Shown here one piece after another: positions 1 to 64,000 of a stretch of DNA of 64,000 nucleotides; positions within the stretch are counted from its first letter, which is position 1; the number at the start of each line of letters is the position of its first letter. A program made the translations under genes and the position numbers. The DNA is taken from the NCBI GenBank assembly GCA_024636935.1, contig JAGXGC010000004.1, positions 17,287 through 81,286 on the forward strand, written 5' to 3'. The notes under the pieces are model-generated. The model was not told the origin of the DNA. It saw only the letters and a list, made by a program, of their open reading frames with translations, and ran no database searches. Source of the DNA: Sideroxydans sp. Lineage in GTDB: Bacteria; Pseudomonadota; Gammaproteobacteria; Burkholderiales; Gallionellaceae.

Positions 1-154
1 TTTTCGCATCAGCGTCCGCCAATTCCTTGGCGATCCGTTCCTCACGTGCGTCTATGGCGTTGAGGATCGGCTGATAAAGAAAATGCTTCAACAACCACAC
101 CAAGATGAGGAAGTTGACGACTTGCGCGATGACGGTGAACCAATCTATGAGCAT
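1..154 (-). CDS. atpF: N-ATPase F0 subunit b, 5' part (runs off the window)
   Basis: Manual translation from the ATG at 154 gives MLIDWFTVIAQVVNFLILVWLLKHFLYQPILNAIDAREERIAKELADADAK, a typical b-subunit N-terminus. It lies directly after atpE. Confidence 0.92.
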   Translation of the reverse strand, partial: MLIDWFTVIAQVVNFLILVWLLKHFLYQPILNAIDAREERIAKELADADAK

Positions 155-157
155 CGC

Positions 158-439
158 TTACTTTCCTGCAACCTGTTCGATGACGTGATTCCAGAACGGG
201 TTGGCGAAGATGAGGATCATAGAAACCACAAAGCAATAGATCGCCACTGATTCGACCATAGCCAAACCGACGAACAATGTGCGGGTGATGGTCGCCGAGG
301 CATCGGGTTGCTGCGCCAGCGCAGTCAACGCGGTGGCGACTGCGCGCCCTTCGCCCAAGGCCGGGCCGATACTGCCCAAAGCGATCGTCAGCCCGGCCGT
401 AAAGATCGAGACCACCGCAATGATTGTCATGCTATCCAT
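158..439 (-). CDS. atpE: N-ATPase F0 subunit c
   Basis: Two hydrophobic helices around the QQPD loop; GPALGEG in helix 1, ESVAIY in helix 2 and an ANPF tail typical of N-ATPase c subunits. Confidence 0.97.
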   Translation of the reverse strand: MDSMTIIAVVSIFTAGLTIALGSIGPALGEGRAVATALTALAQQPDASATITRTLFVGLAMVESVAIYCFVVSMILIFANPFWNHVIEQVAGK

Positions 440-463
440 GATGTTTCCTTTCGTTATCGAAGT

Positions 464-1159
464 TCATGTTTCAATGTTTTCATCTGGTTCAGGCTTGCGC
501 GCACGCGTGGCAGCCGCGATGTAGACCGCTGCCAGGATGCTGAAGATGTACGCTTGCACCATGCCCGTCAGCAACCCCAGCACACTCAGAATGATGGGAA
601 AGATGTAGGGCGTGATAGTCAGCAAGATGGCGATGATCATCGTCCCGCTCATCATGTTGCCGAACAGACGGACGGCCAGCGCCAGCGTGCGCGAGAGTTC
701 GCTGATGATGTTGAACGGCAGCATGATGACCGTCGGTTTCAGATAAGCCTTCAGATACTTTCCCAGCCCGCTCTCTTCGATGCCGAACAGCGGCACCGCC
801 ACGAACACGCAGATCGCCAGCGCCACTGTGGTCGACAGCGAACCGGTCGGCGGTTCATAGCCGGGGATGATGGTGAACAGGCTCGCCATGGCGACGAACA
901 GGAACAAGGTGCCGAGGAAATCCAGATATTTCTGCGGCTGACTCATGCCGACCTCTTCTATCTGTTTGAGGATGCCGGACACGATGATCTCCAACAGGTT
1001 TTGCCAGCGTGAACGTTGCAGCTCGATGGAAAGATTGCGCGTAACAAGTTTAGAACCGACCGCCAGCACGGCCATCAATCCCCATGTGTAGGCTATCGTG
1101 GCGTTGAGTTTAAAAAACCCCGATTGCCAGTAAACGATCGCGTCCGGGCTAAGTTGCAT
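464..1159 (-). CDS. atpB: N-ATPase F0 subunit a
   Basis: RTLALAVRLFGNM and QAYIF motifs. Start reassigned to MQLSPD at 1159; the ORF-track extension upstream is unlikely to be coding. Confidence 0.95.
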   Translation of the reverse strand: MQLSPDAIVYWQSGFFKLNATIAYTWGLMAVLAVGSKLVTRNLSIELQRSRWQNLLEIIVSGILKQIEEVGMSQPQKYLDFLGTLFLFVAMASLFTIIPGYEPPTGSLSTTVALAICVFVAVPLFGIEESGLGKYLKAYLKPTVIMLPFNIISELSRTLALAVRLFGNMMSGTMIIAILLTITPYIFPIILSVLGLLTGMVQAYIFSILAAVYIAAATRARKPEPDENIET

Positions 1160-1466
1160 GATCAGCCTCCTGAATCTGTAGTGTCGCTTGTTGCGTCCCC
1201 CGGGTAAGCCGCGTGACAGCAAGGCGCGCGATGACGAACCCAAGCAGCGCCGCCAACAAACGACGCCAATCGTCCCCCAGCACATAGTAGAAACCCAGCA
1301 CAACGATGGCCGTGCGCAGCAGCATGCTGCCAAAGAACCACAGCGCCGGTCGCGATGACGACAGCCCACGGCGTATCGTCCACCACAGACCGCCGAAGAA
1401 GAACATTCCCAGCACGATCCCCGCCATCAGCGCGAATATCAGGCTCAAGACTTCATTCATGCTCAT
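1149..1466 (-). CDS. atpR: N-ATPase accessory subunit AtpR
   Basis: Small membrane protein with FFGGLWWT and SMLLR motifs, located between atpQ and atpB as in N-ATPase operons. Confidence 0.88.
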   Translation of the reverse strand: MSMNEVLSLIFALMAGIVLGMFFFGGLWWTIRRGLSSSRPALWFFGSMLLRTAIVVLGFYYVLGDDWRRLLAALLGFVIARLAVTRLTRGTQQATLQIQEADHAT

Positions 1467-1784
1467 TCTCCTTCCTGTTCATGGATCTCACGGTCTTCCT
1501 TGGCTACCCAATGCCAGGCATTGAAACAACCCAAGCCCAATCCGATCGCCAGCAACATGAGCGTCCACGAATGGCTGCCTCGATAGTGCTCGTCCAACCA
1601 AATGCCGAGCACCGCACCAAGCAGCGTGGGCACCGCCACCGACCAACCCACCAAGCCCATCATGCCCAAGCCAGACCATACGGTCTGCGTGGTGTGGCGT
1701 TGCGCCTTGAGTTTGCGCGCCGCCTTCTCGCCTACCTGTTGGCTGAATTCCGTCTCGCCTGTCGCAGGCTTTGTTTTCTGTTCT

Positions 1785-1792
<8 letters not shown>
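1463..1792 (-). CDS. atpQ: N-ATPase AtpQ (AtpZ/AtpI-like, ATPase gene 1)
   Basis: GLGMMGLVGWSVAVPTLLGAVLGIWLD motif; start reassigned to MTEEQK at 1792. Confidence 0.9.
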
Positions 1793-4652
<2,860 letters not shown>

Positions 4653-4760
4653 GAAAGTCTCACCCTTTCATCTTCCGATTCGGTATCTGCGGCAACCGGT
4701 CGACGGGATCTATCTCCAGATAGAAACGGATCGTCTGAGTCGACCAAGTATTAAGCTGCA

Positions 4761-5075
4761 TCACTTCCGCTCGATACGCTCCAGCAGACTCTCCAGTTGT
4801 AGTGCCAGCGCTTCCCACATAGCCATTGGGCCGGCCTTCTTGATCTTCTCCTCCTGCGACTCACCGGAGGATCCTTGCTTCAATGAAGCGATATGCTGGG
4901 CAAGTCTGTCGCGATCACTTTTCACGTTTTCTATCTGTGAATGAATGTTGGAGTCGGCTGTGCTTCCGGAAAAACCTGTCGTGGCCCGCTCCAGAAGTCC
5001 ATCGATATGCTTCAGCTGTGCTTCGAATCTATTAGTCTGCTGTTCAAAGATCTTGTTGGCATCAGTCATCTTCAT
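4761..5075 (-). CDS. Small helical hypothetical protein
   Basis: 104 aa ORF co-oriented with its neighbours, helical/coiled-coil-like composition; no family recognised. Confidence 0.7.
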   Translation of the reverse strand: MKMTDANKIFEQQTNRFEAQLKHIDGLLERATTGFSGSTADSNIHSQIENVKSDRDRLAQHIASLKQGSSGESQEEKIKKAGPMAMWEALALQLESLLERIERK

Positions 5076-5193
5076 CTCCTGTGGCTTATTGATTACTCAC
5101 TTGTCGCGTTCACTTCGCCATGGCGACCTCAGTGTCGCGCTGGACTTCGTCGTTGAACAAGGGGAATGGCGGCACCGATATTCGCTAGACCAC

Positions 5194-6045
5194 TCATTCT
5201 TTAGCCCAGCTTGCGGCCACCTTCGCATACGCTGCGGCCCGTGGATTGCCTAGCTTGCGGTAATCGTCGGCCACCATTTGATAAGCGTTCGTTCGCAGAT
5301 GGATATCCGCGGTATCTGGGCTGCTCACGCTACCGGCCATCGCAGGTATGCGCAGTTTGATCCCGGTATCGATCAAGTCCGGGTTGTGGTGAGACAATTC
5401 TGGTCTGTTCTCCGCATAGATGATCGGCCACCAATACGGATCGCCCAATCTGCGCTCAGCGATCGACCACAAGGTATCGCCGGGGGACACGACAAACTCT
5501 GTCATTGCAGCGATTGGCGGCGTGATTGTCGGATGCACAGGCGCATCAAGGACGATTGCTGGCGTTTGTTCGGTGTGAACCACTACGGCCTTAACCGGCA
5601 ACACCTCGACCACTTCCTGATTGGACATCCAACGCGTAGCCATGAAGCCAAGCAAAATCAGCAGCAATACCAACAGCAAGATCCAGGCACCAGTTCGGGT
5701 ACGCCAAGTTTTTTTGTCAGGAGTGAGTTCCCTGATACGCAGCAGACGGAATGGTCCGTTGACCGCGAAGCGCAATGCGCCATAGGGACGAAAGTGGACG
5801 CGTGTGTGCTCGGGGATCGTTAACGGCTCACCGGAATTTGGATCATGCCCCGCCTGTTCATCGACATGGGTCGTATGGAAGCGGCCAAAGTGATACAGAT
5901 GAATATCGCCGCCCGCCTCCAATTCCTCACTGATGGCCTTCGCGAATTGATGGATATAAGTGTCTGCTTCGACATTGCTGACCTTGGCACGCCTGGCCAC
6001 CAGCGCCGCAAAGTCGTGGAGCGCGATCTTGTTGTCATCGCTCAT
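5194..6045 (-). CDS. HU/IHF-like DNA-binding domain + transmembrane helix + LysM domain protein
   Basis: HU-like N-terminus (IHLYHFGRFH...GHDPNSGEPLTIPEHTRVHFRP), hydrophobic stretch AWILLLVLLLILLGFMA, LysM (VSPGDTLWSIAERRLGDPYWWPIIYAENR...NPDLIDTGIKLRIP). Confidence 0.88.
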   Translation of the reverse strand: MSDDNKIALHDFAALVARRAKVSNVEADTYIHQFAKAISEELEAGGDIHLYHFGRFHTTHVDEQAGHDPNSGEPLTIPEHTRVHFRPYGALRFAVNGPFRLLRIRELTPDKKTWRTRTGAWILLLVLLLILLGFMATRWMSNQEVVEVLPVKAVVVHTEQTPAIVLDAPVHPTITPPIAAMTEFVVSPGDTLWSIAERRLGDPYWWPIIYAENRPELSHHNPDLIDTGIKLRIPAMAGSVSSPDTADIHLRTNAYQMVADDYRKLGNPRAAAYAKVAASWAKE

Positions 6046-6347
6046 GTCGGCGCACCTGCTTCATCCGATTCGATATCGTAGACTTCCTCACGCAGCACAG
6101 TGCCCGTGCGAAACACCGGCACGCGCCGTTTGGGAAAGATCGCAAAGTCATGACTGGCTGGCCGATAACCGCGATGCTCCGCGTACGTCGCCGTGTCGAA
6201 AGTGCCAAGGTGTGGGATGGTCACCGCATGCCCGGCCCGGAGCAGCTCACGAATCTCCCGCAGCGTCGCCTTCAGTAAGCGATGCGACTGAGTGATCGGT
6301 ATGCCCAACTCCTGTGCGACTTTTTCAACAAGCTCTGATTGATCCAT
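6042..6347 (-). CDS. HU family DNA-binding protein (divergent)
   Basis: ELVEKVAQELG...VTIPHLGTF...RRVPVFRTGTVLREEV matches the HU/IHF fold; overlaps the next gene by 4 bp. Confidence 0.88.
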   Translation of the reverse strand: MDQSELVEKVAQELGIPITQSHRLLKATLREIRELLRAGHAVTIPHLGTFDTATYAEHRGYRPASHDFAIFPKRRVPVFRTGTVLREEVYDIESDEAGAPT

Positions 6348-6466
6348 GAAAGCACCCTAGCGTTTGGTTTATTTGATGCGCGGAAACAAGCAACACGCCC
6401 TAGCTATCGATACGCTAAGCACTGTGTGTAATTGAGGTGACTTTATTGGAACGCGTCGATTGCATC

Positions 6467-6482
6467 CGTGCGTTGACGCACA
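6467..6482. promoter_or_regulatory. CRP-like palindrome CGTGC-N6-GCACA upstream of the HU/N-ATPase genes
   Basis: Seen in sequence; the same motif recurs in other intergenic regions. A second inverted repeat TGATCAC-N3-GTGATCA lies at 6484-6500. Confidence 0.6.
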
Positions 6483-6584
6483 TTGATCACATGGTGATCA
6501 GGTAGGCAGGCATCGCGACGACGTGACAGTGGAGCTCCAATTAGAGAGGAGGTAGTGGCGTTAGCCACTTAATGTCATGCTCGA

Positions 6585-7514
6585 TCAATCAACCTTAGCC
6601 TTACCCAAAACATGTTTGACTTTGGCAATCAGGGTGGCTTTATCGATTGGTTTCACCACGAAATCCGCAGCGCCAACTTTCATACTGTTACTAACGATCT
6701 GCCCGTCGCTTTTCCCGGTGATCATGATCACCGGAATCTTGGATAACTTTGGCTCGGCTTTCAAATTTCGCATGGTTTCTAGGCCGTCCATTTCCGGCAT
6801 CATGACATCCATAAGAATGAGGTCTGGCTGCGCCTTACTCATCATATTCAAGGCTTCACTACCGCTGGTGGCGAAAGTTAGATGATAGTTTTTACCCTCC
6901 AGCAGTTTGAGAATAAGTTTGTGCTGAAAGTCATCGTCATCCACAACCAAGATGTTCGGTCCGCTCAGCTTGGCCTGTTCTGCGATGTTCGATGTGTCGT
7001 TGTGCTTCGTCTTATCTACACGCAGTGTATCCAGCATCTTCTCCATTTCTGCCAAAGGACGCGAGTGCACGGTCAATTCGGCGACCCTGTCACCGACCGA
7101 GTTGAGGGAAGCCAATTCGCGCAGCGCATTGTGGACAGACATGTTCAAGCGGGGAGCGTCATAGGTCATAGGCCAGAACAGAATGTAATCGTCAAAGATA
7201 TCCTTCATGCATAACTCGTACGCACGCCTGACTTCGTCTTTGCTGCTCAGAATGATGGTGCGGTGCGGCTGCTGATGTATTTCCGGACATAAGCGGTACA
7301 TGCTCAGATAGTAGCGTTCAGATTTTTCCAGCGTATTGAATGCCAACACCAGCACATCGGGTCGATGCCGAACAAAATCAGCAACTGCATGATCTGCATC
7401 GGAGGAAATAAATACCTCATTGAATGCTTCGTGCAGGATCCCGCGCACCAGGCCAGCGTCGTCGATGATGTCCGTGGCAATTAATATCTTTGAAGATATA
7501 GCGGAAGTCGTCAT
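6585..7514 (-). CDS. Double receiver-domain response regulator (N-terminal pseudo-receiver)
   Basis: The C-terminal REC is intact (ILVVDDDD, DLILMDVMMPEMDG, FVVKP). The N-terminal REC-like domain has DVLVLAFN, with no phosphoacceptor Asp. Confidence 0.88.
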   Translation of the reverse strand: MTTSAISSKILIATDIIDDAGLVRGILHEAFNEVFISSDADHAVADFVRHRPDVLVLAFNTLEKSERYYLSMYRLCPEIHQQPHRTIILSSKDEVRRAYELCMKDIFDDYILFWPMTYDAPRLNMSVHNALRELASLNSVGDRVAELTVHSRPLAEMEKMLDTLRVDKTKHNDTSNIAEQAKLSGPNILVVDDDDFQHKLILKLLEGKNYHLTFATSGSEALNMMSKAQPDLILMDVMMPEMDGLETMRNLKAEPKLSKIPVIMITGKSDGQIVSNSMKVGAADFVVKPIDKATLIAKVKHVLGKAKVD

Positions 7515-7528
7515 GGTGAATTAATCCT

Positions 7529-8746
7529 TTATGGCGTGCGTTTTTTCGATTCGGCGTAAGACTGATTCCAAGTCTTTATCCATTCCGAAATATCGGCCCC
7601 CGGCATCGCTTTGGCAATGAAATAGCCTTGAGCAATATCGCATCCCCGATTTCGCACAAAATCCCAATCAGCCTGATCCTCGACCCCTTCCGCCACCACC
7701 TCCAACTTAAGTTGCTTGGCCAGATTGAGACACGAATCGAACATCGACCAAAGCTTCTCGTTAGTACAAGCACCATGCACAAAACTCTGATCGATCTTGA
7801 GTTCATCAAAAGGAATGTCGCGCAACTGCGCCAGAGAAGAATTACCAATACCAAAATCGTCGATCGACAGCTTGAAACGCTTCAAACGTAGACGGGTCAA
7901 AATTTCAAGCGGCGCGCGCAGATCGACCATCAGCCTTGATTCCGTCACTTCCAGCGACATCATCTGGGGCGGCACACCTGTCTTTGCTGAAAGTTCGACC
8001 ACAAAATCCACAAAATCCATCGAGGCCAGATCTTCCATCGAGATATTGACGGCAACGAGCAAACTCAGCCCGCTGTCCTGCCAGGCCTTGGCTTGAGCGA
8101 ACGCCTCAGTCAGCACTGTACGGGTCAAGTCGTTGATCAGACCACTCGTTTCAGCCAAGCTGATGAATTGGTCTGGGAACACGAGCCCATCCACGGGGTG
8201 CTGCCAACGCACCAGCGTTTCCACACCCACCACACGACCTGATGCCGCCAGCACCTTGGGCTGGTAATAATTGACCAGCTCGCCATTGTCGATAGCTGCG
8301 CGCAACTCTTCTGCGTCGTACACTTTTTTCTCGGTTTGCGGCAGTCTCTGTGTTGGCGCTGCCCACTTCCCGATCAACTCTGTCAATCCTCGCGGCGTGG
8401 CAGGTTTGTGCAAATGCCCCAGCACTGTAATGTTATGTGCCATTGCCAGTTTTTCGGCGGCCTGCTGCATACGCTCATCTTCACCGCTGACCAGAATGAG
8501 ACTACCGGTAAAGTTTCGCCCAACCAGATGGCGTACGAACTCAAGTCCGTCCATTTCCGGCATATTGAGATCCAGCAGAATCAGCTCGGGCGATTCCTCC
8601 GGTTTGCCGATCTGTGCCAACGCGGCAGCGCCACTCTCGCAAGTAGTAACCGAGGTACATCCCAAGTCGGCCAGAATGTGCCCGATCAGCTTGAGTATGA
8701 AAGGCTCATCATCGAGCACCAAAATCCTGATCGTTGAATTTTTCAT
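7529..8746 (-). CDS. REC-EAL c-di-GMP phosphodiesterase response regulator
   Basis: REC (LILLDLNMPEMDG) followed by EAL (YYQP...ETLVRW, VNIS, DDFGIG, LKID, AEGVE, QGYF). Confidence 0.93.
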   Translation of the reverse strand: MKNSTIRILVLDDEPFILKLIGHILADLGCTSVTTCESGAAALAQIGKPEESPELILLDLNMPEMDGLEFVRHLVGRNFTGSLILVSGEDERMQQAAEKLAMAHNITVLGHLHKPATPRGLTELIGKWAAPTQRLPQTEKKVYDAEELRAAIDNGELVNYYQPKVLAASGRVVGVETLVRWQHPVDGLVFPDQFISLAETSGLINDLTRTVLTEAFAQAKAWQDSGLSLLVAVNISMEDLASMDFVDFVVELSAKTGVPPQMMSLEVTESRLMVDLRAPLEILTRLRLKRFKLSIDDFGIGNSSLAQLRDIPFDELKIDQSFVHGACTNEKLWSMFDSCLNLAKQLKLEVVAEGVEDQADWDFVRNRGCDIAQGYFIAKAMPGADISEWIKTWNQSYAESKKRTP

Positions 8747-8811
8747 GTTCGTATCACCATTAAATCCGTCAGTTCGTTTATACGGGTGATGAATCGGTAT
8801 TCATCGTCGAT

Positions 8812-11800
8812 TCACGCCGCAGACCTTACACGGCGCTCATACTCATCAAGAAAATGCTCCACCTGTGCCAGCGCCTGCTCGAATCTGGGCAACAGCGCTG
8901 CTACCGCTGCACTATTTCCGAGCTTGCCGGCATTCTCTATCTCGGCACACGATTCACCCAGCGCCAGCGCCCCCACCGAGCGCGACGATGATTTGAGTTT
9001 GTGTGCCAACGCCCCGGCAGCCTCCGCCTGACCCGCCGCACAAGCGGCACGCAACTCGACGGCTATTTTTTTTGCACTGAGATGAAAGTCATGCAAGAAG
9101 TCGCGCAGGGTCGCGTCGTCGTCGCCGACTAATTGCTTTAGCACATTCACATCCACCGGCAAGGGGGATGAAGCTTGCAGTCTGTTGTCCATGGGGACAT
9201 CTCCTTCATTCTTATGCGCGCCACGAGGTAGCCACTTCTCCAGCATCGCTTTTAGGTCGACCAGTTGCACCGGCTTGCTCAGGTAATCATCCATGCCGAC
9301 TTCGCGGCAACGCTCGGCTTCTCCGCGCAGGACATTGGCGGTCAGGGCGATGATCGGGATATGCCGCGAGTCCCCCTCTGCGGCACGAATCGTGATGGTC
9401 AGTTCATAGCCGTCCATCTCCGGCATATGCAGGTCGGTGAGCAGTAGGCCGTAATCTCCGCTCCGCCACTGTTCCAGTGCCGCGCGCCCGTCATCGGCAA
9501 CTTCTGCGGCAAACCCGAGCAGCGCGAGCTGGCGCAGAATCACTTTCTGGTTGGTCTCGTTGTCTTCGGCGACCAGAATCAATCGCCCCTGTCGCCGCGC
9601 TTCCTCGCGCGACGGCTGTTTCACGGTCGCGACACTCCTGCCAGAGAAGGGCAGTTCCGCTTCTTCCTGCGCCCTCCCGGCGGCGATGGCCACCGCCTTG
9701 AGCAGAACCCTGCCGGTGAGCACATTACCATCCACCAGTACCAGATTGGCATTCTCCAAACGCGGCTCGCGACGCTGCCCACGCCCGATGACGACGAAGC
9801 GGGTTTCCTGTTCCGGGTGGGCGCGGACTGCGGCGCGCAGGTCATCCAACGGCGGCTCGCCACCTGCGGTATCGATAATCACGATGTATAGACCGGACGG
9901 GAAATCGGTCATCCATTCCTGTGCAGCCGCCAAATCCGCCAACCGTTTGACCACTGCTCCACCATGCACCAGATAGGCGGCGAGATCATCGGCCAGATAC
10001 TCGTGGCCACCCACTACGAGACAGGACAGGCCCTCAACCAGAGAGGATGTTTCGCTGATCCCGGTTTTTTTCGGCGCCAGCGCGAAGGGAAGGCGCACGC
10101 TGAACACCGTCCCCTTGCCCAATTCGCTTTGCACCGTTATCTCGCCGCCCATCAACTCAACCAGGTGGTGGACGATGGACAGCCCGAGCCCGGTGCCGCC
10201 AAAACGCCGGGTGGTGGATATGTCGGCCTGAGTGAAGGGGGTGAAAAGCCCCGACAATGTCTCTTTGTTCATCCCGATGCCGTTGTCGGTCACGCGAAAC
10301 TCCAGTGTTGCCTGTTCCGCTGTGCTCTCGACCAGCAGGGCGCGCACGGACACCCTGCCTGACGGCAGCTTGCCGGAAAACTTGATGGCGTTATTGGTCA
10401 GGTTGATCAGCACCTGGCGCAGGCGCAGCGTATCGCCCAGGACTTTCGCCGGAATTGCCGGATCGACGAATAGCGTGAGCTCTACCCCCTTCTTTTCGGC
10501 CATACTGTCCAGCATGCCACAAACGTTTTCCACCACATCGTCCACCGGCGTGGGCGCATATTCGATCTCCAGCTTGTCGGCTTCGATCTTGGAAAAGTCG
10601 AGAATGTCGTTGATGATGCCCAGCAGGGAATACGCCGATTCGCGGATCAGGTTGACCATTTCCACCTGGTAGCCATGTAGGCTGCTCTGGTGCAGCACGT
10701 CGATCATGCCGATCACGCCGTTCATCGGGGTGCGAATTTCATGGCTCATCGTGGCGAGAAAATCGGACTTGGCGCGGTTGGCGTGCTTGGCCTCAAGCAT
10801 GGCGGTTTCCAGATCGGCGGTGCGCGTTTTTACTTTTTCTTCCAGCTCCTCATTGAGTTTACGCAGCGCCTCCTCGGCCTGCTTAAGCTCGGTGATGTCG
10901 CGGCTTATCCCGAAGATGCCCACAACGGTCTTCTTGTCATCGCCGAACACCGGCCACTTGTTGGTGTTCACCCAGCGCTGCCTGCCCTGCTCGTCATAGT
11001 AGGGGTCAGTCTTGTTCAGCAGAGATTTGCCTTCCTTAAAGACCGGCAATTCTTCTTCGTAGTAAATGCGCGCCGTATCCTTGGGGAAAACCTCCTGGTC
11101 GTGCTTGCCTACCATGTCGCGCCAACTGGCATGGCCGGTGATATTCGCCAGCGTCTGGCTGCAAAAAATAAAACGGCTATTTTTGTCCTTGAAATAAATG
11201 AAATCGGATGTGTTTTCCAGTAAAACAACAAAATTCCGGTTCAATTCGAGAATTTTTTCCTCGGCCTGCTTGCGCCCGGTGATGTCGCGCATGATCCCCA
11301 CGGCATGCCAGCGGCCTTTCTCTTTGAGCGCCGAGATATATATTTCGACGGGGAACTCGCTGCCGTCTTTGCGTATGGCCGTAACTTCCCGTATCTTCCC
11401 GACCAGCGGACCTTCGCCAGTTTTTTGAAAATGGGCAAAGCCGCGCGCGGCATCGGCGTGATCGCGGGGCGGGGCAAGCAACTGGTGCATCTGCCGCCCG
11501 AGCGCCTCCTCCCGGCTGTACTGGAACATCCTTTGCGCTGCAGGGTTCCAGTCGGTAAGCCTGCCATGTTCGTCGATGATGGCAATGGCATCCTGGGCGG
11601 AGGCGTTGATCTGCCGGAAGCGTTCCTCACTCTGTAATTTCTGAAAGACCAGGGAATAGAGCGCAGGAGAAATGATCAGGGTAAGCAGGGTGGCATCAAG
11701 AAAGTTCCAGTAAACATCCGGGATGTTCATGGTGCTGAGAGCATCACCGATTACTACCATGATAAGAAGTTCGGCCACCAGAATGAGTAAGCCCAGGGCG

Positions 11801-11868
11801 ATTGTCAGCCCCAGTGGGGTATTGAACAGCCTCGTCAACTCCAGGTTTTTCATATCGGGTTCATCCAA
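8812..11868 (-). CDS. Hybrid histidine kinase HK1 (2TM-PAS-PAS-HisKA-HATPase-pseudoREC-REC-Hpt)
   Basis: [11 protein letters not shown]-box, N/G boxes, DLHMPEMDG receiver and [13 protein letters not shown] Hpt. The real start may be MKNLE at 11853. Confidence 0.95.
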   Translation of the reverse strand: MDEPDMKNLELTRLFNTPLGLTIALGLLILVAELLIMVVIGDALSTMNIPDVYWNFLDATLLTLIISPALYSLVFQKLQSEERFRQINASAQDAIAIIDEHGRLTDWNPAAQRMFQYSREEALGRQMHQLLAPPRDHADAARGFAHFQKTGEGPLVGKIREVTAIRKDGSEFPVEIYISALKEKGRWHAVGIMRDITGRKQAEEKILELNRNFVVLLENTSDFIYFKDKNSRFIFCSQTLANITGHASWRDMVGKHDQEVFPKDTARIYYEEELPVFKEGKSLLNKTDPYYDEQGRQRWVNTNKWPVFGDDKKTVVGIFGISRDITELKQAEEALRKLNEELEEKVKTRTADLETAMLEAKHANRAKSDFLATMSHEIRTPMNGVIGMIDVLHQSSLHGYQVEMVNLIRESAYSLLGIINDILDFSKIEADKLEIEYAPTPVDDVVENVCGMLDSMAEKKGVELTLFVDPAIPAKVLGDTLRLRQVLINLTNNAIKFSGKLPSGRVSVRALLVESTAEQATLEFRVTDNGIGMNKETLSGLFTPFTQADISTTRRFGGTGLGLSIVHHLVELMGGEITVQSELGKGTVFSVRLPFALAPKKTGISETSSLVEGLSCLVVGGHEYLADDLAAYLVHGGAVVKRLADLAAAQEWMTDFPSGLYIVIIDTAGGEPPLDDLRAAVRAHPEQETRFVVIGRGQRREPRLENANLVLVDGNVLTGRVLLKAVAIAAGRAQEEAELPFSGRSVATVKQPSREEARRQGRLILVAEDNETNQKVILRQLALLGFAAEVADDGRAALEQWRSGDYGLLLTDLHMPEMDGYELTITIRAAEGDSRHIPIIALTANVLRGEAERCREVGMDDYLSKPVQLVDLKAMLEKWLPRGAHKNEGDVPMDNRLQASSPLPVDVNVLKQLVGDDDATLRDFLHDFHLSAKKIAVELRAACAAGQAEAAGALAHKLKSSSRSVGALALGESCAEIENAGKLGNSAAVAALLPRFEQALAQVEHFLDEYERRVRSAA

Positions 11869-14800
11869 TTAATACCCATCGAGAAAATGTTCAACATTCG
11901 TCAGCTCCTGTTCAAACCGGGGCAGCAGCACTGCCAGCGTTCCGTCCTCGCCCGCCTTGCCTGCCTGTTCCATTGCGGCGCACAGCTCGCCCAGCGCCAG
12001 CGCGCCCACCGAGCGGGCCGAGGATTTTAGCTTGTGCGCCGCCGCGCCGACGGTCGCCATATTACCTTGAGCGTAGGCCGCACGCAGTTCCGTTACGATC
12101 TTGTCGGCGCTGCTGTGGAAGTCGTGCAGGAACTCGCGGATGATCGTCTCATCGTCGCCCACCAGTGCCTTGAGTACGTTTACGTCAACCGGGACAGGTG
12201 ACACAACGGGCAGTTGTAGGTCGGGATTTATCCCGACATGCCTGTCCTGAGCCTGTCGAAGCGGTCGGGTTGAAACCCGACCTACGCTTAATGTCGATTC
12301 GCTCGGCATTGGATCGGAAGCAACAACCGGCAACCATTTATCCAGCATCGCTTTTAGGCTGACCAGTTGCACTGGCTTGCTCAGGTAATCATCCATGCCG
12401 ACTTCTCGGCAATGTGCGGCTTCGCCTTTGAGTGCATTGGCGGTGAAGGCGATGATGGGCATACGTGTCTTGCCGGTTTCGGCGGAACGGATGGAGGTGG
12501 TCAGCTCGTAGCCGTCCATCTCCGGCATGTGCAGGTCGGTGATCAGGATGCCGTAATCGCCGCTCTGCCAAAGCGCCAGCGCTTCGCGACCATTACCGGC
12601 GATATCTGCGGTTTGCCCGAGCAGCTTGAGTTGTTGCAGGACGACTTTTTGGTTGATCTCGTTGTCTTCGGCGACCAGGATCAGGCTGCCTTGTCGGCGC
12701 GCTTCTTCGCGGGACAACGGCGCGAGTGTTGCTTTGACATGGTTGGACAGGTCTTTCAGCTCAGGCGGTTTGACCCAGCCGGCAGCAACGGCCACCGCCC
12801 TCAGCAGCGCATTGCGGGTCAATACATTGCCATCCACCAACACCAGATCGGCATCTTCCAAACGCAGTTCCCGTCGCTGCCCGCGCCGGATGACGATGAA
12901 GCGAATTTTATGTTCCGGGTGTGCGCGGGCTGTGGCACGCAGTTCATCCAGCGGCGGGTTGGCGGCTGCGGTGTCAATGAGCACGATGCACAGGCCGGGA
13001 GGATGCTGCAATATCCATTCCTTGATAGTACCCAAGTCTGTCACCCGCTCGACCAGCGCACCCGAATGTTTAAGATAGACGGCAAGATCATCGGCAAGCC
13101 CGTCTGCGCCCACTACCAGGCAGGGCAGGCCGGTGACCTGTTGATTGGGCTGAATTCCTGAGCCTGTCGAAGCGGCCTGAACTGCATTCACTAACAATTT
13201 GAAAGGCAGGTGCACAGTGAATGTCGAGCCTTTGCCCGGTTCGCTCTGCACGGTGATTTCACCGCCCATGATATTTGCCAACTTGCGCGAGATGGCCAGC
13301 CCCAACCCGGAGCCGCCGAAATGCCGGGTGGTGGAAGAGTCCGCTTGGGAAAAAGGTGTGAACAATCGCGCCTGAGTTTCTTCATCCATGCCAATGCCGT
13401 TGTCGGCCACACGAAACTCCAGCATCACCTGCTCCGGCGTGCTTTCAGCCAGCCGCGTACGCACCGATACCTTACCTTGCCCCTGCTGTCCGCCGGAAAA
13501 TTTGATGGCGTTGCTGGTCAGGTTGACCAGTATCTGGCGCAGCCGTCCCGGATCACCCATGACTGTTGCGGGAATGGCCGGGTCGGTGAACAGCAGCAGC
13601 TCCACTCCTTTCTTTTCGGCCATCTGATCCAAGGTTCCACATGCCCCCTCCACCACGTCGGCGACAGACGTGGGTACGCTGTCAATCTGGAGCTTGTCAG
13701 CCTCGATCTTGGAGAAGTCGAGAATGTCGTCAACGATAGCCAGCAAGGCAAACGCCGAGTCGTGGATGATGTTGGACATCTCCATCTGTGCGCCATTCAG
13801 GTCGCTCTGCTGCAATACATCCACCATGCCGATCACGCCGTTCATCGGGGTGCGTATCTCGTGGCTCATGGTGGCAAGGAATTCAGACTTGGCACGGTTG
13901 GCATGCTCTGCTTCGATCCGGGCGCGCTCCAGATCGGCGGTGCGCGCCAGCACTTTGTTTTCCAGCTCTGCGTTGAGATGGCGCAGCGACTCCCCCGTAC
14001 GTTTCTGATCTTCGATCATACTCAACAGCGCATCGGCCATCTGGTTGAGCGCATGGTCGATACGACCAAGATCATCGGTCGCAGAATCGCCGCCCGTCAC
14101 GAGGCGCGTCTTCAGGTCGCCGGCCGCGATGCGCGCGGAGAATTCCACGGTGCGACTGACCGAGCGCGTTATGCCGCGCCACACCGCCCATGAGATCAGC
14201 AGCATGAGCACGATAGCGGCGGCGCTGCCGATGACGAAGGTGATCGTCGCCCGCATCATGGTTTTGTTTATGTGATCGAATTCTTCGTCAGAAACGACCT
14301 TGGCGGCGTGGTGCAGCGTATCCAGCAGCGATTCGATCTCATCGGCGGTGACGGATAACTGCGCCTGGCTGGTGTCGATCTTGTGTTTGACCTCGGCATA
14401 CTCGTCGAACAGCGCGATGTAATCGGTGATCAGTACGGTCATGGCTGCGCGCTGTTTGGCCGATAGTCCCGGCGTCTGGCGCAGATGTTGCCCGAAATCC
14501 TGTTCGACTTGGCGCACTTTCTTGATGTCCTGCGTCTGGTTGCGCAGCAGAAAATCTTTTTCCGCGCGACGCAGGCTAAGCAGGTCTATCATCAGCGGCA
14601 TGGCGGCGGGCGGAATGAGCCGCTCGATGGCGTGGGCGCGCTGGCGAAAACGGCCTTCAAGCCCCGTATCCACGTGACCGAGGCGGCCATACAGCTCAAC
14701 CAGTTCGATAAATATAGCCTCGTGCCGACGGATCTGCCGCCCGATTTCATCTGTGCCCGCCATGGCCTGCCGCTCGTGCTCCATCGTGGGCAGGCGGTGA

Positions 14801-15168
14801 AGTTCAGCTACAAGCGCGATGATGTTGGCAACTTCGTTGCGCACCAGACCGAGGTAGCGCGAGCGCGCCGCCGGGTAACTCAGCTCTTGCCAGGACAGTA
14901 TGAAATCCTTCTCATAACCGCGCGCCTCATCCATGCCCTCATCTATATTCAGGATGGCTGCATCCATTGGTATATGCACGTCCTGAATATTCCGCAGTTG
15001 GGAAGCAAGCTCCGATGAGAGGATATTGGCCATCGCCGCGAGCAGGACAAGAAGCGCGATACCGGTGCCCAGCCCGAGCATGAGCTGGGCGCGCAGCCCC
15101 AGTCGGCGCACCATACCGCGTGGCGACGGTTCAATTCTGGCAGTGGATGGAATCATGGACAAGATCAA
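11869..15168 (-). CDS. Hybrid histidine kinase HK2 (TM-helical periplasmic sensor-TM-HAMP-HisKA-HATPase-pseudoREC-REC-Hpt)
   Basis: Two TM helices, [14 protein letters not shown] sensor motif, [14 protein letters not shown], receiver and Hpt ([13 protein letters not shown]). Confidence 0.95.
12216..12285. repeat. Inverted GTAG-type REP doublet (REPIN-like) with a nested second repeat, inside the HK2 coding sequence
   Basis: GTAG-GTCGGG-atttat-CCCGAC at 12216-12237; its inverted partner GTCGGG-ttgaaa-CCCGAC-CTAC at 12264-12285; spacer cctgtcctgagcctgtcgaagc. Confidence 0.85.
13156..13175. repeat. Second copy of the 20 bp tcctgagcctgtcgaagcgg element within HK2
   Basis: Identical to 12245-12264. 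Confidence 0.8.
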
Positions 15169-18100
15169 TACCCCTCAAGAAAATGTGCAACGCTCGCCAG
15201 CTCCTGTTCGAACTTTGGCAACAGCGCCGCCAGCGCTTTATTATTGCCCGCCTTGCCCGCCTGTTCCATTCCCGCGCACAACTCACCCAGCGCCATCGCC
15301 CCCACCGAGCGCGACGATGATTTGAGCTTGTGCGCCAACGCACCGGCAGTGGCTGCCTGACCCGACGCGCAGGCGGTGCGCAGTTCCGCCGCTATCTTGG
15401 CCGCGCTGAGGCGGAAGTCGTGCAGGAACTCGCGGATCGCTGCCTCGTCATCACCGATCAACGCCTTGAGCACATTCACATCCACAGGCAAGGGGGATGA
15501 AGCTTGCAGTCTGTTAACCATGGGGACATCTCCTTCATTCTCATGCGAGCCACGAGGTAGCCATTTATCCAGCATCGCTTTTAGGCTGACCAGTTGCACC
15601 GGCTTACTCAGGTAATCATCCATGCCGACTTCTCGGCAATGTGCGGCTTCACCTTTGAGTGCATTGGCAGTGAAGGCGATGATGGGAATACGTGTCTTGC
15701 CGGTTTCGGCGGAACGGATGGAGGTGGTCAGCTCGTAGCCGTCCATCTCCGGCATGTGCAGGTCGGTGATCAGGATGCCGTAATCGCCGCTCTGCCACAG
15801 CTCCAGCGCATCGCGACCATTACCGACGATATCTGCGGTTTGCCCGAGCAGCTTGAGTTGTTGCAGGACGACTTTTTGGTTGATCTCGTTGTCTTCGGCG
15901 ACCAGGATCAGGCTGCCTTGTTGGCGCGCTTCTTCGCGGGACAACGGCGTCAATACCGTTTTGACTTCACCAGTTACTGCTTGCCAGTCAGACACCTTAA
16001 CCCTGCCGGAAGCGACCGCCACCGCCTTCAGCAAAACCTTGCGAGAAAGCAAGTTGCCATCTACCAGCACCAGATCATCTTCCTCTACACGCGGCTTGCG
16101 GCGCTGCCCGCGCCGGATGACGACAAAGTGTGTTTGCTGTGCAGGGTGGGCGCGCGCTGCGGCGCGCAGCTGATCCAGCGGCAAGTTGGCGGCGGCGGTG
16201 TCGACCACCACGATGCACATGCCGGGTGGACGCTTGGCTATCCATTCCTTGACTGCCGCTAATTCCGCCTGCCGCTCGACCTTTGCACCCGCATGCACAA
16301 GATAGGCGCCGATATCATCGGCAAGACCCTCGCTACCTCCTGCCACCAGACAGTTCAGTCCGGCAACCAGACTGGGAGTGGCTTCCGGCTGCTCCGGCAC
16401 CCGTTGGAAAGCCAGGCGCACAATGAACACCGAGCCTTTGCCCGGTTCACTCTGTACTGAAATATCGCCGCCCTTGATATTTACCAGCTGCCGCGAGATA
16501 GCCAAGCCCAGTCCGGTACCGCCATAGGTGCGGGTTGTGGATGAGTTGGCCTGGGAAAAGGGCGTGAACAACCGCGCCTGCGTTGCAGCGTCCATACCGA
16601 TGCCGTTATCGGTCACGCGAAACTCCAGCTTCACCTGTTCTGCTGTGCTTTCTGTCGGCAAGGTGCGAACCGACACCTTGCCCTGCCTCGTTTGCCCGCT
16701 GGAAAACTTGACCGCGTTATTGGTCAGGTTGACCAGTATCTGGCGCAAGCGCCCGGGATCGCCCATGACTTGCGCAGGAATGCCGGGGTCAGTGAACAGC
16801 GTCAGCTCCACATCTTTGTGCAAGGCGATGTGGCTCATGGTTTCGCATGCCGACTCCACCACATCGGCAATAGACATGGGCACGCTTTCGATCTGCAGCT
16901 TGCCCGCCTCGATCTTGGAGAAGTCGAGAATGTCGTCGATGATGGACAACAAGGCGAACGCCGAATCGTGGATGATGTTGGCCATCTCCGTCTGCGCACC
17001 ATTCAAACTGCTCTGCTGCAACACATCCACCATGCCGATCACACCGTTCATCGGCGTGCGTATCTCATGGCTCATGGCGGCAAGGAATTCAGACTTGGCG
17101 CGGTTGGCCTTCTCGGCTTTGAGCATGGCCTGCTCCATGGCAAGCGTGATGCGCTTTCGTTCGCGGATGTCGCGCAGAATGCCGGTGAAATAACGCGCCC
17201 CCTGTACAAGATATTCGCTGATAGAGAGCTCCATCGGGATGAGTTCGCCGCTTTTGCTTTTTCCTACGATCTCCCGCCCGATGCCGATGATGCGCGTCTC
17301 ACCGGTACGCATATGGCGATCCAGGTAGCTGTCATGGGCGGAATGGTCGGGTTCTAGCATGAGCATGGAAACGTTTTCCCCGATCACCTCATCGTGGCTA
17401 TAGCCGAGTATCTTCTCCACCGCCGGGTTGGCAGAAAGGATGATGCCTTGGTCGTTTATGGTGATCACGCAATCCATCATGTGATCGACCACAGAGCGGA
17501 TCTCTTCTTCCTTTTTACTTATGTCCAGATTGGTTTGTTCCAGCGCAGCAGTGCGCGACGATACTTTTTGTTCGAGCTCTTCATTGAGCTGGCGCAGCGA
17601 CTCCTCAGCCTGCTTGCGGTCTTCGATCACGCTCAATAATGCGCGCCGCGATTGATTGGCGGCGGCTAGCAGCTCTTGCGCCAATTTTTCAGATGCCAGG
17701 ACTTCCTCGTTGCGAATCTGTTCCGTCAAGTCGGTTGCCACCAGACAGAAAACTGCGGATATCTCATGGATGAACAGATCGTTCACGGACAGCGAAACTG
17801 GGACCCGCGCTCCGTTTCCTGTGACAAGCTCAAGCTGAACGCGGCGCTTCCCGCCTGATCCATTGTCCAGCAACGGTTGAAGGATTTTCCGGCTGTCCGG
17901 TGCAATAAAGGTAGAGAACGTGGCGCCGATCACTTTTTCGAGTGGCGTCTTGAGTATCTCTGCAAAGCTCTGGTTGGCGTACAAAATGACGCCCTCCGCA
18001 GATAGGGTCAGCGCACCTTCGCTCATGTTTTCGATCAGCAACCGGTAAGACTGGTCGGTGCCTTTGAGCGTAAAAATCTGCGCGCCAGCCGCCCCAGTGA

Positions 18101-18221
18101 CGAACAATGCGTCCGACTCACCGCTGAATATCTCGCTCAGGGTCGCTTCGGCTTTTTCAAGCCGGGCGCGCAAATCCCGGTTGTCTGCGAGCAACTTCTC
18201 TGAGGTGGGATAGTTTGGCAT
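15165..18221 (-). CDS. Kai-associated hybrid histidine kinase HK3 (coiled coil-PAS-FixL-like PAS-HisKA-HATPase-pseudoREC-REC-Hpt)
   Basis: N-terminal [21 protein letters not shown] motif, of the type seen in kinases following kaiCB; second PAS is FixL-like ([22 protein letters not shown]); H-box, REC and Hpt present. Confidence 0.94.
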
Positions 18222-18562
18222 TACGCCTTCTTCCGTATTTCCAGCCCCATCAGCACCTTCTCGGTATCCGACAGATCGCCGATGATGCGGCGCAACGGGG
18301 GGGGGAGTTTTCTGATCAGTGTGGGAATGGCGATGATCTGCTCACCCTGAGCGAGTTGCGGCTGCTGGTACAGATCGATCACGTCCAGCTCATATCGACC
18401 CCGCAGGTTTTCTTCACAGATCTTTTTGATGTTGACGATCGCGTTGACGGATTTAGGCGACTGTCCGGCGATGTACAGTTTCAGGATGTAGCGGCTTGAA
18501 ACCACCTTGGGCGATGCGCTCATGGCTTTGGGAGGCTCGGGCGGAGATGAATTCTTCTTCAT
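18221..18562 (-). CDS. kaiB: KaiB-like protein
   Basis: [14 protein letters not shown]...[24 protein letters not shown]. Confidence 0.96.
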
Positions 18563-20331
18563 TTCGAGCCGCCTTTTTGTTTGTTCGGTTTTGCGTCCAC
18601 TTTGCGGATCAACCCCATGTCCACAAGTCCCTGCGCCAGTTGCGCTTTCTCTGCCTTTTCCTGGTCGATGATTGTTAACGAGGCGACCTCCTGCACCGCA
18701 AACTCGGCACGCAACATGGCGACCTGCGCTTCCAGCGTGGTGCGTTTGCGTTCCAGTTCGATGCGCCGCAGCTCGACTTCCTGATCGTGCACTAACAACG
18801 TGGCTTCTTTTTCCGCCTCTTTCGTCAGGCGCGCTGAGCCGGTCAGCACGCCCTCCGGTCCGACGTATACGTCGCGCAGTTCCACGCCTCGATCGGTCAA
18901 CAAGAACTCGCGTATCTGGTTCGAATGCGCCATACCGCGCGATTTCAGGATGGACAGGCAGCGATTACGTTCGCCGCCGCTGTCGATGTCCTTCAACAAC
19001 AGCCAAGTGTCGATCACGGACGAAATGGCGACATCGGTTTGTTCGAGCGGATTTCCGCTCTGCGCCAGATTGGTGAACAGGCCCGTGATCTGTCTTGTTT
19101 TCAGGAAATCCACCAGCCGCATCAACATCGATTTGACTTCGATCTGATTGTCACCGATGACAAAACTGTTCAACGGATCCATGATCACCACCTGCGGTTT
19201 GAAGTCATCGATCAATTTGTGTTTCAAGGCCAGGTGCGTTTCCAGGCCCGCGGACGAGGGACGGTCCGCATAAATCTGCAGCAGACCTTTCTTGACACAC
19301 GGTTGCAGGTCGATGCCGATGGAACGCATGTTGCGCATGATCTGATCGGGGGATTCTTCAAAGGAAAAGTACAGTACGCGTTCGCCGCGACGGCAGGCGG
19401 CATCGGCAAAGTGTGCGGCGAGACTGCTCTTACCGGTGCCCGCCGTACCGGAGACCAACACGCTACTGCCCCGGTAATAACCTTTACCGCCCAACATCGC
19501 ATCGAGACGCGCAACGCCGCTGGAAATACGCTCACTGGAGGCTTTATGATCCAGACTCAGCGACGTGACCGGCAGCACCGAAATGCCGTCTTCGTCGATC
19601 AGGAACGGATACTCGTTGGTGCCATGGGTAGAGCCGCGATACTTGACCACACGCAAGCGGCGCGAAGAGGTCTGCTCGCTCACGCGATGGTCGAGCACGA
19701 TCACGCAGTCGGAGACGTATTCTTCCAGGCCCTGGCGTGTCAGCGTTCCTTCGCCGCGTTCGCCGGTGATGACGGCCGTCACGCCTTTATCTTTCAGCCA
19801 GCGAAACAGGCGACGCAGTTCGGCACGCAGGATGGCCGGATCGGGCAGACCGGCAAACAATGTTTCGATGGTATCCAGCACCACACGTTTGGCGCCGATG
19901 GCATCAATGGCTGCCCCAAGACGGATGAACAAGCCTTCCAGATCGTATTCACCGCTCTCTTCGATTTCGCTGCGCTCGACATAGACATGATCCAGCACGA
20001 TCTTTTTTCGCGCGGCCAAGCCTTTCAGATCGAAACCGAGTGAGACGACGTTCTGGGTCAGGTCTTGGGCTGTCTCTTCGAAAGACATAAACACGCCCGG
20101 TTCGTTGTACTGCGTCGCGCCACGCACCAGGAACTCCATCGCGAGCAGCGTCTTGCCGCAGCCTGCGCCGCCGCAGATAAGCGTCGGTCGGCCTTTGGGC
20201 AATCCTCCACCGGTGATCTCGTCCAGCCCCTGAATGCCGGTTGGCGCTTTGGGGAGTTGCGGCCTGGATCTTGAGATTGATCTGACCTTGGCTGCCGGTT
20301 TGGATATTGCTGCAGGCTTGAGCTTGGTCAT
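18559..20331 (-). CDS. kaiC: KaiC (double-domain, KaiC2-like, C-terminal coiled-coil tail)
   Basis: Two P-loops ([16 protein letters not shown]), two SFEE motifs, phospho-site region [22 protein letters not shown] and an ~80 aa helical tail. Confidence 0.97.
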
Positions 20332-23300
20332 AAGTTGGTTTCCGATGGATTTTCAGATTCGGCGCTGGGGTAACGAGGATCTTTTCCAGTCTGTCCCAGC
20401 AGTTCGTTCACTTCATGCTTGAGGTCAAGGATGCGACCCTCACGCCCCGAGGTCACGTCATGCCAGCGGCGCAACTCATCCAACTGTTCGGCAAGTTTGG
20501 CTTCATTCAGCTTGCGCTCGGTGATGTCTCGCAATATTCCCAGCCCACCAGTGACCCCGTTGTCGCCCAACGGCGAAATGCTGCTATCGGCATCAAAATA
20601 TTCGCCTGACTTTTTGGCTATGCGCAGTCTGAAAGATGTAGTGGCTTCGCCGCCCAGTACTTTCAAGAAGATGTCGTTGGCGAACGGCAAGTCGTCCGGA
20701 TGGACAATTTGCCCGAACGGCTTGCCAATCCATTCTTCTGTTGCCCAACCTGTAATCCGTTCAAAGGCGTTGTTGAGGGAACGAAAAGTTCCGTCCGGCT
20801 CTAGCAGATAGATGATGTCGTAGGCATGCTCGAAGATGCCGCGGTAGCGCACATCGCTTTCACGTAGCGTATTTTCCGCACGCTTGCGTTCGGTGATGTC
20901 AATAAAAGTGACGATCGCGCCTATGGTAACCCCGTCGGATTCGATGGGATGCGACCAGTATTCAATAGGGATAGCGACGCCGTCCTTGCGCCAGAAAACC
21001 TCATCGGAAACATTGATGGGTTGATTTACTCGGTAAGCGCGATATGCCTTGCATTCATCTTCAGGATAGGAACTGCCATCGGCTCGGGAATGATGGATGA
21101 GATTATGAAGGTGCTTGCCCATCACTTCAGCTTCGTTCTGGTAACCCAGCATTTTCAGGAAAGCACGATTGACGAAAGTACAGTCACCATTGCTATCCAC
21201 CCCATAAGCACCTTCAGCCATCGAATTAAGCATTCGATGCAAACTCTCATTGGAGTCCCGCACCGCTTTCTGTGCCTGCTTAAGTTGCGTGATGTCTTCC
21301 TTGATCGCCAGATAGTGAGTCACTCGACCATCGGCCTGGCGCACTGGCGACACCAACGCTGACTCGATGTATTCACTGCCGTCCTTGCGCCGGTTGATGA
21401 ATTCGCCTTTCCATATTTCACCACGCGTCAGATGCGCCCACATTTCCTCATAGTTTTTCTTGGGTGTTTTGCCGGACTGAAGCAGGCGAGGGTTCTGTCC
21501 GATAAGTTCGGCGACGCTATAACCGCTCGTCCTGGCAAATGCCTCATTGACATATTCAATGTTTGCGTCAAGGTCGGTGATATCGATCGCGCTTGGACTT
21601 TGCTCTACTGCCAGCGAGAGCTTGCGCAACGACTCCTCAGTACGCTTTCGTTCAGTAGTGTCGATCGCTGTGGCATAGGTGATGCCATCGTGCTTGTCAT
21701 AGTAAGCCGTCCACGACAGATCAATCACACTGCCGTCTTTGCACTGGTAGCGGTTATCGAAATACAACGTCGGCCGGCTTTCTACCTGCTGCGTCATTTC
21801 ATCCGCGGTCTTTTGCCTGTCATCTGCCAAAACGAAGTCAAGGAACGGCTTTGCAATAAGTTCACTTTCGGAATATCCGGTTAGTTTTGAAAATGCTGGA
21901 TTGACCTGCGTGAAGCAGCCGTACGGATCGGCAATACACATCGGGTTGATTGAAAGCACAAAGAATTTTAAATACTGCTCCTTATCCTGCTCCAGCTTCT
22001 TGCGGGCGGTTATGTCACGCGCAATGCCCAACACGCCAGCCAGTTTTCCACCGGCATCACGCATCGGTGTCTTGACGGTTTCCAGCAGAGCGCGATGTCC
22101 GTCGTCGGCAAAGACAACCCATTCTTCATTGATGCAGGAATCTTTCGCCGCCATGGCGATACGGTCATGCTCGCGAAAAGATGTCGCCAATTCCCTGTCC
22201 ACAAAATCAAAATCTGATTTGCCGACAATATCCGCTTCTCTTGCGCCAAAGAAGCGCTCAAACATCGGGTTGCAGCTCTGATAGATGCCCTCGACATCCT
22301 TCAACCAGATCAGATCGGGTATGGCATTCACCAAGGTACGCAAACGGGTTTCTTTCTCCTCCAGCAAGAGCGCCAATTTATTGCGTTCGGTAATATCTTC
22401 TCCGATGCTCGCCGTTCCGATCACCTCACCCTCTATCGAACGCAGCACCGAATTATTCCAGCGTATCAGCCGACGCTCGCCCGAACGGGTGAGTATCTCG
22501 TTCTCGTGATGCAGCCCCCCGGACTGGTTGTCGATCAGCGAGGTGAAAAATTCATTTCGTAAACCTTGAATTTCGGGCGGCACGAAAAGATCCCACCAGT
22601 TTTTACCGATGACTTCCTCGCGCTTCCATCCAGTCAGGCGCAACAGGTAATCATTGCAATAGGTGATCCGCGCCTCGCGGTCCAGCATCATTGAAATCAG
22701 TTCTACATTCCCCAACAGGTCGCTGAAGCGCCGTTCGCTCTCGCGCAGTTCTCCATTGGCGCGGGCGATTTCCAGTTCAGCCATCTTCAGGTCATGGATA
22801 TCCGTGCAGGTGCCAAACCACTTGAGGATGTTGCCGTCGGCATCCAGCAGTGGCACGCCGCGCATCAGCCACCAGCGGTACTCCCCATCGGCGCGGCGCA
22901 AGCGGCTTTCGATGGAGTAGGTGGCCAGATCCCTGGTTGCGTTCTGCCAAGCGTCCCATGCCTGCTGCTGGTCGTCCGGATGAAACGGCTTGTTCCACCC
23001 ATGCCCCAGACTTTCCTCCAGCGTGAGTCCGGTGTAGTCCATCCAATGTTGGTTTATATAAGTGCCCCAGCCGTCCGCGCGTGTGATCCAGACGATCTGC
23101 GGCATGGATTCGGCCAGCGTGCGGAATTCAATTTCGCTAGCTCGAAAACCTTCCTCGATCCGCTTCCGTTCAGTGATGACTTGGGTGAAGAAAACGATCC
23201 CGCCGATTTCACCTCCCGCCTTGCGCCAGGGGCGCGCCTCCCATTGCAACCACTCGGTCGAACCGTCTGCTCGAGGAAAAGGGTCTTCGTCGCAATGCTC

Positions 23301-24494
23301 GGTTGCGCCGGCCTGAACGCGCTGGTGAATATCTTTCCAGCGTTGCGGGGCATCCGGGAAGATCTCGTAATGTGACTTGCCGATGATATTCTGGCCGGAG
23401 AGGTGGTAATCCTGTATCCACCGTTCACTGGTCTGGATATAGCGCATCTGCGTATCCAGCATGGCGATGGCCGCCGGGGTGTGCTGGATGAATTCTTTGA
23501 GCAATGCTTCGCTCGCCGCGAGATCGTTCTCGGCCTGCTTGCGAGCAGTGATGTCCTGCAAGGTCGCCAGGCGATAAGGCGTGCCATCCAATGAAACGTA
23601 TTCCGCCGAGAGCAGAGCATGGACTAGATTTCCGTCTCGAGTGCGCAAAGTCACTTCGACATTACGCAAAGAATCCCCCGCACTTAGGCCGAGCACGAGC
23701 AACTTTTGGAACTCATCCTCGCTAATGGCACCTAGATCCACCCAGCTCTTTCCCATGATCTCCTGCCGGGTATAACCAAGAAAATCGGCATACGATCGAT
23801 TGACATCTACGATCGTGCCTTCAGTCGTGCCAATGGCGATCATGGCGGGGTTGGATTCGAATATCGTTGAGAATTTCTCTTCACTCTTACGCAACGTTTC
23901 TTTCGCTCTTTGGCGTTCGGATATGTCGCGCATCACGCCCACTGCTTGCCAACTCCCTTTTACTTCGAATGCGGTAACAGATAACTCGACAGGGAATTCA
24001 CTGCCGTCCTTGCGAATGGCAGTTACCTCGTTGAGGATTCCAATCAACGGCCCCTTCCCTGTCTTTTGAAAATTGGCAAAACCGCGTTGCGCATCGGTGT
24101 GGTAGTGCGAAGGTGCAAGCAACAGGTGCGCCTGCTTCCCGATCGCTTCTTCCCGGGTGTACTGGAATTTCCTTTGCGCTGCCGGATTCCAGTCAGTGAT
24201 GCGGTCCTGCTCGTCAACGATAACAATTGCTTCCTGAGCCGAGGTGTTGATCTGCCGCAACAGTTCGTCACTCTTGAGTCTTTTGAAGACCAATGAGTAG
24301 AGCACTGGAGAAATGATCAGGGTTAGCAGGACGGCATCGATCAGGTTCTGGTAAAAAATTGAAATATGTGTATCGATGAAGGGGCCATGGATTACAGACA
24401 TAATCAAAAATTCGACCAGCATGATGAGCAAAACCAAGACAAGCACGACCCCCCAAGGGGTCTTGAACATCGTCGGTAACTTCCAATTATTCAT
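20328..24494 (-). CDS. Membrane-anchored protein with 10 PAS/PAC domains and no catalytic output domain
   Basis: Two N-terminal TM helices, ten PAS/PAC repeats counted by eye (most ending in a DITERK-like motif), and a short helical tail LDELRRWHDVTSGREGRILDLKHEVNELL. Confidence 0.9.
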   Translation of the reverse strand: MNNWKLPTMFKTPWGVVLVLVLLIMLVEFLIMSVIHGPFIDTHISIFYQNLIDAVLLTLIISPVLYSLVFKRLKSDELLRQINTSAQEAIVIVDEQDRITDWNPAAQRKFQYTREEAIGKQAHLLLAPSHYHTDAQRGFANFQKTGKGPLIGILNEVTAIRKDGSEFPVELSVTAFEVKGSWQAVGVMRDISERQRAKETLRKSEEKFSTIFESNPAMIAIGTTEGTIVDVNRSYADFLGYTRQEIMGKSWVDLGAISEDEFQKLLVLGLSAGDSLRNVEVTLRTRDGNLVHALLSAEYVSLDGTPYRLATLQDITARKQAENDLAASEALLKEFIQHTPAAIAMLDTQMRYIQTSERWIQDYHLSGQNIIGKSHYEIFPDAPQRWKDIHQRVQAGATEHCDEDPFPRADGSTEWLQWEARPWRKAGGEIGGIVFFTQVITERKRIEEGFRASEIEFRTLAESMPQIVWITRADGWGTYINQHWMDYTGLTLEESLGHGWNKPFHPDDQQQAWDAWQNATRDLATYSIESRLRRADGEYRWWLMRGVPLLDADGNILKWFGTCTDIHDLKMAELEIARANGELRESERRFSDLLGNVELISMMLDREARITYCNDYLLRLTGWKREEVIGKNWWDLFVPPEIQGLRNEFFTSLIDNQSGGLHHENEILTRSGERRLIRWNNSVLRSIEGEVIGTASIGEDITERNKLALLLEEKETRLRTLVNAIPDLIWLKDVEGIYQSCNPMFERFFGAREADIVGKSDFDFVDRELATSFREHDRIAMAAKDSCINEEWVVFADDGHRALLETVKTPMRDAGGKLAGVLGIARDITARKKLEQDKEQYLKFFVLSINPMCIADPYGCFTQVNPAFSKLTGYSESELIAKPFLDFVLADDRQKTADEMTQQVESRPTLYFDNRYQCKDGSVIDLSWTAYYDKHDGITYATAIDTTERKRTEESLRKLSLAVEQSPSAIDITDLDANIEYVNEAFARTSGYSVAELIGQNPRLLQSGKTPKKNYEEMWAHLTRGEIWKGEFINRRKDGSEYIESALVSPVRQADGRVTHYLAIKEDITQLKQAQKAVRDSNESLHRMLNSMAEGAYGVDSNGDCTFVNRAFLKMLGYQNEAEVMGKHLHNLIHHSRADGSSYPEDECKAYRAYRVNQPINVSDEVFWRKDGVAIPIEYWSHPIESDGVTIGAIVTFIDITERKRAENTLRESDVRYRGIFEHAYDIIYLLEPDGTFRSLNNAFERITGWATEEWIGKPFGQIVHPDDLPFANDIFLKVLGGEATTSFRLRIAKKSGEYFDADSSISPLGDNGVTGGLGILRDITERKLNEAKLAEQLDELRRWHDVTSGREGRILDLKHEVNELLGQTGKDPRYPSAESENPSETNL

Positions 24495-24629
24495 GATGGG
24501 TTCATTTGAATATTGAATACTCAGTCTGCGATTGGCTCGCTCTTGTGATTATTGAAACAAAGCAACTATGAAAGAGTCAGCGCATGGCTAGGCATCAGTT
24601 ACTACTTATCTCCCCCTGTCTGTATCGTC

Positions 24630-24645
24630 TGTTCGCTATGGCACA
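24630..24645. promoter_or_regulatory. CRP-like palindrome TGTTC-N6-GCACA upstream of the PAS-kaiC-kaiB operon
   Basis: Seen in sequence ~135 bp upstream of the start at 24494. Confidence 0.55.
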
Positions 24646-24961
24646 TATGAATGCTGCAAGACACTTGATGAATTTCTTACAGGCGTTCTAACTTTATGTA
24701 TGGAAAGAAAGTATTCGTCTCATCTAATATTTATTCGGTTTGGGGGCGCTACGTCGCGTAGGTGACCGAAAGAAGAGTTGCCGGATTGGACGAGTCATTT
24801 ATGAGCCAGGGCATTTGTAATGCCAAGTGAGATGAAATCCTTGCCCGACCTGAATGACTGGCGCTTACCAATAGCCACACGCTGATCGTTAGCTATCGGT
24901 TATGTTGTATGACAGTTTGGGGAAAGGGACCTTGAAGTTTTACCAAAACGCCAACGGGAAA

Positions 24962-25152
24962 CGACTGTTTCATGCTGGAAAGCGGACATCGCTACAGTCC
25001 GAAGAGGTGGATTTTTCAGCACATCGAGATAGTCCGCTTTGGCCGAGAACCTGCCCGTCTCTTCATTGGCCAGAGCAGACTGTGGAGGTTTCCTGAAAAG
25101 GCTGACGGATCATTCTGAAGCGATGTCCGCTACACAACTAACATCGGTCATT
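24962..25152. repeat. Cluster of short GTCCGCT/AGCGGAC-type elements
   Basis: gctggaaagcggacatc (24974-24990), gtccgctttggccgagaacctgccc (25032-25056) and tgtccgctacacaactaacatcggtcatt (25124-25152). Confidence 0.5.
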
Positions 25153-25288
25153 GATCGACACTGATTAGATGGTGCTCGGGCGACGCTTGCTAAAGCGAAT
25201 GCGTTGCGACAGCAGCGGCGTGAGCTGGGAAGTTATACCGGGTTGATTGGTTTTTCCGCATTGCTGAGCAATGCGACCTTGCCGCAAT

Positions 25289-27172
25289 TCACCCTTTCGC
25301 TTCATAAAACCGGATTAGATTACGTCCGGCTTCCTTGGCCTGATACATCGCGATATCCGCCCACTTGAGAATATCTTCGGTGCTGGCTTGGCGGCCAAGG
25401 AACACCACCACGCCAATACTCGATGTGCAACGATGTTTGATTGCGGATTCATTGTCTCCGTCGCTCCGAATCGTTAGTTCATAAGGTTCGGCCAAAGCAA
25501 GACGGATTTTTTCCGCCACGATACCGGCTTCTGCAGCAGACCTGTCTTTATCCGCATCCAGCTCGCGCAACAGCACCACGAACTCATCACCACCAAAACG
25601 CGACACCGTATCCGTTTCCCGCACACAAGCACCGATACGGCTCGCCACTTCGACCAGCAACAAGTCGCCTGCGCCATGCCCGTGCGTATCATTCAGCGCC
25701 TTGAAGTTATCCAAATCCAGAAACAGCAGCGCGCCATAATGGCCGCTGCGTTTACCGGCAGCCATCGCCTGCGTCAGCCTATCGGCCAATAAACGCCGGT
25801 TGGGCAGTTGCGTCAAAGCATCGTAGAAGGCCAGCGTGTGAATTCGCTCTTCCGCCACTTTGCGCTCGGTAATATCGTAAAACCAACCCAAAACGCCCGC
25901 TTCATTCCGATAGTCCAAATTGAAGTAGGACGACAGCACCCATTTCTTCCTGCCGCCCGGGATATTCAGCTCAATCAGTTTATTGCTGACACTTTTACCG
26001 CGAGACAAGGCTTGGAGTATTTCTTCGTATTCCTGCGGCTTCGCGTAGTAAATCTTCGGGTCGATTCCGGCAACTTGATCGGCTGGCGCCTCGATCAGCT
26101 CGGCATAACGCTGATTGGAAAACAGCACCTTGCGCCCGCCCGTGTTGGCAATCCGCACGGCAATAGGGCTGGTCTCCAGCATCAGGCGAAACCGCGCCTC
26201 ATCGTTTAGCAGAATCTTTTTGGCGCGCCGCAGAGGCAACCAGAAGCCGAGCGAAACCAGACTGAAAATCACGATCGCGATAGCGTACTTCCAAATACGT
26301 CTGTGCCATGCAGCCAGATAGTCCTCCTCCGAAATGCCCGCGAAAACAATCAGTGGAAACTCGCCGACCTGCCTGAAGCCCAACTGTCGCTTGATACCAT
26401 CCACGGGTGATTTGCTCAAATAGACGCCCTGTGTGTCGCCGTTCTCGATATATTTTTTGACGGCCAACGGTACGACTTTGCCCATCAATTGCTCATTGGG
26501 CGGATAGCGTGCCACAAGGTGAAGTTCTTTGTCGTACATGGCGACTAAGCCATGAGCTCCCAGATCAAGCTTTCGGTACAAAGTTTGAAAATGATCCAGA
26601 TCCAGAATGACCACCACGACACCAGCAAAACCGCCCGTATCAAAATTCAGCCGGCGCGTCATCACAATGGTCCATTTGTTGAAGGTGCGCGAAATAAGCG
26701 GGGGAGAAATCACCAGCCCCGCATTCGGGTTGCTTTGGTGGACTGTGAAGTGCGAACGATCGGCGATATTGATAGGGGGAGTCAGATCAAGCGAACTGTA
26801 TATGTGATTTCCCGCAGCATCTGAAATATGGATCGCTTCCACTTCCGGCTCGCCCTCAGTTTGCGCTCTAAGCAAAGCATGAATTTGCTGCCGGCGCACA
26901 CCACTCACACCATGCAAAGCGCGCATGTCATTCGGCCGCAGATTCCTTTGCACTTCGTGCAACAGCAGATCGCCTTTATCCACGATAGCCAGCGCATGCA
27001 CTTCCAGCAACCGGGTGAGATTTTCGACCTCCACTTTGGCATGTCGGGTCTCATCCCGATATTCATTGGTCAGACTCACCAATAACAAAACGATGAAGCC
27101 CGCCAAACCGGCAACACCGGTAAATACAGTCAAGCTAAAAAATCGACGGTAAGTAGTGGGAGCATCCTTCAT
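25289..27172 (-). CDS. Sensor diguanylate cyclase (TM-Cache-like-TM-PAS-GGDEF)
   Basis: TM helices flank a dCache-like region, followed by PAS, FLDLDNFKALNDTHGHGAGD and RFGGDEF. Confidence 0.93.
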   Translation of the reverse strand: MKDAPTTYRRFFSLTVFTGVAGLAGFIVLLLVSLTNEYRDETRHAKVEVENLTRLLEVHALAIVDKGDLLLHEVQRNLRPNDMRALHGVSGVRRQQIHALLRAQTEGEPEVEAIHISDAAGNHIYSSLDLTPPINIADRSHFTVHQSNPNAGLVISPPLISRTFNKWTIVMTRRLNFDTGGFAGVVVVILDLDHFQTLYRKLDLGAHGLVAMYDKELHLVARYPPNEQLMGKVVPLAVKKYIENGDTQGVYLSKSPVDGIKRQLGFRQVGEFPLIVFAGISEEDYLAAWHRRIWKYAIAIVIFSLVSLGFWLPLRRAKKILLNDEARFRLMLETSPIAVRIANTGGRKVLFSNQRYAELIEAPADQVAGIDPKIYYAKPQEYEEILQALSRGKSVSNKLIELNIPGGRKKWVLSSYFNLDYRNEAGVLGWFYDITERKVAEERIHTLAFYDALTQLPNRRLLADRLTQAMAAGKRSGHYGALLFLDLDNFKALNDTHGHGAGDLLLVEVASRIGACVRETDTVSRFGGDEFVVLLRELDADKDRSAAEAGIVAEKIRLALAEPYELTIRSDGDNESAIKHRCTSSIGVVVFLGRQASTEDILKWADIAMYQAKEAGRNLIRFYEAKG

Positions 27173-27326
27173 GTAGTTTGTACCTGTAGATTTTTACACT
27201 CCGAGTTTTCATACCCGTCGGTGAAGGTGGCCACGCAAATCTGTGCGGCCAGCCTGTACCTAGGCTTATTTCGCGCACAAGATGCCGCAATCTATTTGAA
27301 GTGTGTATTCTTTTGCAGACAGGGTC

Positions 27327-27342
27327 TGTGCGATATGGCACA
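27327..27342. promoter_or_regulatory. Perfect TGTGC-N6-GCACA palindrome upstream of the diguanylate cyclase
   Basis: TGTGC GATATG GCACA seen in sequence. Confidence 0.6.
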
Positions 27343-27443
27343 CAGCCTGTTCCCGGGAAATCGCCAATGTCGCACCATATTGAAAGAACTCATCTTGCGG
27401 GCAGGTCTCGAGCATCGAGCTAAAGCATCGCAATTGTTTTCAG

Positions 27444-27668
27444 CAACGACCACTTCGGGTTAGCAAGCGACGGCCAAGCATCATCAAACTCTTAGTTTTG
27501 AACGTCCGCTGTCAGGAGTGAAGCGGACCACTCTTTAGAATTTTCAAGCAGCCTTCTCAGCAATTCCCCACCGTCTCTTATGGCCGAATTTCTGTCTGCC
27601 GCATCCTCGGCCGTAGTGGTCATTGACGCCTAGAGTTCGTTACTTCGGCTGTGTGGACCGAGCCATCC
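27444..27668. repeat. Second cluster of short GTCCGCT/AGCGGAC-type elements
   Basis: Perfect GTCCGCT-N11-AGCGGAC (27504-27528), gtctcttatggccgaatttctgtc (27573-27596) and ttcggctgtgtggaccgagcc (from 27644). Confidence 0.5.
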
Positions 27669-27781
27669 CTCGAGAATGTAGTGTTTAAGCTCTACTACTC
27701 ACATTAAAGCGGACTTGGGAGGGTGACAGGAATGTTTGTCGCTGCTGGTGGCGGAGGAATATCTGTGGGAAGCTCAATGAA

Positions 27782-27808
27782 AAAGGCGCGCTGTCCAGGC
27801 GCGCCTTT
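27782..27808 (-). terminator. Rho-independent terminator after tsdA
   Basis: aaaggcgcgc-tgtccag-gcgcgccttt hairpin with a T tract on the minus strand. Confidence 0.8.
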
Positions 27809-27829
27809 ACTCTTCAATAACTACCCGGG

Positions 27830-28669
27830 TTACTCTCCGAGCACGTGACCTTCAACGGTTTCGCCATATTTGCAATTCTCTTCATGAAAATCCTTCTTGG
27901 CAGCTGCGATGCCAGTTTTCGCACGAGGATCCGCTGGGCGGTCATGCGACATCACAAAAGTCGCCACATCCCATGACTCCTGATCCGTGAGCGTGCCGCC
28001 CTTGGCCAGGGGCATATTGCCCTTGATGAATCCCGCAGCCGTGTCGATGCGGTGCAGACCGGCACCCCAATTGAAAGACTCCTTACCCCACAGTGGCGGG
28101 AAGGCGAACTTTCCGGCGACTTTTATACCCTCTCCATTGCTTCCGTGGCATATCTGGCAGTTAGCAGTAAAGACTTTCTGACCACGAGCATAGTCCGGCG
28201 CGAGTTCGGGTTTATTCAGCTTAGGGAATCCTGCGCCCTTGAGCTTGGTATTGACCGGCGCACCGGTCGACATCCAGTAGGCATATGAGACCAGCGCCGT
28301 CAATTCTGGGGTGCCAGATTTGGGGGCGGTGCCGTTCATGCTGTATTCGAAACAGCCCTGCAGTCTCTCCTCAAAAGTATTGACCTGTTTGGTCTTTGCC
28401 CGGTATGCCGGATAGCGCACATAGGCGCCCCAAAGCGGAGCGGAATCTGCCATGCGTCCCGAGTCGAGGTGACAGTTGCTGCAGTTCAGGCCGTTGCCGA
28501 CATATTTCTTGGCAAAGTGTTGCGTGTCGGTAAAGATGGATTTCCCAAGCCGGACAGCATCGCCGAATTCGTTTTTAGGAATGTCGCGCTCGGCAGGTGG
28601 CGTGAAGGTTTTTTCTTCTGCGGCAAACGCTGAGGTTGCGACCAGAAAAAGCAGGATGGCAATTTTCAT
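27830..28669 (-). CDS. tsdA: Thiosulfate dehydrogenase TsdA-like diheme cytochrome c
   Basis: Signal peptide, CSNCH and CQICH, active-site RLQGCFEYSMNG, PPLWGKESFNWGAG and NMPL. Confidence 0.88.
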   Translation of the reverse strand: MKIAILLFLVATSAFAAEEKTFTPPAERDIPKNEFGDAVRLGKSIFTDTQHFAKKYVGNGLNCSNCHLDSGRMADSAPLWGAYVRYPAYRAKTKQVNTFEERLQGCFEYSMNGTAPKSGTPELTALVSYAYWMSTGAPVNTKLKGAGFPKLNKPELAPDYARGQKVFTANCQICHGSNGEGIKVAGKFAFPPLWGKESFNWGAGLHRIDTAAGFIKGNMPLAKGGTLTDQESWDVATFVMSHDRPADPRAKTGIAAAKKDFHEENCKYGETVEGHVLGE

Positions 28670-29262
28670 TTGGTCACTCCTTGTGAAAGATAGGCGGAAA
28701 CTGCCTTTATTTGTCCATCGGTCAGCTTGTCGGACACTGTTTTCATCAACCCGATTGCGTCATTGCTGCGTGAACCCGACTTCCAGTTGGCGATCTGAGC
28801 GGCGGTATAGCGTGCAGGTTGGCCGGTTATTTGGGGAAAGTCGCGACTGATGCCCTGACCATTTTCGCCGTGACATTGGAAGCAGGCAGGTATGCCTTTG
28901 GGCCAGTCGCCATTCTTGGCAAGCGATTCGCCTTCTGCCAGCAATGCGGCATCTTCAGTTGAGGCCTTTGCTGCAGGCAGAGGCAACTTCGAGAAATAGG
29001 CTGCATATTGGGCCATGTCAGCCTCGGACATAGATTTTGCGACCGATTGCATCATGGGATTGCTACGTGTTCCGGCGCGGAAATCCTGCAATTGTTTGAC
29101 GAAGTAGGCCGGTTCCTGTCCTCCCAATCGAGGAAATTCATTCTTGCCGACGCCGTTTTTGCCATGGCAGACCTCGCAGCTTGAGACGTTGATTTTTGTC
29201 GACGTATCCGCTGCTTGTGCCAGTAGCGGGAGCATTCCCAGTACCAGAAAGATCAGTTTCAT
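28666..29262 (-). CDS. tsdB: TsdB-like diheme cytochrome c4
   Basis: Signal peptide MKLIF..., CEVCH and CFQCH, FPRLGGQ; overlaps the tsdA start by 4 bp. Confidence 0.82.
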   Translation of the reverse strand: MKLIFLVLGMLPLLAQAADTSTKINVSSCEVCHGKNGVGKNEFPRLGGQEPAYFVKQLQDFRAGTRSNPMMQSVAKSMSEADMAQYAAYFSKLPLPAAKASTEDAALLAEGESLAKNGDWPKGIPACFQCHGENGQGISRDFPQITGQPARYTAAQIANWKSGSRSNDAIGLMKTVSDKLTDGQIKAVSAYLSQGVTK

Positions 29263-29305
29263 TGTTTTTCCTTTGCAACATTTGGGCACTCTCAATTGCA
29301 TTGCG

Positions 29306-29500
29306 CGGCGCGAGTGCGTGACGCCGCTGAGTTTTTTCGCGGCTTACCTGTAAAGTTTGCAAATTGCAGATTTACCGGCAAATCAGATATTAGCATTTTA
29401 TAATATGCTTACTATAGTATTTTGCTTGGTTATTGCGGCGCTCTTAAATTCTTCGCACGGCGCGAGTGCATGACGTCGCTGAGTAATCTTTCTCGGCTTA
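29306..29500. repeat. Imperfect direct repeat upstream of tsdB
   Basis: cggcgcgagtgcgtgacgccgctgagt (29306-29332) versus cggcgcgagtgcatgacgtcgctgagt (29458-29484), 25/27 identical; each is followed by cggctta and then gcaaattg. Confidence 0.75.
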
Positions 29501-29701
29501 GCGATATTGCTCGCAAATTGAAGAGGCGATTATTCGCTGACGGCACTATTTGTTACGTGCGCTTGCACACATAGGGGTGATTATTGATTCAGCAGTGCCT
29601 ATTTTCTGCGTGGGAATACACCATATAGGCATACCAAACGGCCTAGCTATTGGCAGTATTCAAGTGGACTAAAAAGTTGTATGGGAGATGGGGATGCTCA
29701 G

Positions 29702-30096
29702 TCAATCTTTTGCATCATCAAATCTGATCTGATCGCGCCCTGCCGCTTTGGCTTGATACATCGCTGCATCCGCTCGCTTTGAAATATCCTCATAGCTACC
29801 TTCATGATCGACGAACAATGTCACGCCGATACTTGCGGTGCAGTGATGCTCTACAGTGCTGTCGGGCTGCCCTTCTTTCCTGACGGTCAGCTGGTAGGAT
29901 TCAGATAATGCGCTGCGAATCTTTTCTGCCACGCTGCCCGTGCCAAGCCGCTGCCGGGCCAGAGAATGCTGAGAATGCCGTGATTGGTGATGAAGTGATG
30001 GACGGTGAGGCCGAATAACAGATAGCACAGTGCGACCCCAATCTGCATCAGCCAGACACTGAAAGCATTGCGTACCGTAGAGGTGATAGATTTCAC
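29702..30096 (-). pseudogene. Internally deleted MASE1-like...GGDEF diguanylate cyclase remnant
   Basis: The 5' part reads as a MASE1-like membrane N-terminus (...SILWPGSGLA). It joins out of frame near 29940 to a GGDEF C-terminus (VAEKIRSAL...CTASIGV...RADAAMYQAKAAGRDQIRF); the GGDEF motif itself is missing. Confidence 0.8.
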
Positions 30097-30171
30097 TATG
30101 TGTTTATGTATTCCTGATGAATGCTGTTCAGGGAAATTAATGGATCGATAGTACGCTTAACCTGCATAACA

Positions 30172-31263
30172 TCAGCCCCGCTTGCTTTCCGTTAGTGCTG
30201 TGCTTTTGGATTCAATGCATGTGAGCAGTTCGTTCCAGGATTTCGCGAAAGATCGCGCGCCATCTCGCTGAAGTTTTTCAGCAAGTGCTTCTTCATAGAT
30301 CCCCTGCCGGGCGAATTCCGCGATCACTGCTTCAGCATCGCTCTCATCTATCCTCATTACATTATTGGCATTGCCATGCTCGGCGAAGGCGAGCAGCGTC
30401 TTCTCGGGCATGGTGTTGATGGTGCCTGGGGCTGCGAGTGCGTCGATATATAAGGTGTCTGCAGCGGCGGGATCTTTAGTGCCGGTGCTGGCCCACAGCA
30501 ATCGTTGTGGCCGGGCACCAGCAGCGGCCAGCTTCTGCCACCGCGGGGATGCCAGTTGATCGCGGTAGGCTTGATAGGTGCGCGTGGCGATGGCGATGCC
30601 AAGGCGGTTATGCAATGCTTCCGGCACCTTGTCTTTGATAGCCACATCCCAGCGGCTGATGAAAAGCGATGCAACCGAACCCACCGCCGGGTCCAGGTCG
30701 GAGGCGATGCGCCGCTCAATACCGCGCATATAGGCTTCGCTTGCGGCGATGTATTGCTCCCGCGAGAACAACAGTGTGACGTTCACTGGCACACCCGCAA
30801 AGATCGCTTCCTCGATGGCCGGAATGCCTGCTGGTGTACCTGGGATCTTGATGAACATGTTGTTGCATTGCGCGCTCGCATGCAGTTTTGTCGCTGCCGC
30901 TATCGTGCCGGCAGTGTCATCGGCCAGCAAGGGCGAGACCTCTAATGACACCCAACCGTCTACGCCGCCAGTGGCTTCGTAGATAGGGCGAAAAAGTTCG
31001 GCTGCCTGAAGCAAGTCTTCCAGCGCGAGTTCGAAGAACAGCACCTCCCCCAACTTGCCCTCGAGTGCTTTTTTGAGAATGGCATCATCGTAGAGATCAC
31101 TATTCTGAATGGCGTGATCGAAGATGGTGGGATTGGAGGTCAGCCCCGTCACGGATAGCTCGCCGATATATCGGGCCAGTATGCCGCTGGTCAGTAGCTC
31201 GCGTGTGATGTTATCGAGCCAGATACTTTGACCGAGATCGTGCAAATTCTGTGTGGCGTTCAT
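30172..31263 (-). CDS. tal: Transaldolase
   Basis: GLTSNPTIF, SLEVSP, FIKIP, NVTLLFS and RLLWASTGTK; start reassigned to MNATQ. Confidence 0.96.
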   Translation of the reverse strand: MNATQNLHDLGQSIWLDNITRELLTSGILARYIGELSVTGLTSNPTIFDHAIQNSDLYDDAILKKALEGKLGEVLFFELALEDLLQAAELFRPIYEATGGVDGWVSLEVSPLLADDTAGTIAAATKLHASAQCNNMFIKIPGTPAGIPAIEEAIFAGVPVNVTLLFSREQYIAASEAYMRGIERRIASDLDPAVGSVASLFISRWDVAIKDKVPEALHNRLGIAIATRTYQAYRDQLASPRWQKLAAAGARPQRLLWASTGTKDPAAADTLYIDALAAPGTINTMPEKTLLAFAEHGNANNVMRIDESDAEAVIAEFARQGIYEEALAEKLQRDGARSFAKSWNELLTCIESKSTALTESKRG

Positions 31264-31326
31264 TTCTTCTCCTTCAAAAATATCTAACTGGGATGCAGCC
31301 ATCACCATATCCCTTTCTGCCCACCG

Positions 31327-31521
31327 CTATCCTGCCAATTTCACAGCAATGTCCTCCAATGCTTGGTGCATCGCCGTGACAATAAGATTGTCAGCGGCTG
31401 CCTGATCGATTTCCGGAATATCCCAACCGAATCTCCGGCGGTATTTTTGAACCACGCTACGCATGTCATCAACGATCTCGTTGTGGTACGCATTCAATTC
31501 GATCTGTTCCATTTTTTTCAT
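31327..31521 (-). CDS. Small hypothetical protein (64 aa)
   Basis: MKKMEQIELNAYHNEIVDDMRSVVQKYRRRFGWDIPEID...; good RBS (aaaggag), located between xfp and tal. Confidence 0.7.
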   Translation of the reverse strand: MKKMEQIELNAYHNEIVDDMRSVVQKYRRRFGWDIPEIDQAAADNLIVTAMHQALEDIAVKLAG

Positions 31522-31626
31522 GATGTTTCTCCTTTGTATCCAAGCGTTATCGGTTTGATCCACACAACGAAACAGCCTTCCTTGTCCGGCTCTCCCATCT
31601 CGCTGGATGGCAACAGCCACGCGGTG

Positions 31627-33990
31627 TCATCCTTTCCATTTCCAGTCACGTATCTCCGGCATGTCCTGACCATGCTTGTCGATGTAGTGCTTGTGCTCAA
31701 TCAGTTTGTCTTTGAGTTGCTGCTTCAGATAGTTGCCTTTGTCGCCGGTCTGCGGCAAGCGGTCGATGGCGGCCATCACCAGATGGAAACGATCCAGATC
31801 GTTCAGCACCGTCATGTCGAACGGCGTGGTGATGGTGCCCTCCTCCTTGTAGCCGCGGACATGGATGTTGTCGTGGTTGGTGCGGCGGTAGGTCAAGCGG
31901 TGGATCAGCCACGGGTAGCCATGGAAGGCGAAGATCACCGGCTTGTCCATGGTGAACAGCTCATCGAAATCCATATCGCTCAAACCATGCGGGTGTTCGA
32001 TCTGCGGTTGCAACCGCATCAGGTTGACGACGTTCACCACGCGGATCTTCAGTTCGGGCATGTGCTCGCGCAGAATGGAGACGGCGGCCAAAGTTTCCAG
32101 CGTCGGCACGTCGCCGCAGCAGGCCATGACCAAGTCGGGTGCTACCGCCTGATCATTGCTGGCCCATTGCCAGATGCCGACACCCGCGGTGCAGTGTTTG
32201 ACGGCCTCGTCCATGGTCAGCCACTGCGGCGCCTGATACTTGCCCGCAATCACTACGTTGACGTAATGACGGCTGCGCAAGCAATGGTCCCACACCGAAA
32301 GCAGACAGTTGGCATCGGGCGGCAGGTACACGCGCACGATGGAAGCCTTCTTGTTGATCACATGATCGATGAAGCCGGGGTCCTGATGGGTGAAGCCGTT
32401 GTGCATCTGCTGCCAGACGTGGGAGGCCAACAGATAATTCAGCGACGCTATTTCCCGGCGCCATGGAATATCTTCGGTGATTTTCAGCCACTTGGCGTGC
32501 TGGTTGAACATCGAATCGATGATATGGATGAACGACTCGTAGCAGTTGAACAGGCCGTGCCGTCCGGTGAGCAGATAGCCTTCCAGCCAGCCCTGACACT
32601 GATGCTCGCTCAACATCTCCATGACGCGGCCGTCCTTGGCGAGGAACTCATCGTTGTCTTGCACCCTTGCCTCCCACTGCCGATCGGTCACCTCGAACAC
32701 GGCACCCAAACGATTGGAAAGTGTTTCGTCCGGACCGAAGATACGGAAATTACGTTGCGCCTGATTGAGCTTGGTTACATCGCGCAGGAACACTCCCAAC
32801 TCATGGGCGTCAGCCGCCGTCACGGCGCCGGGTGATGGCACCTTCACAGCGTAGTCGCAAAAGTCCGGCATGATCAGATCGCGCAACAGCATGCCGCCGT
32901 TGGCATTAGGGTTCGAGCCCATGCGCCGGTCGCCTTTGGGCGCGAGTTCGGCTAGTTCCGCGTTGAGGCGACCCGTCTCATCAAACAGTTCTTCCGGACG
33001 GTAGCTCTTCAGCCAGTCTTCCAGCAGTTGCAGATGTTTGGGATGCGCCGCATCCACCGCGAGCGGCACTTGATGCGCACGGAAAGTGCCTTCAATTTGC
33101 AAACCATCGACCACCTTCGGTCCGGTCCAACCCTTGGGAGATTTGAGTACGATCATTGGCCAGCGCGGACGCATGGTGTTGCCGTTGACGCGGGAATCGT
33201 GCTGGATCTCTCTGATCTGCTCCATCGCCTTATCAAGCACCGTCGCCATCGCCTCATGCATGAGCGCCGGATCATCACCTTCGACGTAATACGGCGTCCA
33301 ACCGCAGCCACGGAAGAACTGATCCAGCTCTTCCGGTTCTATGCGGGCGAACAGCGTAGGGTTGGCGATCTTGTACCCGTTCAGATGCAGGATCGGCAGT
33401 ACTGCGCCGTCGTTGACCGGATCGAGAAACTTGTTGGAATGCCAAGCGGTGGCTAGCGGGCCGGTCTCGGCCTCGCCGTCGCCGACGACGCAGGCGACGA
33501 TCAACTCTGGATTATCGAACACCGCACCAAAGGAATGGCTGAGCGAATAGCCCAACTCGCCGCCTTCATGGATAGAGCCCGGACATTCCGGCGACGCATG
33601 GCTGGGTATGCCGCCGGGAAACGAGAACTGCAGAAAGAGCTTTTGCAGGCCGACTTCGTCCTGACTGATGTTGGGATAGATCTCGCTGTAAGTGCCTTCA
33701 AGGTAGGTGTTGGCGACGACAGCCGGCCCACCATGACCGGGGCCGGAGACGAAGATCATGTCCAGATCGTATTTCTTGATGACCCGGTTCAGATGCACGT
33801 AGATGAAATTCTGCCCCGGCGTCGTACCCCAGTGCCCCAGTAACATCTTCTTGATGTCCGCCATCGCCAGCGGCCGTTTCAATAGCGGATTGTCGTAAAG
33901 GAATATCTGAGCGACCGAAAGATAATTGGACGCGCGCCAATAGGCATCCATCTTGTTCTTCAGTGCGGGAGTGAGGGTGTTGGTTTTCAT
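31627..33990 (-). CDS. xfp: Phosphoketolase (XFP family)
   Basis: [43 protein letters not shown] and [12 protein letters not shown]. Confidence 0.97.
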
Positions 33991-34004
33991 GATTCGAATC
34001 CCTT

Positions 34005-34898
34005 TTAGTTTGCGGCTGCAGCTTCTAGCTGCGATGAACGGGCTTCAGCCTGAACCGCGCTCAAGCAGGCGCCGAAGATGAAGATACAACCGGAAAGGAA
34101 TATCCAAAGCAGCAGTGCCATGATTCCGCCGAATGCGCCATAGATCGCGTTTAACGTGCTGAAGTCTTTCAGATAGTTCACGAACAGGATTTCTGCTGCC
34201 TGCAGCAAAAGCGTAGCCATCAGCGCAGCGCCCCATACTTCCGCGAAGCGCGTGGGGCGACGCGGTGCCAGCTTGTAAAACATGCCCAGACTAACGAACA
34301 GCACCAGCAAGGAAATGAGAAAGCTGCCCAACGCATAGCTCCAGAAGATGAACGCATTCTCTTTAGAGATGGTCTCTGCGACCACTTGTGCCAGCATCGG
34401 TAAAGCAATTCCAAAAAATACCGCCCCTGCCGTAATGGCTAACAGCAGCAAACTCTTTAACGGCAGATGCCACCAATGTTTCACCTCGCACCCCCAAGCG
34501 CGGTTGGTCGCATTGATCAGGGTGGTGAAACATTGGATGGTTACCCATATCAGAATCAGTATCGCGATCACGCTGGCCTTTCCGCGCGCGTCCATGACAC
34601 CGGCGATGGTGTTGAAAATATAAGATTGCATCTCACTGCCTAGCGGTATGTAGCTTTCCACGTAGGTGATGACTGCTGTGGCGGGACTGTTCAAACCTGT
34701 CAATCTCGAAGCGATGGCGACGAGCAGAATGATCAATGGGAACAGCGAAAAGAACGCATTAAAGGCAAATGACTCAGCCCGCTCTACCCCTTCAATCAGT
34801 AAGAATCTTTTGGTGGCAAGACTAAATACCGTCCAGACTCTGCGAATGGTTTTATTGAACCGGATCGATCTGTCCGTGCGATGGAATGAATCACGCAT
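34005..34898 (-). CDS. YihY/virulence factor BrkB family membrane protein
   Basis: [11 protein letters not shown] and [18 protein letters not shown] motifs, multi-TM. Confidence 0.9.
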
Positions 34899-35547
34899 GT
34901 TGGTACGCCGGGCCTGCCGCGCGTGCATTCATCAATTTGAAGTGCAGGTAAATCAGAAAGCTGAGTATCGCGGAAAAGAAACACCACACGGAAAAGAATG
35001 CCTCGGTGTAAAACCAGTAAGCTGCGGAAAAAAGTATCAGTGTCAGGATGCCAAATATATTGATGAATCTGTGACTCGAAAAAAATGCGCTGACACAAGT
35101 TGCGACAACATAAAGCACCAATACTAATGGCTCGTGGAAGTTCGGAAAGATGTACACAACATGCCCATGAATTTCAGACGTGATCTGAAATCTGGCGATG
35201 AAGTAAAGCAGGTAAATACCGACTGCCCCACCAATGTAGCGAAATACCAGCAATGCCTTGATTCGCCATGGCACCGCTTCCACCAAACCGATTGCGAAGG
35301 GTATGAATACCGGCCACAGCACATGGGAGAACAGCGTAAACGTGTAAGTCATACTCACATTCAGTATCCTCGCGTCGTGCTGAAATGAGATCCACAGCAT
35401 CCCCTCAATGAGTTGCTGTATCCCAAACAGTAGCGGGATCATTGCAAAGGGAATCTCTTCTCTGCGTTTCGACATTTTTATGGTGAACAAGCCAAATACC
35501 GATAATGAGACCCCGGCTATAAAACTAGCGGTTGCTGAAAAACACAT
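34891..35547 (-). CDS. Multi-pass membrane protein (MCFSATASF-type, DUF6629-like)
   Basis: N-terminal MCFSATASF, IPLLFGIQQLIEG and C-terminal SVWCFFSA. Confidence 0.78.
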   Translation of the reverse strand: MCFSATASFIAGVSLSVFGLFTIKMSKRREEIPFAMIPLLFGIQQLIEGMLWISFQHDARILNVSMTYTFTLFSHVLWPVFIPFAIGLVEAVPWRIKALLVFRYIGGAVGIYLLYFIARFQITSEIHGHVVYIFPNFHEPLVLVLYVVATCVSAFFSSHRFINIFGILTLILFSAAYWFYTEAFFSVWCFFSAILSFLIYLHFKLMNARAAGPAYQHA

Positions 35548-35677
35548 TGCGCTTGATTCCTCTCTTGATCTAAGGGCGAGAGATCTTTTCTGTCATATAA
35601 ATCAGAAGATTGAACATGTTGCGTCCGTCGGTCTGTGCGCTATCTAACTTAGTTTTTAACTGATCGTGAACGCATCA

Positions 35678-35803
35678 CTATTTCTTCGACTGATTGAGAA
35701 TCACGACAACCAACAGGACGATAACCAGCGCGCCGATTACAGTCCACATCCACATCCCTCCGCCCATCGATCCATTCATCCATCCGTTTGCATAATCCAT
35801 CAT
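35678..35803 (-). CDS. Small single-TM protein (41 aa, Met/Gly/Trp-rich N-terminus)
   Basis: MMDYANGWMNGSMGGGMWMWTVIGALVIVLLVVVILNQSKK with an AGGAG RBS; lies inside a longer spurious ORF. Confidence 0.65.
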   Translation of the reverse strand: MMDYANGWMNGSMGGGMWMWTVIGALVIVLLVVVILNQSKK

Positions 35804-35859
35804 GATCGATCTCCTAATAATTGGACTACCCACCACCTGCCATCTGCGAACCAGATGAC

Positions 35860-37944
35860 TTAGGTCGTTTCTGTACTGACCGTTTTGATCTTCAACATCC
35901 GTGCATTGATTGCCACGATCACCGTGCTGGCTGCCATCAGTGCTGCACCCACGGCAGGTGTGAGCACCACGCCCCACGCATAAAGCGCACCGGCCGCCAG
36001 CGGAATGGCGACCACGTTGTAGCCCGTGGCCCAAACCAAGTTCTGGATCATCTTGCGATAGGTGGCGCGGGAAAGTTGCACGATGGCCACCACATCCAGC
36101 GGATCGCTGCGCACCAGGATCACGTCGGCGGTTTCAACGGCCACATCGGAACCGGCACCGATGGCGATGCCTACATCCGCCTGTGCCAGAGCTGGCGCAT
36201 CGTTCACACCGTCGCCCGTCATGGCGACTTTCACACCGCGGGCTTGCACCTCTTTCACTTTGGCGGCTTTGTCCTGCGGCAGCACTTCGGCGAAGTATTC
36301 ATCCAGCCCGATCTGATCCGAAACCCACTGCGCCGTCGCCTTGTTGTCGCCGGTGAGCATCATGCAGCGGATGTCCATCGCCTTGAGCGCAGCGATGGCC
36401 TTTTTCGCCTCGGGGCGGATGATGTCGGCCAACGCGATCGCGCCCTTCAACTGCCCGTCCACGAGCACGAACACCACCGTCTTGCCCTGCGCTTGCAGCG
36501 GCTCGACGCGCTTGTCATCGTGCGTGATGTCCTGTTCAGTCAAATAGCCGGGGCTGACCACTTTGATCTCTTTGCCGTCGACCCTGCCTTCCGCCCCTTT
36601 ACCGGGAATACTTTTGAAGTTCTCGACAGGCAGCTTCTTCTCATAAGATTCGGCGATCGCTTTGGCGATGGGATGTTCGGAATTCGCATCCACCGAGGCT
36701 GCATATTTGCGCAGCGTGTCTTCGTCGATGTCCTGCGCCAGCAGCAGCGTGTCGCTCACACCGAAGCGGCCTTCAGTCAGCGTGCCGGTCTTGTCGAAGA
36801 TGACGGCCTGCAATTTTCGGGCGCTTTCAAATGCACCGCGATTGCGGATCAGCAGACCATTGCTTGCAGCCAGTGCCGTCGAGACGGCCACCACCAGCGG
36901 CACCGCCAGACCGAGCGCGTGCGGACAGGTGATCACCATCACCGTCACGGCGCGCTCGATGGCATACGCGAATTCCTTGTTGATGAAAGACAGCCAGATG
37001 AAGAAAGTGATGGCACCACTGCCGAGCGCAATGAGGGTGAGCCACATTGCGGCCGTGTCGGCGAGGTTTTGCGTCTTTGATTTGCTTTGCTGCGCCTGCT
37101 TGACCAGATCGATGACCTGCGACAGAAACGAATCCTTGCCAGTACCTTTGACCTCGATAGTCAGCGAGCCTTCGCCATTGATGGCACCGCCGATGACTTT
37201 GCCGCCCGCCTGCTTGCTGACCGGCTTGGACTCTCCGGTGAGCATCGCTTCATTGACCGAACTCTCCCCTTCGACGATGACACCGTCAGCGGGGATCTTT
37301 TCTCCCGGCTTGATCAGCACCATGTCATCCACCGCCAGCTCGTTCAGTGGCACATCCTTCACGCTGCCGTCGGGCATCAACTTATGGGCGTCGGAAGGCA
37401 TCAGTTTCGCCAAGGCCTCCAGCGCTTTGGATGCGCCCATCACCGACTTCATCTCGATCCAGTGCCCGAGCAACATGATGTCTACCAGCGTGGCCAGTTC
37501 CCAGAAGAACACCTTGCCGGTCAAGCCGAACACCACAGCGCTGCTGTAGCTGTAAGCGGTGGTGATGGCGACGGCAACCAGCGTCATCATCCCCGGCTTG
37601 CGTGCTTTAAGCTCGCCGACCAGGCCCTTGAGGAAGGGCCAACCGCCATACCAGAACACCGCCGAGGCAAATCCGAACAGCACGTAGGTGTCGCCGGAAA
37701 AACTGATGGCCTCGCGCAAGCCGACCAGCTTTTGCAGCAGCGGCGAGAGCACAAGGATCGGCAGTGTCAGTACCAGCGAGATCCAGAAGCGCTGGCGGAA
37801 ATCCATCGCCATATGGGCGTGGTGGTTGTGATGATCGTGGCTGTGTTCGTCCATGTGCTTGTGGCCGCCACTTTTCAATTTGGCACCCGCATCCTGACTA
37901 TGCTTGGCTTCTTCAACCTCGTGCTGTTCGGAAGGATGTTGCAT
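35860..37944 (-). CDS. copB: P1B-3 heavy-metal (copper) P-type ATPase, CopB-like
   Basis: His-rich N-terminus, TGES, CPHALGL, DKTGTLT and GDGVNDAP. Confidence 0.92.
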   Translation of the reverse strand: MQHPSEQHEVEEAKHSQDAGAKLKSGGHKHMDEHSHDHHNHHAHMAMDFRQRFWISLVLTLPILVLSPLLQKLVGLREAISFSGDTYVLFGFASAVFWYGGWPFLKGLVGELKARKPGMMTLVAVAITTAYSYSSAVVFGLTGKVFFWELATLVDIMLLGHWIEMKSVMGASKALEALAKLMPSDAHKLMPDGSVKDVPLNELAVDDMVLIKPGEKIPADGVIVEGESSVNEAMLTGESKPVSKQAGGKVIGGAINGEGSLTIEVKGTGKDSFLSQVIDLVKQAQQSKSKTQNLADTAAMWLTLIALGSGAITFFIWLSFINKEFAYAIERAVTVMVITCPHALGLAVPLVVAVSTALAASNGLLIRNRGAFESARKLQAVIFDKTGTLTEGRFGVSDTLLLAQDIDEDTLRKYAASVDANSEHPIAKAIAESYEKKLPVENFKSIPGKGAEGRVDGKEIKVVSPGYLTEQDITHDDKRVEPLQAQGKTVVFVLVDGQLKGAIALADIIRPEAKKAIAALKAMDIRCMMLTGDNKATAQWVSDQIGLDEYFAEVLPQDKAAKVKEVQARGVKVAMTGDGVNDAPALAQADVGIAIGAGSDVAVETADVILVRSDPLDVVAIVQLSRATYRKMIQNLVWATGYNVVAIPLAAGALYAWGVVLTPAVGAALMAASTVIVAINARMLKIKTVSTETT

Positions 37945-37959
37945 ATGTTCTCCTTTTAA

Positions 37960-39411
37960 CTAGCTGATCTCGTCGATGCTGATGCCCAGCCCTGTTGCCA
38001 CACGGCTGCCGTAATCATGGTCGGCCTTGTAGAAGTGGATGGTCTGCCGCACTTGTATCGCGTGCGGCACCTCTTTCATCGCGCCCACCAGATTGCCGAC
38101 AAGTTGCATCTTCTGATCCTCGCTCATGAGACGGAACAGATCGCCGGCCTGGCTATAGTCTTCGTTGCCGTCGCGATGATCGTAGTGGTCTGCATCACCG
38201 CTGATCTTCAGTGGTGGCTCCTTGATGCGCACATCCTCTACCGGCCCGCCGACGCTATTGGGCTCGTAATTGACCGCGCCGCCGGAATTACCGTCGAAGC
38301 GGGTCTGTCCGTCGCGGTGATAGGTGTGCACCGGACAGCGCGGCTTGTTGACATCCAGTGCGGCATAGTTGACACCGATGCGGTAGCGGTGCGCATCCGG
38401 GTAGGACAGCAGCCGCGCCTGCAATACCTTGTCCGGCGAAGCGCCCATGCCGGGTGGCATGTTGCCGGGCTCGAATGCAGCCTGCTCCACTTCGGCGAAA
38501 TAATTCTGCGGGTTGCGGTTCAGCTCCATGATGCCCACCTCGATCAGCGGGTAATCCTTGTGCGGCCAAACCTTGGTGAGATCGAAGGGATGGATGCGAT
38601 AAGTCTCGGCATCCAGCTCCGGCATGATCTGTATCTGCACTTTCCATTTCGGAAACTCGCCGCGCTCGATGGCAGCGTGCAGATCGCGCCGGTGGAAGTC
38701 CAGATCCACACCGGCGATCTTCGCGGCTTCATCGTTGGTCAGTGTCTTGATGCCCTGCATGGTCTTGAAGTGCCACTTCACCCAGTAGCGTTCGCCTAGA
38801 TCGTTCCACAGGCTGTAGGTATGGCTGGAGTAGCCGTTCATGTTGCGCAGGGTGGCAGGAATGCCGCGGTCGGAAAACAGCGTCGTCACCTGGTGCAGCG
38901 ATTCCGGCGACAGACTCCAGAAATCCCATTGCATGGTGTTGTCGCGCAGCCCGGTGGCCGGATCGCGCTTTTGCGAATGGATGAAATCAGAAAATTTCAG
39001 CGCATCACGCACGAAGAAAACTGGGGTGTTATTGCCCACCATGTCCCAGTTTCCTTCCTCGGTGTAGAACTTCAGCGCAAAACCACGCGGATCGCGCGCC
39101 GTGTCTGCCGATCCCATCTCCCCTGCCACAGAGGAAAAACGGCCGAACATCTCGCACTGCTTGCCCACCTTGGCAAACAGTTTGGCGCGGGTATATCTGG
39201 AGATGTCGCCAGTGATGGTGAAAGTGCCATAGGCCCCCGCGCCCTTGGCATGCACCACCCGTTCCGGCACGCGCTCGCGGTTGAAATGCGCCATTTTTTC
39301 CATCAACTGATAATCCTGCATCAGCACCGGGCCGCGCGGGCCAGCGGTTTGCGAATTCTGGTTGTCGGCTATCGGCGTGCCGGCGGCTGTAGTCATAGGA
39401 CATTTGTTCAT
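37960..39411 (-). CDS. katA: Small-subunit monofunctional heme catalase
   Basis: [22 protein letters not shown] and [14 protein letters not shown]; start reassigned to MNKCP. Confidence 0.95.
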
Positions 39412-39436
39412 TGTGTTCTCCTTGTTAAGTTGGAAA

Positions 39437-40636
39437 TCAACACTTTTGGCCCAGACCAAGAACACGACAAACCATCTTGGCAATCATCTGCTCTTCGTCC
39501 GTATGAATGACGCGCACAGCAACTCGGCTGGAGGCTTTGGAGATCAAGCCTTTATTCGTCGTGTTTTGTTTTTGATCGAGTGCTATGCCGAGAAACTCCA
39601 AGTCCGCGCAGATTCGCTCACGGATCACCGCTGCGTTCTCTCCGATGCCACCCGAAAACACCAGCGTGTCCAGCCCGCCCAAGCTTGCGGCGTATGCGCC
39701 TATGTATTTTTTAACTTGATAACAGAACAGCTCGATCGCTTCGGCGGCACGCACATCCTCTGCCTCGTCCTCCAGCAACTCGCGCATGTCTGAACTGGTT
39801 TCGGAGATGCCGAGCAAGCCGGATTCGTGGTTCACCATCTTCTCGAATTGCGCCGATGTCATTTGGTCTCTGCGTGACAGAAACGAAAACAGTCCCGGAT
39901 CCAAATCACCGGCGCGGGTACTCATAACCAGACCGGATGCGGGCGTGAAGCCCATGCTGCTATCGATGCTCAGACCGTCACGCACCGCCGCCATGCTGGC
40001 CCCGTTGCCGAGATGGGCAAGGATCACACGACCCGTCGTTGCCGCCGAATCGCCGAGGCGCGCGAGTTCTTCCATCAGATATGAGTAGGACAAACCATGA
40101 AAGCCGTAGCGCAGAACGCCCAACTCTTCGTAGCGTCGCGGGATGGGCAGTAGCTTGGCGACTCTGGGCATGGAATGATGGAATGCGGTGTCGAAGCACG
40201 CCACCTGCGGCAGTTCCGGATAACGCTGTATAAATGTTTCGATCAGCTCGATCTCGCGCGGCAGATGTTCCGGGTCGTATGGCTTGATGCAATGCAGTTC
40301 GTTCAGTAATTCAGGGCTGACCAACTCAGGCGCGGTATGTTTCATGCCGTGCACTAAACGGTGCCCTGCGCCCATGATCGAAGTGAATCCATGCTGTTTC
40401 TCCAGCCAATCGATCAGAGAATTCGCCGCTGATCTGTGATCAGCGGCAACGAAACGGAGACTGGACTGCGGCTTACCATCCAGACCGTGAACCGTCAGAT
40501 TCGTCCCGCTCAGGCCGATGCGATCGACCATTCCATAAAGTAAGCGCTGCAGTGGCTCATCAACCTGATACAAGGCGAACTTGATGCTCGACGAGCCACC
40601 GTTGATCACCAGAATGCATGGGGAATCGTTTTTCAT
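39437..40636 (-). CDS. ackA: Acetate kinase
   Basis: [37 protein letters not shown] and FSGGIGEN. Confidence 0.95.
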
Positions 40637-43600
40637 AGTTTGCTCACTTTCATTTCGACGAAATGTTCTTGGTGGTCATCCACCAAGGGGATTGTTTGCG
40701 CGGCCAGTGCGTTGCCATCAAGTACGAGTCGATCTGCGTCACCGATCTGGGCATCGAGCTGGGTGATGGTGATGTGATAGATGGTTTGCCGGAAACGGTA
40801 ATGAATCTTGTAGCTAGACCAGCTTTGCGGCATGCGCGGGGTCAGACGCAGCTGGTCACCTTCACGGTTCACACCCAGCATGGTTTCGATCAGTAGGCGG
40901 TACATCCAACCGGCTGATCCTGTGTACCAAGTCCAGCCGCCGCGGCCTGTATGGGGAGTAACGGCATAGACATCCGCCGCGATGACGTAAGGCTCCACTT
41001 TATAGGTGGCGATCTGCTCGGCAGTGCTGGTGTGATTGACCGGATTGAGCAAGGTCACCAGTTCCCAAGCGCGCTCGTGATCTCCCATGAGCGCAAAGGC
41101 CATGGCAGCCCAGATGCCGCCGTGAGTATATTGGCCGCCGTTCTCGCGCACCCCAGGTATGTAACCTTTGATGTAACCGGGATCGAGTGCAGATTTGTCG
41201 AACGGTGGATCGAACAACTGGATCAACCCGGTATCGCGGTGCACCAGATGCTGGTCTACGGCATTCATCGCCTGTCCTGAGCGATGCACATCACCCGCAC
41301 CGCTGATCACCGACCAGCTCTGCGGCAGGGAATCGATCTGGCATTCCGGACTACTGTGCGAACCCAACATCTCGCCGTTGTCGAACCAAGCACGGCGATA
41401 CCACTTGCCGTCCCAAGCATGTTGCTCGATGTTTTGTTGCAACTGCTTAGCCTGCGTGACGCAACGTTCGGCAAAGTCGTGGTCGTTACGCGTACGCGCC
41501 AGCTCAGCGAATTGGCTGAGGACGTCGTAAAGAAAGAACGCCAACCAAACACTTTCGCCCCGCCCTTTGATGCCAACCAGATTCATGCCATCGTTCCAGT
41601 CGCCGCAACCCATCAACGGCAGGCCGTGTTCGCCGAATCTCAGTCCGCGTTCAATGGCGCGCACACAATGCTGGTAAAGCGTGGCCGCATCTTCAGTACG
41701 GTTGGGCAGATCATAGAAAGCTTCCTCATCCGGTTTGAGCGGCCGCGATTCAAGGAAGGGGATCGATTCATCCAGCACGCCGCTATCGGCGACGCTCTTC
41801 ACATAACGGCAGGTGACGAACGGCAACCACAGATAATCATCGGAAAAATGCGTGCGTACGCCCCGCCCTGCCGGTGGATGCCACCAATGTTGCACATCGC
41901 CTTCGCGGAATTGGTGTGCGGCTGCGCGCAGCAGATGTTCGCGTGTGAGCGCCGGTTCGGCATGCATCAGCGCCATCACATCCTGCAACTGATCGCGGAA
42001 TCCGTAAGCGCCGCCGGACTGATAGAACCCGGAGCGTCCCCACAGCCTGCTACTTAAGGTCTGATACAACAGCCAACCGTTCGCCATCACATTCACAGCG
42101 GGATCAGGCGTATCCACGTTCACTGCACCCAGTGTTCGATTCCAATATTCCCAAACACCTTCAAGTGCGATGCGACTGGCATCCACTTTGCGGAAGCGCC
42201 GGATAAGCTCATGCACTTCGGTCGGATTGCGGCCGACGCCGAGACGGAACGTGGTTTCGCGCTTTTCCCCGACCGCCAGATTGAAAGTGACTTGTATCGC
42301 ACCGCATGGGTCCAGCCCGGCACCAAATTTTCCGGAAAGTCGCGCGCGTTTCAGTGCCGCCGGATGCGACAGGTTGCCGTTCCTGCCGATGAACTCCTTA
42401 CGGTCGCCGGTGAGCGTGCGTGTCGAATCGTTCACATCCATGAACACGATGCGCCCGCTGTAGTCGGTGTTGTAATGATTTCGTGCCAGCAAAGCACCTG
42501 TCTTGAGATCCACTTCGGTTTGCACGTGTAACAGATTCTTATGCCGCGAATCACCCAATACCCATTCACAGTAGCCGGTGACCGAAATGCGGCGCGCATG
42601 TCCCGACACGTTGCGCAATTTCAACACCGACAATTTCACTGGGGCATCCATCGCCACATACACCCACAACTCGGAGACGATGCCGTTCTCGGTATGTTCG
42701 AACACGCTGTAACCGAAACCGTGGCGGATCACATATGGCGTTCTGCCGCGTGCGGGGCCGGGTGTGGGCGACCAGTAATGTCCGGTCTGTTCGTCTCGGA
42801 TGTAGATGGCCTCACCGGCGCTGTCCTGCACCGGATCGTTATGCCAGGGGGTGAGCCTGAATTCATGCGCGTTCTCAACCCAGGTGTAGGCCGCACCACT
42901 CTCGGAAACCACCGTGCCGAAATACGGATTGGTCAGCACGTTGACCCACGGTGCGGGCGTCACTTGGCCGGGTTGCAGGGTGATCACATATTCGTGGCCG
43001 TCGCGGGTGAAGCCGCCCAGTCCATTTGCAAACGTCAGCTCGCGTTGCGCAAGCGATGCGGGCAATTCGGCTAAACCGGAACGGGTGGGGATCAGCGCCG
43101 GAATAGGCGGTTCCACGACAGCGTGCGGTTCCATCTGTTCTGCCAGACTGCCCTTCTCATCGTCCAGCACGATGCGTGCAGCGGATTGCAGCAACACAAT
43201 GTCATCGCTGGAAACCTGCTCGACACGCCGCACGAAGATGCCGCCCGGCTGATCCAGCATTTGTGCTTCACCGCTGGATGAGATCAGGCTGGTGATGGTG
43301 TCGTGCAAGGATTGGCGATAGACCGAAACATCCTCGTTCAGGATCACCAGCTCGACCGTCAACCCTTTCGTGCGCCAGTAGGCGTGCGCCTTGATCACTT
43401 GCCTTACCAACTCGATCTTCTCCGTGTCGCTGATGCGCAGCAACACCAGTGGAGAGTCGCCGGAGATACCGTAACTCCACAGGCCGCTCTGGCCACGACG
43501 ATTGCCGCGCAACACGGCCGGGCTGGCACGGCGTGCGGGATCGGCATAGATCAAGGCACCGGCCAACTTGGCATAGAGCTGCGCTTCCGCTTCCGAGGCA

Positions 43601-46600
43601 TTGAGCATGTGCAGCGTCACCTGGCTGTGCGTCCATGCCAGATCGAAAGTACGGTCGGCCATGCGCACGCTCTGGTATTTCTCCACCTGCGCCAGTGCGC
43701 CTTCGCGATTCTCCGCCACGCCCAGCACCAAGTCGACGATGACCGTTTCATGTGCGCCCAAGGAGACCCTGCGCCGCAAAGAAACGATGGGGTCAAGCAC
43801 GGAGCCAACGGTATTGGACAAGGCATCGATGGTCTGCATCGCGGCTGGATTGGCCATACTGCCGCCGCGTCCGACGAAGCGCGCGCGATCGGTCTCGCAA
43901 GAAACGGCTTCCTGTTCATCCTCGCGACCCAACATCATATGCAGCAGACACGGCGGTTTTTCACTGTGCGAACGTGCACGACGCGTACACAGGATGGCGG
44001 ATGACTGTTGCACGAACTCGGTCTGCACGAACAGGTTGCTGAACGCAGGATGCGCCGAGTCGGCGGCAGGCGTTGCAAGCACGACTTCTGCATAACTGGT
44101 CAGCTCGATCACGCGCGGCGAGCTGGTACGGTTGGTGATGGTGATCCGCCGCAACTCGATATCGTCTTCCGGCGACACGCTGATCTCGGTGTGGGTCTCG
44201 ATGCCGGCATGTTGCTGGCGGAACTCCGCTCGCGACTGCGTGAAGATGGCTTCGTAACCCTTGGTCTTGAGCAAGGCGGGTTGATAGGCGGTGGACCAGA
44301 ACTCCCCCGACTCCACATCACGCAGATAGGCGAACATGCCCCAGCAATCACGCGTGGCATCTTCGCGCCAGCGGGTGACCGCGAGATCGCGCCAGCGACT
44401 GTAGCCGCCGCCCGCACTGCTGATGACCACGTGATAATTGCCGTTGGACAGCAGGTGGACTTCAGGCACTGCCGAAGCGGGATTGCGGAGGATGCGCATA
44501 CCGGTCTCGCTATTTCCGGATAGCACCTGGGATTTCTCCAATTTCAAATCACCGGAAAATACGCTGGCGATCGTTTTTGGAACGCGTTCCTGCAATAACA
44601 AGTCTGCCGCCTTGAGCATTGGACAGGCCATGAAGCGCCGTTGCATGGGATAGTTTTGCAACAGATTGGCCATTGCCAGCAGGCTGATGCCTTGATGGTG
44701 GGCCATATAGGAAAACACCGTGGCGCTGGATTCATCCGGCGGCAAACGCATCGGCGTGTAGTCCACCGCCTCATAGAAGCCGTATGCGCCTTTGCGCCCT
44801 TCGCTTGCCAACCGTTGCAGGTTCTCGCAGGCTGACAGTGGCGCGATCATCAGCGCCAATGCGCTGGCGTAAGGTGCGATCACCAAGTCGTCGGCCAGTC
44901 CACGTTTCAAACCCAGACCCGGCACACCGAACGCGCGATATTGGTAATTCATCTGCACATCGACGCGGTTGTAGCCAGATTCAGAGATACCCCAGGGCAC
45001 GCTGCGCGCATTGCCGTACTCGATCTGTTGCTGCACTGCCGCGCGACAACTGTGATCCAGCAAGGTCTTCTCGTAGTTGGGCATGACCAGCAGCGGCATC
45101 AGATATTCGAACATCGAGCCGCTCCAGGAAACCAGCACCGCTTCACCGCGCGAGGCGATGAGCAGTCGGCTCATGGAGAACCAGTGATCTTGCGGCACTT
45201 GCCCGAGGGCGATGGCGACATAGCTGCACAAGCGTGCCTCCGAGGCCAACAAGTCATAGAAGCTGGCGTCGCTGCGACTCTCGGCGACATTGAAACCGAT
45301 GGTGAACAGATTCCGTTCCTCATCGAACAAGAAGCTAAAGTCCATGACCGCCAGATCGTCGCTTTGTCTGGCCAGAGATTCCAGATCCTTCAGACGTTGC
45401 TTGGCATGCTCGACGGAATCCTGCAAACAGCGCGCTGTCTCAGTGTCGTCTGAGTCAGGGTTGGCCAGCATGGATATCTCGCGCAGGGTGAATCCCTGAT
45501 CAAAGCGCAAGCGCTCTTCGGCGGGCACGTCAGCAGCGCTCATGAAGTTCTCAACACTTAACCACGGTGCGATGAAGCGCAGATCTGCCAGATGCTCGTC
45601 GCAACTGTGCTGCAACATTTGACTCCATTGCTTCAGCTCATGCCCCCTGCTTTCGAGGGAGGTGGCGATCTTGTGCGCCAGGATAGACATCCTTTCCAGC
45701 AGCACATAGCCTTCGCGCAGCGTGACAGGCGGACTCGCCAATTTCGCTTCAAGCTGCAACAGCGACGCATTCTCTCCGGCCAGCCCCATGAGTACTTTCA
45801 GCGTGTCGTGCAATCCGGAAAATATCTGCGGTGTGTAGATAGGCTCGTCGGCCTGCTCTCTGAGCCCTGCTGCGAGCGTCAACAGATGTCCTGCCAGATT
45901 GCCGCTGTCCACGCTTGAAACATAAAGCGGATGCAGTGGTTGTAGTGTGCGCGTGTCGTACCAATTGAAATAATGACCGCGATGCTGTTCGAGTCTTTGC
46001 ATGGTCTCGAACGTGTCCTGTGTGCGCTGGATCAAGCGCCCCGCCGACAGGTAACCCAAATCACGCGCGGCCAGATTGGCCAGCAACGACAGCCCGATGT
46101 TCGTCGGTGAGGTGCGCGTGGCGATCACCGGCCTAGGGTCTTCCTGGAAATTGTCCGGCGGCAACCAGTTCTCTTCTGCGTTGACGAAGGTGTCAAAGAA
46201 GTGCCAGGTCTTGCGCGCGCTGACGCGCAGAAAACCCAGTTGCTCCGCGCTGAGATTTGCAGGAACCCGCTCGATCGGCCGACTGATCCACCATGCGATC
46301 GACGGTGAAACTAGCCATAGACCAAAAACCGGCAAGGCCGTTGCCAATAGCGTCGGCTGCATGAAGGCTAGGAATGATGCCGATGCCAGCGCAGTCACCG
46401 GGGATATCCACATGCGTACATAACAACTAGCCAGATCGTTGCGCGAGATCAGTTCAGAATCGCTCGACGTTCTCCATTCCAACAAGCGCTTGTGTGTTAC
46501 CAGTAAACGCAACAGCGTCCTGACGATCGCATCCATGCTGACGAACGCATCGTAGGGGAGAAAGGCCAGAGTAAGGAACATCTGTCCCAATTGGCGCGCG

Positions 46601-49254
46601 CCCGTTTCAGCAACGCCGCGCAAATGCATGGACCATGTCAGATCCGCCGGTTTGCGAAATGCGCTGCTCAGCGCCAGCAATCCGGGAAAGGCGATGATGA
46701 TGAGAACCAGCAACGGCCCCAGTCCGCCCAGTTTCGGGAACAGCAGCCATGAGCTGAGCAACAGCAGAATCAGTGCGACCGGCACCAGGCTGCGCCTGAG
46801 GTTGTCGAGTATCTTCCATTGTGACAGCACGGAAAGCGGATTGGCGATGCGGCCAGCCGCAGAACCGGGAACACGTGGCAACAGCCATTGTGTGATCTGC
46901 CAATCGCCGCGTATCCAACGGTGACGCCTGTCGACATCGACGTTATAGCGGGAAGGATATTCCTCGAAGAATTCCACATCGCTCACCAGCGCGGAACGGG
47001 CATGACACGCTTCCAGCAGATCATGGCTGAGGATGGTGTTTTCCGGGAAGCGATCGTGCATGGCACGCTCAAAGGCATCCACGTCATAGATGCCCTTGCC
47101 GATATACGAACCTTCCTGAAACACATCCTGATACACGTCCGATACTTCGCGTGTGTACGGATCGATGCCGGCATCGCTGGCGAAGATGCGCACGAACCAA
47201 GATCTTCGAGCGCTGGGCAGACTGACCCCCACGCGCGGTTGCAGGATGCTGTAGCCAGTGGTGACGATGCCGCGCTTTTCATCGAACACCGGATGGTTCA
47301 AGGGATGGGCCATCGTCCCCACGAGCTGGCGTGCAGCATCGCGCGGTAGCTGGGTATCGGTGTCGAGTGTGATGACATACTTGATGGAAGACAAGATAGC
47401 CGTCTCGCCCACGATCTCGGAAAAGCATTCACGCGACCCGCCACGCAGCAGCGCATTGAACGCCATGAGCTTGCCGCGCTTGCGCTCATAACCCATCCAC
47501 ACACCTTCTGCGTCGTTCCAGAGACGTGGACGGTGCAGCAGAAAGAACTGTGAATCATTTCCTGCGGGATACTTCTGGTTCAGCATCTCGATCCCGTCTT
47601 TCGCCCGCTGTTGCAGCGCCTGATCACCGGGCAAGATCTCTTCCGTCGCATCCGTAAAGTCCGTCAGCAAAGCGAAATGTAGATAGCGATCCCGGTTCGC
47701 GAGATGGTGTATCTCCAATGTCTCGATGAGACGGTCGACGCCAGCCGGGCTGGTCAACATGGTTGGCACGACCACCATGCTGCGACAAGCGGGGGCGATG
47801 CCGGATGAGTAATCCAGCCGTGGTAACAGACTGGGTTTAACCAGCAGCGTGGACAGCCAATTCATCAGCGACACGGCCAGTTGGCTGGTGCACAGGAGTG
47901 TCACAAGAACGAGAACGGCCAGCTCCCATCCCGGCAAGGCCAGCATCTCTGCCTGCCACACGAACAGGGATGTCGCGAGCAAGGTCGTGGTCACGATGCC
48001 GCCCGCATAATAGGTGAGCGGAAAACGACGGATGCCGCGTTCGATGACTGTACGCCAGGGCCACTGTACTTGCGCCATGCGCCAAAGTATCGATTGGCCT
48101 TTGTCGATCAGATAGAAGCCCACATGCGCATTCCGTTCATGTTCACCTGTCTCAAGCGCGCTGTCAGCGGCAAGTTGCACGGCCCTTAGCGCAACCTCCG
48201 CCTCCGGCAACGCGCTGTGGCGTGAGATGGATTCCACCGCATGGCGGTAACGGTCGCGGGTGGCAAAATCCATCTTGCTGTAAACATCAGCAGGATCGGT
48301 GCGCAGAATCTGCTCGACTAGGCTCAGGGACTCGACGAACACCTTCCAGTCCATGGCACTCAGCAAGCGCAGACTGGCAATGCTGTGGCTGACGGACACC
48401 CGGTCCGCTGCCTGATTCTGACTTTCTTGTTGAACCAGATGCTCGACGGTCGAACCTTGCTCGATGACACGCTGTTCGAGCCAACTGCGCGCGAGATGCA
48501 AGGCCGGACTTTGCCGCGACAAGCGCTGGCTGAATTCCGCCACGAACGAACTGCTCAAAGTCGTTTCCGACTTCGCCATCTCGGCCACCACGATGACCAG
48601 GTGAGACGGGTTCTTCTCCGCCATACTTTGCAAACGATCCATCCACACCGTCGCCAGATCGCTATCCGCACGGGCGATAGTCAGACGGCTGGCAACGCGC
48701 TGTAGATTCTCCAGCAAGCCAAGTCGCAGCATGATTGGAATGGCCCACAACTCGCCTAACTGCAGGGATTCCACCGTTTGGTATGCGGCGATGAAGGCAA
48801 CGAGCGGCTCCGAATCGATCTGTGCGTCCACATGCGAGATCAGTTCATGCACGATGTCGTAAACACGCGGCAGTCCGCTGGATGGACCATTCAAGAGGCG
48901 AGGCAACCCACGGCTATAGCTACGTGGCAGATGCCGTCTGGCGATCTGGATCTGCTCTTCGATCAAATAGAAGTTATCCAGCAGCCATTCCGCAGCAGGT
49001 GTGACACGATCGCCCGCGCTGATGTCGAGCGTCGATTGATTGAAGTCTCTTAGGATCGCCTCGTTTTGAACGAGTCTGTCCAACAGACCGTTAGCCCCCC
49101 TCAGGGTGACGACCTGATGAGATTCGGCGATCGCCTTCGCATGCCGAGCCAATTGTTCGATGCTGAATAATTCCGAGCGCAAAGGTGCAGCGCCCGTGTC
49201 GTGACTTGTTTTTCTGCTGAGCCAAGTTTGCACGCGTATGGGAAGAGGCTGCAT
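40633..49254 (-). CDS. cgs: Cyclic beta-1,2-glucan synthase (GT84 + transglycosylase region + GH94 phosphorylase)
   Basis: 2873 aa; GYERKRGK, TLDTDT, GKGIYD, LSHDLLE, RRHRWIRGDWQ, WSGSMFEYLMP, GAYGFRDQLQD, GDWNDGMN, ENGGQYTH and WYTGSAGW. Confidence 0.95.
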   Translation of the reverse strand: MQPLPIRVQTWLSRKTSHDTGAAPLRSELFSIEQLARHAKAIAESHQVVTLRGANGLLDRLVQNEAILRDFNQSTLDISAGDRVTPAAEWLLDNFYLIEEQIQIARRHLPRSYSRGLPRLLNGPSSGLPRVYDIVHELISHVDAQIDSEPLVAFIAAYQTVESLQLGELWAIPIMLRLGLLENLQRVASRLTIARADSDLATVWMDRLQSMAEKNPSHLVIVVAEMAKSETTLSSSFVAEFSQRLSRQSPALHLARSWLEQRVIEQGSTVEHLVQQESQNQAADRVSVSHSIASLRLLSAMDWKVFVESLSLVEQILRTDPADVYSKMDFATRDRYRHAVESISRHSALPEAEVALRAVQLAADSALETGEHERNAHVGFYLIDKGQSILWRMAQVQWPWRTVIERGIRRFPLTYYAGGIVTTTLLATSLFVWQAEMLALPGWELAVLVLVTLLCTSQLAVSLMNWLSTLLVKPSLLPRLDYSSGIAPACRSMVVVPTMLTSPAGVDRLIETLEIHHLANRDRYLHFALLTDFTDATEEILPGDQALQQRAKDGIEMLNQKYPAGNDSQFFLLHRPRLWNDAEGVWMGYERKRGKLMAFNALLRGGSRECFSEIVGETAILSSIKYVITLDTDTQLPRDAARQLVGTMAHPLNHPVFDEKRGIVTTGYSILQPRVGVSLPSARRSWFVRIFASDAGIDPYTREVSDVYQDVFQEGSYIGKGIYDVDAFERAMHDRFPENTILSHDLLEACHARSALVSDVEFFEEYPSRYNVDVDRRHRWIRGDWQITQWLLPRVPGSAAGRIANPLSVLSQWKILDNLRRSLVPVALILLLLSSWLLFPKLGGLGPLLVLIIIAFPGLLALSSAFRKPADLTWSMHLRGVAETGARQLGQMFLTLAFLPYDAFVSMDAIVRTLLRLLVTHKRLLEWRTSSDSELISRNDLASCYVRMWISPVTALASASFLAFMQPTLLATALPVFGLWLVSPSIAWWISRPIERVPANLSAEQLGFLRVSARKTWHFFDTFVNAEENWLPPDNFQEDPRPVIATRTSPTNIGLSLLANLAARDLGYLSAGRLIQRTQDTFETMQRLEQHRGHYFNWYDTRTLQPLHPLYVSSVDSGNLAGHLLTLAAGLREQADEPIYTPQIFSGLHDTLKVLMGLAGENASLLQLEAKLASPPVTLREGYVLLERMSILAHKIATSLESRGHELKQWSQMLQHSCDEHLADLRFIAPWLSVENFMSAADVPAEERLRFDQGFTLREISMLANPDSDDTETARCLQDSVEHAKQRLKDLESLARQSDDLAVMDFSFLFDEERNLFTIGFNVAESRSDASFYDLLASEARLCSYVAIALGQVPQDHWFSMSRLLIASRGEAVLVSWSGSMFEYLMPLLVMPNYEKTLLDHSCRAAVQQQIEYGNARSVPWGISESGYNRVDVQMNYQYRAFGVPGLGLKRGLADDLVIAPYASALALMIAPLSACENLQRLASEGRKGAYGFYEAVDYTPMRLPPDESSATVFSYMAHHQGISLLAMANLLQNYPMQRRFMACPMLKAADLLLQERVPKTIASVFSGDLKLEKSQVLSGNSETGMRILRNPASAVPEVHLLSNGNYHVVISSAGGGYSRWRDLAVTRWREDATRDCWGMFAYLRDVESGEFWSTAYQPALLKTKGYEAIFTQSRAEFRQQHAGIETHTEISVSPEDDIELRRITITNRTSSPRVIELTSYAEVVLATPAADSAHPAFSNLFVQTEFVQQSSAILCTRRARSHSEKPPCLLHMMLGREDEQEAVSCETDRARFVGRGGSMANPAAMQTIDALSNTVGSVLDPIVSLRRRVSLGAHETVIVDLVLGVAENREGALAQVEKYQSVRMADRTFDLAWTHSQVTLHMLNASEAEAQLYAKLAGALIYADPARRASPAVLRGNRRGQSGLWSYGISGDSPLVLLRISDTEKIELVRQVIKAHAYWRTKGLTVELVILNEDVSVYRQSLHDTITSLISSSGEAQMLDQPGGIFVRRVEQVSSDDIVLLQSAARIVLDDEKGSLAEQMEPHAVVEPPIPALIPTRSGLAELPASLAQRELTFANGLGGFTRDGHEYVITLQPGQVTPAPWVNVLTNPYFGTVVSESGAAYTWVENAHEFRLTPWHNDPVQDSAGEAIYIRDEQTGHYWSPTPGPARGRTPYVIRHGFGYSVFEHTENGIVSELWVYVAMDAPVKLSVLKLRNVSGHARRISVTGYCEWVLGDSRHKNLLHVQTEVDLKTGALLARNHYNTDYSGRIVFMDVNDSTRTLTGDRKEFIGRNGNLSHPAALKRARLSGKFGAGLDPCGAIQVTFNLAVGEKRETTFRLGVGRNPTEVHELIRRFRKVDASRIALEGVWEYWNRTLGAVNVDTPDPAVNVMANGWLLYQTLSSRLWGRSGFYQSGGAYGFRDQLQDVMALMHAEPALTREHLLRAAAHQFREGDVQHWWHPPAGRGVRTHFSDDYLWLPFVTCRYVKSVADSGVLDESIPFLESRPLKPDEEAFYDLPNRTEDAATLYQHCVRAIERGLRFGEHGLPLMGCGDWNDGMNLVGIKGRGESVWLAFFLYDVLSQFAELARTRNDHDFAERCVTQAKQLQQNIEQHAWDGKWYRRAWFDNGEMLGSHSSPECQIDSLPQSWSVISGAGDVHRSGQAMNAVDQHLVHRDTGLIQLFDPPFDKSALDPGYIKGYIPGVRENGGQYTHGGIWAAMAFALMGDHERAWELVTLLNPVNHTSTAEQIATYKVEPYVIAADVYAVTPHTGRGGWTWYTGSAGWMYRLLIETMLGVNREGDQLRLTPRMPQSWSSYKIHYRFRQTIYHITITQLDAQIGDADRLVLDGNALAAQTIPLVDDHQEHFVEMKVSKL

Positions 49255-49308
49255 TTTTTTGATTTCCGTTTGAAGGCGGAAACCTTACATTCCATCGCCG
49301 CCCCTATC

Positions 49309-49324
49309 TGTGCGCAAGCGAACC
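49309..49324. promoter_or_regulatory. CRP-like site TGTGC-N6-GAACC upstream of cgs
   Basis: Seen ~55 bp upstream of the cgs start; the right half-site is imperfect. Confidence 0.45.
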
Positions 49325-49463
49325 GACGAGCACGAGTTCAACCGCGAAAGCAGTTGGTCTGGATGCAGCCCCTATTAATTTCCACTGCTGAATGGCCGCT
49401 TTGCGGCGATGAGAAATAATGGGTAAAGTTCGGCTGTCGGCCAATTTGAGACACTTGGCGCAC

Positions 49464-49517
49464 GCCGCACTATTTTTAAAACTACGGACCGGTGCGTCCG
49501 TCTAATAACTGTTGGGC
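49464..49517 (+). mobile_element. Degenerate attC-like site ending in the core GTTGGGC
   Basis: gccgcac...acggac-cggtgc-gtccgt-ctaataact-GTTGGGC; the core complements the GCCCAAT found after the next ORF. Confidence 0.5.
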
Positions 49518-49536
49518 TTACTGAAAAGGATTGTGA

Positions 49537-49908
49537 ATGCTCAAGTCCTCGCTGATTCTAATGTTCTCACTGTACTCGTGTCTTTCCTTGGCAGATACGG
49601 CTGTATGCACTGTCCAAATTCAAGAAGTTACATCTGGCGTTAAACAGAAAATTGAACATGCCTTTACTTTTAAGCCTGGCTCGAATGAAGCACAAATAAA
49701 ACAGTTTGAACTCCGTGATAGTTCGTTCACTTGTAGATTGGCATTCTTCAATCTGAATAGTGGCACTATGTTGTCGTGCGAATTTGACGAATCAGGACAT
49801 GATTTTGTGCAATCCGATCGCAGCGCTATCAATGAGAATCAATCAAAAAATAATTTAAGTTTTCGTTATAAAACTGTGTTTTATGCTCTGGAATCAGCAT
49901 GCAAATAA
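49537..49908 (+). CDS. Integron cassette ORF 1, putative secreted hypothetical protein
   Basis: AAGGA RBS, signal-peptide-like N-terminus, several Cys, AT-rich; the stop abuts an attC. Confidence 0.8.
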   Translation: MLKSSLILMFSLYSCLSLADTAVCTVQIQEVTSGVKQKIEHAFTFKPGSNEAQIKQFELRDSSFTCRLAFFNLNSGTMLSCEFDESGHDFVQSDRSAINENQSKNNLSFRYKTVFYALESACK

Positions 49909-49909
49909 T

Positions 49910-49972
49910 GCCCAATCCAGCAATCGAGAGAGACTGCGCAATAGCGCGCAGCACCTCACTTTTACTTTGGGG
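49910..49972 (+). mobile_element. attC site (slightly degenerate)
   Basis: GCCCAAT...atcgagag...tgcgc-aata-gcgcgca...cctcacttttac-TTTGGGG, 63 bp; the crossover G of the GTT core appears replaced by T. Confidence 0.72.
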
Positions 49973-49983
49973 TTCATAACACA

Positions 49984-50706
49984 ATGCCACTTCCGCCACC
50001 GCCCCCAAACTGGGAAGCAAACGAGATATCGAGGTTTTTCGATGCGGCACGTGCCAATGAATTTGCCACGTTTGAAAACCTGACAGAGGATGTTGCACGT
50101 CTCTCTGACATCGATCTTGGGTATCGGAAAGCAATAGAAGGGGTAAATCATTCCAAAGACTGGTTTGCCGGATTCTTCTTGCTACGGGCGCACTCCAATT
50201 TTCTGGCTGCTTGTCGGCTTTGTTGGAGCGCTCAAATTCCAGAGAGCTACGCCATTCTTCGGTCTTGCCTAGAAAATGCTCTCTACGGCCTATATCTAGC
50301 CGAGCATCCAGAATCTCGCGAAACTTGGTTGCGGCGCCAAGATGATGCTGCATCTAAGCAGAGGGTAAAAGATGAATTCAAGGTCGGAGCGATGCTAAAG
50401 CTTGCTACCAAGATGGACGCTACCGAAGGTGGTATCGCGAAAATTCTTTATGAGCAAACCATTGATGCGGGCGCACACCCAAACGAATTGGCTCTTATGC
50501 AGACGCTACAGATTACCGAGAGCGACGATAAAATCGAGTTTAAGAGCAACTACCTTGACCAAGATACTGTTGCGCTAAGGGCCGCATTAAAGACAACGGC
50601 ACAAGTTGGCGTTTGCGCTCTGTCACTGTTTCGGGTGATCTATCCAGAACGCTTTGCCATCATGGGCGTGACCGACTTACTGCGTCATGTGAAGATGGGC
50701 CTATGA
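49984..50706 (+). CDS. Integron cassette ORF 2, helical protein with HEPN/DUF5677-like features
   Basis: ILRSCLENALY and LYEQTIDAGAHPN motifs; bounded by attC sites. The family call is tentative. Confidence 0.75.
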   Translation: MPLPPPPPNWEANEISRFFDAARANEFATFENLTEDVARLSDIDLGYRKAIEGVNHSKDWFAGFFLLRAHSNFLAACRLCWSAQIPESYAILRSCLENALYGLYLAEHPESRETWLRRQDDAASKQRVKDEFKVGAMLKLATKMDATEGGIAKILYEQTIDAGAHPNELALMQTLQITESDDKIEFKSNYLDQDTVALRAALKTTAQVGVCALSLFRVIYPERFAIMGVTDLLRHVKMGL

Positions 50707-50707
50707 G

Positions 50708-50773
50708 ACCCAACCTGACAGTCGAGCTGACCTCCGCGAGAAGTCGCGCAGGCCGCTCACTTCCACGTTGAGT
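50708..50773 (+). mobile_element. attC site
   Basis: ACCCAAC-ctgaca-gtcgagctgacct-ccgcgagaagtcgcgc-aggccgctcac-ttccac-GTTGAGT, 66 bp; R''/R' and L''/L' arms pair with extrahelical bases. Confidence 0.85.
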
Positions 50774-51014
50774 GGATCTCGACTGTCTCTTATGGGTTAG
50801 TTTCTACCGGCCACCAGTGTCCGTTTTCAGGCATTACAACAATCAGGTCGGAATTTCTAATATTCCCCAAAGCTGATTTTAAAAAGCCATTTCCGGACAC
50901 CCATAAAAAAATGGCTCGCAACGGGGGGGCCGTTGCGAGCCAGATCACATCAGATATCCATAAAGGGGAGGATGAATATCTGAATTCACTATCTGCCCCA
51001 TTTAGCAATGTTTC

Positions 51015-51030
51015 CGTGCGCTGCCGCACA
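51015..51030. promoter_or_regulatory. CRP-like palindrome CGTGC-N6-GCACA upstream of the Crp/Fnr gene
   Basis: Seen ~140 bp upstream of 51168; candidate autoregulatory site. Confidence 0.6.
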
Positions 51031-51167
51031 TACCCCACTGTCACAAGCCTACATACTTCATCTCTGAATCTTCTATCGGTGTATAACCGAACAATGATTC
51101 GCAGCTCTTTGTTTATCTGCGGCTTATCTGTATAAACATCTACAGCTGCAAAACCGAAGTCAACAAA

Positions 51168-51923
51168 ATGGGCACTATCACTTCCATATCTTATGCGCCT
51201 AAGCAAAATCACTTACTCGCGGCTTTGCCGGGAGAAGTGTTCGAGCGCATTTCCCCCCATCTGGAGCTCACAAAGATGCCCCTTGGGGAGGTACTTTATG
51301 AATCCAGCGGCTTATTGCAGCACGTCTATTTCCCAGTCGATGCCATCGTATCTTTGCATTACGTGATGGAGAACGGATCATCCGCCGAGATCGCCGGCGT
51401 CGGGAACGAAGGTGTACTCGGTGTCTCACTATTCATGGGGGGTAACACCACACCCAGCCTAGCCACAGTGCAAACATCTGGCTACGGCTATCGAATAAGT
51501 GCCAAGTTGATGATGGATGAATTCAATCGCGCCGGCCCGTTGATGCGTTTGATGTTGCGTTACACCCAAGCCTTGATCACCCAAATGTCGCAGACTGCCG
51601 TGTGCAATCGTCATCATTCAGTCGAGCAGCAGCTATGTCGCTGGTTGCTGCTGACACTTGACCGTCTGCCGACTTCAGAATTGACCATGACGCAAGAACT
51701 CATCGCCAGCATGTTGGGGGTGAGGCGCGAAGGCATTACCGAAGCGGCAGGAAAGTTGCAGCGAGAAGGACTCATCAGTTACCGTCGCGGTCACATCACC
51801 GTCCTCGATCGAGTGGGATTGGAACGTCACGCCTGCGAATGTTATGGGGTCGTAAGAAAAGAATTACACCGCTTACTCGATGGTACGGGCGAAGTCAGCC
51901 AGTATCAGATCAACTGCAAATAA
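51168..51923 (+). CDS. Crp/Fnr family transcriptional regulator
   Basis: QNHLLAAL, VGNEG, CNRHHSVEQQLCRWLL and HTH TQELIASMLGVRREGITEAAGKLQ. Confidence 0.95.
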   Translation: MGTITSISYAPKQNHLLAALPGEVFERISPHLELTKMPLGEVLYESSGLLQHVYFPVDAIVSLHYVMENGSSAEIAGVGNEGVLGVSLFMGGNTTPSLATVQTSGYGYRISAKLMMDEFNRAGPLMRLMLRYTQALITQMSQTAVCNRHHSVEQQLCRWLLLTLDRLPTSELTMTQELIASMLGVRREGITEAAGKLQREGLISYRRGHITVLDRVGLERHACECYGVVRKELHRLLDGTGEVSQYQINCK

Positions 51924-51932
51924 GGAATCGCA

Positions 51933-54900
51933 ATGCTTAGCAAGAAAGTCCCAAGCAAAAAGAGCATAGCGCCAGTACGCAAAACGGTGCGCGCCGAGAA
52001 AGATGCAGCGCCTGTCGGCGAGGACAGTACGCTGAATCAGCGTCCTCTATCGCCCTTCCCCGTCGTCGGTCTGGGCGCTTCAGCCGGCGGCTTGGAAGCC
52101 TTCGAGCAGTTCTTCCAGCATGTGGCACCGGATAGCGGCATGGCCTATGTGCTGGTGTCTCATCTCGCGCCCGACCACGTGAGCATCCTCACCGAGATCA
52201 TGCAACGCAATACCCGCATCACAGTAACGGAAGCAGAAGATCAAATGGTCATCGCGCCAAACAATGTCTACGTGATTCCGCCCAATCGTGACATGACGAT
52301 ATTCAATGGCACACTACAACTCAGCCTGCCCGACCAACCGCATGGGCAGCGCATGCCCATTGATTCATTCCTGCGCACACTGGCAGAAGACCAAGGTGAA
52401 AAATCCTTCGGCATCATCCTTTCCGGTACCGGCAGCGATGGCACATTGGGGCTGCGCGCCATCCTCGGTGCGGGCGGCGTGACACTGGTGCAGGAGCCGA
52501 GCAGTGCCAAATTCGACGGCATGCCGACCAGCGCCATCAAGGCAGGTTATGCCACGCAAGTCTTGCCGCCGGAGCAGATGCCGCAAGCCTTGTTGGAGTC
52601 GACCCGCCACCAAGTCTTTCAACCGAAGCAGCTCCCAACCGTCACTGCCACGAATCAAGCCGGGGGGACGAATCGCATCCTGATGCAGATGCGCACGGCC
52701 ACCGGGCACGATTTCTCGCAATACAAGAAAAGCACTATCGGCCGCCGTATCGAGCGACGCATGTCACAACACGACATCACCGACATCGAGGTCTATGCGC
52801 GCTATCTGAAAGAACATCCCGACGAGATACAAGTGCTGTTCAAAGAGTTGCTCATCAATGTCACCAGCTTCTTTCGCGACCCGGAGGCATTCGATGCCTT
52901 GCGCAATGAGATCTTGCCCCAGCTTTTCCAGAACAAACCGGAAAACTACGTGTTTCGCGTCTGGGTGGCAGGTTGCGCCAGTGGCGAAGAGGCATACTCT
53001 ATCGCCATCTTGTTGCGCGAATTGATGAAAGATCGCAAATCGGAATTCAAGATACAGATCTACGCAACCGACCTTGACGATGATGCGATCGCCATTGCGC
53101 GTGCAGGCCTCTACCCCCCAAATATCGTGCAAGACATGAGCGCCGAACGACTACGCCGCTTTTTCAGCAAAGAGGAAGCGGGCTATCGCGTGAAGAAAGA
53201 GATTCGCGAGATGGTGGTGTTCGCGGTACAAAACGTCATCAAAGACCCGCCGTTCACCAAACTGGACCTGCTGTGTTGCCGCAATCTGATGATCTATCTC
53301 GAAGCGGATCTGCAAAGCAGGCTCATCCCAGCGTTCCATTTCGCCCTAAAACCCGGCGGGGTGTTGTTCCTTTCGCCATCGGAAAGTATCGGCAACCACA
53401 CCGACCTATTCAAACCGCTCCATCGAAAATGGAAGTTGTATGGTGCCACGCCCTCCATCGCCTCGACCCGTGCGATGTTGGCTGATGGCATGAACTGGTC
53501 AGCGGATAAAACAGGAAAAGCAGCGGAGACTAAGATGTCGAATAACAAGCCAGGATTATTTTCGGAACTCGCCAAGCAGCAACTATTGCAGTCCTATGCC
53601 CCTGCTTCTGTGGTGACCAACCCCAAGGGGGATCTGCTTTACGTGCATGGCGAGATCGGCAGGTTCCTGCGCCCGGCACCGGGTGAAGTCTCGCTCAACA
53701 TCGTCGACATGACACGCGATGAGATGCAGGCCCCGCTACGCATCGCCATCCACAAAGCTGAGAAAACAGGCGAACCGACACTGGACCACAAAGTCGAGCT
53801 AAAAGTGAATGGTGAAGTCCACCATGTATGTTTCAGTCTGCGTTCATTGCCGGGTGCGGAAATAGAGCATGGTTACTTATTGGTGAGTTTCCAGGCACTG
53901 GAAGATGATGTCCCTGAAAAAACAGCCCTAGGAAAAAAGAGACTCGCCAAGTCATTCAGAGGTTCGGCTGCGACTGCGCGTATTGAAGAACTGGAAGGTG
54001 AACTGAAAAACACCAAGGAGAATCTGCGATCCACCATTGAGGATCATCAAGCTTCCAACGACGAACTGAAATCGATCAACGAGGAGATGCAATCTACCAA
54101 TGAGGAGTTGCAATCCACCAATGAAGAATTGGAGACGTCCAAAGAGGAGATGCAATCTGTGAACGAGGAGTTGATCACCGTCAATACCGAGTTGCAGTCA
54201 AAGATCGAACAATTGGCCGGCATGCAGAATGACATGAAGAACCTGCTCGACAATATCAATGTCGGCACCGTTTTCCTCGACAACAAATTTAACATCAAAC
54301 GTTTTACGCGTGACGCGACAGCGATCTATCGCTTCGTCACCTCCGACATCGGTCGCGCCTTGAACGATATCAAGTCGAATCTGGAAGAGGATGAACTACT
54401 GGCAGATGCGCAAGCAGTGCTGGATGACTTGACGACACGTGAACGCGAGGTGAGAACGCTAGCCGGCGACTGGTATGCGGTACGGATCCAGCCCTACCGT
54501 ACGTTGGACAATGTGATCGAGGGCGTGGTCATCAATTTCACCAATATCAATCAACGCGTCGCTTCCGATTCAGCCATCAAAGAAGCGCGCATGCTGGCCG
54601 AAGGGATCGTGGATACCGTGCGCGATCCACTGGTGGTATTGGACGATAGTTTGAAAGTCATCTCTGCCAGCCGCTCGTTCTATCAGCGTTTCAGGGTCAG
54701 TGAGAAAGCGACCATAGGAAAACTCATCTACGACTTGGGAAACCATCAATGGGACATTCCAGATCTACGCCAACTATTGGAAAAGATCCTGCCCGATAGC
54801 CAAAGCTTTGATGACTTTGCAGTCGAGCATGATTTCCCCGAGATCGGCCACCACAAGATGTTGCTCAATGCGCGTCGCATCATCGATGCCAATGGGAAAA

Positions 54901-54938
54901 CACAGATGATCCTGCTGTCGATGCAGGCTATCGAATGA
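51933..54938 (+). CDS. CheB/CheR fusion protein with coiled coil and PAS domains
   Basis: CheB triad context (GASAGG, VSHL, SGTGSDG), CheR (INVTSFFRD, WVAGCASGEEAYS, CRNLMIY), a NEELQS heptad tract and two PAS-like domains. Confidence 0.94.
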   Translation: MLSKKVPSKKSIAPVRKTVRAEKDAAPVGEDSTLNQRPLSPFPVVGLGASAGGLEAFEQFFQHVAPDSGMAYVLVSHLAPDHVSILTEIMQRNTRITVTEAEDQMVIAPNNVYVIPPNRDMTIFNGTLQLSLPDQPHGQRMPIDSFLRTLAEDQGEKSFGIILSGTGSDGTLGLRAILGAGGVTLVQEPSSAKFDGMPTSAIKAGYATQVLPPEQMPQALLESTRHQVFQPKQLPTVTATNQAGGTNRILMQMRTATGHDFSQYKKSTIGRRIERRMSQHDITDIEVYARYLKEHPDEIQVLFKELLINVTSFFRDPEAFDALRNEILPQLFQNKPENYVFRVWVAGCASGEEAYSIAILLRELMKDRKSEFKIQIYATDLDDDAIAIARAGLYPPNIVQDMSAERLRRFFSKEEAGYRVKKEIREMVVFAVQNVIKDPPFTKLDLLCCRNLMIYLEADLQSRLIPAFHFALKPGGVLFLSPSESIGNHTDLFKPLHRKWKLYGATPSIASTRAMLADGMNWSADKTGKAAETKMSNNKPGLFSELAKQQLLQSYAPASVVTNPKGDLLYVHGEIGRFLRPAPGEVSLNIVDMTRDEMQAPLRIAIHKAEKTGEPTLDHKVELKVNGEVHHVCFSLRSLPGAEIEHGYLLVSFQALEDDVPEKTALGKKRLAKSFRGSAATARIEELEGELKNTKENLRSTIEDHQASNDELKSINEEMQSTNEELQSTNEELETSKEEMQSVNEELITVNTELQSKIEQLAGMQNDMKNLLDNINVGTVFLDNKFNIKRFTRDATAIYRFVTSDIGRALNDIKSNLEEDELLADAQAVLDDLTTREREVRTLAGDWYAVRIQPYRTLDNVIEGVVINFTNINQRVASDSAIKEARMLAEGIVDTVRDPLVVLDDSLKVISASRSFYQRFRVSEKATIGKLIYDLGNHQWDIPDLRQLLEKILPDSQSFDDFAVEHDFPEIGHHKMLLNARRIIDANGKTQMILLSMQAIE

Positions 54939-54942
54939 ATGT

Positions 54943-56763
54943 ATGCCAGCCATGAGCGAATCCCATCCATCTGATGTGCTAAGAAAAATGGCGGAGGAGA
55001 AGCTCGCTCATGAAAATGACGATTCCTCACCACCCCGCTCTGCCGAGGAATTGTTGCACGAACTTCAAGTGCATCAAATCGAACTGGAGATGCAGAACGA
55101 GGAATTGCGTCATGCGCAGATAGCGCTGGAGATCGCTCGAGATCGCTATGTCGATCTTTATGAGTTCGCACCAGTCGGCTATCTCACCCTTTCGCACGAT
55201 TCAAAAATCAACTCCATCAATCTGAATGGCTCGTCCATGCTGGGCGAAGATCGGAAAAAACTACTCCATCGTAGTTTTTCGAATTTGGTCGCACCGGAAC
55301 ATCATGATTGCTGGCTAGGGTTTTTTTCCGATGCACTGGAAGCAATAGATAAGCAGACTTGTGAACTCACTCTGCAGCACGCAGATGGCAAACGTATCGA
55401 AGTGCGTCTGGATTGCTTGCGCATCAAAACAGATGATGCCGATACAGAATTACGCATCGCACTCACAGACGTATCAGAACAGAAGCGTTTAGCGCATGTA
55501 TTGGAGGATAACAACGCCGACCTCTCCAGAGCCAAATCGCTGGCGGACAAAGCGAATCTCGCCAAATCTGATTTCATCTCCAGCATGAGTCATGAGCTGC
55601 GCAGTCCGCTCAATGCGATATTAGGTTTCGCGCAATTGCTGGAGGCGGGCAATCCTTTGCCCACGCCTTCGCAGAAGGGCCGCATCGAACAGATCATCCA
55701 AGCGGGGTGGTATCTGTTGGGGCTGATCAACGAGATCCTTGACCTCGCCATGATCGAGTCGGGTCGGCACCCCATGAAGATGGAGAACATCTCATTGTCC
55801 GAGGTGTTGCTCGACTGCCAGTCCATGATCGAGCCACAAGCGAAGAAGAAAGGGATTCACATCGATTTTGCGAAGGTGGACGAGCAGTGCTTCGTCTATG
55901 CCGACCGCATTCGCCTGAAGCAGATCCTGATCAACCTGGTGACCAACGCCATCAAATACAACCGACCTGGCGGCGCGGTCAATGTGGCGGTGCAAACAAA
56001 CAGCGACGGGCGTGTGCACATCGGCGTACAGGATAGCGGCGCAGGTCTGTCTGCGGAAAATCTCAAGCAACTGTTTCAGCCTTTCAATCGATTGGGCCAG
56101 CAGACAGGCAGCGAGGAAGGTTCCGGCATCGGACTGGTGCTGAGCAAGCGACTGGTTGAATTGATGGGCGGCCGCATCGGCGTGGAAAGTGTCGTTGGCG
56201 TGGGAAGTGTGTTCTGGATAGAAGTTCACTTGACCGACTCGGCTGAGAGCGATGTCAGCGAGTTTGCTTTGCTCAAACCAGTGCATGATGTTGTTCAAGC
56301 GGCTATCCAAGCCGCCTTCCGCGCCACACCGGAACCGTTTCCACTGATGGTGGCGCCACGCACTGTGCTTTACGTGGAAGACAACCACGCGAACATGATG
56401 CTGATGGAACAGATACTTGAGCGTCAATCGGGTATCAAACTACTCAAGGCAGGCAACGGCGCGAGCGGCATCGCACTGGCGCGCATCCATGTGCCAGATG
56501 TGATTCTGATGGACATCAATCTGCCCGGCATCAGCGGCGTTCAAGCATTGCGCATCTTGCGTGCAGATCCCGCCACTGCCCACATCCCGGTAATCGCGAT
56601 CAGCGCCAACGCGATGCAGCGCGATATCGAAAACGGGCTTGAGGCCGGATTCATGGGTTACATCACCAAACCGATCAAGGTGACCGAATTCATGGAAGTA
56701 TTAGAGACGGCATTGCAACTTTCACAGAAGATTAAAGACGCGAAGAAAGAGGCGGACAAATGA
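54943..56763 (+). CDS. PAS hybrid histidine kinase with receiver
   Basis: LHELQVHQIELEMQNEEL N-terminal coil, PAS, SHELRSPLNAILG, NAIKYN, GIGLVLS and DINLPG. Confidence 0.94.
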   Translation: MPAMSESHPSDVLRKMAEEKLAHENDDSSPPRSAEELLHELQVHQIELEMQNEELRHAQIALEIARDRYVDLYEFAPVGYLTLSHDSKINSINLNGSSMLGEDRKKLLHRSFSNLVAPEHHDCWLGFFSDALEAIDKQTCELTLQHADGKRIEVRLDCLRIKTDDADTELRIALTDVSEQKRLAHVLEDNNADLSRAKSLADKANLAKSDFISSMSHELRSPLNAILGFAQLLEAGNPLPTPSQKGRIEQIIQAGWYLLGLINEILDLAMIESGRHPMKMENISLSEVLLDCQSMIEPQAKKKGIHIDFAKVDEQCFVYADRIRLKQILINLVTNAIKYNRPGGAVNVAVQTNSDGRVHIGVQDSGAGLSAENLKQLFQPFNRLGQQTGSEEGSGIGLVLSKRLVELMGGRIGVESVVGVGSVFWIEVHLTDSAESDVSEFALLKPVHDVVQAAIQAAFRATPEPFPLMVAPRTVLYVEDNHANMMLMEQILERQSGIKLLKAGNGASGIALARIHVPDVILMDINLPGISGVQALRILRADPATAHIPVIAISANAMQRDIENGLEAGFMGYITKPIKVTEFMEVLETALQLSQKIKDAKKEADK

Positions 56764-57713
56764 TCAGCGCTCAGGACATCTTGAACGCAAAGATTCTGAT
56801 CGTTGATGATCGGCAGACCAATGTGACATTGCTTGAGGATGTGTTGCACGAAGAAGGATACCTTCACGTAACGGCTACATTTGATCCCAGTGCTGTATGT
56901 GGGCTTCATCACGCCAATAATTTCGATCTGATCCTTCTGGATATTGAGATGCCAGGCATGGACGGCTTCGAAGTGATGAAAGCGCTACAAGAGATCAACT
57001 GCCACGGCTACGCCCCGATCTTGGTGATCACGGCACATGCGGAATACAAGCTCAAGGCGCTGGCATCCGGCGCAAAGGATTTCGTCTCACAGCCGTTAAA
57101 TATCACCGAAGTCCGGACACGCATCCGCAATATGCTGGAGGTGCGCCTGCTCTTCATGCAACTTGAGCAATCCAATCAGACACTGGGATATCTTGCGTTG
57201 CATGATGGCCTAACAGGTCTACCGAACAGACGGCTGATGTTTGACCGTCTATCGTCGGCCATCTCTCATGCGTACAGAAATGCAAACATGATGGCGGTTT
57301 TATATCTGGATATGGATATGTTCAAGGAGGTCAATGACTGCTTTGGGCACGATGCGGGTGATGTATTGTTGACGGAAATGGGTAGGCGTTTAGAAGCCGC
57401 AGTGCGTCAAGAAGATACGGTGGCACGACTGGGCGGAGATGAATTTGTGCTCGTACTGCCCGAGTTGAAGGAAATAACGGATATAGAGATTTTGATCCCC
57501 AAGTTGATTGCAGCCGTAGCGCGCCCCTGCAACATCTCCGGTACTGACGTAAGCATCACGGCCAGCATCGGGGTCAGCATCTACCCCATGCATGGGGAGT
57601 CGCCTGAAATATTGATAAAGCGCGCCGATATGGCCTTATATAGATCCAAGCATTTGGGTAAGAATAAATATTGCATCGCGTCCGATAATGATTCCGAACA
57701 ATATGGAACGTGA
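56760..57713 (+). CDS. REC-GGDEF diguanylate cyclase
   Basis: DLILLDIEMPGMDG receiver; RLGGDEF. Confidence 0.94.
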   Translation: MISAQDILNAKILIVDDRQTNVTLLEDVLHEEGYLHVTATFDPSAVCGLHHANNFDLILLDIEMPGMDGFEVMKALQEINCHGYAPILVITAHAEYKLKALASGAKDFVSQPLNITEVRTRIRNMLEVRLLFMQLEQSNQTLGYLALHDGLTGLPNRRLMFDRLSSAISHAYRNANMMAVLYLDMDMFKEVNDCFGHDAGDVLLTEMGRRLEAAVRQEDTVARLGGDEFVLVLPELKEITDIEILIPKLIAAVARPCNISGTDVSITASIGVSIYPMHGESPEILIKRADMALYRSKHLGKNKYCIASDNDSEQYGT

Positions 57714-57771
57714 TCAAAGCAGTTCATGCTCTAGGGACGTCGTTTGAACTAATAGCAGGTTGGAGGAATAA

Positions 57772-58620
57772 ATGATAAATAACAAAGAAATATTGAAGGC
57801 TTCGATCCTGATTGTGGATGACCAGCAAGCCAATGTGATGCTTCTGCAAGAGCTGCTGAGTGATACCGGTTATAACAATGTGACTTCGACCACAGATCCG
57901 CATACGGTCTGCGAAATGCATCGTTCCAATCACTACGACCTGATCCTGCTCGATCTTGAAATGCCTGGCAAAGATGGCTTTGAAGTGATGGACGATTTGA
58001 AAACGATGCAGATCGATGACTATATCCCCATCTTGGTGATCACCGCACAACCCGATCACAAACTGCGCGCCCTTTCTTCCGGCGCCAAGGACTTCATTGC
58101 CAAGCCTTTAGACTTGGTCGAGGTTAAGACGCGTATCCATAACATGCTGGAAGTACGCTTGTTGTACAAAAAACTTGCGGTTTACAACAAGGAACTGGAG
58201 CAGAAAGTCGAGATTCGCACGGCGGAACTGCGAGAAAGCGAAACACGTTTCCGCCGTTTGGCCGAGTTGTCTTCAGACTGGTATTGGGAGCAGGACGAGA
58301 ACGGTCATTTCACCAAGGTGTATGGCCCTGCACTTGAGATGCTGGGCGTTCAGGAAGGTGATGCAACAGCGCAAAAAAGAGAAGACCAAGGCGCCTATTG
58401 GAGCGAGTCCAAACAGAAGATGCTGGATGAATTCATCTCCGCCAGAAAACCTTTCATCGATTTCGTGTATGACCGGAAAAAACCTGACGGCACGATTCAA
58501 CATTTGATGGTGAGCGGCGAGCCGATGTTCGACCCGACGGGCTCTTTCATCGGATATCGGGGTATCGGCAAGGATGTGACAGAGTCGATCAATCTAAAAA
58601 ATACACAGCCTCACTCTTGA
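57772..58620 (+). CDS. REC-PAS response regulator without output domain
   Basis: Receiver paralogous to that of 56760..57713, followed by a SSDWYWEQD PAS domain. Confidence 0.88.
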   Translation: MINNKEILKASILIVDDQQANVMLLQELLSDTGYNNVTSTTDPHTVCEMHRSNHYDLILLDLEMPGKDGFEVMDDLKTMQIDDYIPILVITAQPDHKLRALSSGAKDFIAKPLDLVEVKTRIHNMLEVRLLYKKLAVYNKELEQKVEIRTAELRESETRFRRLAELSSDWYWEQDENGHFTKVYGPALEMLGVQEGDATAQKREDQGAYWSESKQKMLDEFISARKPFIDFVYDRKKPDGTIQHLMVSGEPMFDPTGSFIGYRGIGKDVTESINLKNTQPHS

Positions 58621-58650
58621 CGCCAGAAACCCATTCGATACTTCTCTTGC

Positions 58651-58676
58651 GGATCAGCGCTAGCTAGCGCTGATCC
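58651..58676. terminator. Perfect 26 bp palindrome between convergent genes
   Basis: ggatcagcgctagctagcgctgatcc, followed by a second hairpin ttgagc...gctcaa. Confidence 0.55.
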
Positions 58677-58709
58677 CAGCTTGAGCGAGGCGAGAGCTCA
58701 AACTTCAGA

Positions 58710-59759
58710 TTACTTTGCCACATTCGAGTCCTTAGCGATCCATTGTTGCATCAGATTCAATCCCACAGCCAACAAGGTTGGGCCGATGAAGATACCGACG
58801 AATCCAAAGGCGAACACGCCGCCCATCACGCCCAGCAGCAATATGATGAATGGCAGTTGAATACCACGGCTGAGCAAGAGTGGTAACAACACATTGTCCA
58901 CGCCGCTGATCAGAATCGTGCCCCATAGCAGCATAAAGAATGCCCAGCCGACCTCGCCTTGAAAGAATAGCCAGATAGCAGCACCACCCCAGATGAGCGG
59001 CGGACCGATGGGTAGCAAAGCCAGCAGCGCGGTGGCGATTCCCAGTAGCAATGCAGCCGGAACCCCTGCCATCGCGAATCCGATAGTTGCGACAATACCC
59101 TGCGCAAGTGAAGTGCCGAGCAAGCCATACATCACACTGCGCACTGTATCTTTGATGATTGAAGCGATCTCTTTCGCATGCCTACCGACCACCCGCTGCC
59201 CTACGCCCTGGATGAACTGCATGAATTCGACGCCATTGCGATAGAAGAAGAAGCTCACGAATGCAGCGAGGCTCATCTCTACAACACCCTGCCCCAGCAC
59301 GATGCCGCTCGCGATCAATATTTCCTTGGTCGACTCCAGTACTTTTTGGGTAAGCGCCGCCATGTCTTCCCGGTTTGAGGCCAGACCACTCCAATAATCA
59401 TGTAAATCCTCGCCCACCATGGGTATGGTTGCAACCCACTTCGGCGGCTCCAGCGGGCCGCGTTGAATGATATCGCCGATGAATGCATAAAGAGACATCA
59501 CGTTGTCGCTGTGACTGTATGCGATGAGTGCGAGGGGGATGATCACGACGAGTACTAGCGCCAATGTCATCGTTGTGGCGGCCCAATTCTTCCTGCCTTT
59601 GAAGCGCCTCAATAGCCATTCATACAGCGGCCAACTGGAGATGCACACCACTGCGGCCATCAGTGCCGCCACCAGAAAAGGTTTAAGCACCACAAAGCAG
59701 CCTGCCGCCAGAATGAACACAGCGAGAAGTTTGGCGAGTTGTTCGATTCTATTTTCCAT
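58710..59759 (-). CDS. AI-2E family transporter
   Basis: ALLPIGPPLIWGG, SGVDNVLLP and GFVGIFIGPTLLA; start reassigned to MENRIE. Confidence 0.92.
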   Translation of the reverse strand: MENRIEQLAKLLAVFILAAGCFVVLKPFLVAALMAAVVCISSWPLYEWLLRRFKGRKNWAATTMTLALVLVVIIPLALIAYSHSDNVMSLYAFIGDIIQRGPLEPPKWVATIPMVGEDLHDYWSGLASNREDMAALTQKVLESTKEILIASGIVLGQGVVEMSLAAFVSFFFYRNGVEFMQFIQGVGQRVVGRHAKEIASIIKDTVRSVMYGLLGTSLAQGIVATIGFAMAGVPAALLLGIATALLALLPIGPPLIWGGAAIWLFFQGEVGWAFFMLLWGTILISGVDNVLLPLLLSRGIQLPFIILLLGVMGGVFAFGFVGIFIGPTLLAVGLNLMQQWIAKDSNVAK

Positions 59760-59784
59760 TTTGCCTATCTTGTTACATGATCCG

Positions 59785-59814
59785 AAAACAAAACGCCCGC
59801 AATGAAGCGGGCGT
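59785..59814 (-). terminator. Rho-independent terminator after the LapA-domain gene
   Basis: acgcccgc-aatgaa-gcgggcgt hairpin with a T-rich tract on the minus strand. Confidence 0.7.
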
Positions 59815-59841
59815 CTGCAATTCAATATCAGCGTGCGCCGT

Positions 59842-60066
59842 TCATGGCAGATACACCTGCTTGCTCTTCTTCCGATGCACCATGAAAGCATGTGTGAACC
59901 AGCCAATTACGAAGCCAAGCAACAGGGTGAAAAAAATCAACAGTGCACGTGATGTCGTCGCCTTCCAGTACAGAAAATCGACTTGAACCGGCACGATGTT
60001 CTGGGTCACAAACACGACTGCCAGAATCGACAGCAGCAGGATAAGTGCGAGTTTCAGATCCAACAT
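59842..60066 (-). CDS. LapA (DUF1049) domain small membrane protein
   Basis: VFVTQNIVPVQVDFLYW...LIFFTLLLGFVIGW. Confidence 0.82.
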   Translation of the reverse strand: MLDLKLALILLLSILAVVFVTQNIVPVQVDFLYWKATTSRALLIFFTLLLGFVIGWFTHAFMVHRKKSKQVYLP

Positions 60067-60108
60067 TGGGCCTTCTCCTTCAAATGCAGTAATGAAGTTG
60101 AACCACGT

Positions 60109-60396
60109 TCATTTGAACTTGGCATGCGCGTCTGCCATGCCAGACTTCAAGTCATCCCATACTTTATCTGCCGTGACTTTGACGTCATCCCAAGCTTCAG
60201 CACTGGCCGTGCCCATTTCTTTCAACTTCTCGGACGCGGTACGTTGCTTTAGTCTTAAAGATTGCATCATTTCCGCATGCTGTACCTTCAAGTCTGCGCC
60301 AGCGTTCTCAGCCTTGGCTTCGAGCAGTTTGAGTTGCGCGCCCCACTCTTTCAACTGAGCTGATTTCTTTTGTTTGTAAGCTTCCTGGATGTCCAT
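60109..60396 (-). CDS. Small coiled-coil stress-associated protein
   Basis: AQLKEWGAQLKLLEAKA...AWDDVK...WDDLK pattern, common beside BON/CsbD-type genes. Confidence 0.8.
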   Translation of the reverse strand: MDIQEAYKQKKSAQLKEWGAQLKLLEAKAENAGADLKVQHAEMMQSLRLKQRTASEKLKEMGTASAEAWDDVKVTADKVWDDLKSGMADAHAKFK

Positions 60397-60439
60397 GATG
60401 TTCTCCGGTCTTAGACGACATTAGGTTATAAGTTTTATT

Positions 60440-60856
60440 TTATTTCTTGACGACCAGGTTGTTGTTCACCGAACTGACGCCGGCTACTGCACCGGACAAA
60501 CCGTTTGCCATATCACTGTTCGCTTGTGTATCGACAGAACCAGACAAGGTCACGACACCTTTGACTGTCTTAACACTGATCTGCAAAGTCTTCAGGCCTG
60601 GCTCGGCAAGGATGGCCGCTTTGATCTTGGTGGTGATCGCTGCGTCTTCCATGGCGACAGTGGTTTTATCGCCCTCTTTGGATACTGCATCCACGACGTC
60701 GTTACTCATCTTCTCCATCTTGTTTCCCGCCGCGTCCATCTTTTGATCGATGGTCTTGCCTGCTGATTCGGCAGGACCCGGCTTGTCACAAGCGGCTAGG
60801 CCTGCGATAACGAACAGCGACAGCAGGACTGTATTTATTTTGTGCGAGACTTTCAT
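60440..60856 (-). CDS. BON domain lipoprotein (OsmY-like)
   Basis: Lipobox LAAC; DAAITTKIKAAIL...GVVTLSGSV...VNNNL. Confidence 0.92.
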   Translation of the reverse strand: MKVSHKINTVLLSLFVIAGLAACDKPGPAESAGKTIDQKMDAAGNKMEKMSNDVVDAVSKEGDKTTVAMEDAAITTKIKAAILAEPGLKTLQISVKTVKGVVTLSGSVDTQANSDMANGLSGAVAGVSSVNNNLVVKK

Positions 60857-60936
60857 TTGATAACCTCTCTAATGTATTCAATTTATGCAAAGGATTTGTA
60901 GCGCATCGATACCGGCATCTCAGCCGGGCCCGATGT

Positions 60937-62433
60937 TTATTTCTGTTTCTTATACTTCAGCACGATGTTGACTCTGCGATTCTCCTGCTGGCCTTCCAGA
61001 GAAGTGCCGTAAGAGACGCGGCGGCTCTGACCATAGGCTGAGGTGGAGAGACGCGAGCGCTCAATGCCTCCTGCTTCCGCCAGATAGTTCACCACGGCCG
61101 TCGCACGTGCCTGCGAGATCACCATTGACTGTTCAGGTGTTAGATGAGACTTATCTCGTCCCAGCCCGACCATTTTTCCAGCATGTCCTTCAACGGTGGC
61201 CGTGACCGTTGGATTCGCCTTCAGGAAATTCGCCACTTCACGCAAGCTGTCGTAATACTTCGGTTGCACAGTATGTTTGTTGGGGTCGAATTCCAACTCC
61301 AGCGCCATCGTGCCTCTGGCTGGCATCACCTTGAGATCCGCCACATCGCTTACACAGGCGATGACAGCACCGATACGGCGATTTGCCTGCTGACCTTCGA
61401 TAGTACGGTTGTCTGCGATCGGGAGCGTTTCCCCGTAGCCCACTGCAGACAAACGGGAAGCGTCTATCTTCAACTCATTGACCAGATAGTTCACCACGGA
61501 CTCGGCTCGATTTTGCGATAGCTTCTGGTTGAACTCAGCCTTGCCGACATTATCCGTATGACCTTCGATGACAGCAGTGGTTTTTGGATACTTGCGCATG
61601 AATGTCCCCACGACCGCAAGCTTTTCCAGATCGTCACGCTGGATGGCGTCCTGCTTGATCTCAAATTGCAGATCGAGGATGCTGCAGTATTCGGCCATCT
61701 TGACCTTGACGGGAACGATGATGAACACAGGGGCTGGCGCAGCTTCAGCTACGCGTTCCGGTGGAGGACTCTTTTTACCGAACTGATAGACCAATCCAAG
61801 AGACAGCATATTGATGTCGCCCATATTGCCGACAGCATCATCTATACGGTAACGCTCTCCTTCAAGGCGAGCCGCCCATTCCGGCGTAAAGTCATATTGC
61901 AGTCCAACACCCACCTTATATTTTGCCGCGCTTTTGCTTGGGCTGGGATTCGTTGGAGTTGGGACCGCACCGGTAGTCCTGAAGTTGTCCTTGGCTTGCG
62001 CATACTGCAGGCCCAGCCGTGCAAAGACAGAGTATTTATCAGCGATGGGATACATTCCCACTGCATCGAGATTCACACCTCTGAGTTTGATGTTTCCGGT
62101 CAGAGTGCCCGCTGGTGAGGTCGTCGCTGTGTAGCCGAACTCACCCAGATCATAATAGCCGCCTTCCAGTGCGAAATATTTGTTGAACTTGTAACCACCA
62201 AACAGTTTGAATGCTGTCTTTCGGTCACGGTCAGCTATTGATGTCGTACTAAGACCAGATCTGAGCAACTGTGCGCGGATGTCGGCATCGTCTATTTTAG
62301 AATTCGACTGCCCTGCATTGATGCCGATGAGCCATCCTTCTTCTACCGCCATCGCGGACATGCTGCTCATCACTGCCCATCCTGCAAATCCGATGGCACC
62401 CAATGCCTTTGCTACTCGTTTTGTATTTTTCAT
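60937..62433 (-). CDS. OmpA-family outer membrane protein with a beta-barrel and two OmpA_C domains
   Basis: Signal peptide, barrel strands (GGYKFNKYFALEGGY, GVGLQYDF), then two OmpA_C repeats (EGHTD...LSQNRA and EGHAG...ISQARA). Confidence 0.9.
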   Translation of the reverse strand: MKNTKRVAKALGAIGFAGWAVMSSMSAMAVEEGWLIGINAGQSNSKIDDADIRAQLLRSGLSTTSIADRDRKTAFKLFGGYKFNKYFALEGGYYDLGEFGYTATTSPAGTLTGNIKLRGVNLDAVGMYPIADKYSVFARLGLQYAQAKDNFRTTGAVPTPTNPSPSKSAAKYKVGVGLQYDFTPEWAARLEGERYRIDDAVGNMGDINMLSLGLVYQFGKKSPPPERVAEAAPAPVFIIVPVKVKMAEYCSILDLQFEIKQDAIQRDDLEKLAVVGTFMRKYPKTTAVIEGHTDNVGKAEFNQKLSQNRAESVVNYLVNELKIDASRLSAVGYGETLPIADNRTIEGQQANRRIGAVIACVSDVADLKVMPARGTMALELEFDPNKHTVQPKYYDSLREVANFLKANPTVTATVEGHAGKMVGLGRDKSHLTPEQSMVISQARATAVVNYLAEAGGIERSRLSTSAYGQSRRVSYGTSLEGQQENRRVNIVLKYKKQK

Positions 62434-62537
62434 ACTGTTCCCCACAAAAATTTGTTGCTGTTCATCGAATATTGCTACTTCAAATCAGCTTGGGGCGCCT
62501 CCCTGCTCAGGAGGGCTCCCATCAATACATTTAGTTC

Positions 62538-63842
62538 TTAAGGTACGGTGATAGTGGTGACTGAAGGAGAGGCCGCGCCCGTCAATACGATCGCACCGGC
62601 TCCACCTGCACTTGCACCACCCAATACTCGACCATTCACCGTTGAGCCATCCAGAACCGTCGCATCGCGACCGGCCAAGATGTTTCCTTCCCAACTTGTT
62701 CCATGTCCGATGGTGATATCGCGCCCGACCACGAACCAGATGTTTCTGGCTTGAGCTTGATTGGCCAGCACCACTCGTGTCGGAAGGAGCAACGTGCCCG
62801 AGTCGGTAAAGTCACCTGCACCACCTACCGTGCCCACCTTGATCATAAAGATCGCATTGGCATCGTTCTGTGCATCAAAGGTGACCACGCCATTGGCTGC
62901 CAATCCGAGATTGGCCTCGTTATAGACACCTGGCAGCAGCGTCTTTCCAGACAGTTGCCCGCTCAGGAAGCCAGTGGCAAAAGTATCAACTTTGTTAAAG
63001 CCTTCCGTCCATGCCGCAGTCAATGCGCTCTTCACGGCAGCGGCCGTTGCGCCCGCATCAGAATCGGTAGGGAAACGAATCGATCCATTCACCGTCAATC
63101 CCAAGGCACTTGCCGGTTTGGATTCAACCAGACAGTTAGCCGGCGTACCGGTGGCATCGGAACAAGTCCCCGTTGGCGACAAAGCGACATTACCGTTGAC
63201 CACGGTGACACCGGTTGAAGTCATTCCGGCACCTGCTGCGATTCCATAGGTCTCTGCAGCACCAAGGTTGAGGGCGAGCGCTACTGCGGCTGCTGCAGTC
63301 TTGAAATTCCATGCGTAACTACAAGAGAGCGGAACACTACCTGTAGCGATCGAGCTGGTCGCTGCAGTCGTGATGATCGCTACATAAGTAGTATTGGCCA
63401 CCAACGGTGCGGAGGTTGTAAAGGTCGCCGTCTTGTTGGTGCCGTTCATTGCAACCGTTCCCGCAACGATAGTCCCTGTTCCGACCGTCATGTTTTTGAG
63501 GGTGAACGTACTCAATGCACCTGCTGTGGCGGAGATGATCGTCGCCGGATCCATGGCCAGATCGAAGGTGGCCGTGATGGCCTTAAAGCCCGTACCGACC
63601 GAAACGTTCTGACTTGCATTGCTCGGACTTGATGAAGTCACCGTAGGAATGGTCGCGCTGCTTGCAACGGTACAGACCCCGCCGGGGATGATGGCACCTG
63701 CTGGGGCACCCAAGATGACCCCGTCGCCGCCTCCACCTAGGATGGAAGACAGCCCGCCATTGCCACAACCTGCTGCAGAGACTGTCAGCAGTATCGCTGT
63801 GAGCCACATCAGCAATTTGGTACTGATATTGAACTTGTTCAT
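62538..63842 (-). CDS. Lipoprotein with an Ig-like domain and a DUF3494 ice-binding-like domain
   Basis: Lipobox AAGC; Ig-like segment (ITATFDLAMDPATI...YAWNFKT); LGAAETYGIAAG, LLPGVY, FDAQNDANAIFMIKV, ARNIWFVVG and WEGNILA. Confidence 0.85.
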   Translation of the reverse strand: MNKFNISTKLLMWLTAILLTVSAAGCGNGGLSSILGGGGDGVILGAPAGAIIPGGVCTVASSATIPTVTSSSPSNASQNVSVGTGFKAITATFDLAMDPATIISATAGALSTFTLKNMTVGTGTIVAGTVAMNGTNKTATFTTSAPLVANTTYVAIITTAATSSIATGSVPLSCSYAWNFKTAAAAVALALNLGAAETYGIAAGAGMTSTGVTVVNGNVALSPTGTCSDATGTPANCLVESKPASALGLTVNGSIRFPTDSDAGATAAAVKSALTAAWTEGFNKVDTFATGFLSGQLSGKTLLPGVYNEANLGLAANGVVTFDAQNDANAIFMIKVGTVGGAGDFTDSGTLLLPTRVVLANQAQARNIWFVVGRDITIGHGTSWEGNILAGRDATVLDGSTVNGRVLGGASAGGAGAIVLTGAASPSVTTITVP

Positions 63843-63969
63843 TTGCTTCTCCTTTTATCGATTCCATATCAAACTGAGCCTGACTTGCCCGTGCTCGATT
63901 GCCGATCAATCTGAACCCGGTAAATTCCTGATATTGATAGTCGTTATCCTCCATCTCGCCATTTCGCTC

Positions 63970-63985
63970 TGTTCACTAGCGCACA
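63970..63985. promoter_or_regulatory. CRP-like palindrome TGTTC-N6-GCACA upstream of the DUF3494/OmpA genes
   Basis: Seen ~130 bp upstream of 63842. Confidence 0.55.
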
Positions 63986-64000
63986 CATAAAAAAATAAAT

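Follow-up and report, generated by a model that had tools for sequence, protein, structure and literature searches.

The window, meaning the whole stretch of 64,000 nucleotides of Sideroxydans DNA that was analysed, carries on its minus strand two overlapping genes, one encoding a stand-alone HU/IHF-fold protein (the partner) and the other a protein in which an HU domain is followed by a transmembrane (TM) helix, a spacer, a LysM domain and a helical tail (the anchored protein). In the reading we prefer, to which we give a probability of about 45%, the pair is an accessory HU-TM-LysM module whose products would form a cytoplasmic heterodimer anchored to the membrane and to peptidoglycan, expressed conditionally and with DNA as its likeliest ligand. 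The tether idea was already published in 2017 by Burroughs, Kaur, Zhang and Aravind, who described bacterial proteins in which HU is followed by a disordered segment, a TM helix and, at the C-terminus, LysM or SPOR; they reported that forms with a single HU share a two-gene operon with a separate, stand-alone HU, and they proposed on computational grounds that HU-TM-LysM proteins tether the nucleoid to the envelope (PMC5499826). The pair described here is a new proteobacterial member of that architecture. The same work places the HU-CCDC81 clade mainly in the Bacteroidetes/FCB group, with sporadic occurrence in Proteobacteria (PMC5499826), matching the statement in the sequence-only reading that such fusions occur mainly outside Proteobacteria. 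In the literature searched, no experimental work on any HU-TM-LysM member was found.

Both proteins match the Pfam family PF00216 (Bac_DNA_binding) well above its cut-off of 22.4 bits, the partner at 56.1 bits and the HU domain of the anchored protein at 61.2 bits. The partner is the first gene, and its stop codon shares the sequence ATGA with the start codon of the anchored gene, giving an overlap of 4 nt (Table 1). The sequence-only reading had proposed two coupled genes, one for an HU protein and one for an HU-TM-linker-LysM protein; the coupling and the coordinates hold, and the domain layout is confirmed by profile searches, by AF2 models compared with Foldseek, and by the lysine and arginine (K/R) bias around the TM helix. 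That reading did not include two features, the two-helix tail after the LysM domain (aa 236-283) and the basic segment next to the membrane (aa 101-118), whose conservation is high. Since the same genome has separate genes for canonical HU, IHFa and IHFb at other places, the HU pair is an extra.

Table 1. Position of the two genes, their domains and the associated regulatory features in the window.
Feature	Position	Strand	Basis or remark
Partner gene, stand-alone HU/IHF fold, 101 aa	6042..6347	-	ORF list, PF00216 match
Anchored HU-TM-LysM gene, 283 aa	5194..6045	-	ORF list, PF00216 match
HU domain of anchored protein, aa 1-100	5746..6045	-	PF00216 61.2 bits; His-rich, arm arginines replaced
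Basic juxtamembrane segment, aa 101-118, LLRIRELTPDKKTWRTRT	5692..5745	-	80% mean pairwise identity
Single TM helix, aa 119-137, GAWILLLVLLLILLGFMAT	5635..5691	-	Kyte-Doolittle 19-mer mean 2.61
Periplasmic (predicted) Pro/Val/Ala/Thr-rich spacer, aa 138-181	5503..5634	-	46% identity, AF2 pLDDT <50
LysM domain, aa 182-235	5341..5502	-	Profiles, AF2, Foldseek
C-terminal two-helix hairpin, aa 236-283	5197..5340	-	AF2 helices, family conservation
Conserved non-coding leader	6370..6530	-	73-83% identity in 25 of 43 related loci; alignment A5
CRP/FNR-type palindrome TGTGCG-N4-CGCAC(G/A), TGTGCGTCAACGCACG	6482..6467	-	Columns invariant in A5
Predicted -10 hexamer TAAAGT	6440..6445	-	21 nt downstream of palindrome
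CRP/FNR-family regulator, 251 aa, candidate palindrome binder	51168..51923	+	Pfam HTH_Crp_2 56 bits
Regulator's own box	51016-51031		152 nt upstream of regulator gene

Across the genomes compared, the two genes occur together. The anchored gene is present in 8 of 121 Gallionellaceae species genomes and the partner in exactly the same 8, always adjacent, with one of these genomes (G060) carrying a truncated copy. Of 44 loci from species-representative genomes, 43 have the partner immediately before the anchored gene, and at most of these the two frames overlap by the same 4 nt; the lone exception begins at a contig end, and intact frames are seen in 43 loci. An obligate partnership between the two genes is well supported by this co-occurrence, and the pair is an accessory module with a patchy distribution across genomes. 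No third gene recurs within 3 kb of the pair across the loci, and the neighbours differ at every longer locus, which marks the N-ATPase, DUF389 and 104-aa genes beside the pair here as incidental. A functional link to these neighbours was considered and discarded, since none recurs at other loci, and the N-ATPase adjacency that the sequence-only reading had pointed out is peculiar to this locus among those compared. Its suggestion of an island did not survive compositional analysis either, with no GC or other compositional anomaly detected at the pair. A PADLOC search for defence systems returned nothing meaningful.

The orientation of the anchored protein follows from the residues that flank its TM helix, around which AF2 predicts a helix spanning residues 111-140. 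The N-terminal flank is basic (IRELTPDKKTWRTRT) and the C-terminal flank is not, with an excess of K/R on the N-terminal side in 146 of 161 family members. This bias indicates an N-in/C-out topology, which puts HU on the cytoplasmic and LysM on the periplasmic side, as the sequence-only reading had claimed, and the predicted placement is well supported by the family-wide counts. The juxtamembrane segment supplies the positive-inside signal and is as conserved as the HU domain. The spacer beyond the helix varies from 31 to 73 residues across the clade.

The LysM domain falls just under the Pfam PF01476 cut-off of 20.9 bits, scoring 17.8 bits with the full protein and 20.4 bits with the fragment. 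The assignment is borne out by other searches: the domain is matched by a PHROG endolysin LysM profile (E 1e-9), and a PDB profile search matches it to the LysM domains of Kbp and TsaP. LysM domains are not invariably peptidoglycan binders, and Kbp, among the closest solved matches, is cytoplasmic. The AF2 model has a beta-alpha-alpha-beta order (strand 182-185, helices 192-200 and 203-216, strand 230-233) with block-mean pLDDT values of 79-90, and a Foldseek search with this part of the model retrieves LysM domains at rmsd values of 1.5-2.2 A. Peptidoglycan binding would be expected from this modelled fold combined with the predicted periplasmic location. The C-terminal hairpin consists of predicted helices 245-264 and 269-282 (block-mean pLDDT 88-94) and is kept in the wider family, with a profile of the LysM domain plus tail matching 373 HU-LysM proteins; its assignment as a TPR was rejected, with no Pfam match even at E 10. 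Mean pairwise identity within the clade is 82% for the partner (38 loci), 80% for the juxtamembrane segment, 78% for the HU domain, 76% for the LysM domain, 67% for the tail and 46% for the spacer. Such conservation of the domains around a freely varying spacer is the pattern that would be expected of a physical connector.

The HU-fold parts retain the core of the family while departing from it in the DNA-binding arm. In alignments to E. coli HU-alpha and to the HU, IHFa and IHFb of the same genome, the core residues F47, G48, F50 and F79 and the arm-tip Pro63 are kept in both proteins, with the intercalating-proline position and the arm length preserved. Neither subunit carries the set of arginines (R55, R58 and R61 in E. 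coli HU numbering) that defines the basic DNA-wrapping arm. In the anchored HU domain they are replaced by V61, Q64 and H67, several further lysines are substituted, and the domain has a net charge of -4, a pI of 6.1 and 9 histidines. The near-invariant motif of the anchored HU domain across the clade reads HFGRFHTTHV.EQ.GHDPNSG.PLTIPEH.RVHF, with six to ten conserved histidines per domain, most of them at positions specific to the clade as compared with the wider family. The partner has Y, H and Y in the three arginine columns, its arginines being shifted by one position (HRGYRP), and it lacks the canonical RxGRNPxTG turn. Its arm reads HRGYRP...FPKRRVPVF, keeping part of the basic arm only, namely HRGYRP and KRR, with KRRV resembling ARRVV of IHFa; conserved His is present within the arm, and the C-terminal tail is acidic (YDIESDEAGAPT).

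The loss of arm arginines, together with the His-rich and neutral to acidic character of the anchored HU domain, makes DNA binding by this domain doubtful in the clade. An equivalent of R58 is retained in 128 of 139 members of the wider family, and the arginine-depleted arms are, on these alignments, an unusual feature of this proteobacterial clade. The pair is clearly under selection, and canonical DNA wrapping is not assured by its residues; the complex may bind DNA weakly or conditionally, or may bind another ligand instead. Both proteins score better on IHF alpha and beta models than on HU models, with the NCBIfam IHF equivalogs reaching 33-39 bits against cut-offs of 111-120; for both proteins these are the best NCBIfam matches, far under the cut-offs, and the partner scores 36-39 bits. 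In the AF2 model of the anchored protein, confidence is low over the HU part, the alignment being shallow, and the AF2 model of an anchored-type HU domain matches HU/IHF chains at TM scores of 0.6-0.7. A natural HU-HU-TM-LysM fusion (P0172) is predicted to fold in both of its HU domains, which are both of the anchored type, so that it does not cleanly represent a partner joined to an anchored protein, and a Foldseek comparison of this model with single-chain IHF aligns over one domain only.

The architecture extends well beyond the Gallionellaceae. A profile search of 1.84 billion representatives returned 2034 proteins at E<=1e-10, giving a family of about 2000 clusters at 50% identity. The HU-TM-LysM-tail layout is present in most of the best 150 of these 2034 proteins, and many of the 2034 are matched from the HU domain through the tail, including proteins from Balneolaceae. 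Named members come from Balneolaceae and Rhodohalobacter. In Rhodohalobacter a 97-aa HU is encoded directly upstream of the anchored gene; this partner scores 78 bits on the partner HMM and 32 on the anchored HMM, and the anchored HU domain scores 99 bits on the anchored HMM and 36 on the partner HMM. The subunit HMMs separate the two types cleanly, which indicates that partner and anchored proteins go back to two old and separate lineages, like the subunits of IHF. The Pfam model HU-CCDC81_bac_2 gives 17.4 and 19.4 bits for the two proteins here against a cut-off of 35, and it is matched, even weakly, in only 24 of 117 family members, on which ground the pair is filed with the architecture and operon family and not with the HU-CCDC81 Pfam model. 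The taxonomic survey put forward as a check in the sequence-only reading returns a broad family, Balneolaceae included, within which the clade studied here is sparse in Gallionellaceae and has its relatives in metagenome-assembled genomes (MAGs) of different phyla.

These relatives are full-length, at 50-62% identity, in MAGs labelled as Zetaproteobacteria, Sulfurimonadaceae/Helicobacteraceae, Desulfuromonadales, Desulfobacterales, Desulfurivibrionaceae, Thiohalomonas and Thiohalophilus, with Campylobacterota and Desulfobacterota both represented. In the tree they are sister to the Gallionellaceae clade, and the internal branches that separate the phyla are very short; the upstream non-coding DNA of Desulfobacterota and Gammaproteobacteria members is 82-87% identical. 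The distribution points to recent horizontal spread among bacteria of iron/sulfur redox interfaces, all of the genomes concerned being MAGs with labels taken as binned, and no named isolate of the Gallionellaceae clade being among the matches. The clade is confined to iron- and sulfur-cycling lineages. Searches of plasmid and phage collections (tblastn) gave no match to the pair, and in an empty-site comparison with genomes of the same genus synteny ends at a response-regulator gene, so that no insertion boundaries could be drawn.

A conserved leader of about 150 nt bears on the expression of the pair in Gallionellaceae. The leader has no Rfam match, and an RNA element within it was rejected, the alignment containing one invariant 6-bp hairpin and no covariation; it is read instead as a promoter/operator. 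A CRP-like box upstream of the pair, claimed in the sequence-only reading, is borne out as a palindrome that is invariant in alignment A5 and precedes the pair in 25 of 43 related loci. It is enriched: the genome has 10 sites where the reversed control gives 3, and the window has 7 against 1.2 in shuffles. The generic CRP consensus TGTGA-N6-TCACA was tried and dropped, its 22 matches in the window not exceeding chance (28.8 expected). A simple sigma-70 scan of the leader returned no full promoter. In the columns of the predicted -10 hexamer in A5, T116 and T121 never vary, and A117 and G120 hardly do. Taken as the -10 element, this hexamer would place the palindrome centre at -41.5, which is the geometry of a class II CRP/FNR promoter; the class II assignment is tentative and follows from the predicted -10. 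In the mixed clade the box is absent, and the leader there is a different one, containing a good sigma-70-like promoter (TTGAAG-16-TATCAT).

The candidate binder of the palindrome is a CRP/FNR-family regulator encoded in the same window, with a weak match to cNMP_binding (20.3 bits, under the cut-off). It has a box of its own, which is kept upstream of 6 of 12 regulator orthologues, a retention that fits autoregulation. A paralogue of the regulator adjoins the pair in one genome (G076). Two perfect palindrome sites precede a CsbD-like gene, further sites precede genes for a DUF4398 lipoprotein, for ice-binding-like and Calx-beta surface proteins and for a DsrE-like protein, and in another genome a site precedes an Fe-SOD gene. 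Because the box is shared with the apparently autoregulated CRP/FNR paralogue and with stress and envelope genes, the Gallionellaceae pair is probably expressed under particular conditions and is unlikely to be a housekeeping organiser of the nucleoid.

These observations are brought together in the preferred reading as follows. The partner and the N-terminal HU domain of the anchored protein would form an IHF-like heterodimer in the cytoplasm, held at the inner membrane by the single TM helix. The flexible spacer of about 44 residues would allow the periplasmic LysM domain and helical tail to fix the complex to peptidoglycan, thereby coupling the ligand of the HU-fold head to the cell wall. 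DNA would be the most likely ligand, contacted mainly through the partner arm (HRGYRP and KRR), the proline tips and the basic juxtamembrane segment, with binding probably weaker or more conditional than that of HU or IHF, as expected for an anchored subunit without arm arginines. The tether proposed in the sequence-only reading thus stands on the predicted topology and on the obligate gene partnership, whereas its DNA-binding element is weakened by the V/Q/H arm, the charge of -4 and the 9 histidines. The tether hypothesis for this clade is plausible, and less secure given the state of the arm.

The arm is also the starting point for the alternative that carries the most weight, in which the HU-fold head has become a protein-binding module with no affinity for DNA. 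Such a shift of the HU fold has been argued, within this family, for eukaryotic CCDC81 and for Bacteroidetes forms with two HU domains (PMC5499826), and the loss of all three arm arginines, the negative charge and the strictly conserved His-rich motif of the anchored domain, with a non-canonical arm in the partner too, would suit it. However, both subunits retain the position of the intercalating proline and the arm length, HRGYRP and KRR persist in the partner, and within 3 kb there is no recurrent third gene from which a ligand might come. This alternative is rather unlikely. A membrane-bound, IHF-like, sequence-specific regulator comparable to ToxR or CadC, with LysM and tail reporting the state of the wall and the heterodimer bending or occupying promoters, is a weaker proposition and decidedly doubtful. 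The better scores on IHF than on HU models, the likeness of the partner's KRRV to ARRVV of IHFa, and the accessory, conditionally regulated character of the pair, unlike that of an abundant housekeeping nucleoid-associated protein, are in keeping with it, but no candidate operator common to all clades was found, the leaders of the Gallionellaceae and mixed clades being different, the CRP paralogue accounts better for the palindrome, and the arms are poor in arginines that contact bases or backbone.

The histidines suggest a further alternative, in which the head acts as a switch that binds DNA or a partner only when the histidines are protonated or loaded with metal, linking cytoplasmic metal or pH to anchoring. 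The six to ten conserved histidines of each anchored HU domain, the conserved His in the partner arm, the clade-specificity of most of these positions and the restriction of the clade to Fe/S-cycling lineages all speak for it; on the other side, composition is the whole of its case, no known metal-binding motif is matched, and a shared habitat can account for the taxonomic spread. It is to be regarded as improbable. In an extended form, the arginine-depleted, His-rich heterodimer of this clade would be, in place of a constitutive DNA tether, a conditional wall-anchored switch responding to metal, pH or redox, belonging to a stress/dormancy regulon of the CRP paralogue and moving among Fe/S-cycling phyla as a self-contained unit of a promoter and two genes, which is a long shot. 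The idea that the genes are neighbours by chance, or a functionless remnant in decay, merits next to no credit: the truncated copy in G060 is in its favour, yet it is contradicted by the conservation pattern, with domains 76-82% conserved across phyla around a free spacer, and by perfect co-occurrence with intact frames in 43 loci.

The positioning of the chromosome relative to the envelope is poorly understood beyond a few model systems, and a protein spanning DNA, inner membrane and peptidoglycan, as the preferred tether reading would have it, would be a new kind of link. The pair offers a minimal two-gene unit with its own leader that should transfer easily to a laboratory host. Its naturally arginine-less arms set the DNA-tether model against a protein-adaptor model, and the candidate regulator and its box suggest when the pair would be expressed.

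Among known systems, the closest are the HU-TM-LysM/SPOR proteins (PMC5499826). Like the anchored protein, these begin with HU and continue through a disordered segment and a single TM helix to LysM at the C-terminus; the operon of the single-HU forms likewise consists of two genes, one of them for a stand-alone HU, and both the predicted topology and the tether hypothesis are common to them and the pair. The pair differs from them in that the stand-alone HU comes first, in fitting PF00216 (56-61 bits) with only 17-19 bits on HU-CCDC81_bac_2, in having an anchored arm that is His-rich and without R55/R58/R61, and in forming a patchy, cross-phylum module. IHF (IhfA/IhfB) likewise consists of two paralogous HU-fold subunits, both required, and its proline-tipped arms are kept here; unlike IHF, the pair has one membrane-anchored subunit, arms largely missing their arginines, and scores far under the equivalog cut-offs (33-39 versus 111-120 bits). 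Noc and RacA-DivIVA of B. subtilis hold DNA at the envelope (cited in PMC5499826) and Rv3852 of M. tuberculosis is a membrane-linked nucleoid protein (PMC8233713), corresponding to the function proposed for the pair, but they have unrelated folds, and none reaches across the membrane to peptidoglycan. FtsN and DamX (SPOR) and TsaP (LysM) have a periplasmic peptidoglycan-binding domain, carried in FtsN and DamX on a flexible linker after one TM helix as in the anchored protein, whereas in the cytoplasm they have short peptides that interact with the divisome or the secretin, in place of which the anchored protein presents an HU fold.

The non-coding leaders of the partner gene, which encodes the stand-alone HU/IHF-fold protein, are 82-87% identical (~130-180 nt upstream of the gene) between five loci, L037, L038, L046, L049, and L055, from MAGs labelled Desulfobacterales, Desulfurivibrionaceae, Thiohalomonas, and 'Proteobacteria', and each carries a promoter-like site, TTGAAG-16-TATCAT. 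Taking the labels as given, this degree of identity across differently labelled MAGs suggests that the promoter and the two genes were transferred across phyla very recently. Ten other loci (L016, L017, L021-L025, L034, L035, and L042) contain an extra ~225-300 nt between the conserved leader and the partner start codon, giving a leader-to-start-codon distance of 286-368 nt versus 63 nt otherwise; a short ORF inside this segment clusters over 7 loci. A copy of the module in decay was also observed (L011), matching the partner only up to residue 93 and the anchored HU-TM-LysM gene only up to residue 75.

The palindrome TGTGCG-N4-CGCACA is probably the mark of a regulon under an autoregulated CRP/FNR paralogue, whose gene has its own site. 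Within contig C18, 5 of the 10 genomic palindrome sites lie inside ~62 kb, and CsbD-like, DUF4398, ice-binding-like, Calx-beta, and DsrE-like genes are probable members of the regulon.

Coordinates of palindrome sites, neighbouring genes, and related loci
Feature	Position	Strand	Remark
CRP/FNR paralogue gene	window 51168-51923
Palindrome site of the paralogue gene	window 51016-51031
Further palindrome sites in the window	15330, 27328, 43966
Palindrome sites by genome contig	C14:57032, C14:57084, C18:82951, C18:85030, C36:187430
104-aa coiled-coil protein gene	window 4761-5075	-	weak sll1863-family stress-protein match
Terminator-like hairpin	window 4729-4745
L011, decaying module copy	G060:C10:50170-50677
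L012, Sideroxydans MAG	L012:1651-6254
L098, HU-like gene	L098:9172-9456		94 aa; 25% identical to partner
Canonical HU and second IHF-beta-like genes	C22:96164-96782		adjacent

The coiled-coil gene begins 118 nt after the pair, with the terminator-like hairpin behind it; the gene may therefore share a transcript with the pair in this window, but it is absent beside the pair in the other loci compared. In the Sideroxydans MAG locus L012, transaldolase, phosphoketolase, and acetate kinase genes are followed directly by the pair.

Other HU-like genes were observed in the genus and genome. G124, a genome of the same genus without the pair, encodes the L098 protein, and its gene adjoins, on the opposite strand, the orthologue of the response-regulator gene flanking the pair in the window. 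The canonical HU and second IHF-beta-like genes on C22 are additional to IHFa (C14) and IHFb (C28).

Multiplied HU domains occur in P0137 and P0172, two relatives from the representative library, one of which carries N-terminal TM helices followed by four HU domains. For the HU-HU-TM-LysM fusion relative, HU-CCDC81_bac_2 is among the precomputed Pfam entries.

Follow-up and report, generated by a model that had tools for sequence, protein, structure and literature searches.

A conserved palindromic box and the Crp/Fnr-family regulator predicted to bind it in a putative Sideroxydans stress island

In the iron oxidiser Sideroxydans sp., a Crp/Fnr-family regulator of 251 aa probably binds as a dimer to palindromic boxes that precede its own operon and neighbouring genes, and would act on them as a class II activator. 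These boxes lie in a stretch of 64,000 nucleotides (GCA_024636935.1, JAGXGC010000004.1:17287-81286; hereafter the window, with positions counted from its first letter). An initial annotation of this DNA had listed eight sites of the form TGTGC-N6-GCACA, at 6467, 24630, 27327, 29556, 35634, 49309, 51015 and 63970, and had assigned them to a Crp paralog with an altered recognition helix. Each of the eight sequences is present as quoted, and all eight lie in non-coding DNA upstream of operons in a Pfam-supported gene map. The boxes, listed without strand, and the genes next to them are as follows.

51015..51030, box, CGTGCGCTGCCGCACA, 25.1 bits, upstream of the regulator gene; kept at the same place in orthologs, with diverged flanks
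51168..51923, + strand, Crp/Fnr-family regulator, 251 aa; Pfam HTH_Crp_2; recognition helix RREGITE
51933..58620, + strand, rest of the regulator operon: CheB-CheR-PAS fusion, PAS hybrid kinase, REC-GGDEF and REC-PAS proteins
6467..6482, box, 18.2 bits, 119 nt upstream of an HU-like pair (6347..5194, - strand); -10-like TAAAGT at 6445-6440
24630..24645, box, 20.6 bits, 135 nt upstream of an 18-kb operon (24494..6585, - strand) encoding a 10-PAS protein, KaiC, KaiB, three hybrid kinases, REC-EAL and REC proteins
27327..27342, box, 17.0 bits, 154 nt upstream of a dCache-PAS-GGDEF gene (27172..25289)
29556..29571, box, 21.5 bits, 254 nt upstream of genes for TsdB/TsdA-like dihaem cytochromes (29301..27830); -10-like AATAAT at 29534-29529
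35634..35649, box, 16.8 bits (a single good half-site and the flanks), 86 nt upstream of an operon (35547..30172) encoding DUF6629, BrkB/YihY, phosphoketolase and transaldolase
49309..49324, box, 17.0 bits, 54 nt upstream of an operon (49254..35860) encoding cyclic beta-1,2-glucan synthase, acetate kinase, catalase and a P-type ATPase; -10-like TAAGGT at 49287-49282
63970..63985, box, 18.8 bits, 127 nt upstream of genes for a Big_5/ice-binding-like protein, OmpA and a BON-domain protein (63842..60440)
28406..28421, ninth matrix match, 15.9 bits, within the tsdA-like coding region; good half-site only

Sequence and distribution of the box

The sequence of the box was derived from other genomes, by a 22-nt weight matrix trained solely on DNA upstream of regulator orthologs and by a Gibbs sampler that was given no preset pattern and recovered the box from 97 homolog upstream regions, with the own genome left out. 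The consensus is T[A/C]-TGTnCG-nTAn-CGnACA-[T/G]A, a 16-bp core within a 20-bp palindrome (in full, T[A/C]TGTnCGnTAnCGnACA[T/G]A). The symmetrical matrix and the de novo motif concur on a putative palindromic operator of about 16 bp, the geometry of the Crp/Fnr superfamily; the outer TGT/ACA is spaced as in CRP, and the inner specificity resides in CG and a central TA, two conserved features that had not been listed previously. The motif TGTGC-N6-GCACA of the initial annotation thus has to be redrawn, as its supposedly fixed second G is degenerate (G at just 53% of sites). The box at 27327 is the sole exact match to that motif. The accompanying remark that seven of the eight spacers begin with G is correct, and is explained by this G being part of the conserved CG.

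It is hardly conceivable that these sites are chance matches or functionless copies of a dispersed repeat. What speaks for such a reading is that the loose pattern TGTGC-N6-GCACA, with up to two mismatches, occurs 28 times in the window against 46 expected from shuffles; the independent matrix was adopted because this pattern alone gave no overall enrichment. By that matrix, the eight sites score 16.8-25.1 bits and all fall within the top 22 of the genome, the site preceding crp ranking first. Of the nine window matches that reach 12 bits, eight lie in intergenic DNA (binomial P=4e-8), and the exception, at 28406..28421, is probably fortuitous and non-functional. The window, 2.4% of the genome, holds nine of the 26 genome matches (P=5e-9), and across the whole genome the density of matches scoring 14 bits or more is 20 times as high in intergenic as in coding DNA. 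Even for the loose pattern, five of the eight matches with at most one mismatch fall in the intergenic part (about 9% of the window), while its coding matches at 15329, 41915 and 43965 each score below 8 bits by the independent matrix. This intergenic restriction, window concentration and matrix ranking, together with the de novo recovery and the cross-genus conservation described below, contradict chance; similarity among window sites stops past 22 nt, with differing flanks beyond, which argues against copies of a repeat. The sites at 35634 and 49309 each rest on one good half-site.

The region was previously viewed as a single regulon. Box-preceded operons do span nearly all of about 5.2-63.8 kb, but the predicted regulon is not confined to the island, since three more boxes lie just right of the window (contig C18, 82947, 84981 and 85027) and box clusters occur on contigs C14 and C11. 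No tRNA genes that might mark island borders were found in the window. Of the proposed HU/N-ATPase target, the HU pair is box-preceded, but inclusion of the N-ATPase is uncertain because a box-free gap of 541 nt separates it from the HU genes.

The regulator and conservation of its box

The regulator carries the only sequence-specific DNA-binding domain found among the window genes. Its C-terminal winged helix-turn-helix is of Crp type (Pfam HTH_Crp_2, 56.1 bits against a cut-off of 27), and the recognition helix reads R-R-E-G-I-T-E, as the initial annotation had it, aligning with S179-R185 of CRP. Pfam cNMP_binding stays under its cut-off (20.3 against 27.5 bits). An AF2 model (pLDDT 76) has barrel strands and a helix at 124-149, as in an N-terminal beta-barrel with a dimerisation helix, and matches the structures of MtbCRP, GlxR, NtcA and FNR at TM 0.65-0.75 (Foldseek E about 1e-10). 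In place of E-R-S-A of CRP, the loop has T-P-S-L-A, the family consensus being T-P-S-R-A, and the cNMP-binding Arg is absent. Four cysteines are invariant in the family alignment (Cys146, Cys157, Cys223 and Cys225); an extra C-terminal helix bears a CxC motif, and no cysteine precedes residue 146, so that the FNR-type N-terminal cysteine cluster for [4Fe-4S] is absent.

Three known identities were considered and rejected. CRP proper, which contacts cAMP through Arg82 and Ser83 and binds TGTGA-N6-TCACA, does not fit, as Arg82 is missing here and in the box C replaces the A and the second G is degenerate; an FNR/Anr oxygen sensor would have the N-terminal cysteine cluster and a box like TTGAT-N4-ATCAA; and the NtcA equivalog model (TIGR03697) scores 27.9 bits against a cut-off of 244.95. 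The other three Crp/Fnr proteins of the genome have different recognition helices; a separate FNR-like protein (helix E-T-V-S-R) is encoded on contig C13. A homolog search at E<=1e-20 returned at least 8000 protein clusters, and among species-representative genomes, those of Beta- and Gammaproteobacteria yielded 581 confirmed relatives. This widespread and very large subfamily is unstudied: it has neither a curated family nor a close solved structure, its names in databases are generic, and no description of the box or of the RREG(I/V)TE subfamily was found in the literature.

Upstream of the regulator gene, the box is present in 60 of 100 homologs (at most two mismatches) against 1.7 expected (P about 1e-78). 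Most of these boxes lie 110-170 nt ahead of the start codon, and the box is the sole conserved block in the alignment of ortholog upstream regions. Autoregulation of the window regulator is suggested by its gene carrying a box of its own. It would not be universal, as about 40% of homologs, mostly Methylobacter-type loci and Val-185 variants, have no box within 450 nt, and none was found upstream of a paralog on contig C26 (C26:6532-7383).

In islands of three other genomes (G022, G004 and G013), boxes precede CheBR, crp, GGDEF, CHASE3-PAS and OmpA/BON/ice-binding homologs. Relatives of the regulator-operon genes at 51933..58620 are box-associated in the same three genomes, the homolog of the GGDEF gene next to the 27327 box is box-preceded in G022, and homologs of the BON, OmpA and Big_5/ice-binding genes are box-associated in other genomes. 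Further, boxes cluster beside crp paralogs in G027 and G033, and boxes occur at 0.176 per kb across the 1.27 Mb surrounding 80 orthologs, compared with 0.0096 per kb over the own genome. Among genomes of the genus, those with an ortholog contain 11-27 pattern matches versus 6-11 in 13 genomes without (Mann-Whitney P=0.001), and a reversed-pattern control gives 2-7. The genus genomes without the regulator retain a modest excess (about 8 versus about 4 for the reversed control), and single weak sites are therefore not proof. Taken from sequence comparison, these distributions support a tie between the box and the RREG(I/V)TE subfamily. The initial annotation had named three outcomes that would tell against its motif, two of them being equal frequency in intergenic and coding DNA and lack of conservation in orthologous islands; the box proved intergenic-specific and is kept in such islands, and on both points the proposal stands.

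Could the palindrome instead be the site of some DNA-binding protein unrelated to Crp, or a promoter element for an alternative sigma factor, and lie near crp through hitch-hiking in a mobile stress island? The patchiness of the island, with an ortholog in five of 24 genus genomes, means that co-inheritance could mimic co-occurrence, and a truncated, half-sigma gene adjoins the C26 paralog. Yet the box precedes crp in beta- and gammaproteobacterial genera whose neighbouring genes are otherwise different, no other DNA-binding domain recurs in box loci, sigma-factor elements are not palindromic, and a 16-bp dyad with outer TGT/ACA is characteristic of sites of the CRP, NtcA and FNR family. We therefore regard this explanation as very improbable.

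A closer alternative is that the C26 paralog mainly or solely reads the boxes, the window Crp being a mere target or having a diverged role. The paralog is 66% identical and has the same R-R-E-G-I-T-E residues (helix RREGITEV), one 22-bit box lies on its contig, and as its gene has no box of its own it could be an upstream, constitutively made master. Across genomes, however, the box travels with orthologs of the window gene and clusters around them, with the autoregulated arrangement in G004, G013 and G022. The C26 reading thus appears rather doubtful, and is more a refinement than a rival; binding by both proteins is the simplest expectation, and under the preferred reading, in which dimers of the 51168-51923 protein would bind the boxes, the paralog with its identical recognition helix probably binds them too.

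The residue at CRP position 185 also varies in the family. A box is carried by none of six homologs with Val at this position vs 35 of 39 with GVRREGVTEA (minus-strand rows L004, L007, L011, L013-L016 and L020 of this comparison were uninformative). This contrast may hint at a role of Glu-185 in the A-to-C change of the box; it could equally reflect a lack of autoregulation in the Val-185 paralogs. A search for another palindrome in front of the six Val-185 genes found none, only a promoter region that is conserved but not palindromic, and these variants thus provide no test of helix-to-box specificity.

Promoter geometry and a candidate small RNA

Two further features flank the box of the regulator gene.

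51052..51057, + strand, -10-like hexamer CATACT, separated from the box by 21 nt in the direction of crp
50905..50993, - strand, candidate sRNA divergent from the crp box, with -10-like GATAGT at 50993-50988, a hairpin and a terminator

With 21 nt between the box and the -10-like hexamer on its gene side, the box would be centred at -41.5. At the -10 region on the crp side, ACATACTT is kept in two ortholog loci (L021 and L086). Among ortholog sites, A stands at +23 in 64% (P=1e-9) and T at +27 in 55% (P=2e-6); in the window promoters, the counts are 9/9 and 7/9. The 21-nt gap between the box and A(-11)/T(-7) is thus seen at orthologs and in 9/9 window promoters, with starts predicted from sequence. 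The -10-like hexamers are weak matches, and two window promoters have no T at -7. The one metatranscriptome of the source study, a very small set, contains no reads of this DNA. No -35 hexamers were found, and a sigma-70 scan of 50700-51200 returned no promoter. The position of the box is as expected for a class II activator: at about -41.5 it would stand in for the -35 element, and the regulator would touch RNA polymerase as class II CRP/FNR activators do.

The regulator might instead bind the boxes and repress, or act dually, by occluding the -35 region. The box spans -52 to -31 of the inferred start, and a repressor located there would block RNA polymerase too. Against this, there are no recognisable -35 hexamers or sigma-70 promoter at these positions, the targets are typical inducible stress genes, and strict 21-nt phasing to the -10 across dozens of genera fits class II activation, whereas a repressor needs no fixed helical register. 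Repression is thus unlikely, and activation from the class II position is the action we infer.

On the other side of the box, the candidate sRNA has the hairpin loop CCUCCCCUUU and a terminator at 50942-50912 that is followed by U7. Box, -10, hairpin and terminator at 50905-51030 (- strand) form a complete small transcription unit with its start at the predicted distance from the box. Homologs of the same architecture adjoin boxes in L021 and L035, and only in these loci. BLAST of 120 sampled family genomes gave no match outside the own genome, and Rfam gave just a sub-threshold Hrs10 match on the opposite strand of the crp upstream region.

Predicted regulon and related systems

The predicted targets are the regulator's own operon, in a positive loop, the divergent small RNA and eight further window operons. 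Their make-up suggests a general-stress or dormancy programme, as they would include KaiBC with PAS/kinase signalling, c-di-GMP enzymes, HU-like proteins, cytochromes, phosphoketolase, transaldolase, cyclic glucan synthase, acetate kinase, catalase, a P-type ATPase and OmpA/BON/ice-binding-like envelope proteins. The signal may reach the regulator through the CheBR-PAS, kinase and REC proteins of its operon, or through its four invariant cysteines. In this genome, no protein scored as RpoS above the family cut-off.

A wider proposal, which we put forward tentatively and as possible rather than likely, is that this protein serves as master switch of a general-stress/dormancy programme that works independently of RpoS in iron-oxidising Gallionellaceae. 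It would join the KaiBC timer to c-di-GMP turnover, an energy shunt (glucan, phosphoketolase and acetate kinase) and envelope remodelling in one positive loop, with a post-transcriptional arm, a box-driven sRNA whose invariant CCUCCCC loop would pair with ribosome-binding sites. Sensing would be by the four invariant cysteines and two histidines (in the hinge and the C-terminal helix) or by the CheB-CheR-PAS methylation module, and not by cyclic nucleotide.

The predicted operator, promoter geometry and target set make dozens of 'hypothetical stress islands' one testable regulon, and offer a candidate explanation of how the general stress response may be organised in bacteria without RpoS. They also link a non-cyanobacterial KaiBC system to a defined, if predicted, transcriptional input. 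As the box differs from that of CRP where the changed helix residues would read it, the protein-box pair is a natural test case for the evolution of specificity in the CRP fold.

At class II promoters such as galP1, E. coli CRP binds about 41.5 bp upstream of the start and replaces the -35 element. The system described here has the same fold, a 16-bp dyad with outer TGT/ACA, equivalents of R180 and E181 and, by the spacing checked here from sequence, a centre at about -41.5. In contrast, the inner half-site is nCG here and GA in CRP, the central TA is conserved here, and the most conserved G:C of the CRP box (position 7) is degenerate. The proteins are less than 20% identical and differ in Arg185 (Glu here), Ser179 (Arg here), the absent Arg82 and the extra C-terminal CxC helix. 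Cyanobacterial NtcA, which binds TGTA-N8-TACA and typically acts from -41.5, is one of the best matches in both sequence and structure and shares the outer TGT/ACA, but its NCBIfam model gives 27.9 bits where 245 are required, the inner box positions are unlike, and there is no sign of 2-oxoglutarate/PipX control. SdrP of Thermus thermophilus belongs to the CRP family, works without an effector and activates stationary-phase and stress genes from class II positions. What it shares with the action predicted for the present regulator is stress-gene activation by a CRP-family protein that apparently does without cyclic nucleotide; phylum and box differ.

A counterpart in overall layout is the low-oxygen-activated (lxa) locus of the betaproteobacterium Burkholderia cenocepacia, a stress/persistence locus of roughly 50 genes that encodes CRP-family regulators, two-component systems, a cation ATPase and stress proteins, and in which one palindromic motif occurs at 17 intergenic points, with a few loci elsewhere (PMC3721108). 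The lxa motif is FNR/Anr-like, TGA-N6-TCA, and its regulators are described as Anr-related (PMC3721108), whereas the box here is TGTnCG-N4-CGnACA and its predicted reader is without the FNR-type cysteine cluster.

Sites in the window and the shape of the box

The initial annotation had described eight 16-nt palindromes of CRP geometry in the window, summarized as TGTGC-N6-GCACA and placed upstream of operons. Each 16-mer was found at its quoted coordinate, and a Pfam-supported gene map located all eight in non-coding DNA 5' of operons, as had been claimed. The downstream operon lies on the minus strand for seven sites and is that of plus-strand crp, which encodes the window's Crp/Fnr-family regulator (51168-51923), for the site at 51015:

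6467, minus-strand operon: HU and HU-like proteins; on the Pfam-supported map the site is flanked by a REC gene, 6585..7514 (-), and an HU-like gene, 6042..6347 (-)
24630, minus-strand operon of 18 kb: PAS, KaiC, KaiB, hybrid kinases, EAL, REC
27327, minus-strand gene: dCache-GGDEF protein
29556, minus-strand operon: TsdB/TsdA-like cytochromes
35634, minus-strand operon: DUF6629, BrkB, phosphoketolase, transaldolase
49309, minus-strand operon: cyclic glucan synthase (cgs), acetate kinase, catalase, P-type ATPase
51015, plus-strand operon: crp, CheBR-PAS, kinase, REC-GGDEF, REC-PAS
63970, minus-strand operon: Big_5/ice-binding, OmpA and BON proteins

Beyond the original pattern, the eight sites share T[A/C] before the box and [T/G]A after it. 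Plus-strand ORFs at 6577..7214 were treated as spurious, since Pfam recognizes nothing in them and they run across the minus-strand REC gene, which it does support.

The shape of the motif was derived from 100 loci with a gene for a homolog of the Crp-like protein (46-100% identity). Of these, 80 are named loci (70-84% identical), which belong to Gallionella, Sideroxydans, Sideroxyarcus, Methylobacter, Oxalobacteraceae, Sulfuriferula and others. Genomes carrying the module number roughly 600 or more, and culturable isolates such as Duganella, Undibacterium, Massilia, Methylobacter tundripaludum and Sulfuriferula are among the carriers. TGTGCG-N4-CGCACA, with up to two mismatches, occurs within 450 nt upstream at 60 of the 100 loci against about 1.7 expected, and when the upstream DNA of six orthologs is aligned, the box is the sole conserved block. 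A Gibbs sampler given no prior pattern and 97 upstream regions, none of them from the own genome, returned TATGTGCGGTAGCGAACAGA. The symmetrized 22-nt weight matrix (23.9 bits) from DNA upstream of crp orthologs in other genomes reads T-[A/C]-T-G-T-[G 53%, A, T]-C-G-n-T-A-n-C-G-n-A-C-A-[T/G]-A, which makes TGTnCG-nTAn-CGnACA the real box. The outer TGT/ACA and the C of the original pattern are retained, but its fixed second G is not, being the least conserved core position (53% G). Similarly, the G noted at the start of most spacers is present in the sites, but it is part of the conserved motif and not of a spacer.

Distribution in the genome and association with the regulator

The source assembly (2.7 Mb, 36 contigs) comes from a cold-spring metagenome, and the window (C18:17287-81286) represents 2.4% of the genome. 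The original loose pattern, with up to two mismatches, showed no overall enrichment across the whole window (28 matches vs 46 expected). At one mismatch or fewer, five of its eight matches fall in non-coding DNA, which makes up approximately 9% of the window, and the three coding matches score below 8 bits by the matrix. This foreign-derived matrix assigns the eight sites 16.8-25.1 bits, all within the genome's top 22, with the box preceding the crp of the window as the best match of all (25.1 bits). By a crude ORF map, 17 genome-wide matches of at least 14 bits are intergenic and nine are 'coding', which makes their density 20-fold higher in intergenic DNA; several of the nine fall at gene starts or within ORFs that are spurious. 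Nine of these 26 matches lie in the window (P=5e-9), and of the nine window matches that reach 12 bits, eight are intergenic on the curated map (P=4e-8). The comparison of intergenic with coding frequency that had been proposed as a check thus bore out the motif. A 15.9-bit box-like half-site at 28406-28421, within the tsdA-like coding region of an operon that already has a box, is probably fortuitous.

Three further boxes lie just right of the window, and strong boxes also cluster on two other contigs of the genome:

C14:46666-57081: precedes CsbD, a CHASE3-PAS sensor, HiPIP, an alpha/beta hydrolase and others; the CsbD/CHASE3 divergent region holds two boxes
C11:32517-32661: precedes a stand-alone CheB

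Upstream conservation plus five further lines of evidence tie the box to the Crp-like protein. Box density is 0.176 per kb around 80 orthologs and 0.0096 per kb across the own genome. Within the genus, matches to TGTNCGNTANCGNACA with at most one mismatch number 11-27 in five ortholog-bearing genomes and 6-11 in thirteen genomes without an ortholog (Mann-Whitney P=0.001; 2-7 matches for a reversed-pattern control). Boxes are grouped beside crp paralogs in the genomes G027 and G033. Conservation in orthologous islands, another check suggested in the initial annotation, was also observed, as boxes recur before homologous genes in the three closest carriers (G022, G004 and G013), namely 5' of CheBR, crp, the dCache-GGDEF homolog, the CHASE3-PAS sensor, and the OmpA, BON and Big_5/ice-binding genes. 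Across the 80 loci, the recurrent box-associated families are crp (46), PAS or kinase sensors (13), DUF4398 (9), REC-EAL (5), BON (4) and Big_5/ice-binding (4), together with OmpA, CsbD, CheBR, transaldolase and KaiC. Apart from that of the Crp-like protein, no sequence-specific DNA-binding domain was found in the genes of the window. The genome's three other Crp/Fnr proteins have different helices (E-T-V-S-R, R-E-M-V-S-R and R-E-V-V-A-K), and a paralog at C26:6532-7383, 66% identical to the window's Crp and with the helix RREGITEV, has no box of its own. On these sequence comparisons, the box regulon appears real and well supported.

The Crp-like protein and its recognition helix

The 251-aa regulator belongs to the Crp/Fnr superfamily and fails membership tests for CRP proper, FNR and NtcA. 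Pfam detects its Crp HTH, with the cNMP domain under the cut-off; no NCBIfam model fits it, and database names for its subfamily are all generic. Its best PDB sequence match covers the HTH only (E=9e-6), and an AF2 model (pLDDT 76) aligns with MtbCRP, GlxR, NtcA and FNR at TM 0.65-0.75 and 16-22% identity. The cAMP phosphate-binding Arg is absent. Across 28 homologs, Cys 146, 157, 223 and 225 never vary, nor do His149 and His150; placed where the dimerization helix ends, within the helix that follows and where an additional C-terminal helix (CECY) begins, these six residues could form a metal or redox site. Literature searches turned up no description of the box or of this subfamily. Judged from sequence, the protein is of a known kind (Crp/Fnr), and what appears new here is the operator specificity and the regulon.

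A gapless alignment to CRP residues 169-206 replaces S179-R180-E181-T182-V183-G184-R185 with R-R-E-G-I-T-E (Arg186 to Glu192 of the regulator), and Glu at the CRP-185 position is a plausible explanation for the C of the box. A single hint bears on this: the box is carried by 35 of 39 GVRREGVTEA proteins vs none of six Val-185 variants (L054, L056, L060, L068, L071 and L081), being absent from the 330 nt upstream of these paralogs. The Val-185 variants may, however, simply not be autoregulated; their upstream DNA has a common non-palindromic region, …ATGTGTTA…CACGGTC.TCGTTCACCGTC…CCTAGTTGACGACTGGAA….

Promoter geometry, proposed regulon content and a candidate small RNA

A -10-like hexamer starts 22 nt after the 16-mer on the gene-proximal side. 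Ortholog sites have A at +23 in 64% (P=1e-9) and T at +27 in 55% (P=2e-6), and the window promoters have them in 9/9 and 7/9, respectively. With the hexamer placed at -12 to -7, the box centre falls at -41.5 and the predicted 5' UTRs measure 21-221 nt; no -35 hexamer was found. A box centred at -41.5 without a -35 hexamer is the class II arrangement of CRP and FNR. Given this class II-like geometry, the favoured reading is that the regulator would activate box promoters, and E. coli CRP at class II promoters is the closest mechanistic model. The crp box is flanked by a -10-like hexamer on each side:

51052-51057 (+): CATACT, -10-like, faces crp
50993-50988 (-): GATAGT, -10-like hexamer of a candidate small RNA
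50905-50993 (-): candidate small RNA of ~75-90 nt, divergent from crp, with a box-dependent -10, hairpin and Rho-independent terminator

On the CATACT side the regulator would drive crp, that is, positive autoregulation.

In composition, the set of box-preceded genes, which outside the window include those for AsmA, a PagP-like protein and a second CheB, corresponds to a general-stress or dormancy regulon. Among known systems, its nearest biological counterpart is the lxa locus of B. cenocepacia, where a motif resembling that of FNR recurs at 17 intergenic points and Anr-related regulators are encoded inside the locus (PMC3721108). Membership of the N-ATPase is uncertain because a 541-nt gap without a box separates it from the HU genes. 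No RpoS above the NCBIfam cut-off occurs in the own genome. Outside the window, C26:7307-7819 (-) encodes a 'half sigma factor' of 171 aa (motif YATLCIYHRIE), in which an RpoS/RpoD-like protein is reduced to regions 1.2-2; the gene lies directly 5' of the Crp paralog on that contig and overlaps it. Between cgs and crp, the interval 49537-50706 holds two small ORFs on the plus strand that belong to no Pfam family, although one has a weak DUF5677 match; of all genes across 5-64 kb, these two alone lack their own box-promoter. A 108-aa ORF at 29702-30028, lying 3' of the transaldolase operon, is probably a gene remnant, as its match to the GGDEF domain is confined to the final 50 positions.

The candidate small RNA has no Rfam family. 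It comprises a hairpin with the loop CCUCCCCUUU, which is C-rich, invariant and anti-Shine-Dalgarno-like, followed by a strong terminator at 50942-50912 plus U7 (z=-7). Similar units adjoin boxes in one Sideroxydans and one Sideroxyarcus genome (L021, 5917-5994; L035, 4235-4306), with compensatory stem changes and the same loop. This candidate unit lends indirect support to the predicted start-site distance.

Follow-up and report, generated by a model that had tools for sequence, protein, structure and literature searches.

An Orphan REP Doublet with a Nested Second Repeat, Read in Frame in the REC–Hpt Linker of a Hybrid Sensor Histidine Kinase

Introduction

REPINs have been described as intergenic populations maintained by their RAYT. 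An element of this type reportedly consists of two inverted REPs with a short spacer, and the REPIN–RAYT systems are said to include that of TnpA-REP. The element considered here, located in the gene of the hybrid sensor histidine kinase HK2, resembles these systems in having inverted REPs with a short spacer and in that a single-copy, REP-flanked RAYT is found in congeners, whereas the HK2 copy itself lies in coding sequence, has no companion copies in its genome and lacks a RAYT there. A REP-flanked cognate RAYT in the same genome, which is a feature of REPINs, was present in congener G008 but not in the own genome, and the same was true of the many copies per genome that characterize the GTAG superfamily, which were found only in congeners.

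Intragenic REPs of the GTAG/CGTC type that are read in frame, mostly dimers encoding 20–30 aa, have been described in several species, and their location in flexible linkers or loops, as well as their association with RAYT “REPtrons”, has been suggested (Di Nocera, De Gregorio & Rocco 2013, BMC Genomics 14:522, PMC3733652). A translated intragenic GTAG REP is therefore an already known kind of event, and the opinion expressed in the initial sequence-only reading of this DNA, namely, that insertion into coding sequences is known mainly from Rickettsia, has to be abandoned. Like the REPs of that study, the HK2 element is a head-to-head dimer of short GTAG-tagged hairpins inserted in frame into the gene of a known protein, to which it contributes about 20–30 aa. 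It differs in that its host is a hybrid histidine kinase, a protein class absent from the main text of that paper, the dimer contains a nested second repeat, the family is represented in the genome by this element only, and the same linker site holds different REP types in related kinases.

The Rickettsia palindromic elements (RPEs; Ogata et al. 2000; Claverie & Ogata 2003) are found in frame in many unrelated genes and are compatible with the fold and function of the host protein (PMC10969869, PMC3733652). The first-reported RPEs were approximately 150 bp in size (PMC10969869), while the shorter RPE-4 and RPE-6 belong to the CGTC class (PMC3733652). The likeness to RPEs is in behaviour only, palindromic repeats being present in frame in unrelated genes of G008 (mutS, recG and rarA). 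RPEs belong to obligate intracellular Alphaproteobacteria and to other sequence families, and the HK2 element is set apart from them (about 100–150 bp) by its description, that is, 70 nt, GTAG type, in a Gallionella-like, free-living lineage of betaproteobacteria. In-frame fusions produced by MITEs, among them intragenic ERIC, have been reviewed (PMC10969869). The 24-nt unit nested in the HK2 element corresponds to the inverted termini of a MITE-like repeat and occurs in frame in unrelated congener genes, but HK2 holds only this 24-nt fragment, approximately one terminal repeat, and not a whole MITE.

Results

Structure of the Element and of Its Host Kinase

The analyzed window (the whole stretch of DNA, 64,000 nucleotides) contained the HK2 gene together with its paralogs HK1 and HK3 (Table 1). 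The inverted pair of GTAG-GTCGGG-N6-CCCGAC hairpins reported in the sequence-only reading was found, as read on the forward strand, at 12216–12285 around a 24-nt unit. The hairpin pattern with up to two mismatches gave three matches in the window, every one inside the element, with 0.03 expected by chance from shuffled sequences. The stem of each hairpin was a perfect 6 bp (7–8 pairs in the fold) and the loop 6 nt, with a spacer of 26 nt between the hairpins and a start-to-start distance of 48 nt; GTAG (12216–12219) and its complement CTAC (12282–12285) both lay outside the GTCGGG/CCCGAC stems. The RNA fold of the element consisted of two hairpins (z = −2.9). A search of the element against Rfam returned nothing relevant, and promoter and terminator scans revealed none at the element, the sole terminator-like match in the scanned region being far away. 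A regulatory or riboswitch-like RNA was considered and set aside, since the element is present as DNA on both strands, is intergenic in congeners and adjoins a RAYT there, and decays in the other linker. Judged from its sequence, the element belongs to the GTAG superfamily as a REPIN-type REP doublet that encloses a second repeat.

Table 1. Coordinates of the features of HK2, its paralogs and the repeat element in the window.
Feature	Position	Strand	Evidence or reading
HK1, paralog	8812..11868		
HK2, hybrid sensor histidine kinase, intact ORF, 1099 aa	11869..15168	-	ORF, domain search, motif alignments
HK3, paralog	15165..18221		
Composite palindromic element: REP doublet (REPIN-type) with nested 24-nt unit	12216..12285	-	Sequence, translation, chance expectation, RNA fold, congener copies
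REP hairpin GTAGGTCGGG-ATTTAT-CCCGAC (GTAG-GTCGGG-ATTTAT-CCCGAC)	12216..12237	.	Coding-strand 3′ hairpin, read VGINPDL
Spacer AT between left hairpin and nested unit	12238–12239	+	Sequence
Nested 24-nt (8-codon) unit GCCTGTCCTGAGCCTGTCGAAGCG; coding strand CGCTTCGACAGGCTCAGGACAGGC	12240..12263	.	Read (R)PLRQAQDR
REP hairpin GTCGGG-TTGAAA-CCCGACCTAC (GTCGGG-TTGAAA-CCCGAC-CTAC)	12264..12285	.	Coding-strand 5′ hairpin GTAGGTCGGGTTTCAACCCGAC, read VGRVSTR
Net gain of 66 nt (22 codons) over the unoccupied GTA|CAA site in the linker of a homologous kinase	12217..12282	-	P0062 alignment
REC-domain segment, ~aa 815–946	12331..12726	-	93–100% DNA identity to HK3, sliding window
HATPase-to-receiver linker of HK2 (other inter-domain linker)	13138..13191	-	Decayed, partly deleted REP doublet

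The domains of HK2 were arranged in the order sensor/HAMP (HAMP weak), HisKA, HATPase_c, receiver-like, REC and Hpt (Response_reg, residues 830–942; Hpt, residues 1012–1093), and the H-box SHEIRTP, the REC motif and the Hpt motif HKLKSS were all conserved in alignments. The 70 nt of the element correspond to codons V962–L984 and the first base of Q985 in the REC–Hpt linker, and the conceptual translation of the ORF agrees with the in-frame reading proposed earlier; the frame is open across 1099 codons, and the Hpt domain following the element is intact. In the AlphaFold2 model of HK2, residues 949–989 had pLDDT values below 50 and lacked secondary structure, while the adjoining Hpt domain had values of 83–96; the REP-encoded stretch of the linker is accordingly a region that the model predicts to be disordered.

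The REC–Hpt linkers of HK1 and HK3 (RG[AS]H[KE]NEGDVPMxNRLQASS) had been characterized as shorter than, and unrelated to, that of HK2. They are shorter; as to the second part of this description, weak evidence at the protein level suggests that they may themselves descend from a different palindromic repeat that has since decayed. Outside the REC-domain segment given in Table 1, the identity of HK2 and HK3 was 43–93% (upstream, 70–93%; linker and Hpt, 43–88%). The segment looks like a gene-conversion tract between HK2 and HK3, with its 3′ end coinciding with the REP-bearing linker.

The core of the nested unit, TTCGACAGGCTCAGG, had a second copy in the window at 13157–13171, inside the HATPase-to-receiver linker of HK2, and was multi-copy in congeners, in agreement with the initial view that the sequence enclosed by the hairpins is a different repeat. 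At 13156–13175, 20 of 20 nt were identical to the nested unit, although read in another frame (AASTGSGI). The same linker contained CAGCCCAATCAACAG, the remnant of a 3′ REP arm, and the intact counterpart of this decayed linker was found in linker 1 of P0059 (GTAGGTCGGG[CCGCTTCGACAGGCTCAGGACAGG]ATTCAGCCCGAC AT GTCGGGATTAATCCCGACCTAC). It should be mentioned that simple neutral decay does not explain the 20/20 identity between the nested unit and its copy in the decayed linker.

Copies of the Repeats in the Own Genome and in Congeners

The 2.7-Mb assembly of the own genome contained no further hairpin copies when as many as 4 mismatches were allowed, nor any second GTAG-hairpin family, and copies of both repeat families were present in the HK2 gene only. 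The window contained no RAYT gene, as the sequence-only reading had stated, and the cognate RAYT was absent genome-wide as well: no homolog of the G008 RAYT was detected at E ≤ 1e-5, and the sole Y1_Tnp protein of the genome fell below the NF047646 cut-off (63.6 vs. 80 bits), with 24-nt inverted repeats rather than REPs on its flanks. Since the genome has neither a cognate RAYT nor another copy of either repeat, the element, on these genome searches, is now an immobile orphan. It had been supposed that motifs occurring once per genome would refute the initial reading. Copies in the own genome were indeed confined to HK2, yet the REP reading stands, because both families are multi-copy in congeners and the REP family co-occurs with a RAYT there; counting REPs in one genome says little about REP origin, as genes can preserve orphan copies. 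Neither a RAYT nor decayed relics elsewhere were found in the own genome, and yet both hairpins are perfect, which is awkward for long residence.

The congeneric genomes with the hairpin family are probably Gallionella. The first search, with GTAGGTCGGG-N6-CCCGAC, revealed 16–31 copies in 5 of 24 congeners, and a looser hairpin pattern revealed 29–167 copies in 12 of 68. Identical 22-mers of the 12216..12237 hairpin were intergenic in G016, G020 and G052, while among the family variants of congeners the 12264..12285 hairpin was the most frequent. In G016 and G008, doublets had a start-to-start geometry of 47–48 nt, like the HK2 element, with unrelated spacers. The RAYT of G008 (169 aa; NF047646, 140.7 bits vs. 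the cut-off of 80) was flanked on both sides by tandem arrays of GTCGGG-type REPs. RAYTs at least 65% identical to it were present in 6 genomes, all with at least 30 hairpins, and absent from the own genome and from all 56 congeners in which fewer than 29 hairpins were counted; a close RAYT was also not detected in three REP-rich congeners (G057 and G016, nearly complete, and G020, 80% complete). This co-occurrence in other genomes points to a role of the RAYT in the mobility of the family. Among the REP clusters sampled in G008, 7 of 17 were located in frame within genes such as mutS, recG and rarA.

The nested unit had 18 nt in common with the inverted termini of a MITE-like repeat present in congeners in tens of copies, with full elements of 110–130 nt, and it occurred in frame within unrelated congener genes (Hsp70-family, radical SAM and adhesin-like). 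The possibility that the inner sequence is a plain variable spacer, raised by the unrelated spacers of the G016 and G008 doublets, was rejected, as the unit forms a separate multi-copy family. The 24-nt unit recurred inside REP doublets at differing positions, and unfilled and filled doublets could be paired, namely, the upstream kinase of L036 with HK2 and P0088 with P0122. Linker 1 of the L036 upstream kinase contained the same two hairpins as the HK2 element, and linker 1 of P0122 contained the left hairpin and the nested unit as in HK2, with 2 mismatches. The likely order of events is the doublet first and the 24-nt unit second. In the literature searched, no description of repeated nesting of a 24-nt MITE-like unit in REP doublets was found.

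Empty and Filled Linker Sites

A comparison of homologs with and without the insert had been proposed, and it revealed an empty site in P0062 (L085). The sequence of this site was ...ACA TCA AAC GTA CAA CTG CCC..., and that of the filled site in HK2 was ...ACA TTA AGC GTA [66 nt] CAA CTG CCC..., i.e., an exact difference of 66 nt relative to a reference that is a paralogous family member from another genome and not a strict ortholog. The doublet accounted for 14 codons of the insert and the nested unit for the other 8. T and A are repeated at both junctions, so that the boundaries of the insert are uncertain by 1–3 nt. At the junctions used by the HK2 insert, P0088 carried a different REP doublet.

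No orthologs of the HK2 sensor were found in 68 congeneric species genomes, and the HK2 orthologs compared here were drawn from metagenome proteins. Two of them, P0005 and P0006, carried other REP types at alignable left flanks, while P0007 had no REP. The REPs of P0005 and P0006 were considered as products of one ancestral insertion, and this was rejected, since their stems, loops and spacer lengths differ and the P0088 type occupies the same junctions; they may reflect either separate insertions or turnover.

Repeat-Derived Motifs in the Kinase Family

Repeat-derived motifs, searched for as regular expressions picked after looking at the linkers, were found in the REC–Hpt linkers of 61 of the 119 family members (51%) and in the HATPase–receiver linkers of 26 of the 119. 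Their density per 1000 aa was 0.7–7.7 in linkers vs. 0–0.036 elsewhere, with the DNA-palindrome check covering 3 of the 8 motif families. The linker inserts belonged to at least eight unrelated repeat families and encoded unrelated peptides. Linkers free of repeats were common and short (median of 17 aa for linker 1; down to 7 aa for linker 2). In L036, near-identical doublets were present in linker 2 of two adjacent genes.

Discussion

According to the data obtained, it is very probable that a REP doublet with a nested MITE-like end was inserted in frame in the REC–Hpt linker of HK2, was tolerated as a disordered extension and is now an orphan. The doublet would have entered the linker DNA at a GTAC site (GTA|CAA), adding exactly 66 nt, most likely in a lineage with a cognate RAYT (a single-strand HUH/Y1 transposase) such as several congeners still have. 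As 14 and 8 whole codons were added, the frame and the Hpt domain after the insert were kept, and the insert would be translated as a 22-residue disordered extension, tolerated because the linker need only tether Hpt to REC. The element would have reached the own genome, or stayed in it, inside kinase DNA through vertical descent and through recombination among paralogous kinase modules. Recombination is proposed as the way of arrival because the perfect hairpins sit awkwardly with long residence. The insertion by a RAYT, the route into the own genome and the selective neutrality are the parts of this scheme that we infer.

A variant that differs in the last step, in which the RAYT insertion occurred once, long ago and elsewhere, and the doublet reached HK2 as a copy of one in the linker of another kinase, through gene conversion or ectopic recombination between paralogous modules, is possible but doubtful. 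The closest relatives of the element are located in kinase linkers of other genomes (P0122 and L036) and not in intergenic DNA, recombination between paralogs is demonstrably active (the HK2/HK3 tract and the adjacent linker-2 doublets of L036), and the orphan status of the element is consistent with such copying. However, the junctions are clean relative to the empty site, with a gain of exactly 66 nt and no co-transferred flank of linker 1, and P0088 has a different REP type at these same junctions, which resembles site-specific insertion more than homologous exchange.

The sequence-only reading had gone further and proposed that a selfish palindrome was exapted as linker sequence. Selection could act on the REP peptide or on the mRNA/DNA hairpins, through the REC–Hpt distance in the phosphorelay, ribosome pausing between domains or a recombination site for module swaps, and such a function might be suspected from the perfect hairpins in a genome without a RAYT, from the presence of such elements in more than half of the REC–Hpt linkers of the family and from the HK3-shared gene-conversion tract, which ends exactly at the REP-bearing linker. 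True exaptation nevertheless appears improbable, given that short repeat-free linkers are common, that the inserts come from at least eight unrelated repeat families with unrelated peptides, and that a conversion tract stopping at heterology needs no special function. The predicted disorder of the region and the decay and partial deletion of the older copies in the other linker are consistent with a tolerated, near-neutral insertion rather than a selected function. As for a misassembly in a metagenome-derived contig or a decaying HK2 pseudogene in which the insert is irrelevant, the 36 contigs and 95% completeness of the assembly do suggest a MAG or draft, but either is highly implausible for an element located mid-way in a 252-kb contig, with both flanks aligning codon by codon with homologous kinases, an open frame with intact catalytic motifs and Hpt domain, and similar in-frame elements in independent assemblies from NCBI, JGI and ENA.

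In this kinase family, as far as the compared sequences indicate, different palindromes have repeatedly occupied the same linker site. With somewhat more confidence than doubt, both inter-domain linkers of this hybrid-kinase family (Gallionellaceae and relatives) may be regarded as landing pads for many palindromic repeats, with one GTAC site (…GTA|CAA CTG CC…) existing in three states: empty in P0062, with a GTCGGG-type doublet and nested unit in HK2, and with a different doublet in P0088, the modules being multiples of three (42-nt doublet core and 24-nt unit). To our knowledge, the mobility of REPINs has not been directly observed so far. If a RAYT inserts or exchanges doublets at GTAC-like sites, the filled and empty pairs would provide a concrete target-site model for this mobility.

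The HK2 element is a clean codon-level case of a selfish palindrome turned into protein sequence, with an exact empty/filled pair, two modules that are multiples of three and a tolerant host architecture. The wider pattern is more useful, that is, half of a kinase family with repeat-derived linkers and the same junctions used for different REP types, and it offers natural material for studying the target choice of REPINs and their transposases. This pattern suggests that mobile palindromes can be the source of much of the diversity in linker length and sequence among bacterial multidomain signalling proteins.

Structure of the element and its host gene

The sequence-only reading had described an inverted doublet of GTAG-GTCGGG-N6-CCCGAC hairpins around a different repeat, translated in frame in the hybrid histidine kinase HK2 within the linker between the REC and Hpt domains (linker 2), and this description was right in every detail. 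On the plus strand, the element reads GTAGGTCGGG-ATTTAT-CCCGAC, AT, GCCTGTCCTGAGCCTGTCGAAGCG, GTCGGG-TTGAAA-CCCGACCTAC, that is, two inverted 22-nt hairpins flanking a 26-nt spacer, each hairpin with a perfect 6-bp stem and a GTAG tail outside the stem. With up to two mismatches, the hairpin pattern had three matches in the window, all inside the element (0.03 in shuffles), and the coding-strand RNA of the element folds into both hairpins (z = −2.9 versus shuffles). No promoter-like sites were found in the scanned region; the element contains no terminator-like site and matches no Rfam family. The 70 nt of the element correspond to HK2 codons V962–L984 plus one base. In the alignments, HK2 retains its H-box, its receiver motif and the Hpt motif HKLKSS. 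In the AlphaFold2 model (input alignment of 52 sequences; mean pLDDT 68.7 overall), residues 949–989, located between REC and Hpt, were without secondary structure (pLDDT 28–34), and Hpt was a confidently predicted four-helix domain (pLDDT 83–96). As had also been claimed, linker 2 of the paralogs HK1 and HK3 differs from that of HK2, consisting of 22 residues, RG[AS]H[KE]NEGDVPMxNRLQASS.

Location of the features in the window and at related loci
Feature	Location	Strand	Remark
HK1	8812..11868		adjacent paralog of HK2
HK1 linker 2, compared region	9160-9225
HK2	11869..15168	minus	1099-residue hybrid histidine kinase ORF; HisKA, HATPase_c, receiver-like region, Response_reg 830-942, Hpt 1012-1093
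REP doublet with nested unit	12216-12285		HK2 linker 2
REC tract shared by HK2 and HK3	12331-12726		about residues 815-946
Decayed REP doublet	13138-13191	minus	HK2 linker 1; alignment with intact composite of P0059
20-nt unit copy	13156-13175		HK2 linker 1
HK3	15165..18221		adjacent paralog of HK2
HK3 linker 2, compared region	15489-15554
Linker-2 REP of P0006	L037:6857-6919
Separate Hpt ORF	L037:3660-3992		110 residues
Unit in unrelated genes	L074 (G006:C41:94087-94178), L080, L081, L082		congeneric genomes
Y1_Tnp gene	C7:64646-65377 (L051:1646-2377)		243 aa; outside the window
Inverted repeats of Y1_Tnp gene	L051 1624-1647 and 2424-2447		24 nt
Second RAYT-like gene of G016	L044, G016:C116:6500-8723

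An empty site and an exact insertion

Linker 2 of P0062, a homologous kinase from a MAG (locus L085), reads …GCC GAA ACC ACA TCA AAC GTA CAA CTG CCC ATA…, and that of HK2 reads …AGC GAA TCG ACA TTA AGC GTA [66 nt] CAA CTG CCC GTT…; therefore, the insert is exactly 66 nt (22 codons) within GTAC, the left GTAG being composed of target GTA and element G, and the right CTAC of element CTA and target C. Of the 66 nt, 42 form the doublet core (14 codons) and 24 the nested unit (8 codons), and because these are whole codons, the frame and the Hpt of HK2 are preserved. In linker 2 of another homolog, P0088, the same junctions enclose a doublet of another kind, GTAGGGCGGGCTCTGCCCGCC-GATGAAAAACCAT-GTCGGGCAGAGCCCGACCTAC (…GGC GTA on the left and CAA CTG CCG GTT GCG… on the right).

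The proposed alignment of HK2 orthologs revealed differing linkers: P0005 (82% identical to HK2 overall) has a doublet of the GGCGGG type, of which P0006 (75%) shows just the left half, both with a left flank alignable with that of HK2, and P0007 (69%) has no doublet in linker 2. These differences, together with that of P0088, may reflect either a hot spot that received separate insertions or turnover at an occupied site. In P0006, the reading frame ends 14 codons past the first hairpin of the linker-2 REP, and the Hpt domain is missing. A separate Hpt ORF is located just upstream of the P0006 kinase gene. This ORF and the loss of Hpt from P0006 may represent a rearrangement at the palindrome.

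The nested unit and the second composite of HK2

The claim that the enclosed sequence is a different repeat was borne out, as it belongs to a genus-wide, multi-copy, MITE-like family. The 20-mer CCGCTTCGACAGGCTCAGGA (coding strand) has two copies in the Sideroxydans genome, both in HK2, one inside the doublet and one in the HATPase-to-receiver linker (linker 1). Sequences with up to three mismatches to it were found in 62 of the 69 genomes of the genus, with counts of similar sequences reaching 34–47 in G012, G006, G013, G078 and G043. Full elements are 110–130 nt long with inverted ends, CCGTTCG(C/T)CCTGAGCCTGTCGAAGG … CCTTCGACAGGCTCAGGACGAACGG, and are therefore MITE-like; the HK2 piece is the 24-nt unit CGCTTCGACAGGCTCAGGACAGGC. 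Judged by two unfilled/filled pairs of sequences, this unit is an insertion in its own right: linker 1 of the upstream kinase on contig L036 is GTAGGTCGGGTTTTAACCCGAC-AT-GTCGGGATAAATTCCGACCTAC, i.e., the HK2 doublet without the unit, and linker 1 of P0088 is GTAGGTCGGGTTTCAACCCGAC-ATGATGATGGT-GTCGGGTTAAAACCCGACCTAC, that of the homolog P0122 being the same but with the 24 nt of the unit added after CCCGAC. In linker 1 of the homolog P0059, the unit is placed elsewhere, within the loop of the first hairpin. In-frame copies of the unit were also found in unrelated congener genes, namely, an Hsp70-family (HscA-like) gene (single in G046, four in tandem in G006), a radical SAM gene (PVLSLSKG) and an adhesin-like gene (STGSGQG).

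Linker 1 of HK2 (…GTT CAG GCC GCT TCG ACA GGC TCA GGA ATT CAG CCC AAT CAA CAG GTC ACC…) aligns to the intact composite of P0059, GTAGGTCGGG[unit]ATTCAGCCCGAC AT GTCGGGATTAATCCCGACCTAC, with a 4-nt deletion, arm substitutions and the second hairpin gone. Intermediate states are present in linker 1 of P0006 (a single collapsed hairpin, VGRDEPDLQ) and of P0005 (only GTA…CAA CCC AAT ATA CAG). Thus, the composite in linker 1 is old and decaying, and that in linker 2 is pristine. The 20 nt of the unit in linker 1 are identical to those of the nested unit 911 nt away and are read in another frame (AASTGSGI); simple neutral decay is an insufficient account of this 20/20 identity, which persists despite the diverged arms.

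Distribution of the REP family and of RAYT genes

The Sideroxydans assembly (2.7 Mb, 36 contigs, 95% complete) contained no hairpin copies beyond the two of the element at up to four mismatches, and no other GTAG-hairpin family. Its commonest repeat is CGTCATTCCGGCGCAGGCCGGAATCCAG with its relatives (14-mers found 19–37 times on many contigs), unrelated to GTAG REPs. Among the congeners, which the names on homologous proteins point to as Gallionella, GTAGGTCGGG-N6-CCCGAC had 16–31 copies in 5 of 24 genomes (first search), and the slightly looser GTRGGKCGGG-N4-7-CCCGMC had 29–167 copies in 12 of 68 (reversed control pattern, 0–2). The genome-wide count suggested earlier therefore gave a divided answer: the hairpins are confined to the element in their own genome but multi-copy in congeners. 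The congener copies are often doublets with the start-to-start distance of the HK2 element (47–48 nt) and variable spacers, mostly with a T-rich run in front and an A behind.

The absence of a gene for a REP-associated tyrosine transposase (RAYT) from the window extends to the whole genome as regards a cognate one, and a RAYT with REP arrays is present in congener G008. This 169-residue protein (140.7 bits against the REP-associated tyrosine transposase model NF047646 of NCBIfam, whose cut-off is 80) has on both sides tandem arrays, with a period of 87–88 nt, of GTGGGTCGGGTTTCAACCCGAC and GTGGGTCGGACTTCAGTCCGAC doublets, and is part of a canonical REPtron. RAYTs at least 65% identical to it were found in six genomes, all with at least 30 hairpins. 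The 56 congeners below 29 hairpins have no such RAYT, nor does the Sideroxydans genome, also below 29, which has no homolog of the G008 RAYT; G057 and G016 are REP-rich and nearly complete, yet are without a G008-type RAYT. The single Y1_Tnp protein of the Sideroxydans genome (63.6 bits, below the RAYT cut-off) is encoded on a contig other than that of the window, between inverted repeats that are not REPs; it therefore counts as a terminal-inverted-repeat transposase and not as a REPtron. G016 has a second RAYT-like gene, with another REP family, GTAGGTTGGGTTGAATGCAATGAAGCCCAAC, on its flanks; therefore, congeners contain several REP–RAYT pairs.

Repeat-derived linkers in the kinase family and in other genes

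For a survey of the kinase family, the top 120 homologs of the C-terminal module of HK2 (119 non-duplicate) were drawn from a large protein collection; both linkers were excised at conserved anchors and scored for peptide motifs representing translated repeats. Linker 1 was repeat-derived in 26 of the 119 kinases (22%) and linker 2 in 61 (51%). At least eight motif families were found: VGRxSTR…VGLKPDLQ (the REP family of the HK2 element), VGRALPADEKxCRAEPDLQ, VGRVSPSGVTRH…ANPTY, GVLPYAPT…VGAYGNTP, RSPHDNAGNxPGFHPGY, SLPPxRGKARMGV…TPSLTLP, IVGASPARE…, and LRQAQ, STGSG and EPVEA of the MITE-like unit. Motif density per 1000 residues was 0.7–7.7 in the linkers and 0–0.036 elsewhere, for motifs that were picked after linker inspection and with the check for DNA palindromes limited to three of the eight families. 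Linkers in the basal state have few residues (e.g., KLLPEQPDANEPPSLVA); the median of linker 1 was 17 aa, and linker 2 ranged from 7 to 253 aa. The HK3 and HK1 linker RG[AS]H[KE]NEGDVPMxNRLQ resembles RSPHDNAGNxPGFHPGY at the protein level only (about 6/11 residues identical), and the latter peptide recurs in at least 10 family members. By this protein-level comparison, the HK1/HK3 linker may derive from another palindromic repeat that has since decayed.

Seven of the 17 REP clusters sampled in G008 (L088–L096) were in frame in genes, namely, those of MgsA/RarA, MutS, a FolC-like ligase, a FadB-like enzyme, RecG, phosphomannomutase and an M20 peptidase; in G016, none of four sampled clusters was in frame. 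The single genome-wide REP-pattern match of G011 was in frame in a GT4 glycosyltransferase gene, where REPs of the family occur twice (L003). The behaviour is therefore not limited to kinases.

Relation to known intragenic repeats and exchange among paralogs

The GTAG and CGTC REP superfamilies were defined by Di Nocera et al. 2013 (PMC3733652), who found REPs inside genes in several species, many of them in replication and repair genes, with dimers or groups encoding 20–30 aa making up over half of these inserts; such inserts were proposed to be maybe neutral, being in flexible linkers or loops (PMC3733652). Rickettsia RPEs are the classical case of palindromes within genes (PMC3733652, PMC10969869), and the earlier statement that coding insertion is known mainly from them is out of date. 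The HK2 element has the anatomical features of both a GTAG REP dimer and an intragenic REP; however, it does not show the population features of a REPIN (copy number, cognate RAYT) in its own genome. It belongs to an already known kind, the intragenic GTAG REP. In the literature searched, we found no description of a single kinase family whose two linkers concentrate many repeat families, of GTAC junctions shared between inserts, of insert modules with multiple-of-three lengths, or of the 24-nt unit nested in REP doublets. The suggestion of the sequence-only reading that a selfish palindrome had been exapted stands in so far as the palindrome has turned into linker sequence, but what is demonstrated is tolerance and not exaptation.

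The DNA of HK2 and HK3 is 93–100% identical only over REC, compared with 43–88% directly past KWLP, at the REP-bearing linker, and 70–93% upstream of the REC tract. This looks like a gene-conversion tract ending at the REP-bearing linker. On contig L036, two adjacent kinase genes are almost alike in the doublet and flanks of their linkers 2. From the REC identity and these shared doublets, it follows that kinase modules have been exchanged between paralogs. Such exchange would be a plausible route for the spread of linker inserts without a transposase and, likewise, for the arrival of the orphan copy in its own genome.

Follow-up and report, generated by a model that had tools for sequence, protein, structure and literature searches.

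The closest described system to the locus analysed here is the KaiBC hourglass of Rhodobacter (Cereibacter) sphaeroides KD131 (PDB 8DBA, 8FWI and 8FWJ; Pitsawong et al. 2023, PMC10076222), in which a coiled-coil extension of KaiC exposes the A-loop and leads to KaiA-free autophosphorylation. KaiB then promotes dephosphorylation and the hydrolysis of ATP, and the result is an hourglass governed by the ATP/ADP ratio. A Ser-Ser pair instead of Thr-Ser marks the kaiC2 subgroup (PMC10076222). Partners have been described for other Kai proteins: SasA uses a KaiB-like domain at its N-terminus for docking (summarised in PMC3164672), KidA of Synechococcus, a multi-PAS protein, acts on fold-switched KaiB (PMC9478674), and a KaiC-like protein of Pseudomonas putida binds the N-terminal PAS domain of the adjacent kinase, according to the available text of the preprint (Terrettaz et al., bioRxiv 10.1101/2022.01.26.477890).

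The window, that is the whole 64,000-nucleotide stretch of DNA that was analysed, carries eight genes in the same direction on the minus strand, which encode a 2TM/10-PAS protein, KaiC, KaiB, three paralogous hybrid kinases (HK3, HK2 and HK1), a REC-EAL response regulator and a REC protein, and from the overlaps an operon structure is inferred. The original prediction had joined the multi-PAS gene, kaiC, kaiB, HK3 and HK2 in one overlapping chain at 15165-24494; the reading frames and junctions were as it described, but the operon runs on with HK1, the REC-EAL gene and the REC protein. The first five genes are coupled by ATGA or TAATG overlaps, as read directly from the junctions: 4 bp between the multi-PAS gene (20328-24494, 1388 aa) and kaiC (18559-20331, 590 aa) in cttATGAcc, 4 bp between kaiC and kaiB (18221-18562, 113 aa) in aaATGAag, and 1 bp between kaiB and HK3 (15165-18221, 1018 aa) in gcgTAATGcc. 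The junction of HK3 and HK2 (11869-15168), taTTGAtc, is a 4-bp overlap only with a TTG start; otherwise HK2 begins at an ATG 8 nt past the stop. HK1 (8812-11868), whose start is likely the ATG at 11853, is followed by the REC-EAL regulator, of the c-di-GMP phosphodiesterase type (7529-8746, Pfam), and by a 309-aa protein with a C-terminal REC domain (6585-7514), the 180-aa N-terminal region of which had no family match in Pfam. A gene for a dCache-PAS-GGDEF diguanylate cyclase (25289-27172, also minus strand; Pfam) lies 794 bp from the operon in the same direction and is probably a separate transcription unit.

By its sequence, KaiC is of the R. sphaeroides type (KaiC2). It contains two tandem KaiC domains (Pfam PF06745, 2 stretches, 360 bits) with Walker A motifs GGAGCGKT and GTAGTGKS readable in the translation, it matches NCBIfam NF006799 at 745 bits (cut-off 408), and its top PDB match is R. 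sphaeroides KaiC (8dba, 666 bits). Ser437-Ser438 (19018-19023, minus strand) aligned with S413/S414 of R. sphaeroides KaiC (AISSVIDTW here, GLSSLMDGW there), and the same pair is EE in the 8fwi/8fwj phosphomimic chain, in agreement with the KaiCRS-S413E of PMC10076222. The protein is 590 aa long compared to 519 aa for S. elongatus KaiC chains, and its C-terminal extension of coiled-coil type, at least 50 aa long (residues about 505-590; 18562-18819, minus strand), matches the coiled-coil region of 8dba as far as query residue 564, as expected from the prediction that KaiC ends in a long coiled coil. KaiC of this class is independent of KaiA because its own C-terminal coiled coil suffices (PMC10076222), and by analogy the KaiC encoded here is predicted to autophosphorylate without KaiA and to be dephosphorylated with stimulation by KaiB. 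KaiB was recognised by Pfam PF07689 (96.7 bits, cut-off 27), scored slightly below the equivalog cut-off of NCBIfam NF006798 (108.2 against 110 bits) and had R. sphaeroides KaiB as its top PDB match (8fwj_M, E = 2.7e-30). The genome has a single true KaiC, kaiB overlaps the kaiC stop, and KaiA (PF07688) was found neither in the window nor in the whole 2.7-Mb, 95%-complete genome, which upholds both the KaiA-less KaiC-KaiB module and the absence of kaiA that had been proposed from the window. No photosynthetic reaction-centre gene was present in the host genome, consistent with the view that the host is probably non-photosynthetic.

The best-supported new point concerns the kinase encoded directly after kaiB. 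HK3 contains two PAS domains, HisKA, HATPase_c, REC and Hpt (Pfam), and its residues 1-175 (17697-18221, minus strand) constitute a dedicated, unnamed Kai-linked adaptor. In an AlphaFold2 model, this module comprises a helix (residues 7-33), in keeping with the N-terminal helix originally predicted for HK3, a beta-hairpin (36-53) and a PAS fold (58-165). The adaptor follows kaiB directly in every kaiC2-kaiB locus examined; BLAST with residues 1-175 returned 20 further post-kaiB loci at 30-65% identity, and an alignment of 21 loci gave the motif L.AEN.ELRARL.EAE.TLRAIRSGE.DALV..G...IFTLKGAD..YR.LIE.M.EGA. Four types of output are fused to it: a hybrid kinase, a kinase-REC, a PAS-GAF-HD-GYP and a PAS-GAF-GGDEF-EAL protein. 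Across 401 genomes, the full adaptor was present in 12 of the 12 with this KaiC type, counted at an identity of at least 49%, and in none of the other 389 (Fisher P = 3e-23), and in 11 of the 12 co-occurring genomes it was adjacent to KaiC on the same contig. HK3 is thus likely the readout of the Kai timer. The original prediction called it a SasA-like output, and this co-occurrence bears out the readout role. HK3 lies outside the SasA family because it has no KaiB-like N-terminal domain in Pfam, and can be regarded as a functional analogue only: HK3 and cyanobacterial SasA are both histidine kinases tied to Kai proteins and presumed readers of the KaiC state, but SasA carries the KaiB-like domain where HK3 carries the helix, beta-hairpin and PAS adaptor. 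The P. putida interaction, as given in the text available, supports the adaptor as the contact point, since there too KaiC binds the N-terminal PAS of the neighbouring kinase.

The remaining kinases resemble HK3 closely. The kinase half of HK2 (TM, HAMP, HisKA, HATPase_c, REC and Hpt; Pfam) is paralogous to HK3, with 69% identity over 697 aa, and HK1 (2TM, two PAS domains, HisKA, HATPase_c, REC and Hpt; Pfam) is 57-62% identical to both. In all three, HisKA, HATPase_c, REC and Hpt belong to the same polypeptide, as in hybrid (unorthodox) kinases of the BarA/TorS/ArcB type, and the H-box SHEIRTP, the receiver Asp context and the Hpt motif HKLKSS can be read in the HK3 and HK2 translations. The N-terminus of HK1 is 51% identical over 250 aa to that of the 10-PAS protein (BLASTP), the two having a 2TM-PAS1 module in common. 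A REC-EAL gene also follows the kinase in two sister Kai loci (L002 and L004); together with the REC-EAL gene here and the fusions of the adaptor to HD-GYP and GGDEF-EAL proteins elsewhere, this supports the view that the circuit ends in c-di-GMP turnover, as had been anticipated.

The 10-PAS protein matches the architecture described for it originally, with two transmembrane segments, ten PAS domains and no kinase, GGDEF or EAL domain. Its N-terminal membrane module (residues about 14-70; 24285-24455, minus strand) has two hydrophobic segments in the translation, at about residues 14-36 and 49-70, and is followed by the PAS array (residues about 76-1322; 20529-24269, minus strand), in which Pfam PAS, PAS_9 and PAS_4 each matched 10 stretches, as did TIGR00229. 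HisKA, HATPase, GGDEF and EAL were all absent in Pfam, and no output domain was found. The terminal helix had been described as short. A terminal helix is indeed present, but it runs continuously for 44 residues (1325-1368, ending in EQLDELRRWHDVTSGREGRILDLKHEVNELLGQ; 20391-20522, minus strand) and is followed by a non-helical PRYPS cap (residues 1373-1377; 20364-20378, minus strand) and a short acidic end. An AlphaFold2 model of the last PAS domain and tail, built on a 64-sequence alignment, gave a PAS domain and then one long helix (122-165 of 185 residues, pLDDT 94, above 90 along the helix), with the PRYPS segment at pLDDT 60-80. The helix shows a coiled-coil heptad pattern with a polar central heptad (T, R), its a/d positions being inferred as L, W, T, R, I, L, V and L from a register read off the alignment. 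In 40 tails, the Tyr of PRYPS is invariant and the Arg and Ser nearly so; together with the conserved polar residues of the helix (R, W, G, R, E, R, K, E, N), the invariant Tyr suggests a specific partner.

The tail had no match in Pfam (E up to 10), NCBIfam or the PDB, and its resemblance to described helices is structural. The best full-length fold matches of the last PAS domain and tail were short LOV proteins and YF1 (Foldseek, TM 0.61-0.69 on the query); 7r5n, 7a6p and 9vf7, matched at TMt 0.75-0.82, have a PAS core, a long C-terminal helix and no output. Like the end of the 10-PAS protein, the short LOV proteins (PpSB1-LOV, PpSB2-LOV and PF5-LOV; e.g. 7r5n and 7a6p) and YF1 (4gcz) consist of a PAS core with a long J-alpha helix, and the short LOV proteins also share its lack of an effector domain. 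Unlike the tail proteins, each is built on just one LOV domain, about 150 aa in length, with a dissimilar helix sequence and no PRYPS cap, and we know of no conserved linkage of short LOV proteins or YF1 to a downstream kinase. The S-helix (Anantharaman, Balaji and Aravind 2006, PMC1592074), which is marked by an ERT signature and nearly always connects one signalling domain to another, was also considered. It and the tail are alike in being helices of the parallel-coiled-coil type, ~40 residues long, after a sensor, with a polar core that includes an Arg in the central heptad. The tail agrees with the S-helix in length and heptads, but has T-x-G-R-E-x-R in place of ERT, ends the protein instead of joining two domains and bears the PRYPS cap, and on these grounds it was not assigned to the S-helices.

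As judged from sequence comparison, the 10-PAS protein is a member of a large unnamed family of output-less PAS sensors, with the tail as a general C-terminal module. It comprises 9,835 cluster representatives, and in 148 of the best 150 of these the tail is at the extreme C-terminus; all 45 word-search matches to the tail were PAS-only proteins, their N-terminal sensors being of various kinds. A survey of 185,579 species genomes gave 431 relatives, spread over at least eight phyla. The gene that directly follows a tail gene, frequently with an overlap, is a signalling gene: of 63 loci, 34 have a histidine kinase in this place and 13 have KaiC, and in about a fifth of cases the order is kaiC-kaiB-kinase. 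This enrichment directly upstream of kaiC (P about 1e-42) had been set in advance as a check on the original prediction, and it was found. KaiC itself (searched at E up to 1e-40) was absent from 32 of the 35 genomes with a kinase-linked tail protein. Kinases encoded after other tail genes can begin with the same MKNWKLS-type N-terminus as the membrane module here; no common N-terminal motif fit as a docking site was shared by the kinases that follow the tail in non-Kai loci, and a BLAST search of these loci with the HK3 adaptor gave weak PAS-level matches alone, none of them in the kinase adjoining the tail gene. The tail also occurs in natural fusions, with an HK3-like kinase in L032 and with an HD-GYP protein in L046.

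Given this distribution, we weighed several roles for the 10-PAS protein. According to the original prediction, its terminal helix docks on KaiC and controls autophosphorylation in place of KaiA, making the protein a dedicated multi-signal input to the timer. Several observations on the Kai-linked subset agree with this: the end of the tail gene and the start of kaiC share an ATGA, the 13 kaiC-adjacent tails come from Pseudomonadota, Chloroflexota, Hydrogenedentes, Spirochaetota and a Myxococcota-labelled MAG, both KaiC-bearing genomes among the 37 of the genus have a tail protein adjacent to KaiC, one genome has two tandem tail proteins before kaiC, and Kai-linked tails retain PRYPSA and prefer K-H-EVN. 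However, the reading is unsupported because the tail is mostly kinase-linked, in genomes that for the most part lack KaiC, and because in a phylum-wide sample a tail protein stood at just 1 of 12 KaiC2 loci, the 11 without it including those of the closest KaiC orthologues (78-88% identity). The tail is thus generic and does not occur only together with KaiC. In addition, this KaiC class is already KaiA-free through its own coiled coil (PMC10076222), the tail, a single helix without a PF07688 match, is dissimilar to KaiA, and the tree, which is compatible with one origin, does not demonstrate repeated independent recruitment to kaiC. We therefore consider a KaiA surrogate very unlikely. In the Kai-linked subset, the kaiC enrichment and the ATGA coupling would also fit direct contact of tail and KaiC or of PAS domains and KaiB. 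Contact of the latter kind, with the PAS domains and not the tail tuning the timer by binding KaiB or KaiC, would make the protein a KidA-like input. It and KidA of Synechococcus elongatus are both multi-PAS proteins, and KidA touches the Kai oscillator and links to c-di-GMP enzymes (PMC9478674); adjacency and coupling to kaiC fit such a role. The 10-PAS protein differs from KidA in having no catalytic domain and in that its conserved part is the C-terminal helix. This reading leaves the conservation of the tail unexplained, and the Kai-linked PAS arrays are unconserved, varying in N-terminal sensor (CHASE3, Tll0287-like or 2TM) and PAS number, with last PAS domains just 25-45% identical, so that we think a KidA-like input unlikely.

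The kinase linkage could also mean that the tail proteins are N-terminal halves of kinases cut at an inter-domain helix that re-associate non-covalently with the remainder, kaiC-kaiB having been inserted between the halves here. The fusions in L032 and L046, where the tail leads into an HK3-like kinase and a PAS-HD-GYP protein respectively, agree with this, as do the many loci in which a kinase gene comes next, often overlapping or abutting, and a sister family with a weaker match (ELERF..GRELRMIELK.EVN) in which the motif is sometimes internal with a further C-terminal region. Yet nearly all of the best 150 representatives end at the tail, and its terminal position is therefore selected, not accidental; this also counts against the suspicion, raised beforehand, that the gene is a truncated kinase with output-bearing orthologues. 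Many downstream kinases begin with membrane sensors, which are unable to extend a cytoplasmic coiled coil, and the tail is conserved far above what is usual for linkers, making a split kinase a fairly doubtful explanation. Another reading has the tail as a trans-acting signalling helix that inserts into the coiled coil of the next-encoded protein, mostly the dimerisation helices of kinases and, in the Kai-linked subset, the C-terminal coil of KaiC2 (the joint of two hexamers, with A-loop exposure). We regard this as quite improbable; if true, it would define a new class of split sensors, in which the 10-PAS protein gates KaiC autophosphorylation by environment as a non-homologous counterpart of KaiA. 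Finally, the terminal coiled coil could be a target of CheR/CheB-type enzymes, with adaptation setting the gain of the sensor. In L026, L033, L035, L043, L059 and L075 the gene just ahead of the tail gene encodes CheB, CheW-CheR genes stand upstream in L004, L015 and L018, and CheA-CheB genes are near L008; a methylated S-helix in B. cereus RsbK is reportedly a possible precedent. But che genes are near just ~10 of 79 loci, and the tail lacks an obvious form of what we take to be the MCP methylation consensus, which counts against the idea, and a methylation substrate appears extremely unlikely.

An accessory co-sensor is more likely than a KaiA surrogate, and taken together we consider it reasonably probable that this locus represents an accessory operon, horizontally mobile, comprising a KaiA-independent KaiC2-KaiB2 timer, a readout through HK3 to the REC-EAL enzyme, and the 10-PAS protein as an accessory co-sensor acting on the operon kinases. 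The adaptor would sense the state of KaiC/KaiB and gate HK3, whose own REC and Hpt domains may relay phosphate to the REC-EAL enzyme, with a fall in c-di-GMP as the result. HK2 and HK1, as paralogous kinases, could feed the same relay from other sensors. The 10-PAS protein, in view of gene order and the monomer model, may dimerise through its tail and modulate in trans the kinases encoded alongside it, most plausibly HK1, with the common 2TM-PAS1 module, and/or HK3. In that case its input would join that of the Kai timer, and the protein would not stand in for KaiA.

This arrangement can be set against the systems introduced above. The R. sphaeroides hourglass is alike in its two-domain KaiC, the Ser-Ser pair and the coiled-coil extension; its KaiB is the closest to the KaiB here, and KaiA is absent from both systems. 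The order of kaiC, kaiB and a PAS kinase is as in the kaiC-kaiB-PAS/HK operon of Rhodopseudomonas palustris (PMC4794148). For P. putida, the available text names a hybrid kinase and a response regulator as neighbours of the group III kaiC and does not mention KaiB, whereas kaiB adjoins kaiC here. Unlike in the Rhodobacter and R. palustris systems, the host here has no reaction-centre gene, the kinase is a hybrid with REC and Hpt domains, after which come its two hybrid paralogues and a REC-EAL protein, and a tailed, output-less 10-PAS protein is translationally coupled upstream of kaiC. The known element is a Rhodobacter-type KaiC-KaiB hourglass, and here it is joined to a relay of kinases and to an enzyme that degrades c-di-GMP.

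In the window, all genes from the 10-PAS protein to a 309-aa REC protein are co-oriented on the minus strand. The run comprises the 10-PAS protein P0001 (24494..20328; 1388 aa, ten PAS stretches), kaiC (20331..18559; two KaiC domains), kaiB (18562..18221; one KaiB domain), the hybrid histidine kinases HK3 (18221..15165), HK2 (15168..11869) and HK1 (11868..8812), each with HisKA, HATPase_c, REC and Hpt domains, a REC-EAL protein (8746..7529) and, as its last gene, the 309-aa protein (7514..6585), in which the ~180 residues ahead of the C-terminal REC gave no Pfam match. Junctions read in the sequence were ATGA for both 10-PAS/kaiC and kaiC/kaiB, TAATG for kaiB/HK3 and, for HK3/HK2, either a TTGA overlap or an ATG 8 nt past the stop. 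Open-reading frames, junction reads and Pfam domains together bear out the gene layout of the original prediction. Pfam found neither a catalytic nor a DNA-binding domain in the 10-PAS protein. A dCache-PAS-GGDEF gene 794 bp upstream of the run is probably a separate unit. The kinases are paralogues (8812-18221) with kinase-REC-Hpt halves 57-69% identical and differing sensor ends, and HK1 has a 2TM-PAS1 module in common with the 10-PAS protein (51% identity over 250 residues). The REC-Hpt linker is longer in HK2 than in HK3. The presence upstream of a SoxA/TsdA-type dihaem cytochrome c and a second cytochrome c (27830-29301), together with nearest relatives of the locus in Sideroxyarcus and Gallionella, suggests that the host is a lithotroph that oxidises iron or sulfur. 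Within the genus, KaiC was found in only 2 of 37 genomes, with a tail protein (an output-less PAS protein ending like P0001) adjoining it in both, indicating that the whole cassette is a rare accessory block.

Outside cyanobacteria, KaiA-less KaiBC timers are common and their inputs and outputs are poorly defined. The KaiC of the window scored 745 bits on NCBIfam model NF006799 (cut-off 408), and its closest solved relative was R. sphaeroides KaiC (8dba, 666 bits), in an alignment that reaches residue 564 and thereby takes in the coiled-coil extension; S437-S438 line up with the R. sphaeroides Ser-Ser pair S413/S414, and KaiB was likewise nearest to R. sphaeroides KaiB. The 2.7-Mb, 95%-complete host genome holds one true KaiC copy, no KaiA domain and no photosynthetic reaction-centre gene, which extends the absence of kaiA from the window to the whole assembly and agrees with the expectation of a probably non-photosynthetic host. 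Pitsawong et al. found that the C-terminal extension lets KaiC of the R. sphaeroides class autophosphorylate without KaiA (PMC10076222), so the missing KaiA needs no further explanation. Two tandem kaiB genes are present in many loci of this KaiA-independent KaiC2 type (L044, L066, L074, L109-L112), and one in the window.

The tail of the 10-PAS protein, a C-terminal helix with a PRYPS cap, was searched by three routes with the final 64 residues as the query. By word-indexed search 45 proteins were retrieved, each of them PAS-only; their sensors at the N-terminus differ (CHASE3, dCache, CHASE, GAF, REC, 5TMR-LYT, solute-binding), and none (0/45) has a kinase, GGDEF or EAL domain. A profile built from 40 tails and compared with 1.84 billion cluster representatives matched 9,835 proteins at E ≤1e-3 and 3,387 at E ≤1e-10, a family of ~10,000 clusters at 50% identity, and 148 of the best 150 profile matches lay at the extreme C-terminus. 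The gene therefore does not look like a truncated kinase whose orthologues carry an output domain, the outcome named in advance as damaging to the original prediction. A scan of one genome per species added breadth, with 431 relatives in at least eight phyla (Pseudomonadota, Chloroflexota, Acidobacteriota, including Holophaga foetida DSM 6591, Verrucomicrobiota, Planctomycetota, Spirochaetota, Actinomycetota and Hydrogenedentes). Two of the 45 proteins, P0022 (1763 aa) and P0024 (1514 aa), have an N-terminal P-type ATPase region as well; these are metagenome proteins annotated as P-type Cu+ transporters, with GAF, PAS and the tail at the end, and would be unusual fusions unless separate genes were called as one.

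The tail consensus is EQLDELRRWHxATLGREGRILDLKxEVNELLxxxGQPPRYPSAE, with E, L, R, E, K, N, L and Y invariant across the 40 tails. Against Pfam, NCBIfam and PDB sequences the sole match was weak (E = 0.1) and fell on the J-alpha peptide of the P. putida short LOV protein 2yon. AlphaFold2, run with 64 sequences, placed a PAS fold that continues into one unbroken 44-residue helix (pLDDT 94) with a less ordered PRYPS end. The heptad pattern of this helix puts L, W, T, R, I, L, V and L at the a/d positions, and the tail is thus predicted to form a coiled coil whose central heptad is polar. In this it is like the S-helix, but it lacks the S-helix ERT signature, and the nearest solved folds to the whole PAS and tail fragment are YF1 and effector-less short LOV proteins. 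A full-text literature search on Kai, KaiC in Gallionellaceae and S-helix/PAS turned up no account of a PAS-only protein that has a tail of this kind and is encoded upstream of kaiC. Of the 401 genomes of a phylum sample, 63 (G022, G118, G086 and others; L092-L103) carry a weaker sister motif, ELERFxxxAVGRELRMIELKxEVNxL...RY, mainly at the C-terminus; some very large proteins have it at an internal position, ahead of an acidic linker and a stretch resembling LLDNYCN or ILDSFCKALGI.

The genes beside the tail were used to ask how tightly it is tied to KaiC. Among 63 tail genes with sufficient downstream sequence, the next gene was kaiC in 13 (~0.004 expected, P ~1e-42) and a histidine kinase in 34 (~1.3 expected, P ~1e-41), so that the predicted co-occurrence of tail and kaiC is indeed an enrichment. 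All four loci of close relatives encode a tail protein, kaiC, kaiB, a hybrid kinase and mostly REC-EAL. A Nitrosomonadales MAG (JAHFQZ010000001.1; L006/L008/L014) has two different tail proteins in tandem, CHASE3-PAS and Tll0287-like-PAS, overlapping by 8 bp directly upstream of kaiC-kaiB-kinase. At four loci of distant relatives no kaiC adjoins the tail gene, which is followed directly by a PAS/GAF signalling protein or kinase (L009, L010, L011) or by a 114-aa ORF and then a PAS protein (L012). Of 35 genomes in which the tail protein is linked to a kinase, 32 lack a KaiC homologue (E ≤1e-40); conversely, a tail protein is present at just 1 of the 12 KaiC2-type loci of the phylum sample, that of the window, and the genes upstream of the five closest KaiC orthologues (78-88% identity) are unrelated to it. 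The function of the tail therefore cannot depend on KaiC, nor that of KaiC2 on the tail; as judged from these gene neighbourhoods, the tail is tied to KaiC neither exclusively nor necessarily. The proposal that the tail acts on KaiC in place of KaiA is not supported by these counts, nor by the KaiA independence of this KaiC class (PMC10076222), and was a tempting over-reading that is corrected here. A tree of the last PAS and tail would put recruitment to kaiC at 9 changes, but its well-supported branches force just 1. Two candidate features of the tail-kaiC pair were rejected: a basic N-terminal KaiC extension co-varying with the acidic tail end, since Lys-rich extensions are similar in KaiCs without tail proteins, and general read-through from the tail gene into kaiC, since the ATGA overlap in the window is out of frame. 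The two genes do share one frame, with a single stop between them, in several loci.

Adaptation genes of the chemotaxis type lie beside tail proteins in ~10 of 79 loci, with CheB directly upstream of the tail gene in L026, L033, L035, L043, L059 and L075, CheW-CheR upstream in L004, L015 and L018, and CheA-CheB near L008. A REC domain opens several tail proteins of these che-linked loci. The coiled coil of the tail may serve as a methylation target or connect to pathways of the Che type.

The output side of the module was traced with HK3 residues 1-175 (the adaptor), searched against all collected loci. At every kaiC2-kaiB locus examined, the adaptor was present at 30-65% identity in the protein directly 3′ of kaiB, while non-Kai tail loci gave weak PAS-level matches and none in the kinase adjoining the tail gene. 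Its signature is strongly conserved (alignment A3), and its predicted structure is a 27-residue helix, a beta-hairpin and a PAS fold, of which solved structures match the PAS part only. In the phylum sample, the full adaptor was found in exactly 12 of 401 genomes, namely those with a KaiC at least 49% identical to that of the window (12/12 vs 0/389 others; Fisher P = 3e-23); it adjoins kaiC in 11 of the 12, and in G062 the two are on separate short contigs. This distribution is strong comparative evidence that the adaptor is the Kai-coupled part of HK3. A biochemical precedent comes from P. putida, in which KaiC binds the N-terminal PAS of a neighbouring kinase (bioRxiv 10.1101/2022.01.26.477890). 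By distribution and by this analogy, HK3 would work like SasA, as had been proposed; it has no KaiB-like domain, however, and so is not a SasA relative. The outputs joined to the adaptor vary from hybrid kinase and kinase-REC to PAS-GAF-HD-GYP (L106) and PAS-GAF-GGDEF-EAL (L107). As a REC-EAL gene follows the kinase in the window and in sister loci, and the adaptor is fused to c-di-GMP enzymes in other genomes, the predicted c-di-GMP output of the Kai circuit is well supported. The co-occurrence and varied fusions would mark the adaptor as a general readout device of KaiA-less timers, and the fusions point to c-di-GMP as a shared output in non-phototrophs. In a Leptospirales MAG (L033:5048-10778), the gene after that for a REC-PAS tail protein encodes a KaiC-like fragment of 132 aa and may be a decayed kaiC; the kinase that comes next has a complete adaptor, at 55% identity to HK3 residues 1-175.

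The most economical reading is that the 10-PAS protein would be an accessory co-sensor, dimerising via its tail and acting in trans on the kinase or kinases of its own operon. This reading draws on the conserved polar terminal helix of a protein with no output domain, on a tail gene that abuts or overlaps a signalling gene, and on occasional fusions to the partner. In a Burkholderiales MAG (L032:7346-12463), one 1705-aa frame carries a complete tail motif straight into an HK3-like kinase part that starts near HK3 residue 160; this resembles a deletion of kaiC, kaiB and the adaptor, and may reflect either a genuine gene fusion or a fault of assembly. In L046, the tail is fused to a PAS-HD-GYP protein. 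The shared 2TM-PAS1 module and the similarity of the three kinase halves make it plausible that the 10-PAS protein contacts HK1 heteromerically and that signals converge on a single relay.

Two direct routes to the clock proteins are also possible. The tail may contact the KaiC coiled coil, a route open to the Kai-linked subset only, or the PAS domains of the 10-PAS protein may, by analogy with KidA, contact KaiB (PMC9478674). The kinases downstream of tail proteins have no common N-terminal docking motif and are of several unrelated membrane or soluble types. An RRALLSxxED linker motif follows the tail in both fusions, is also found in HK3 and HK2, and was considered as a mark of the partner; present in 13 of 56 downstream kinases vs 1 of 33 others, it shows enrichment without being a requirement. 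The tail family is a very large set of output-less PAS sensors that have no label in Pfam, NCBIfam or PDB and are wired in ahead of kinases or Kai cassettes. Finding the partner of the tail would show by what means these "orphan" sensors signal, a question that short LOV proteins pose as well.

The results most worth following are the Kai-specific adaptor with its interchangeable outputs and the large tail family of output-less PAS sensors. The Kai module itself is of an already known type: a 2011 catalogue placed Kai loci beside kinases or GGDEF/EAL proteins (PMC3164672), and the order kaiC-kaiB-PAS/kinase in the window is that known from R. palustris and R. sphaeroides (PMC4794148). The novelty of the operon is the conserved, undescribed accessory sensor coupled to this module, which makes the operon as a whole a variant of these known systems.
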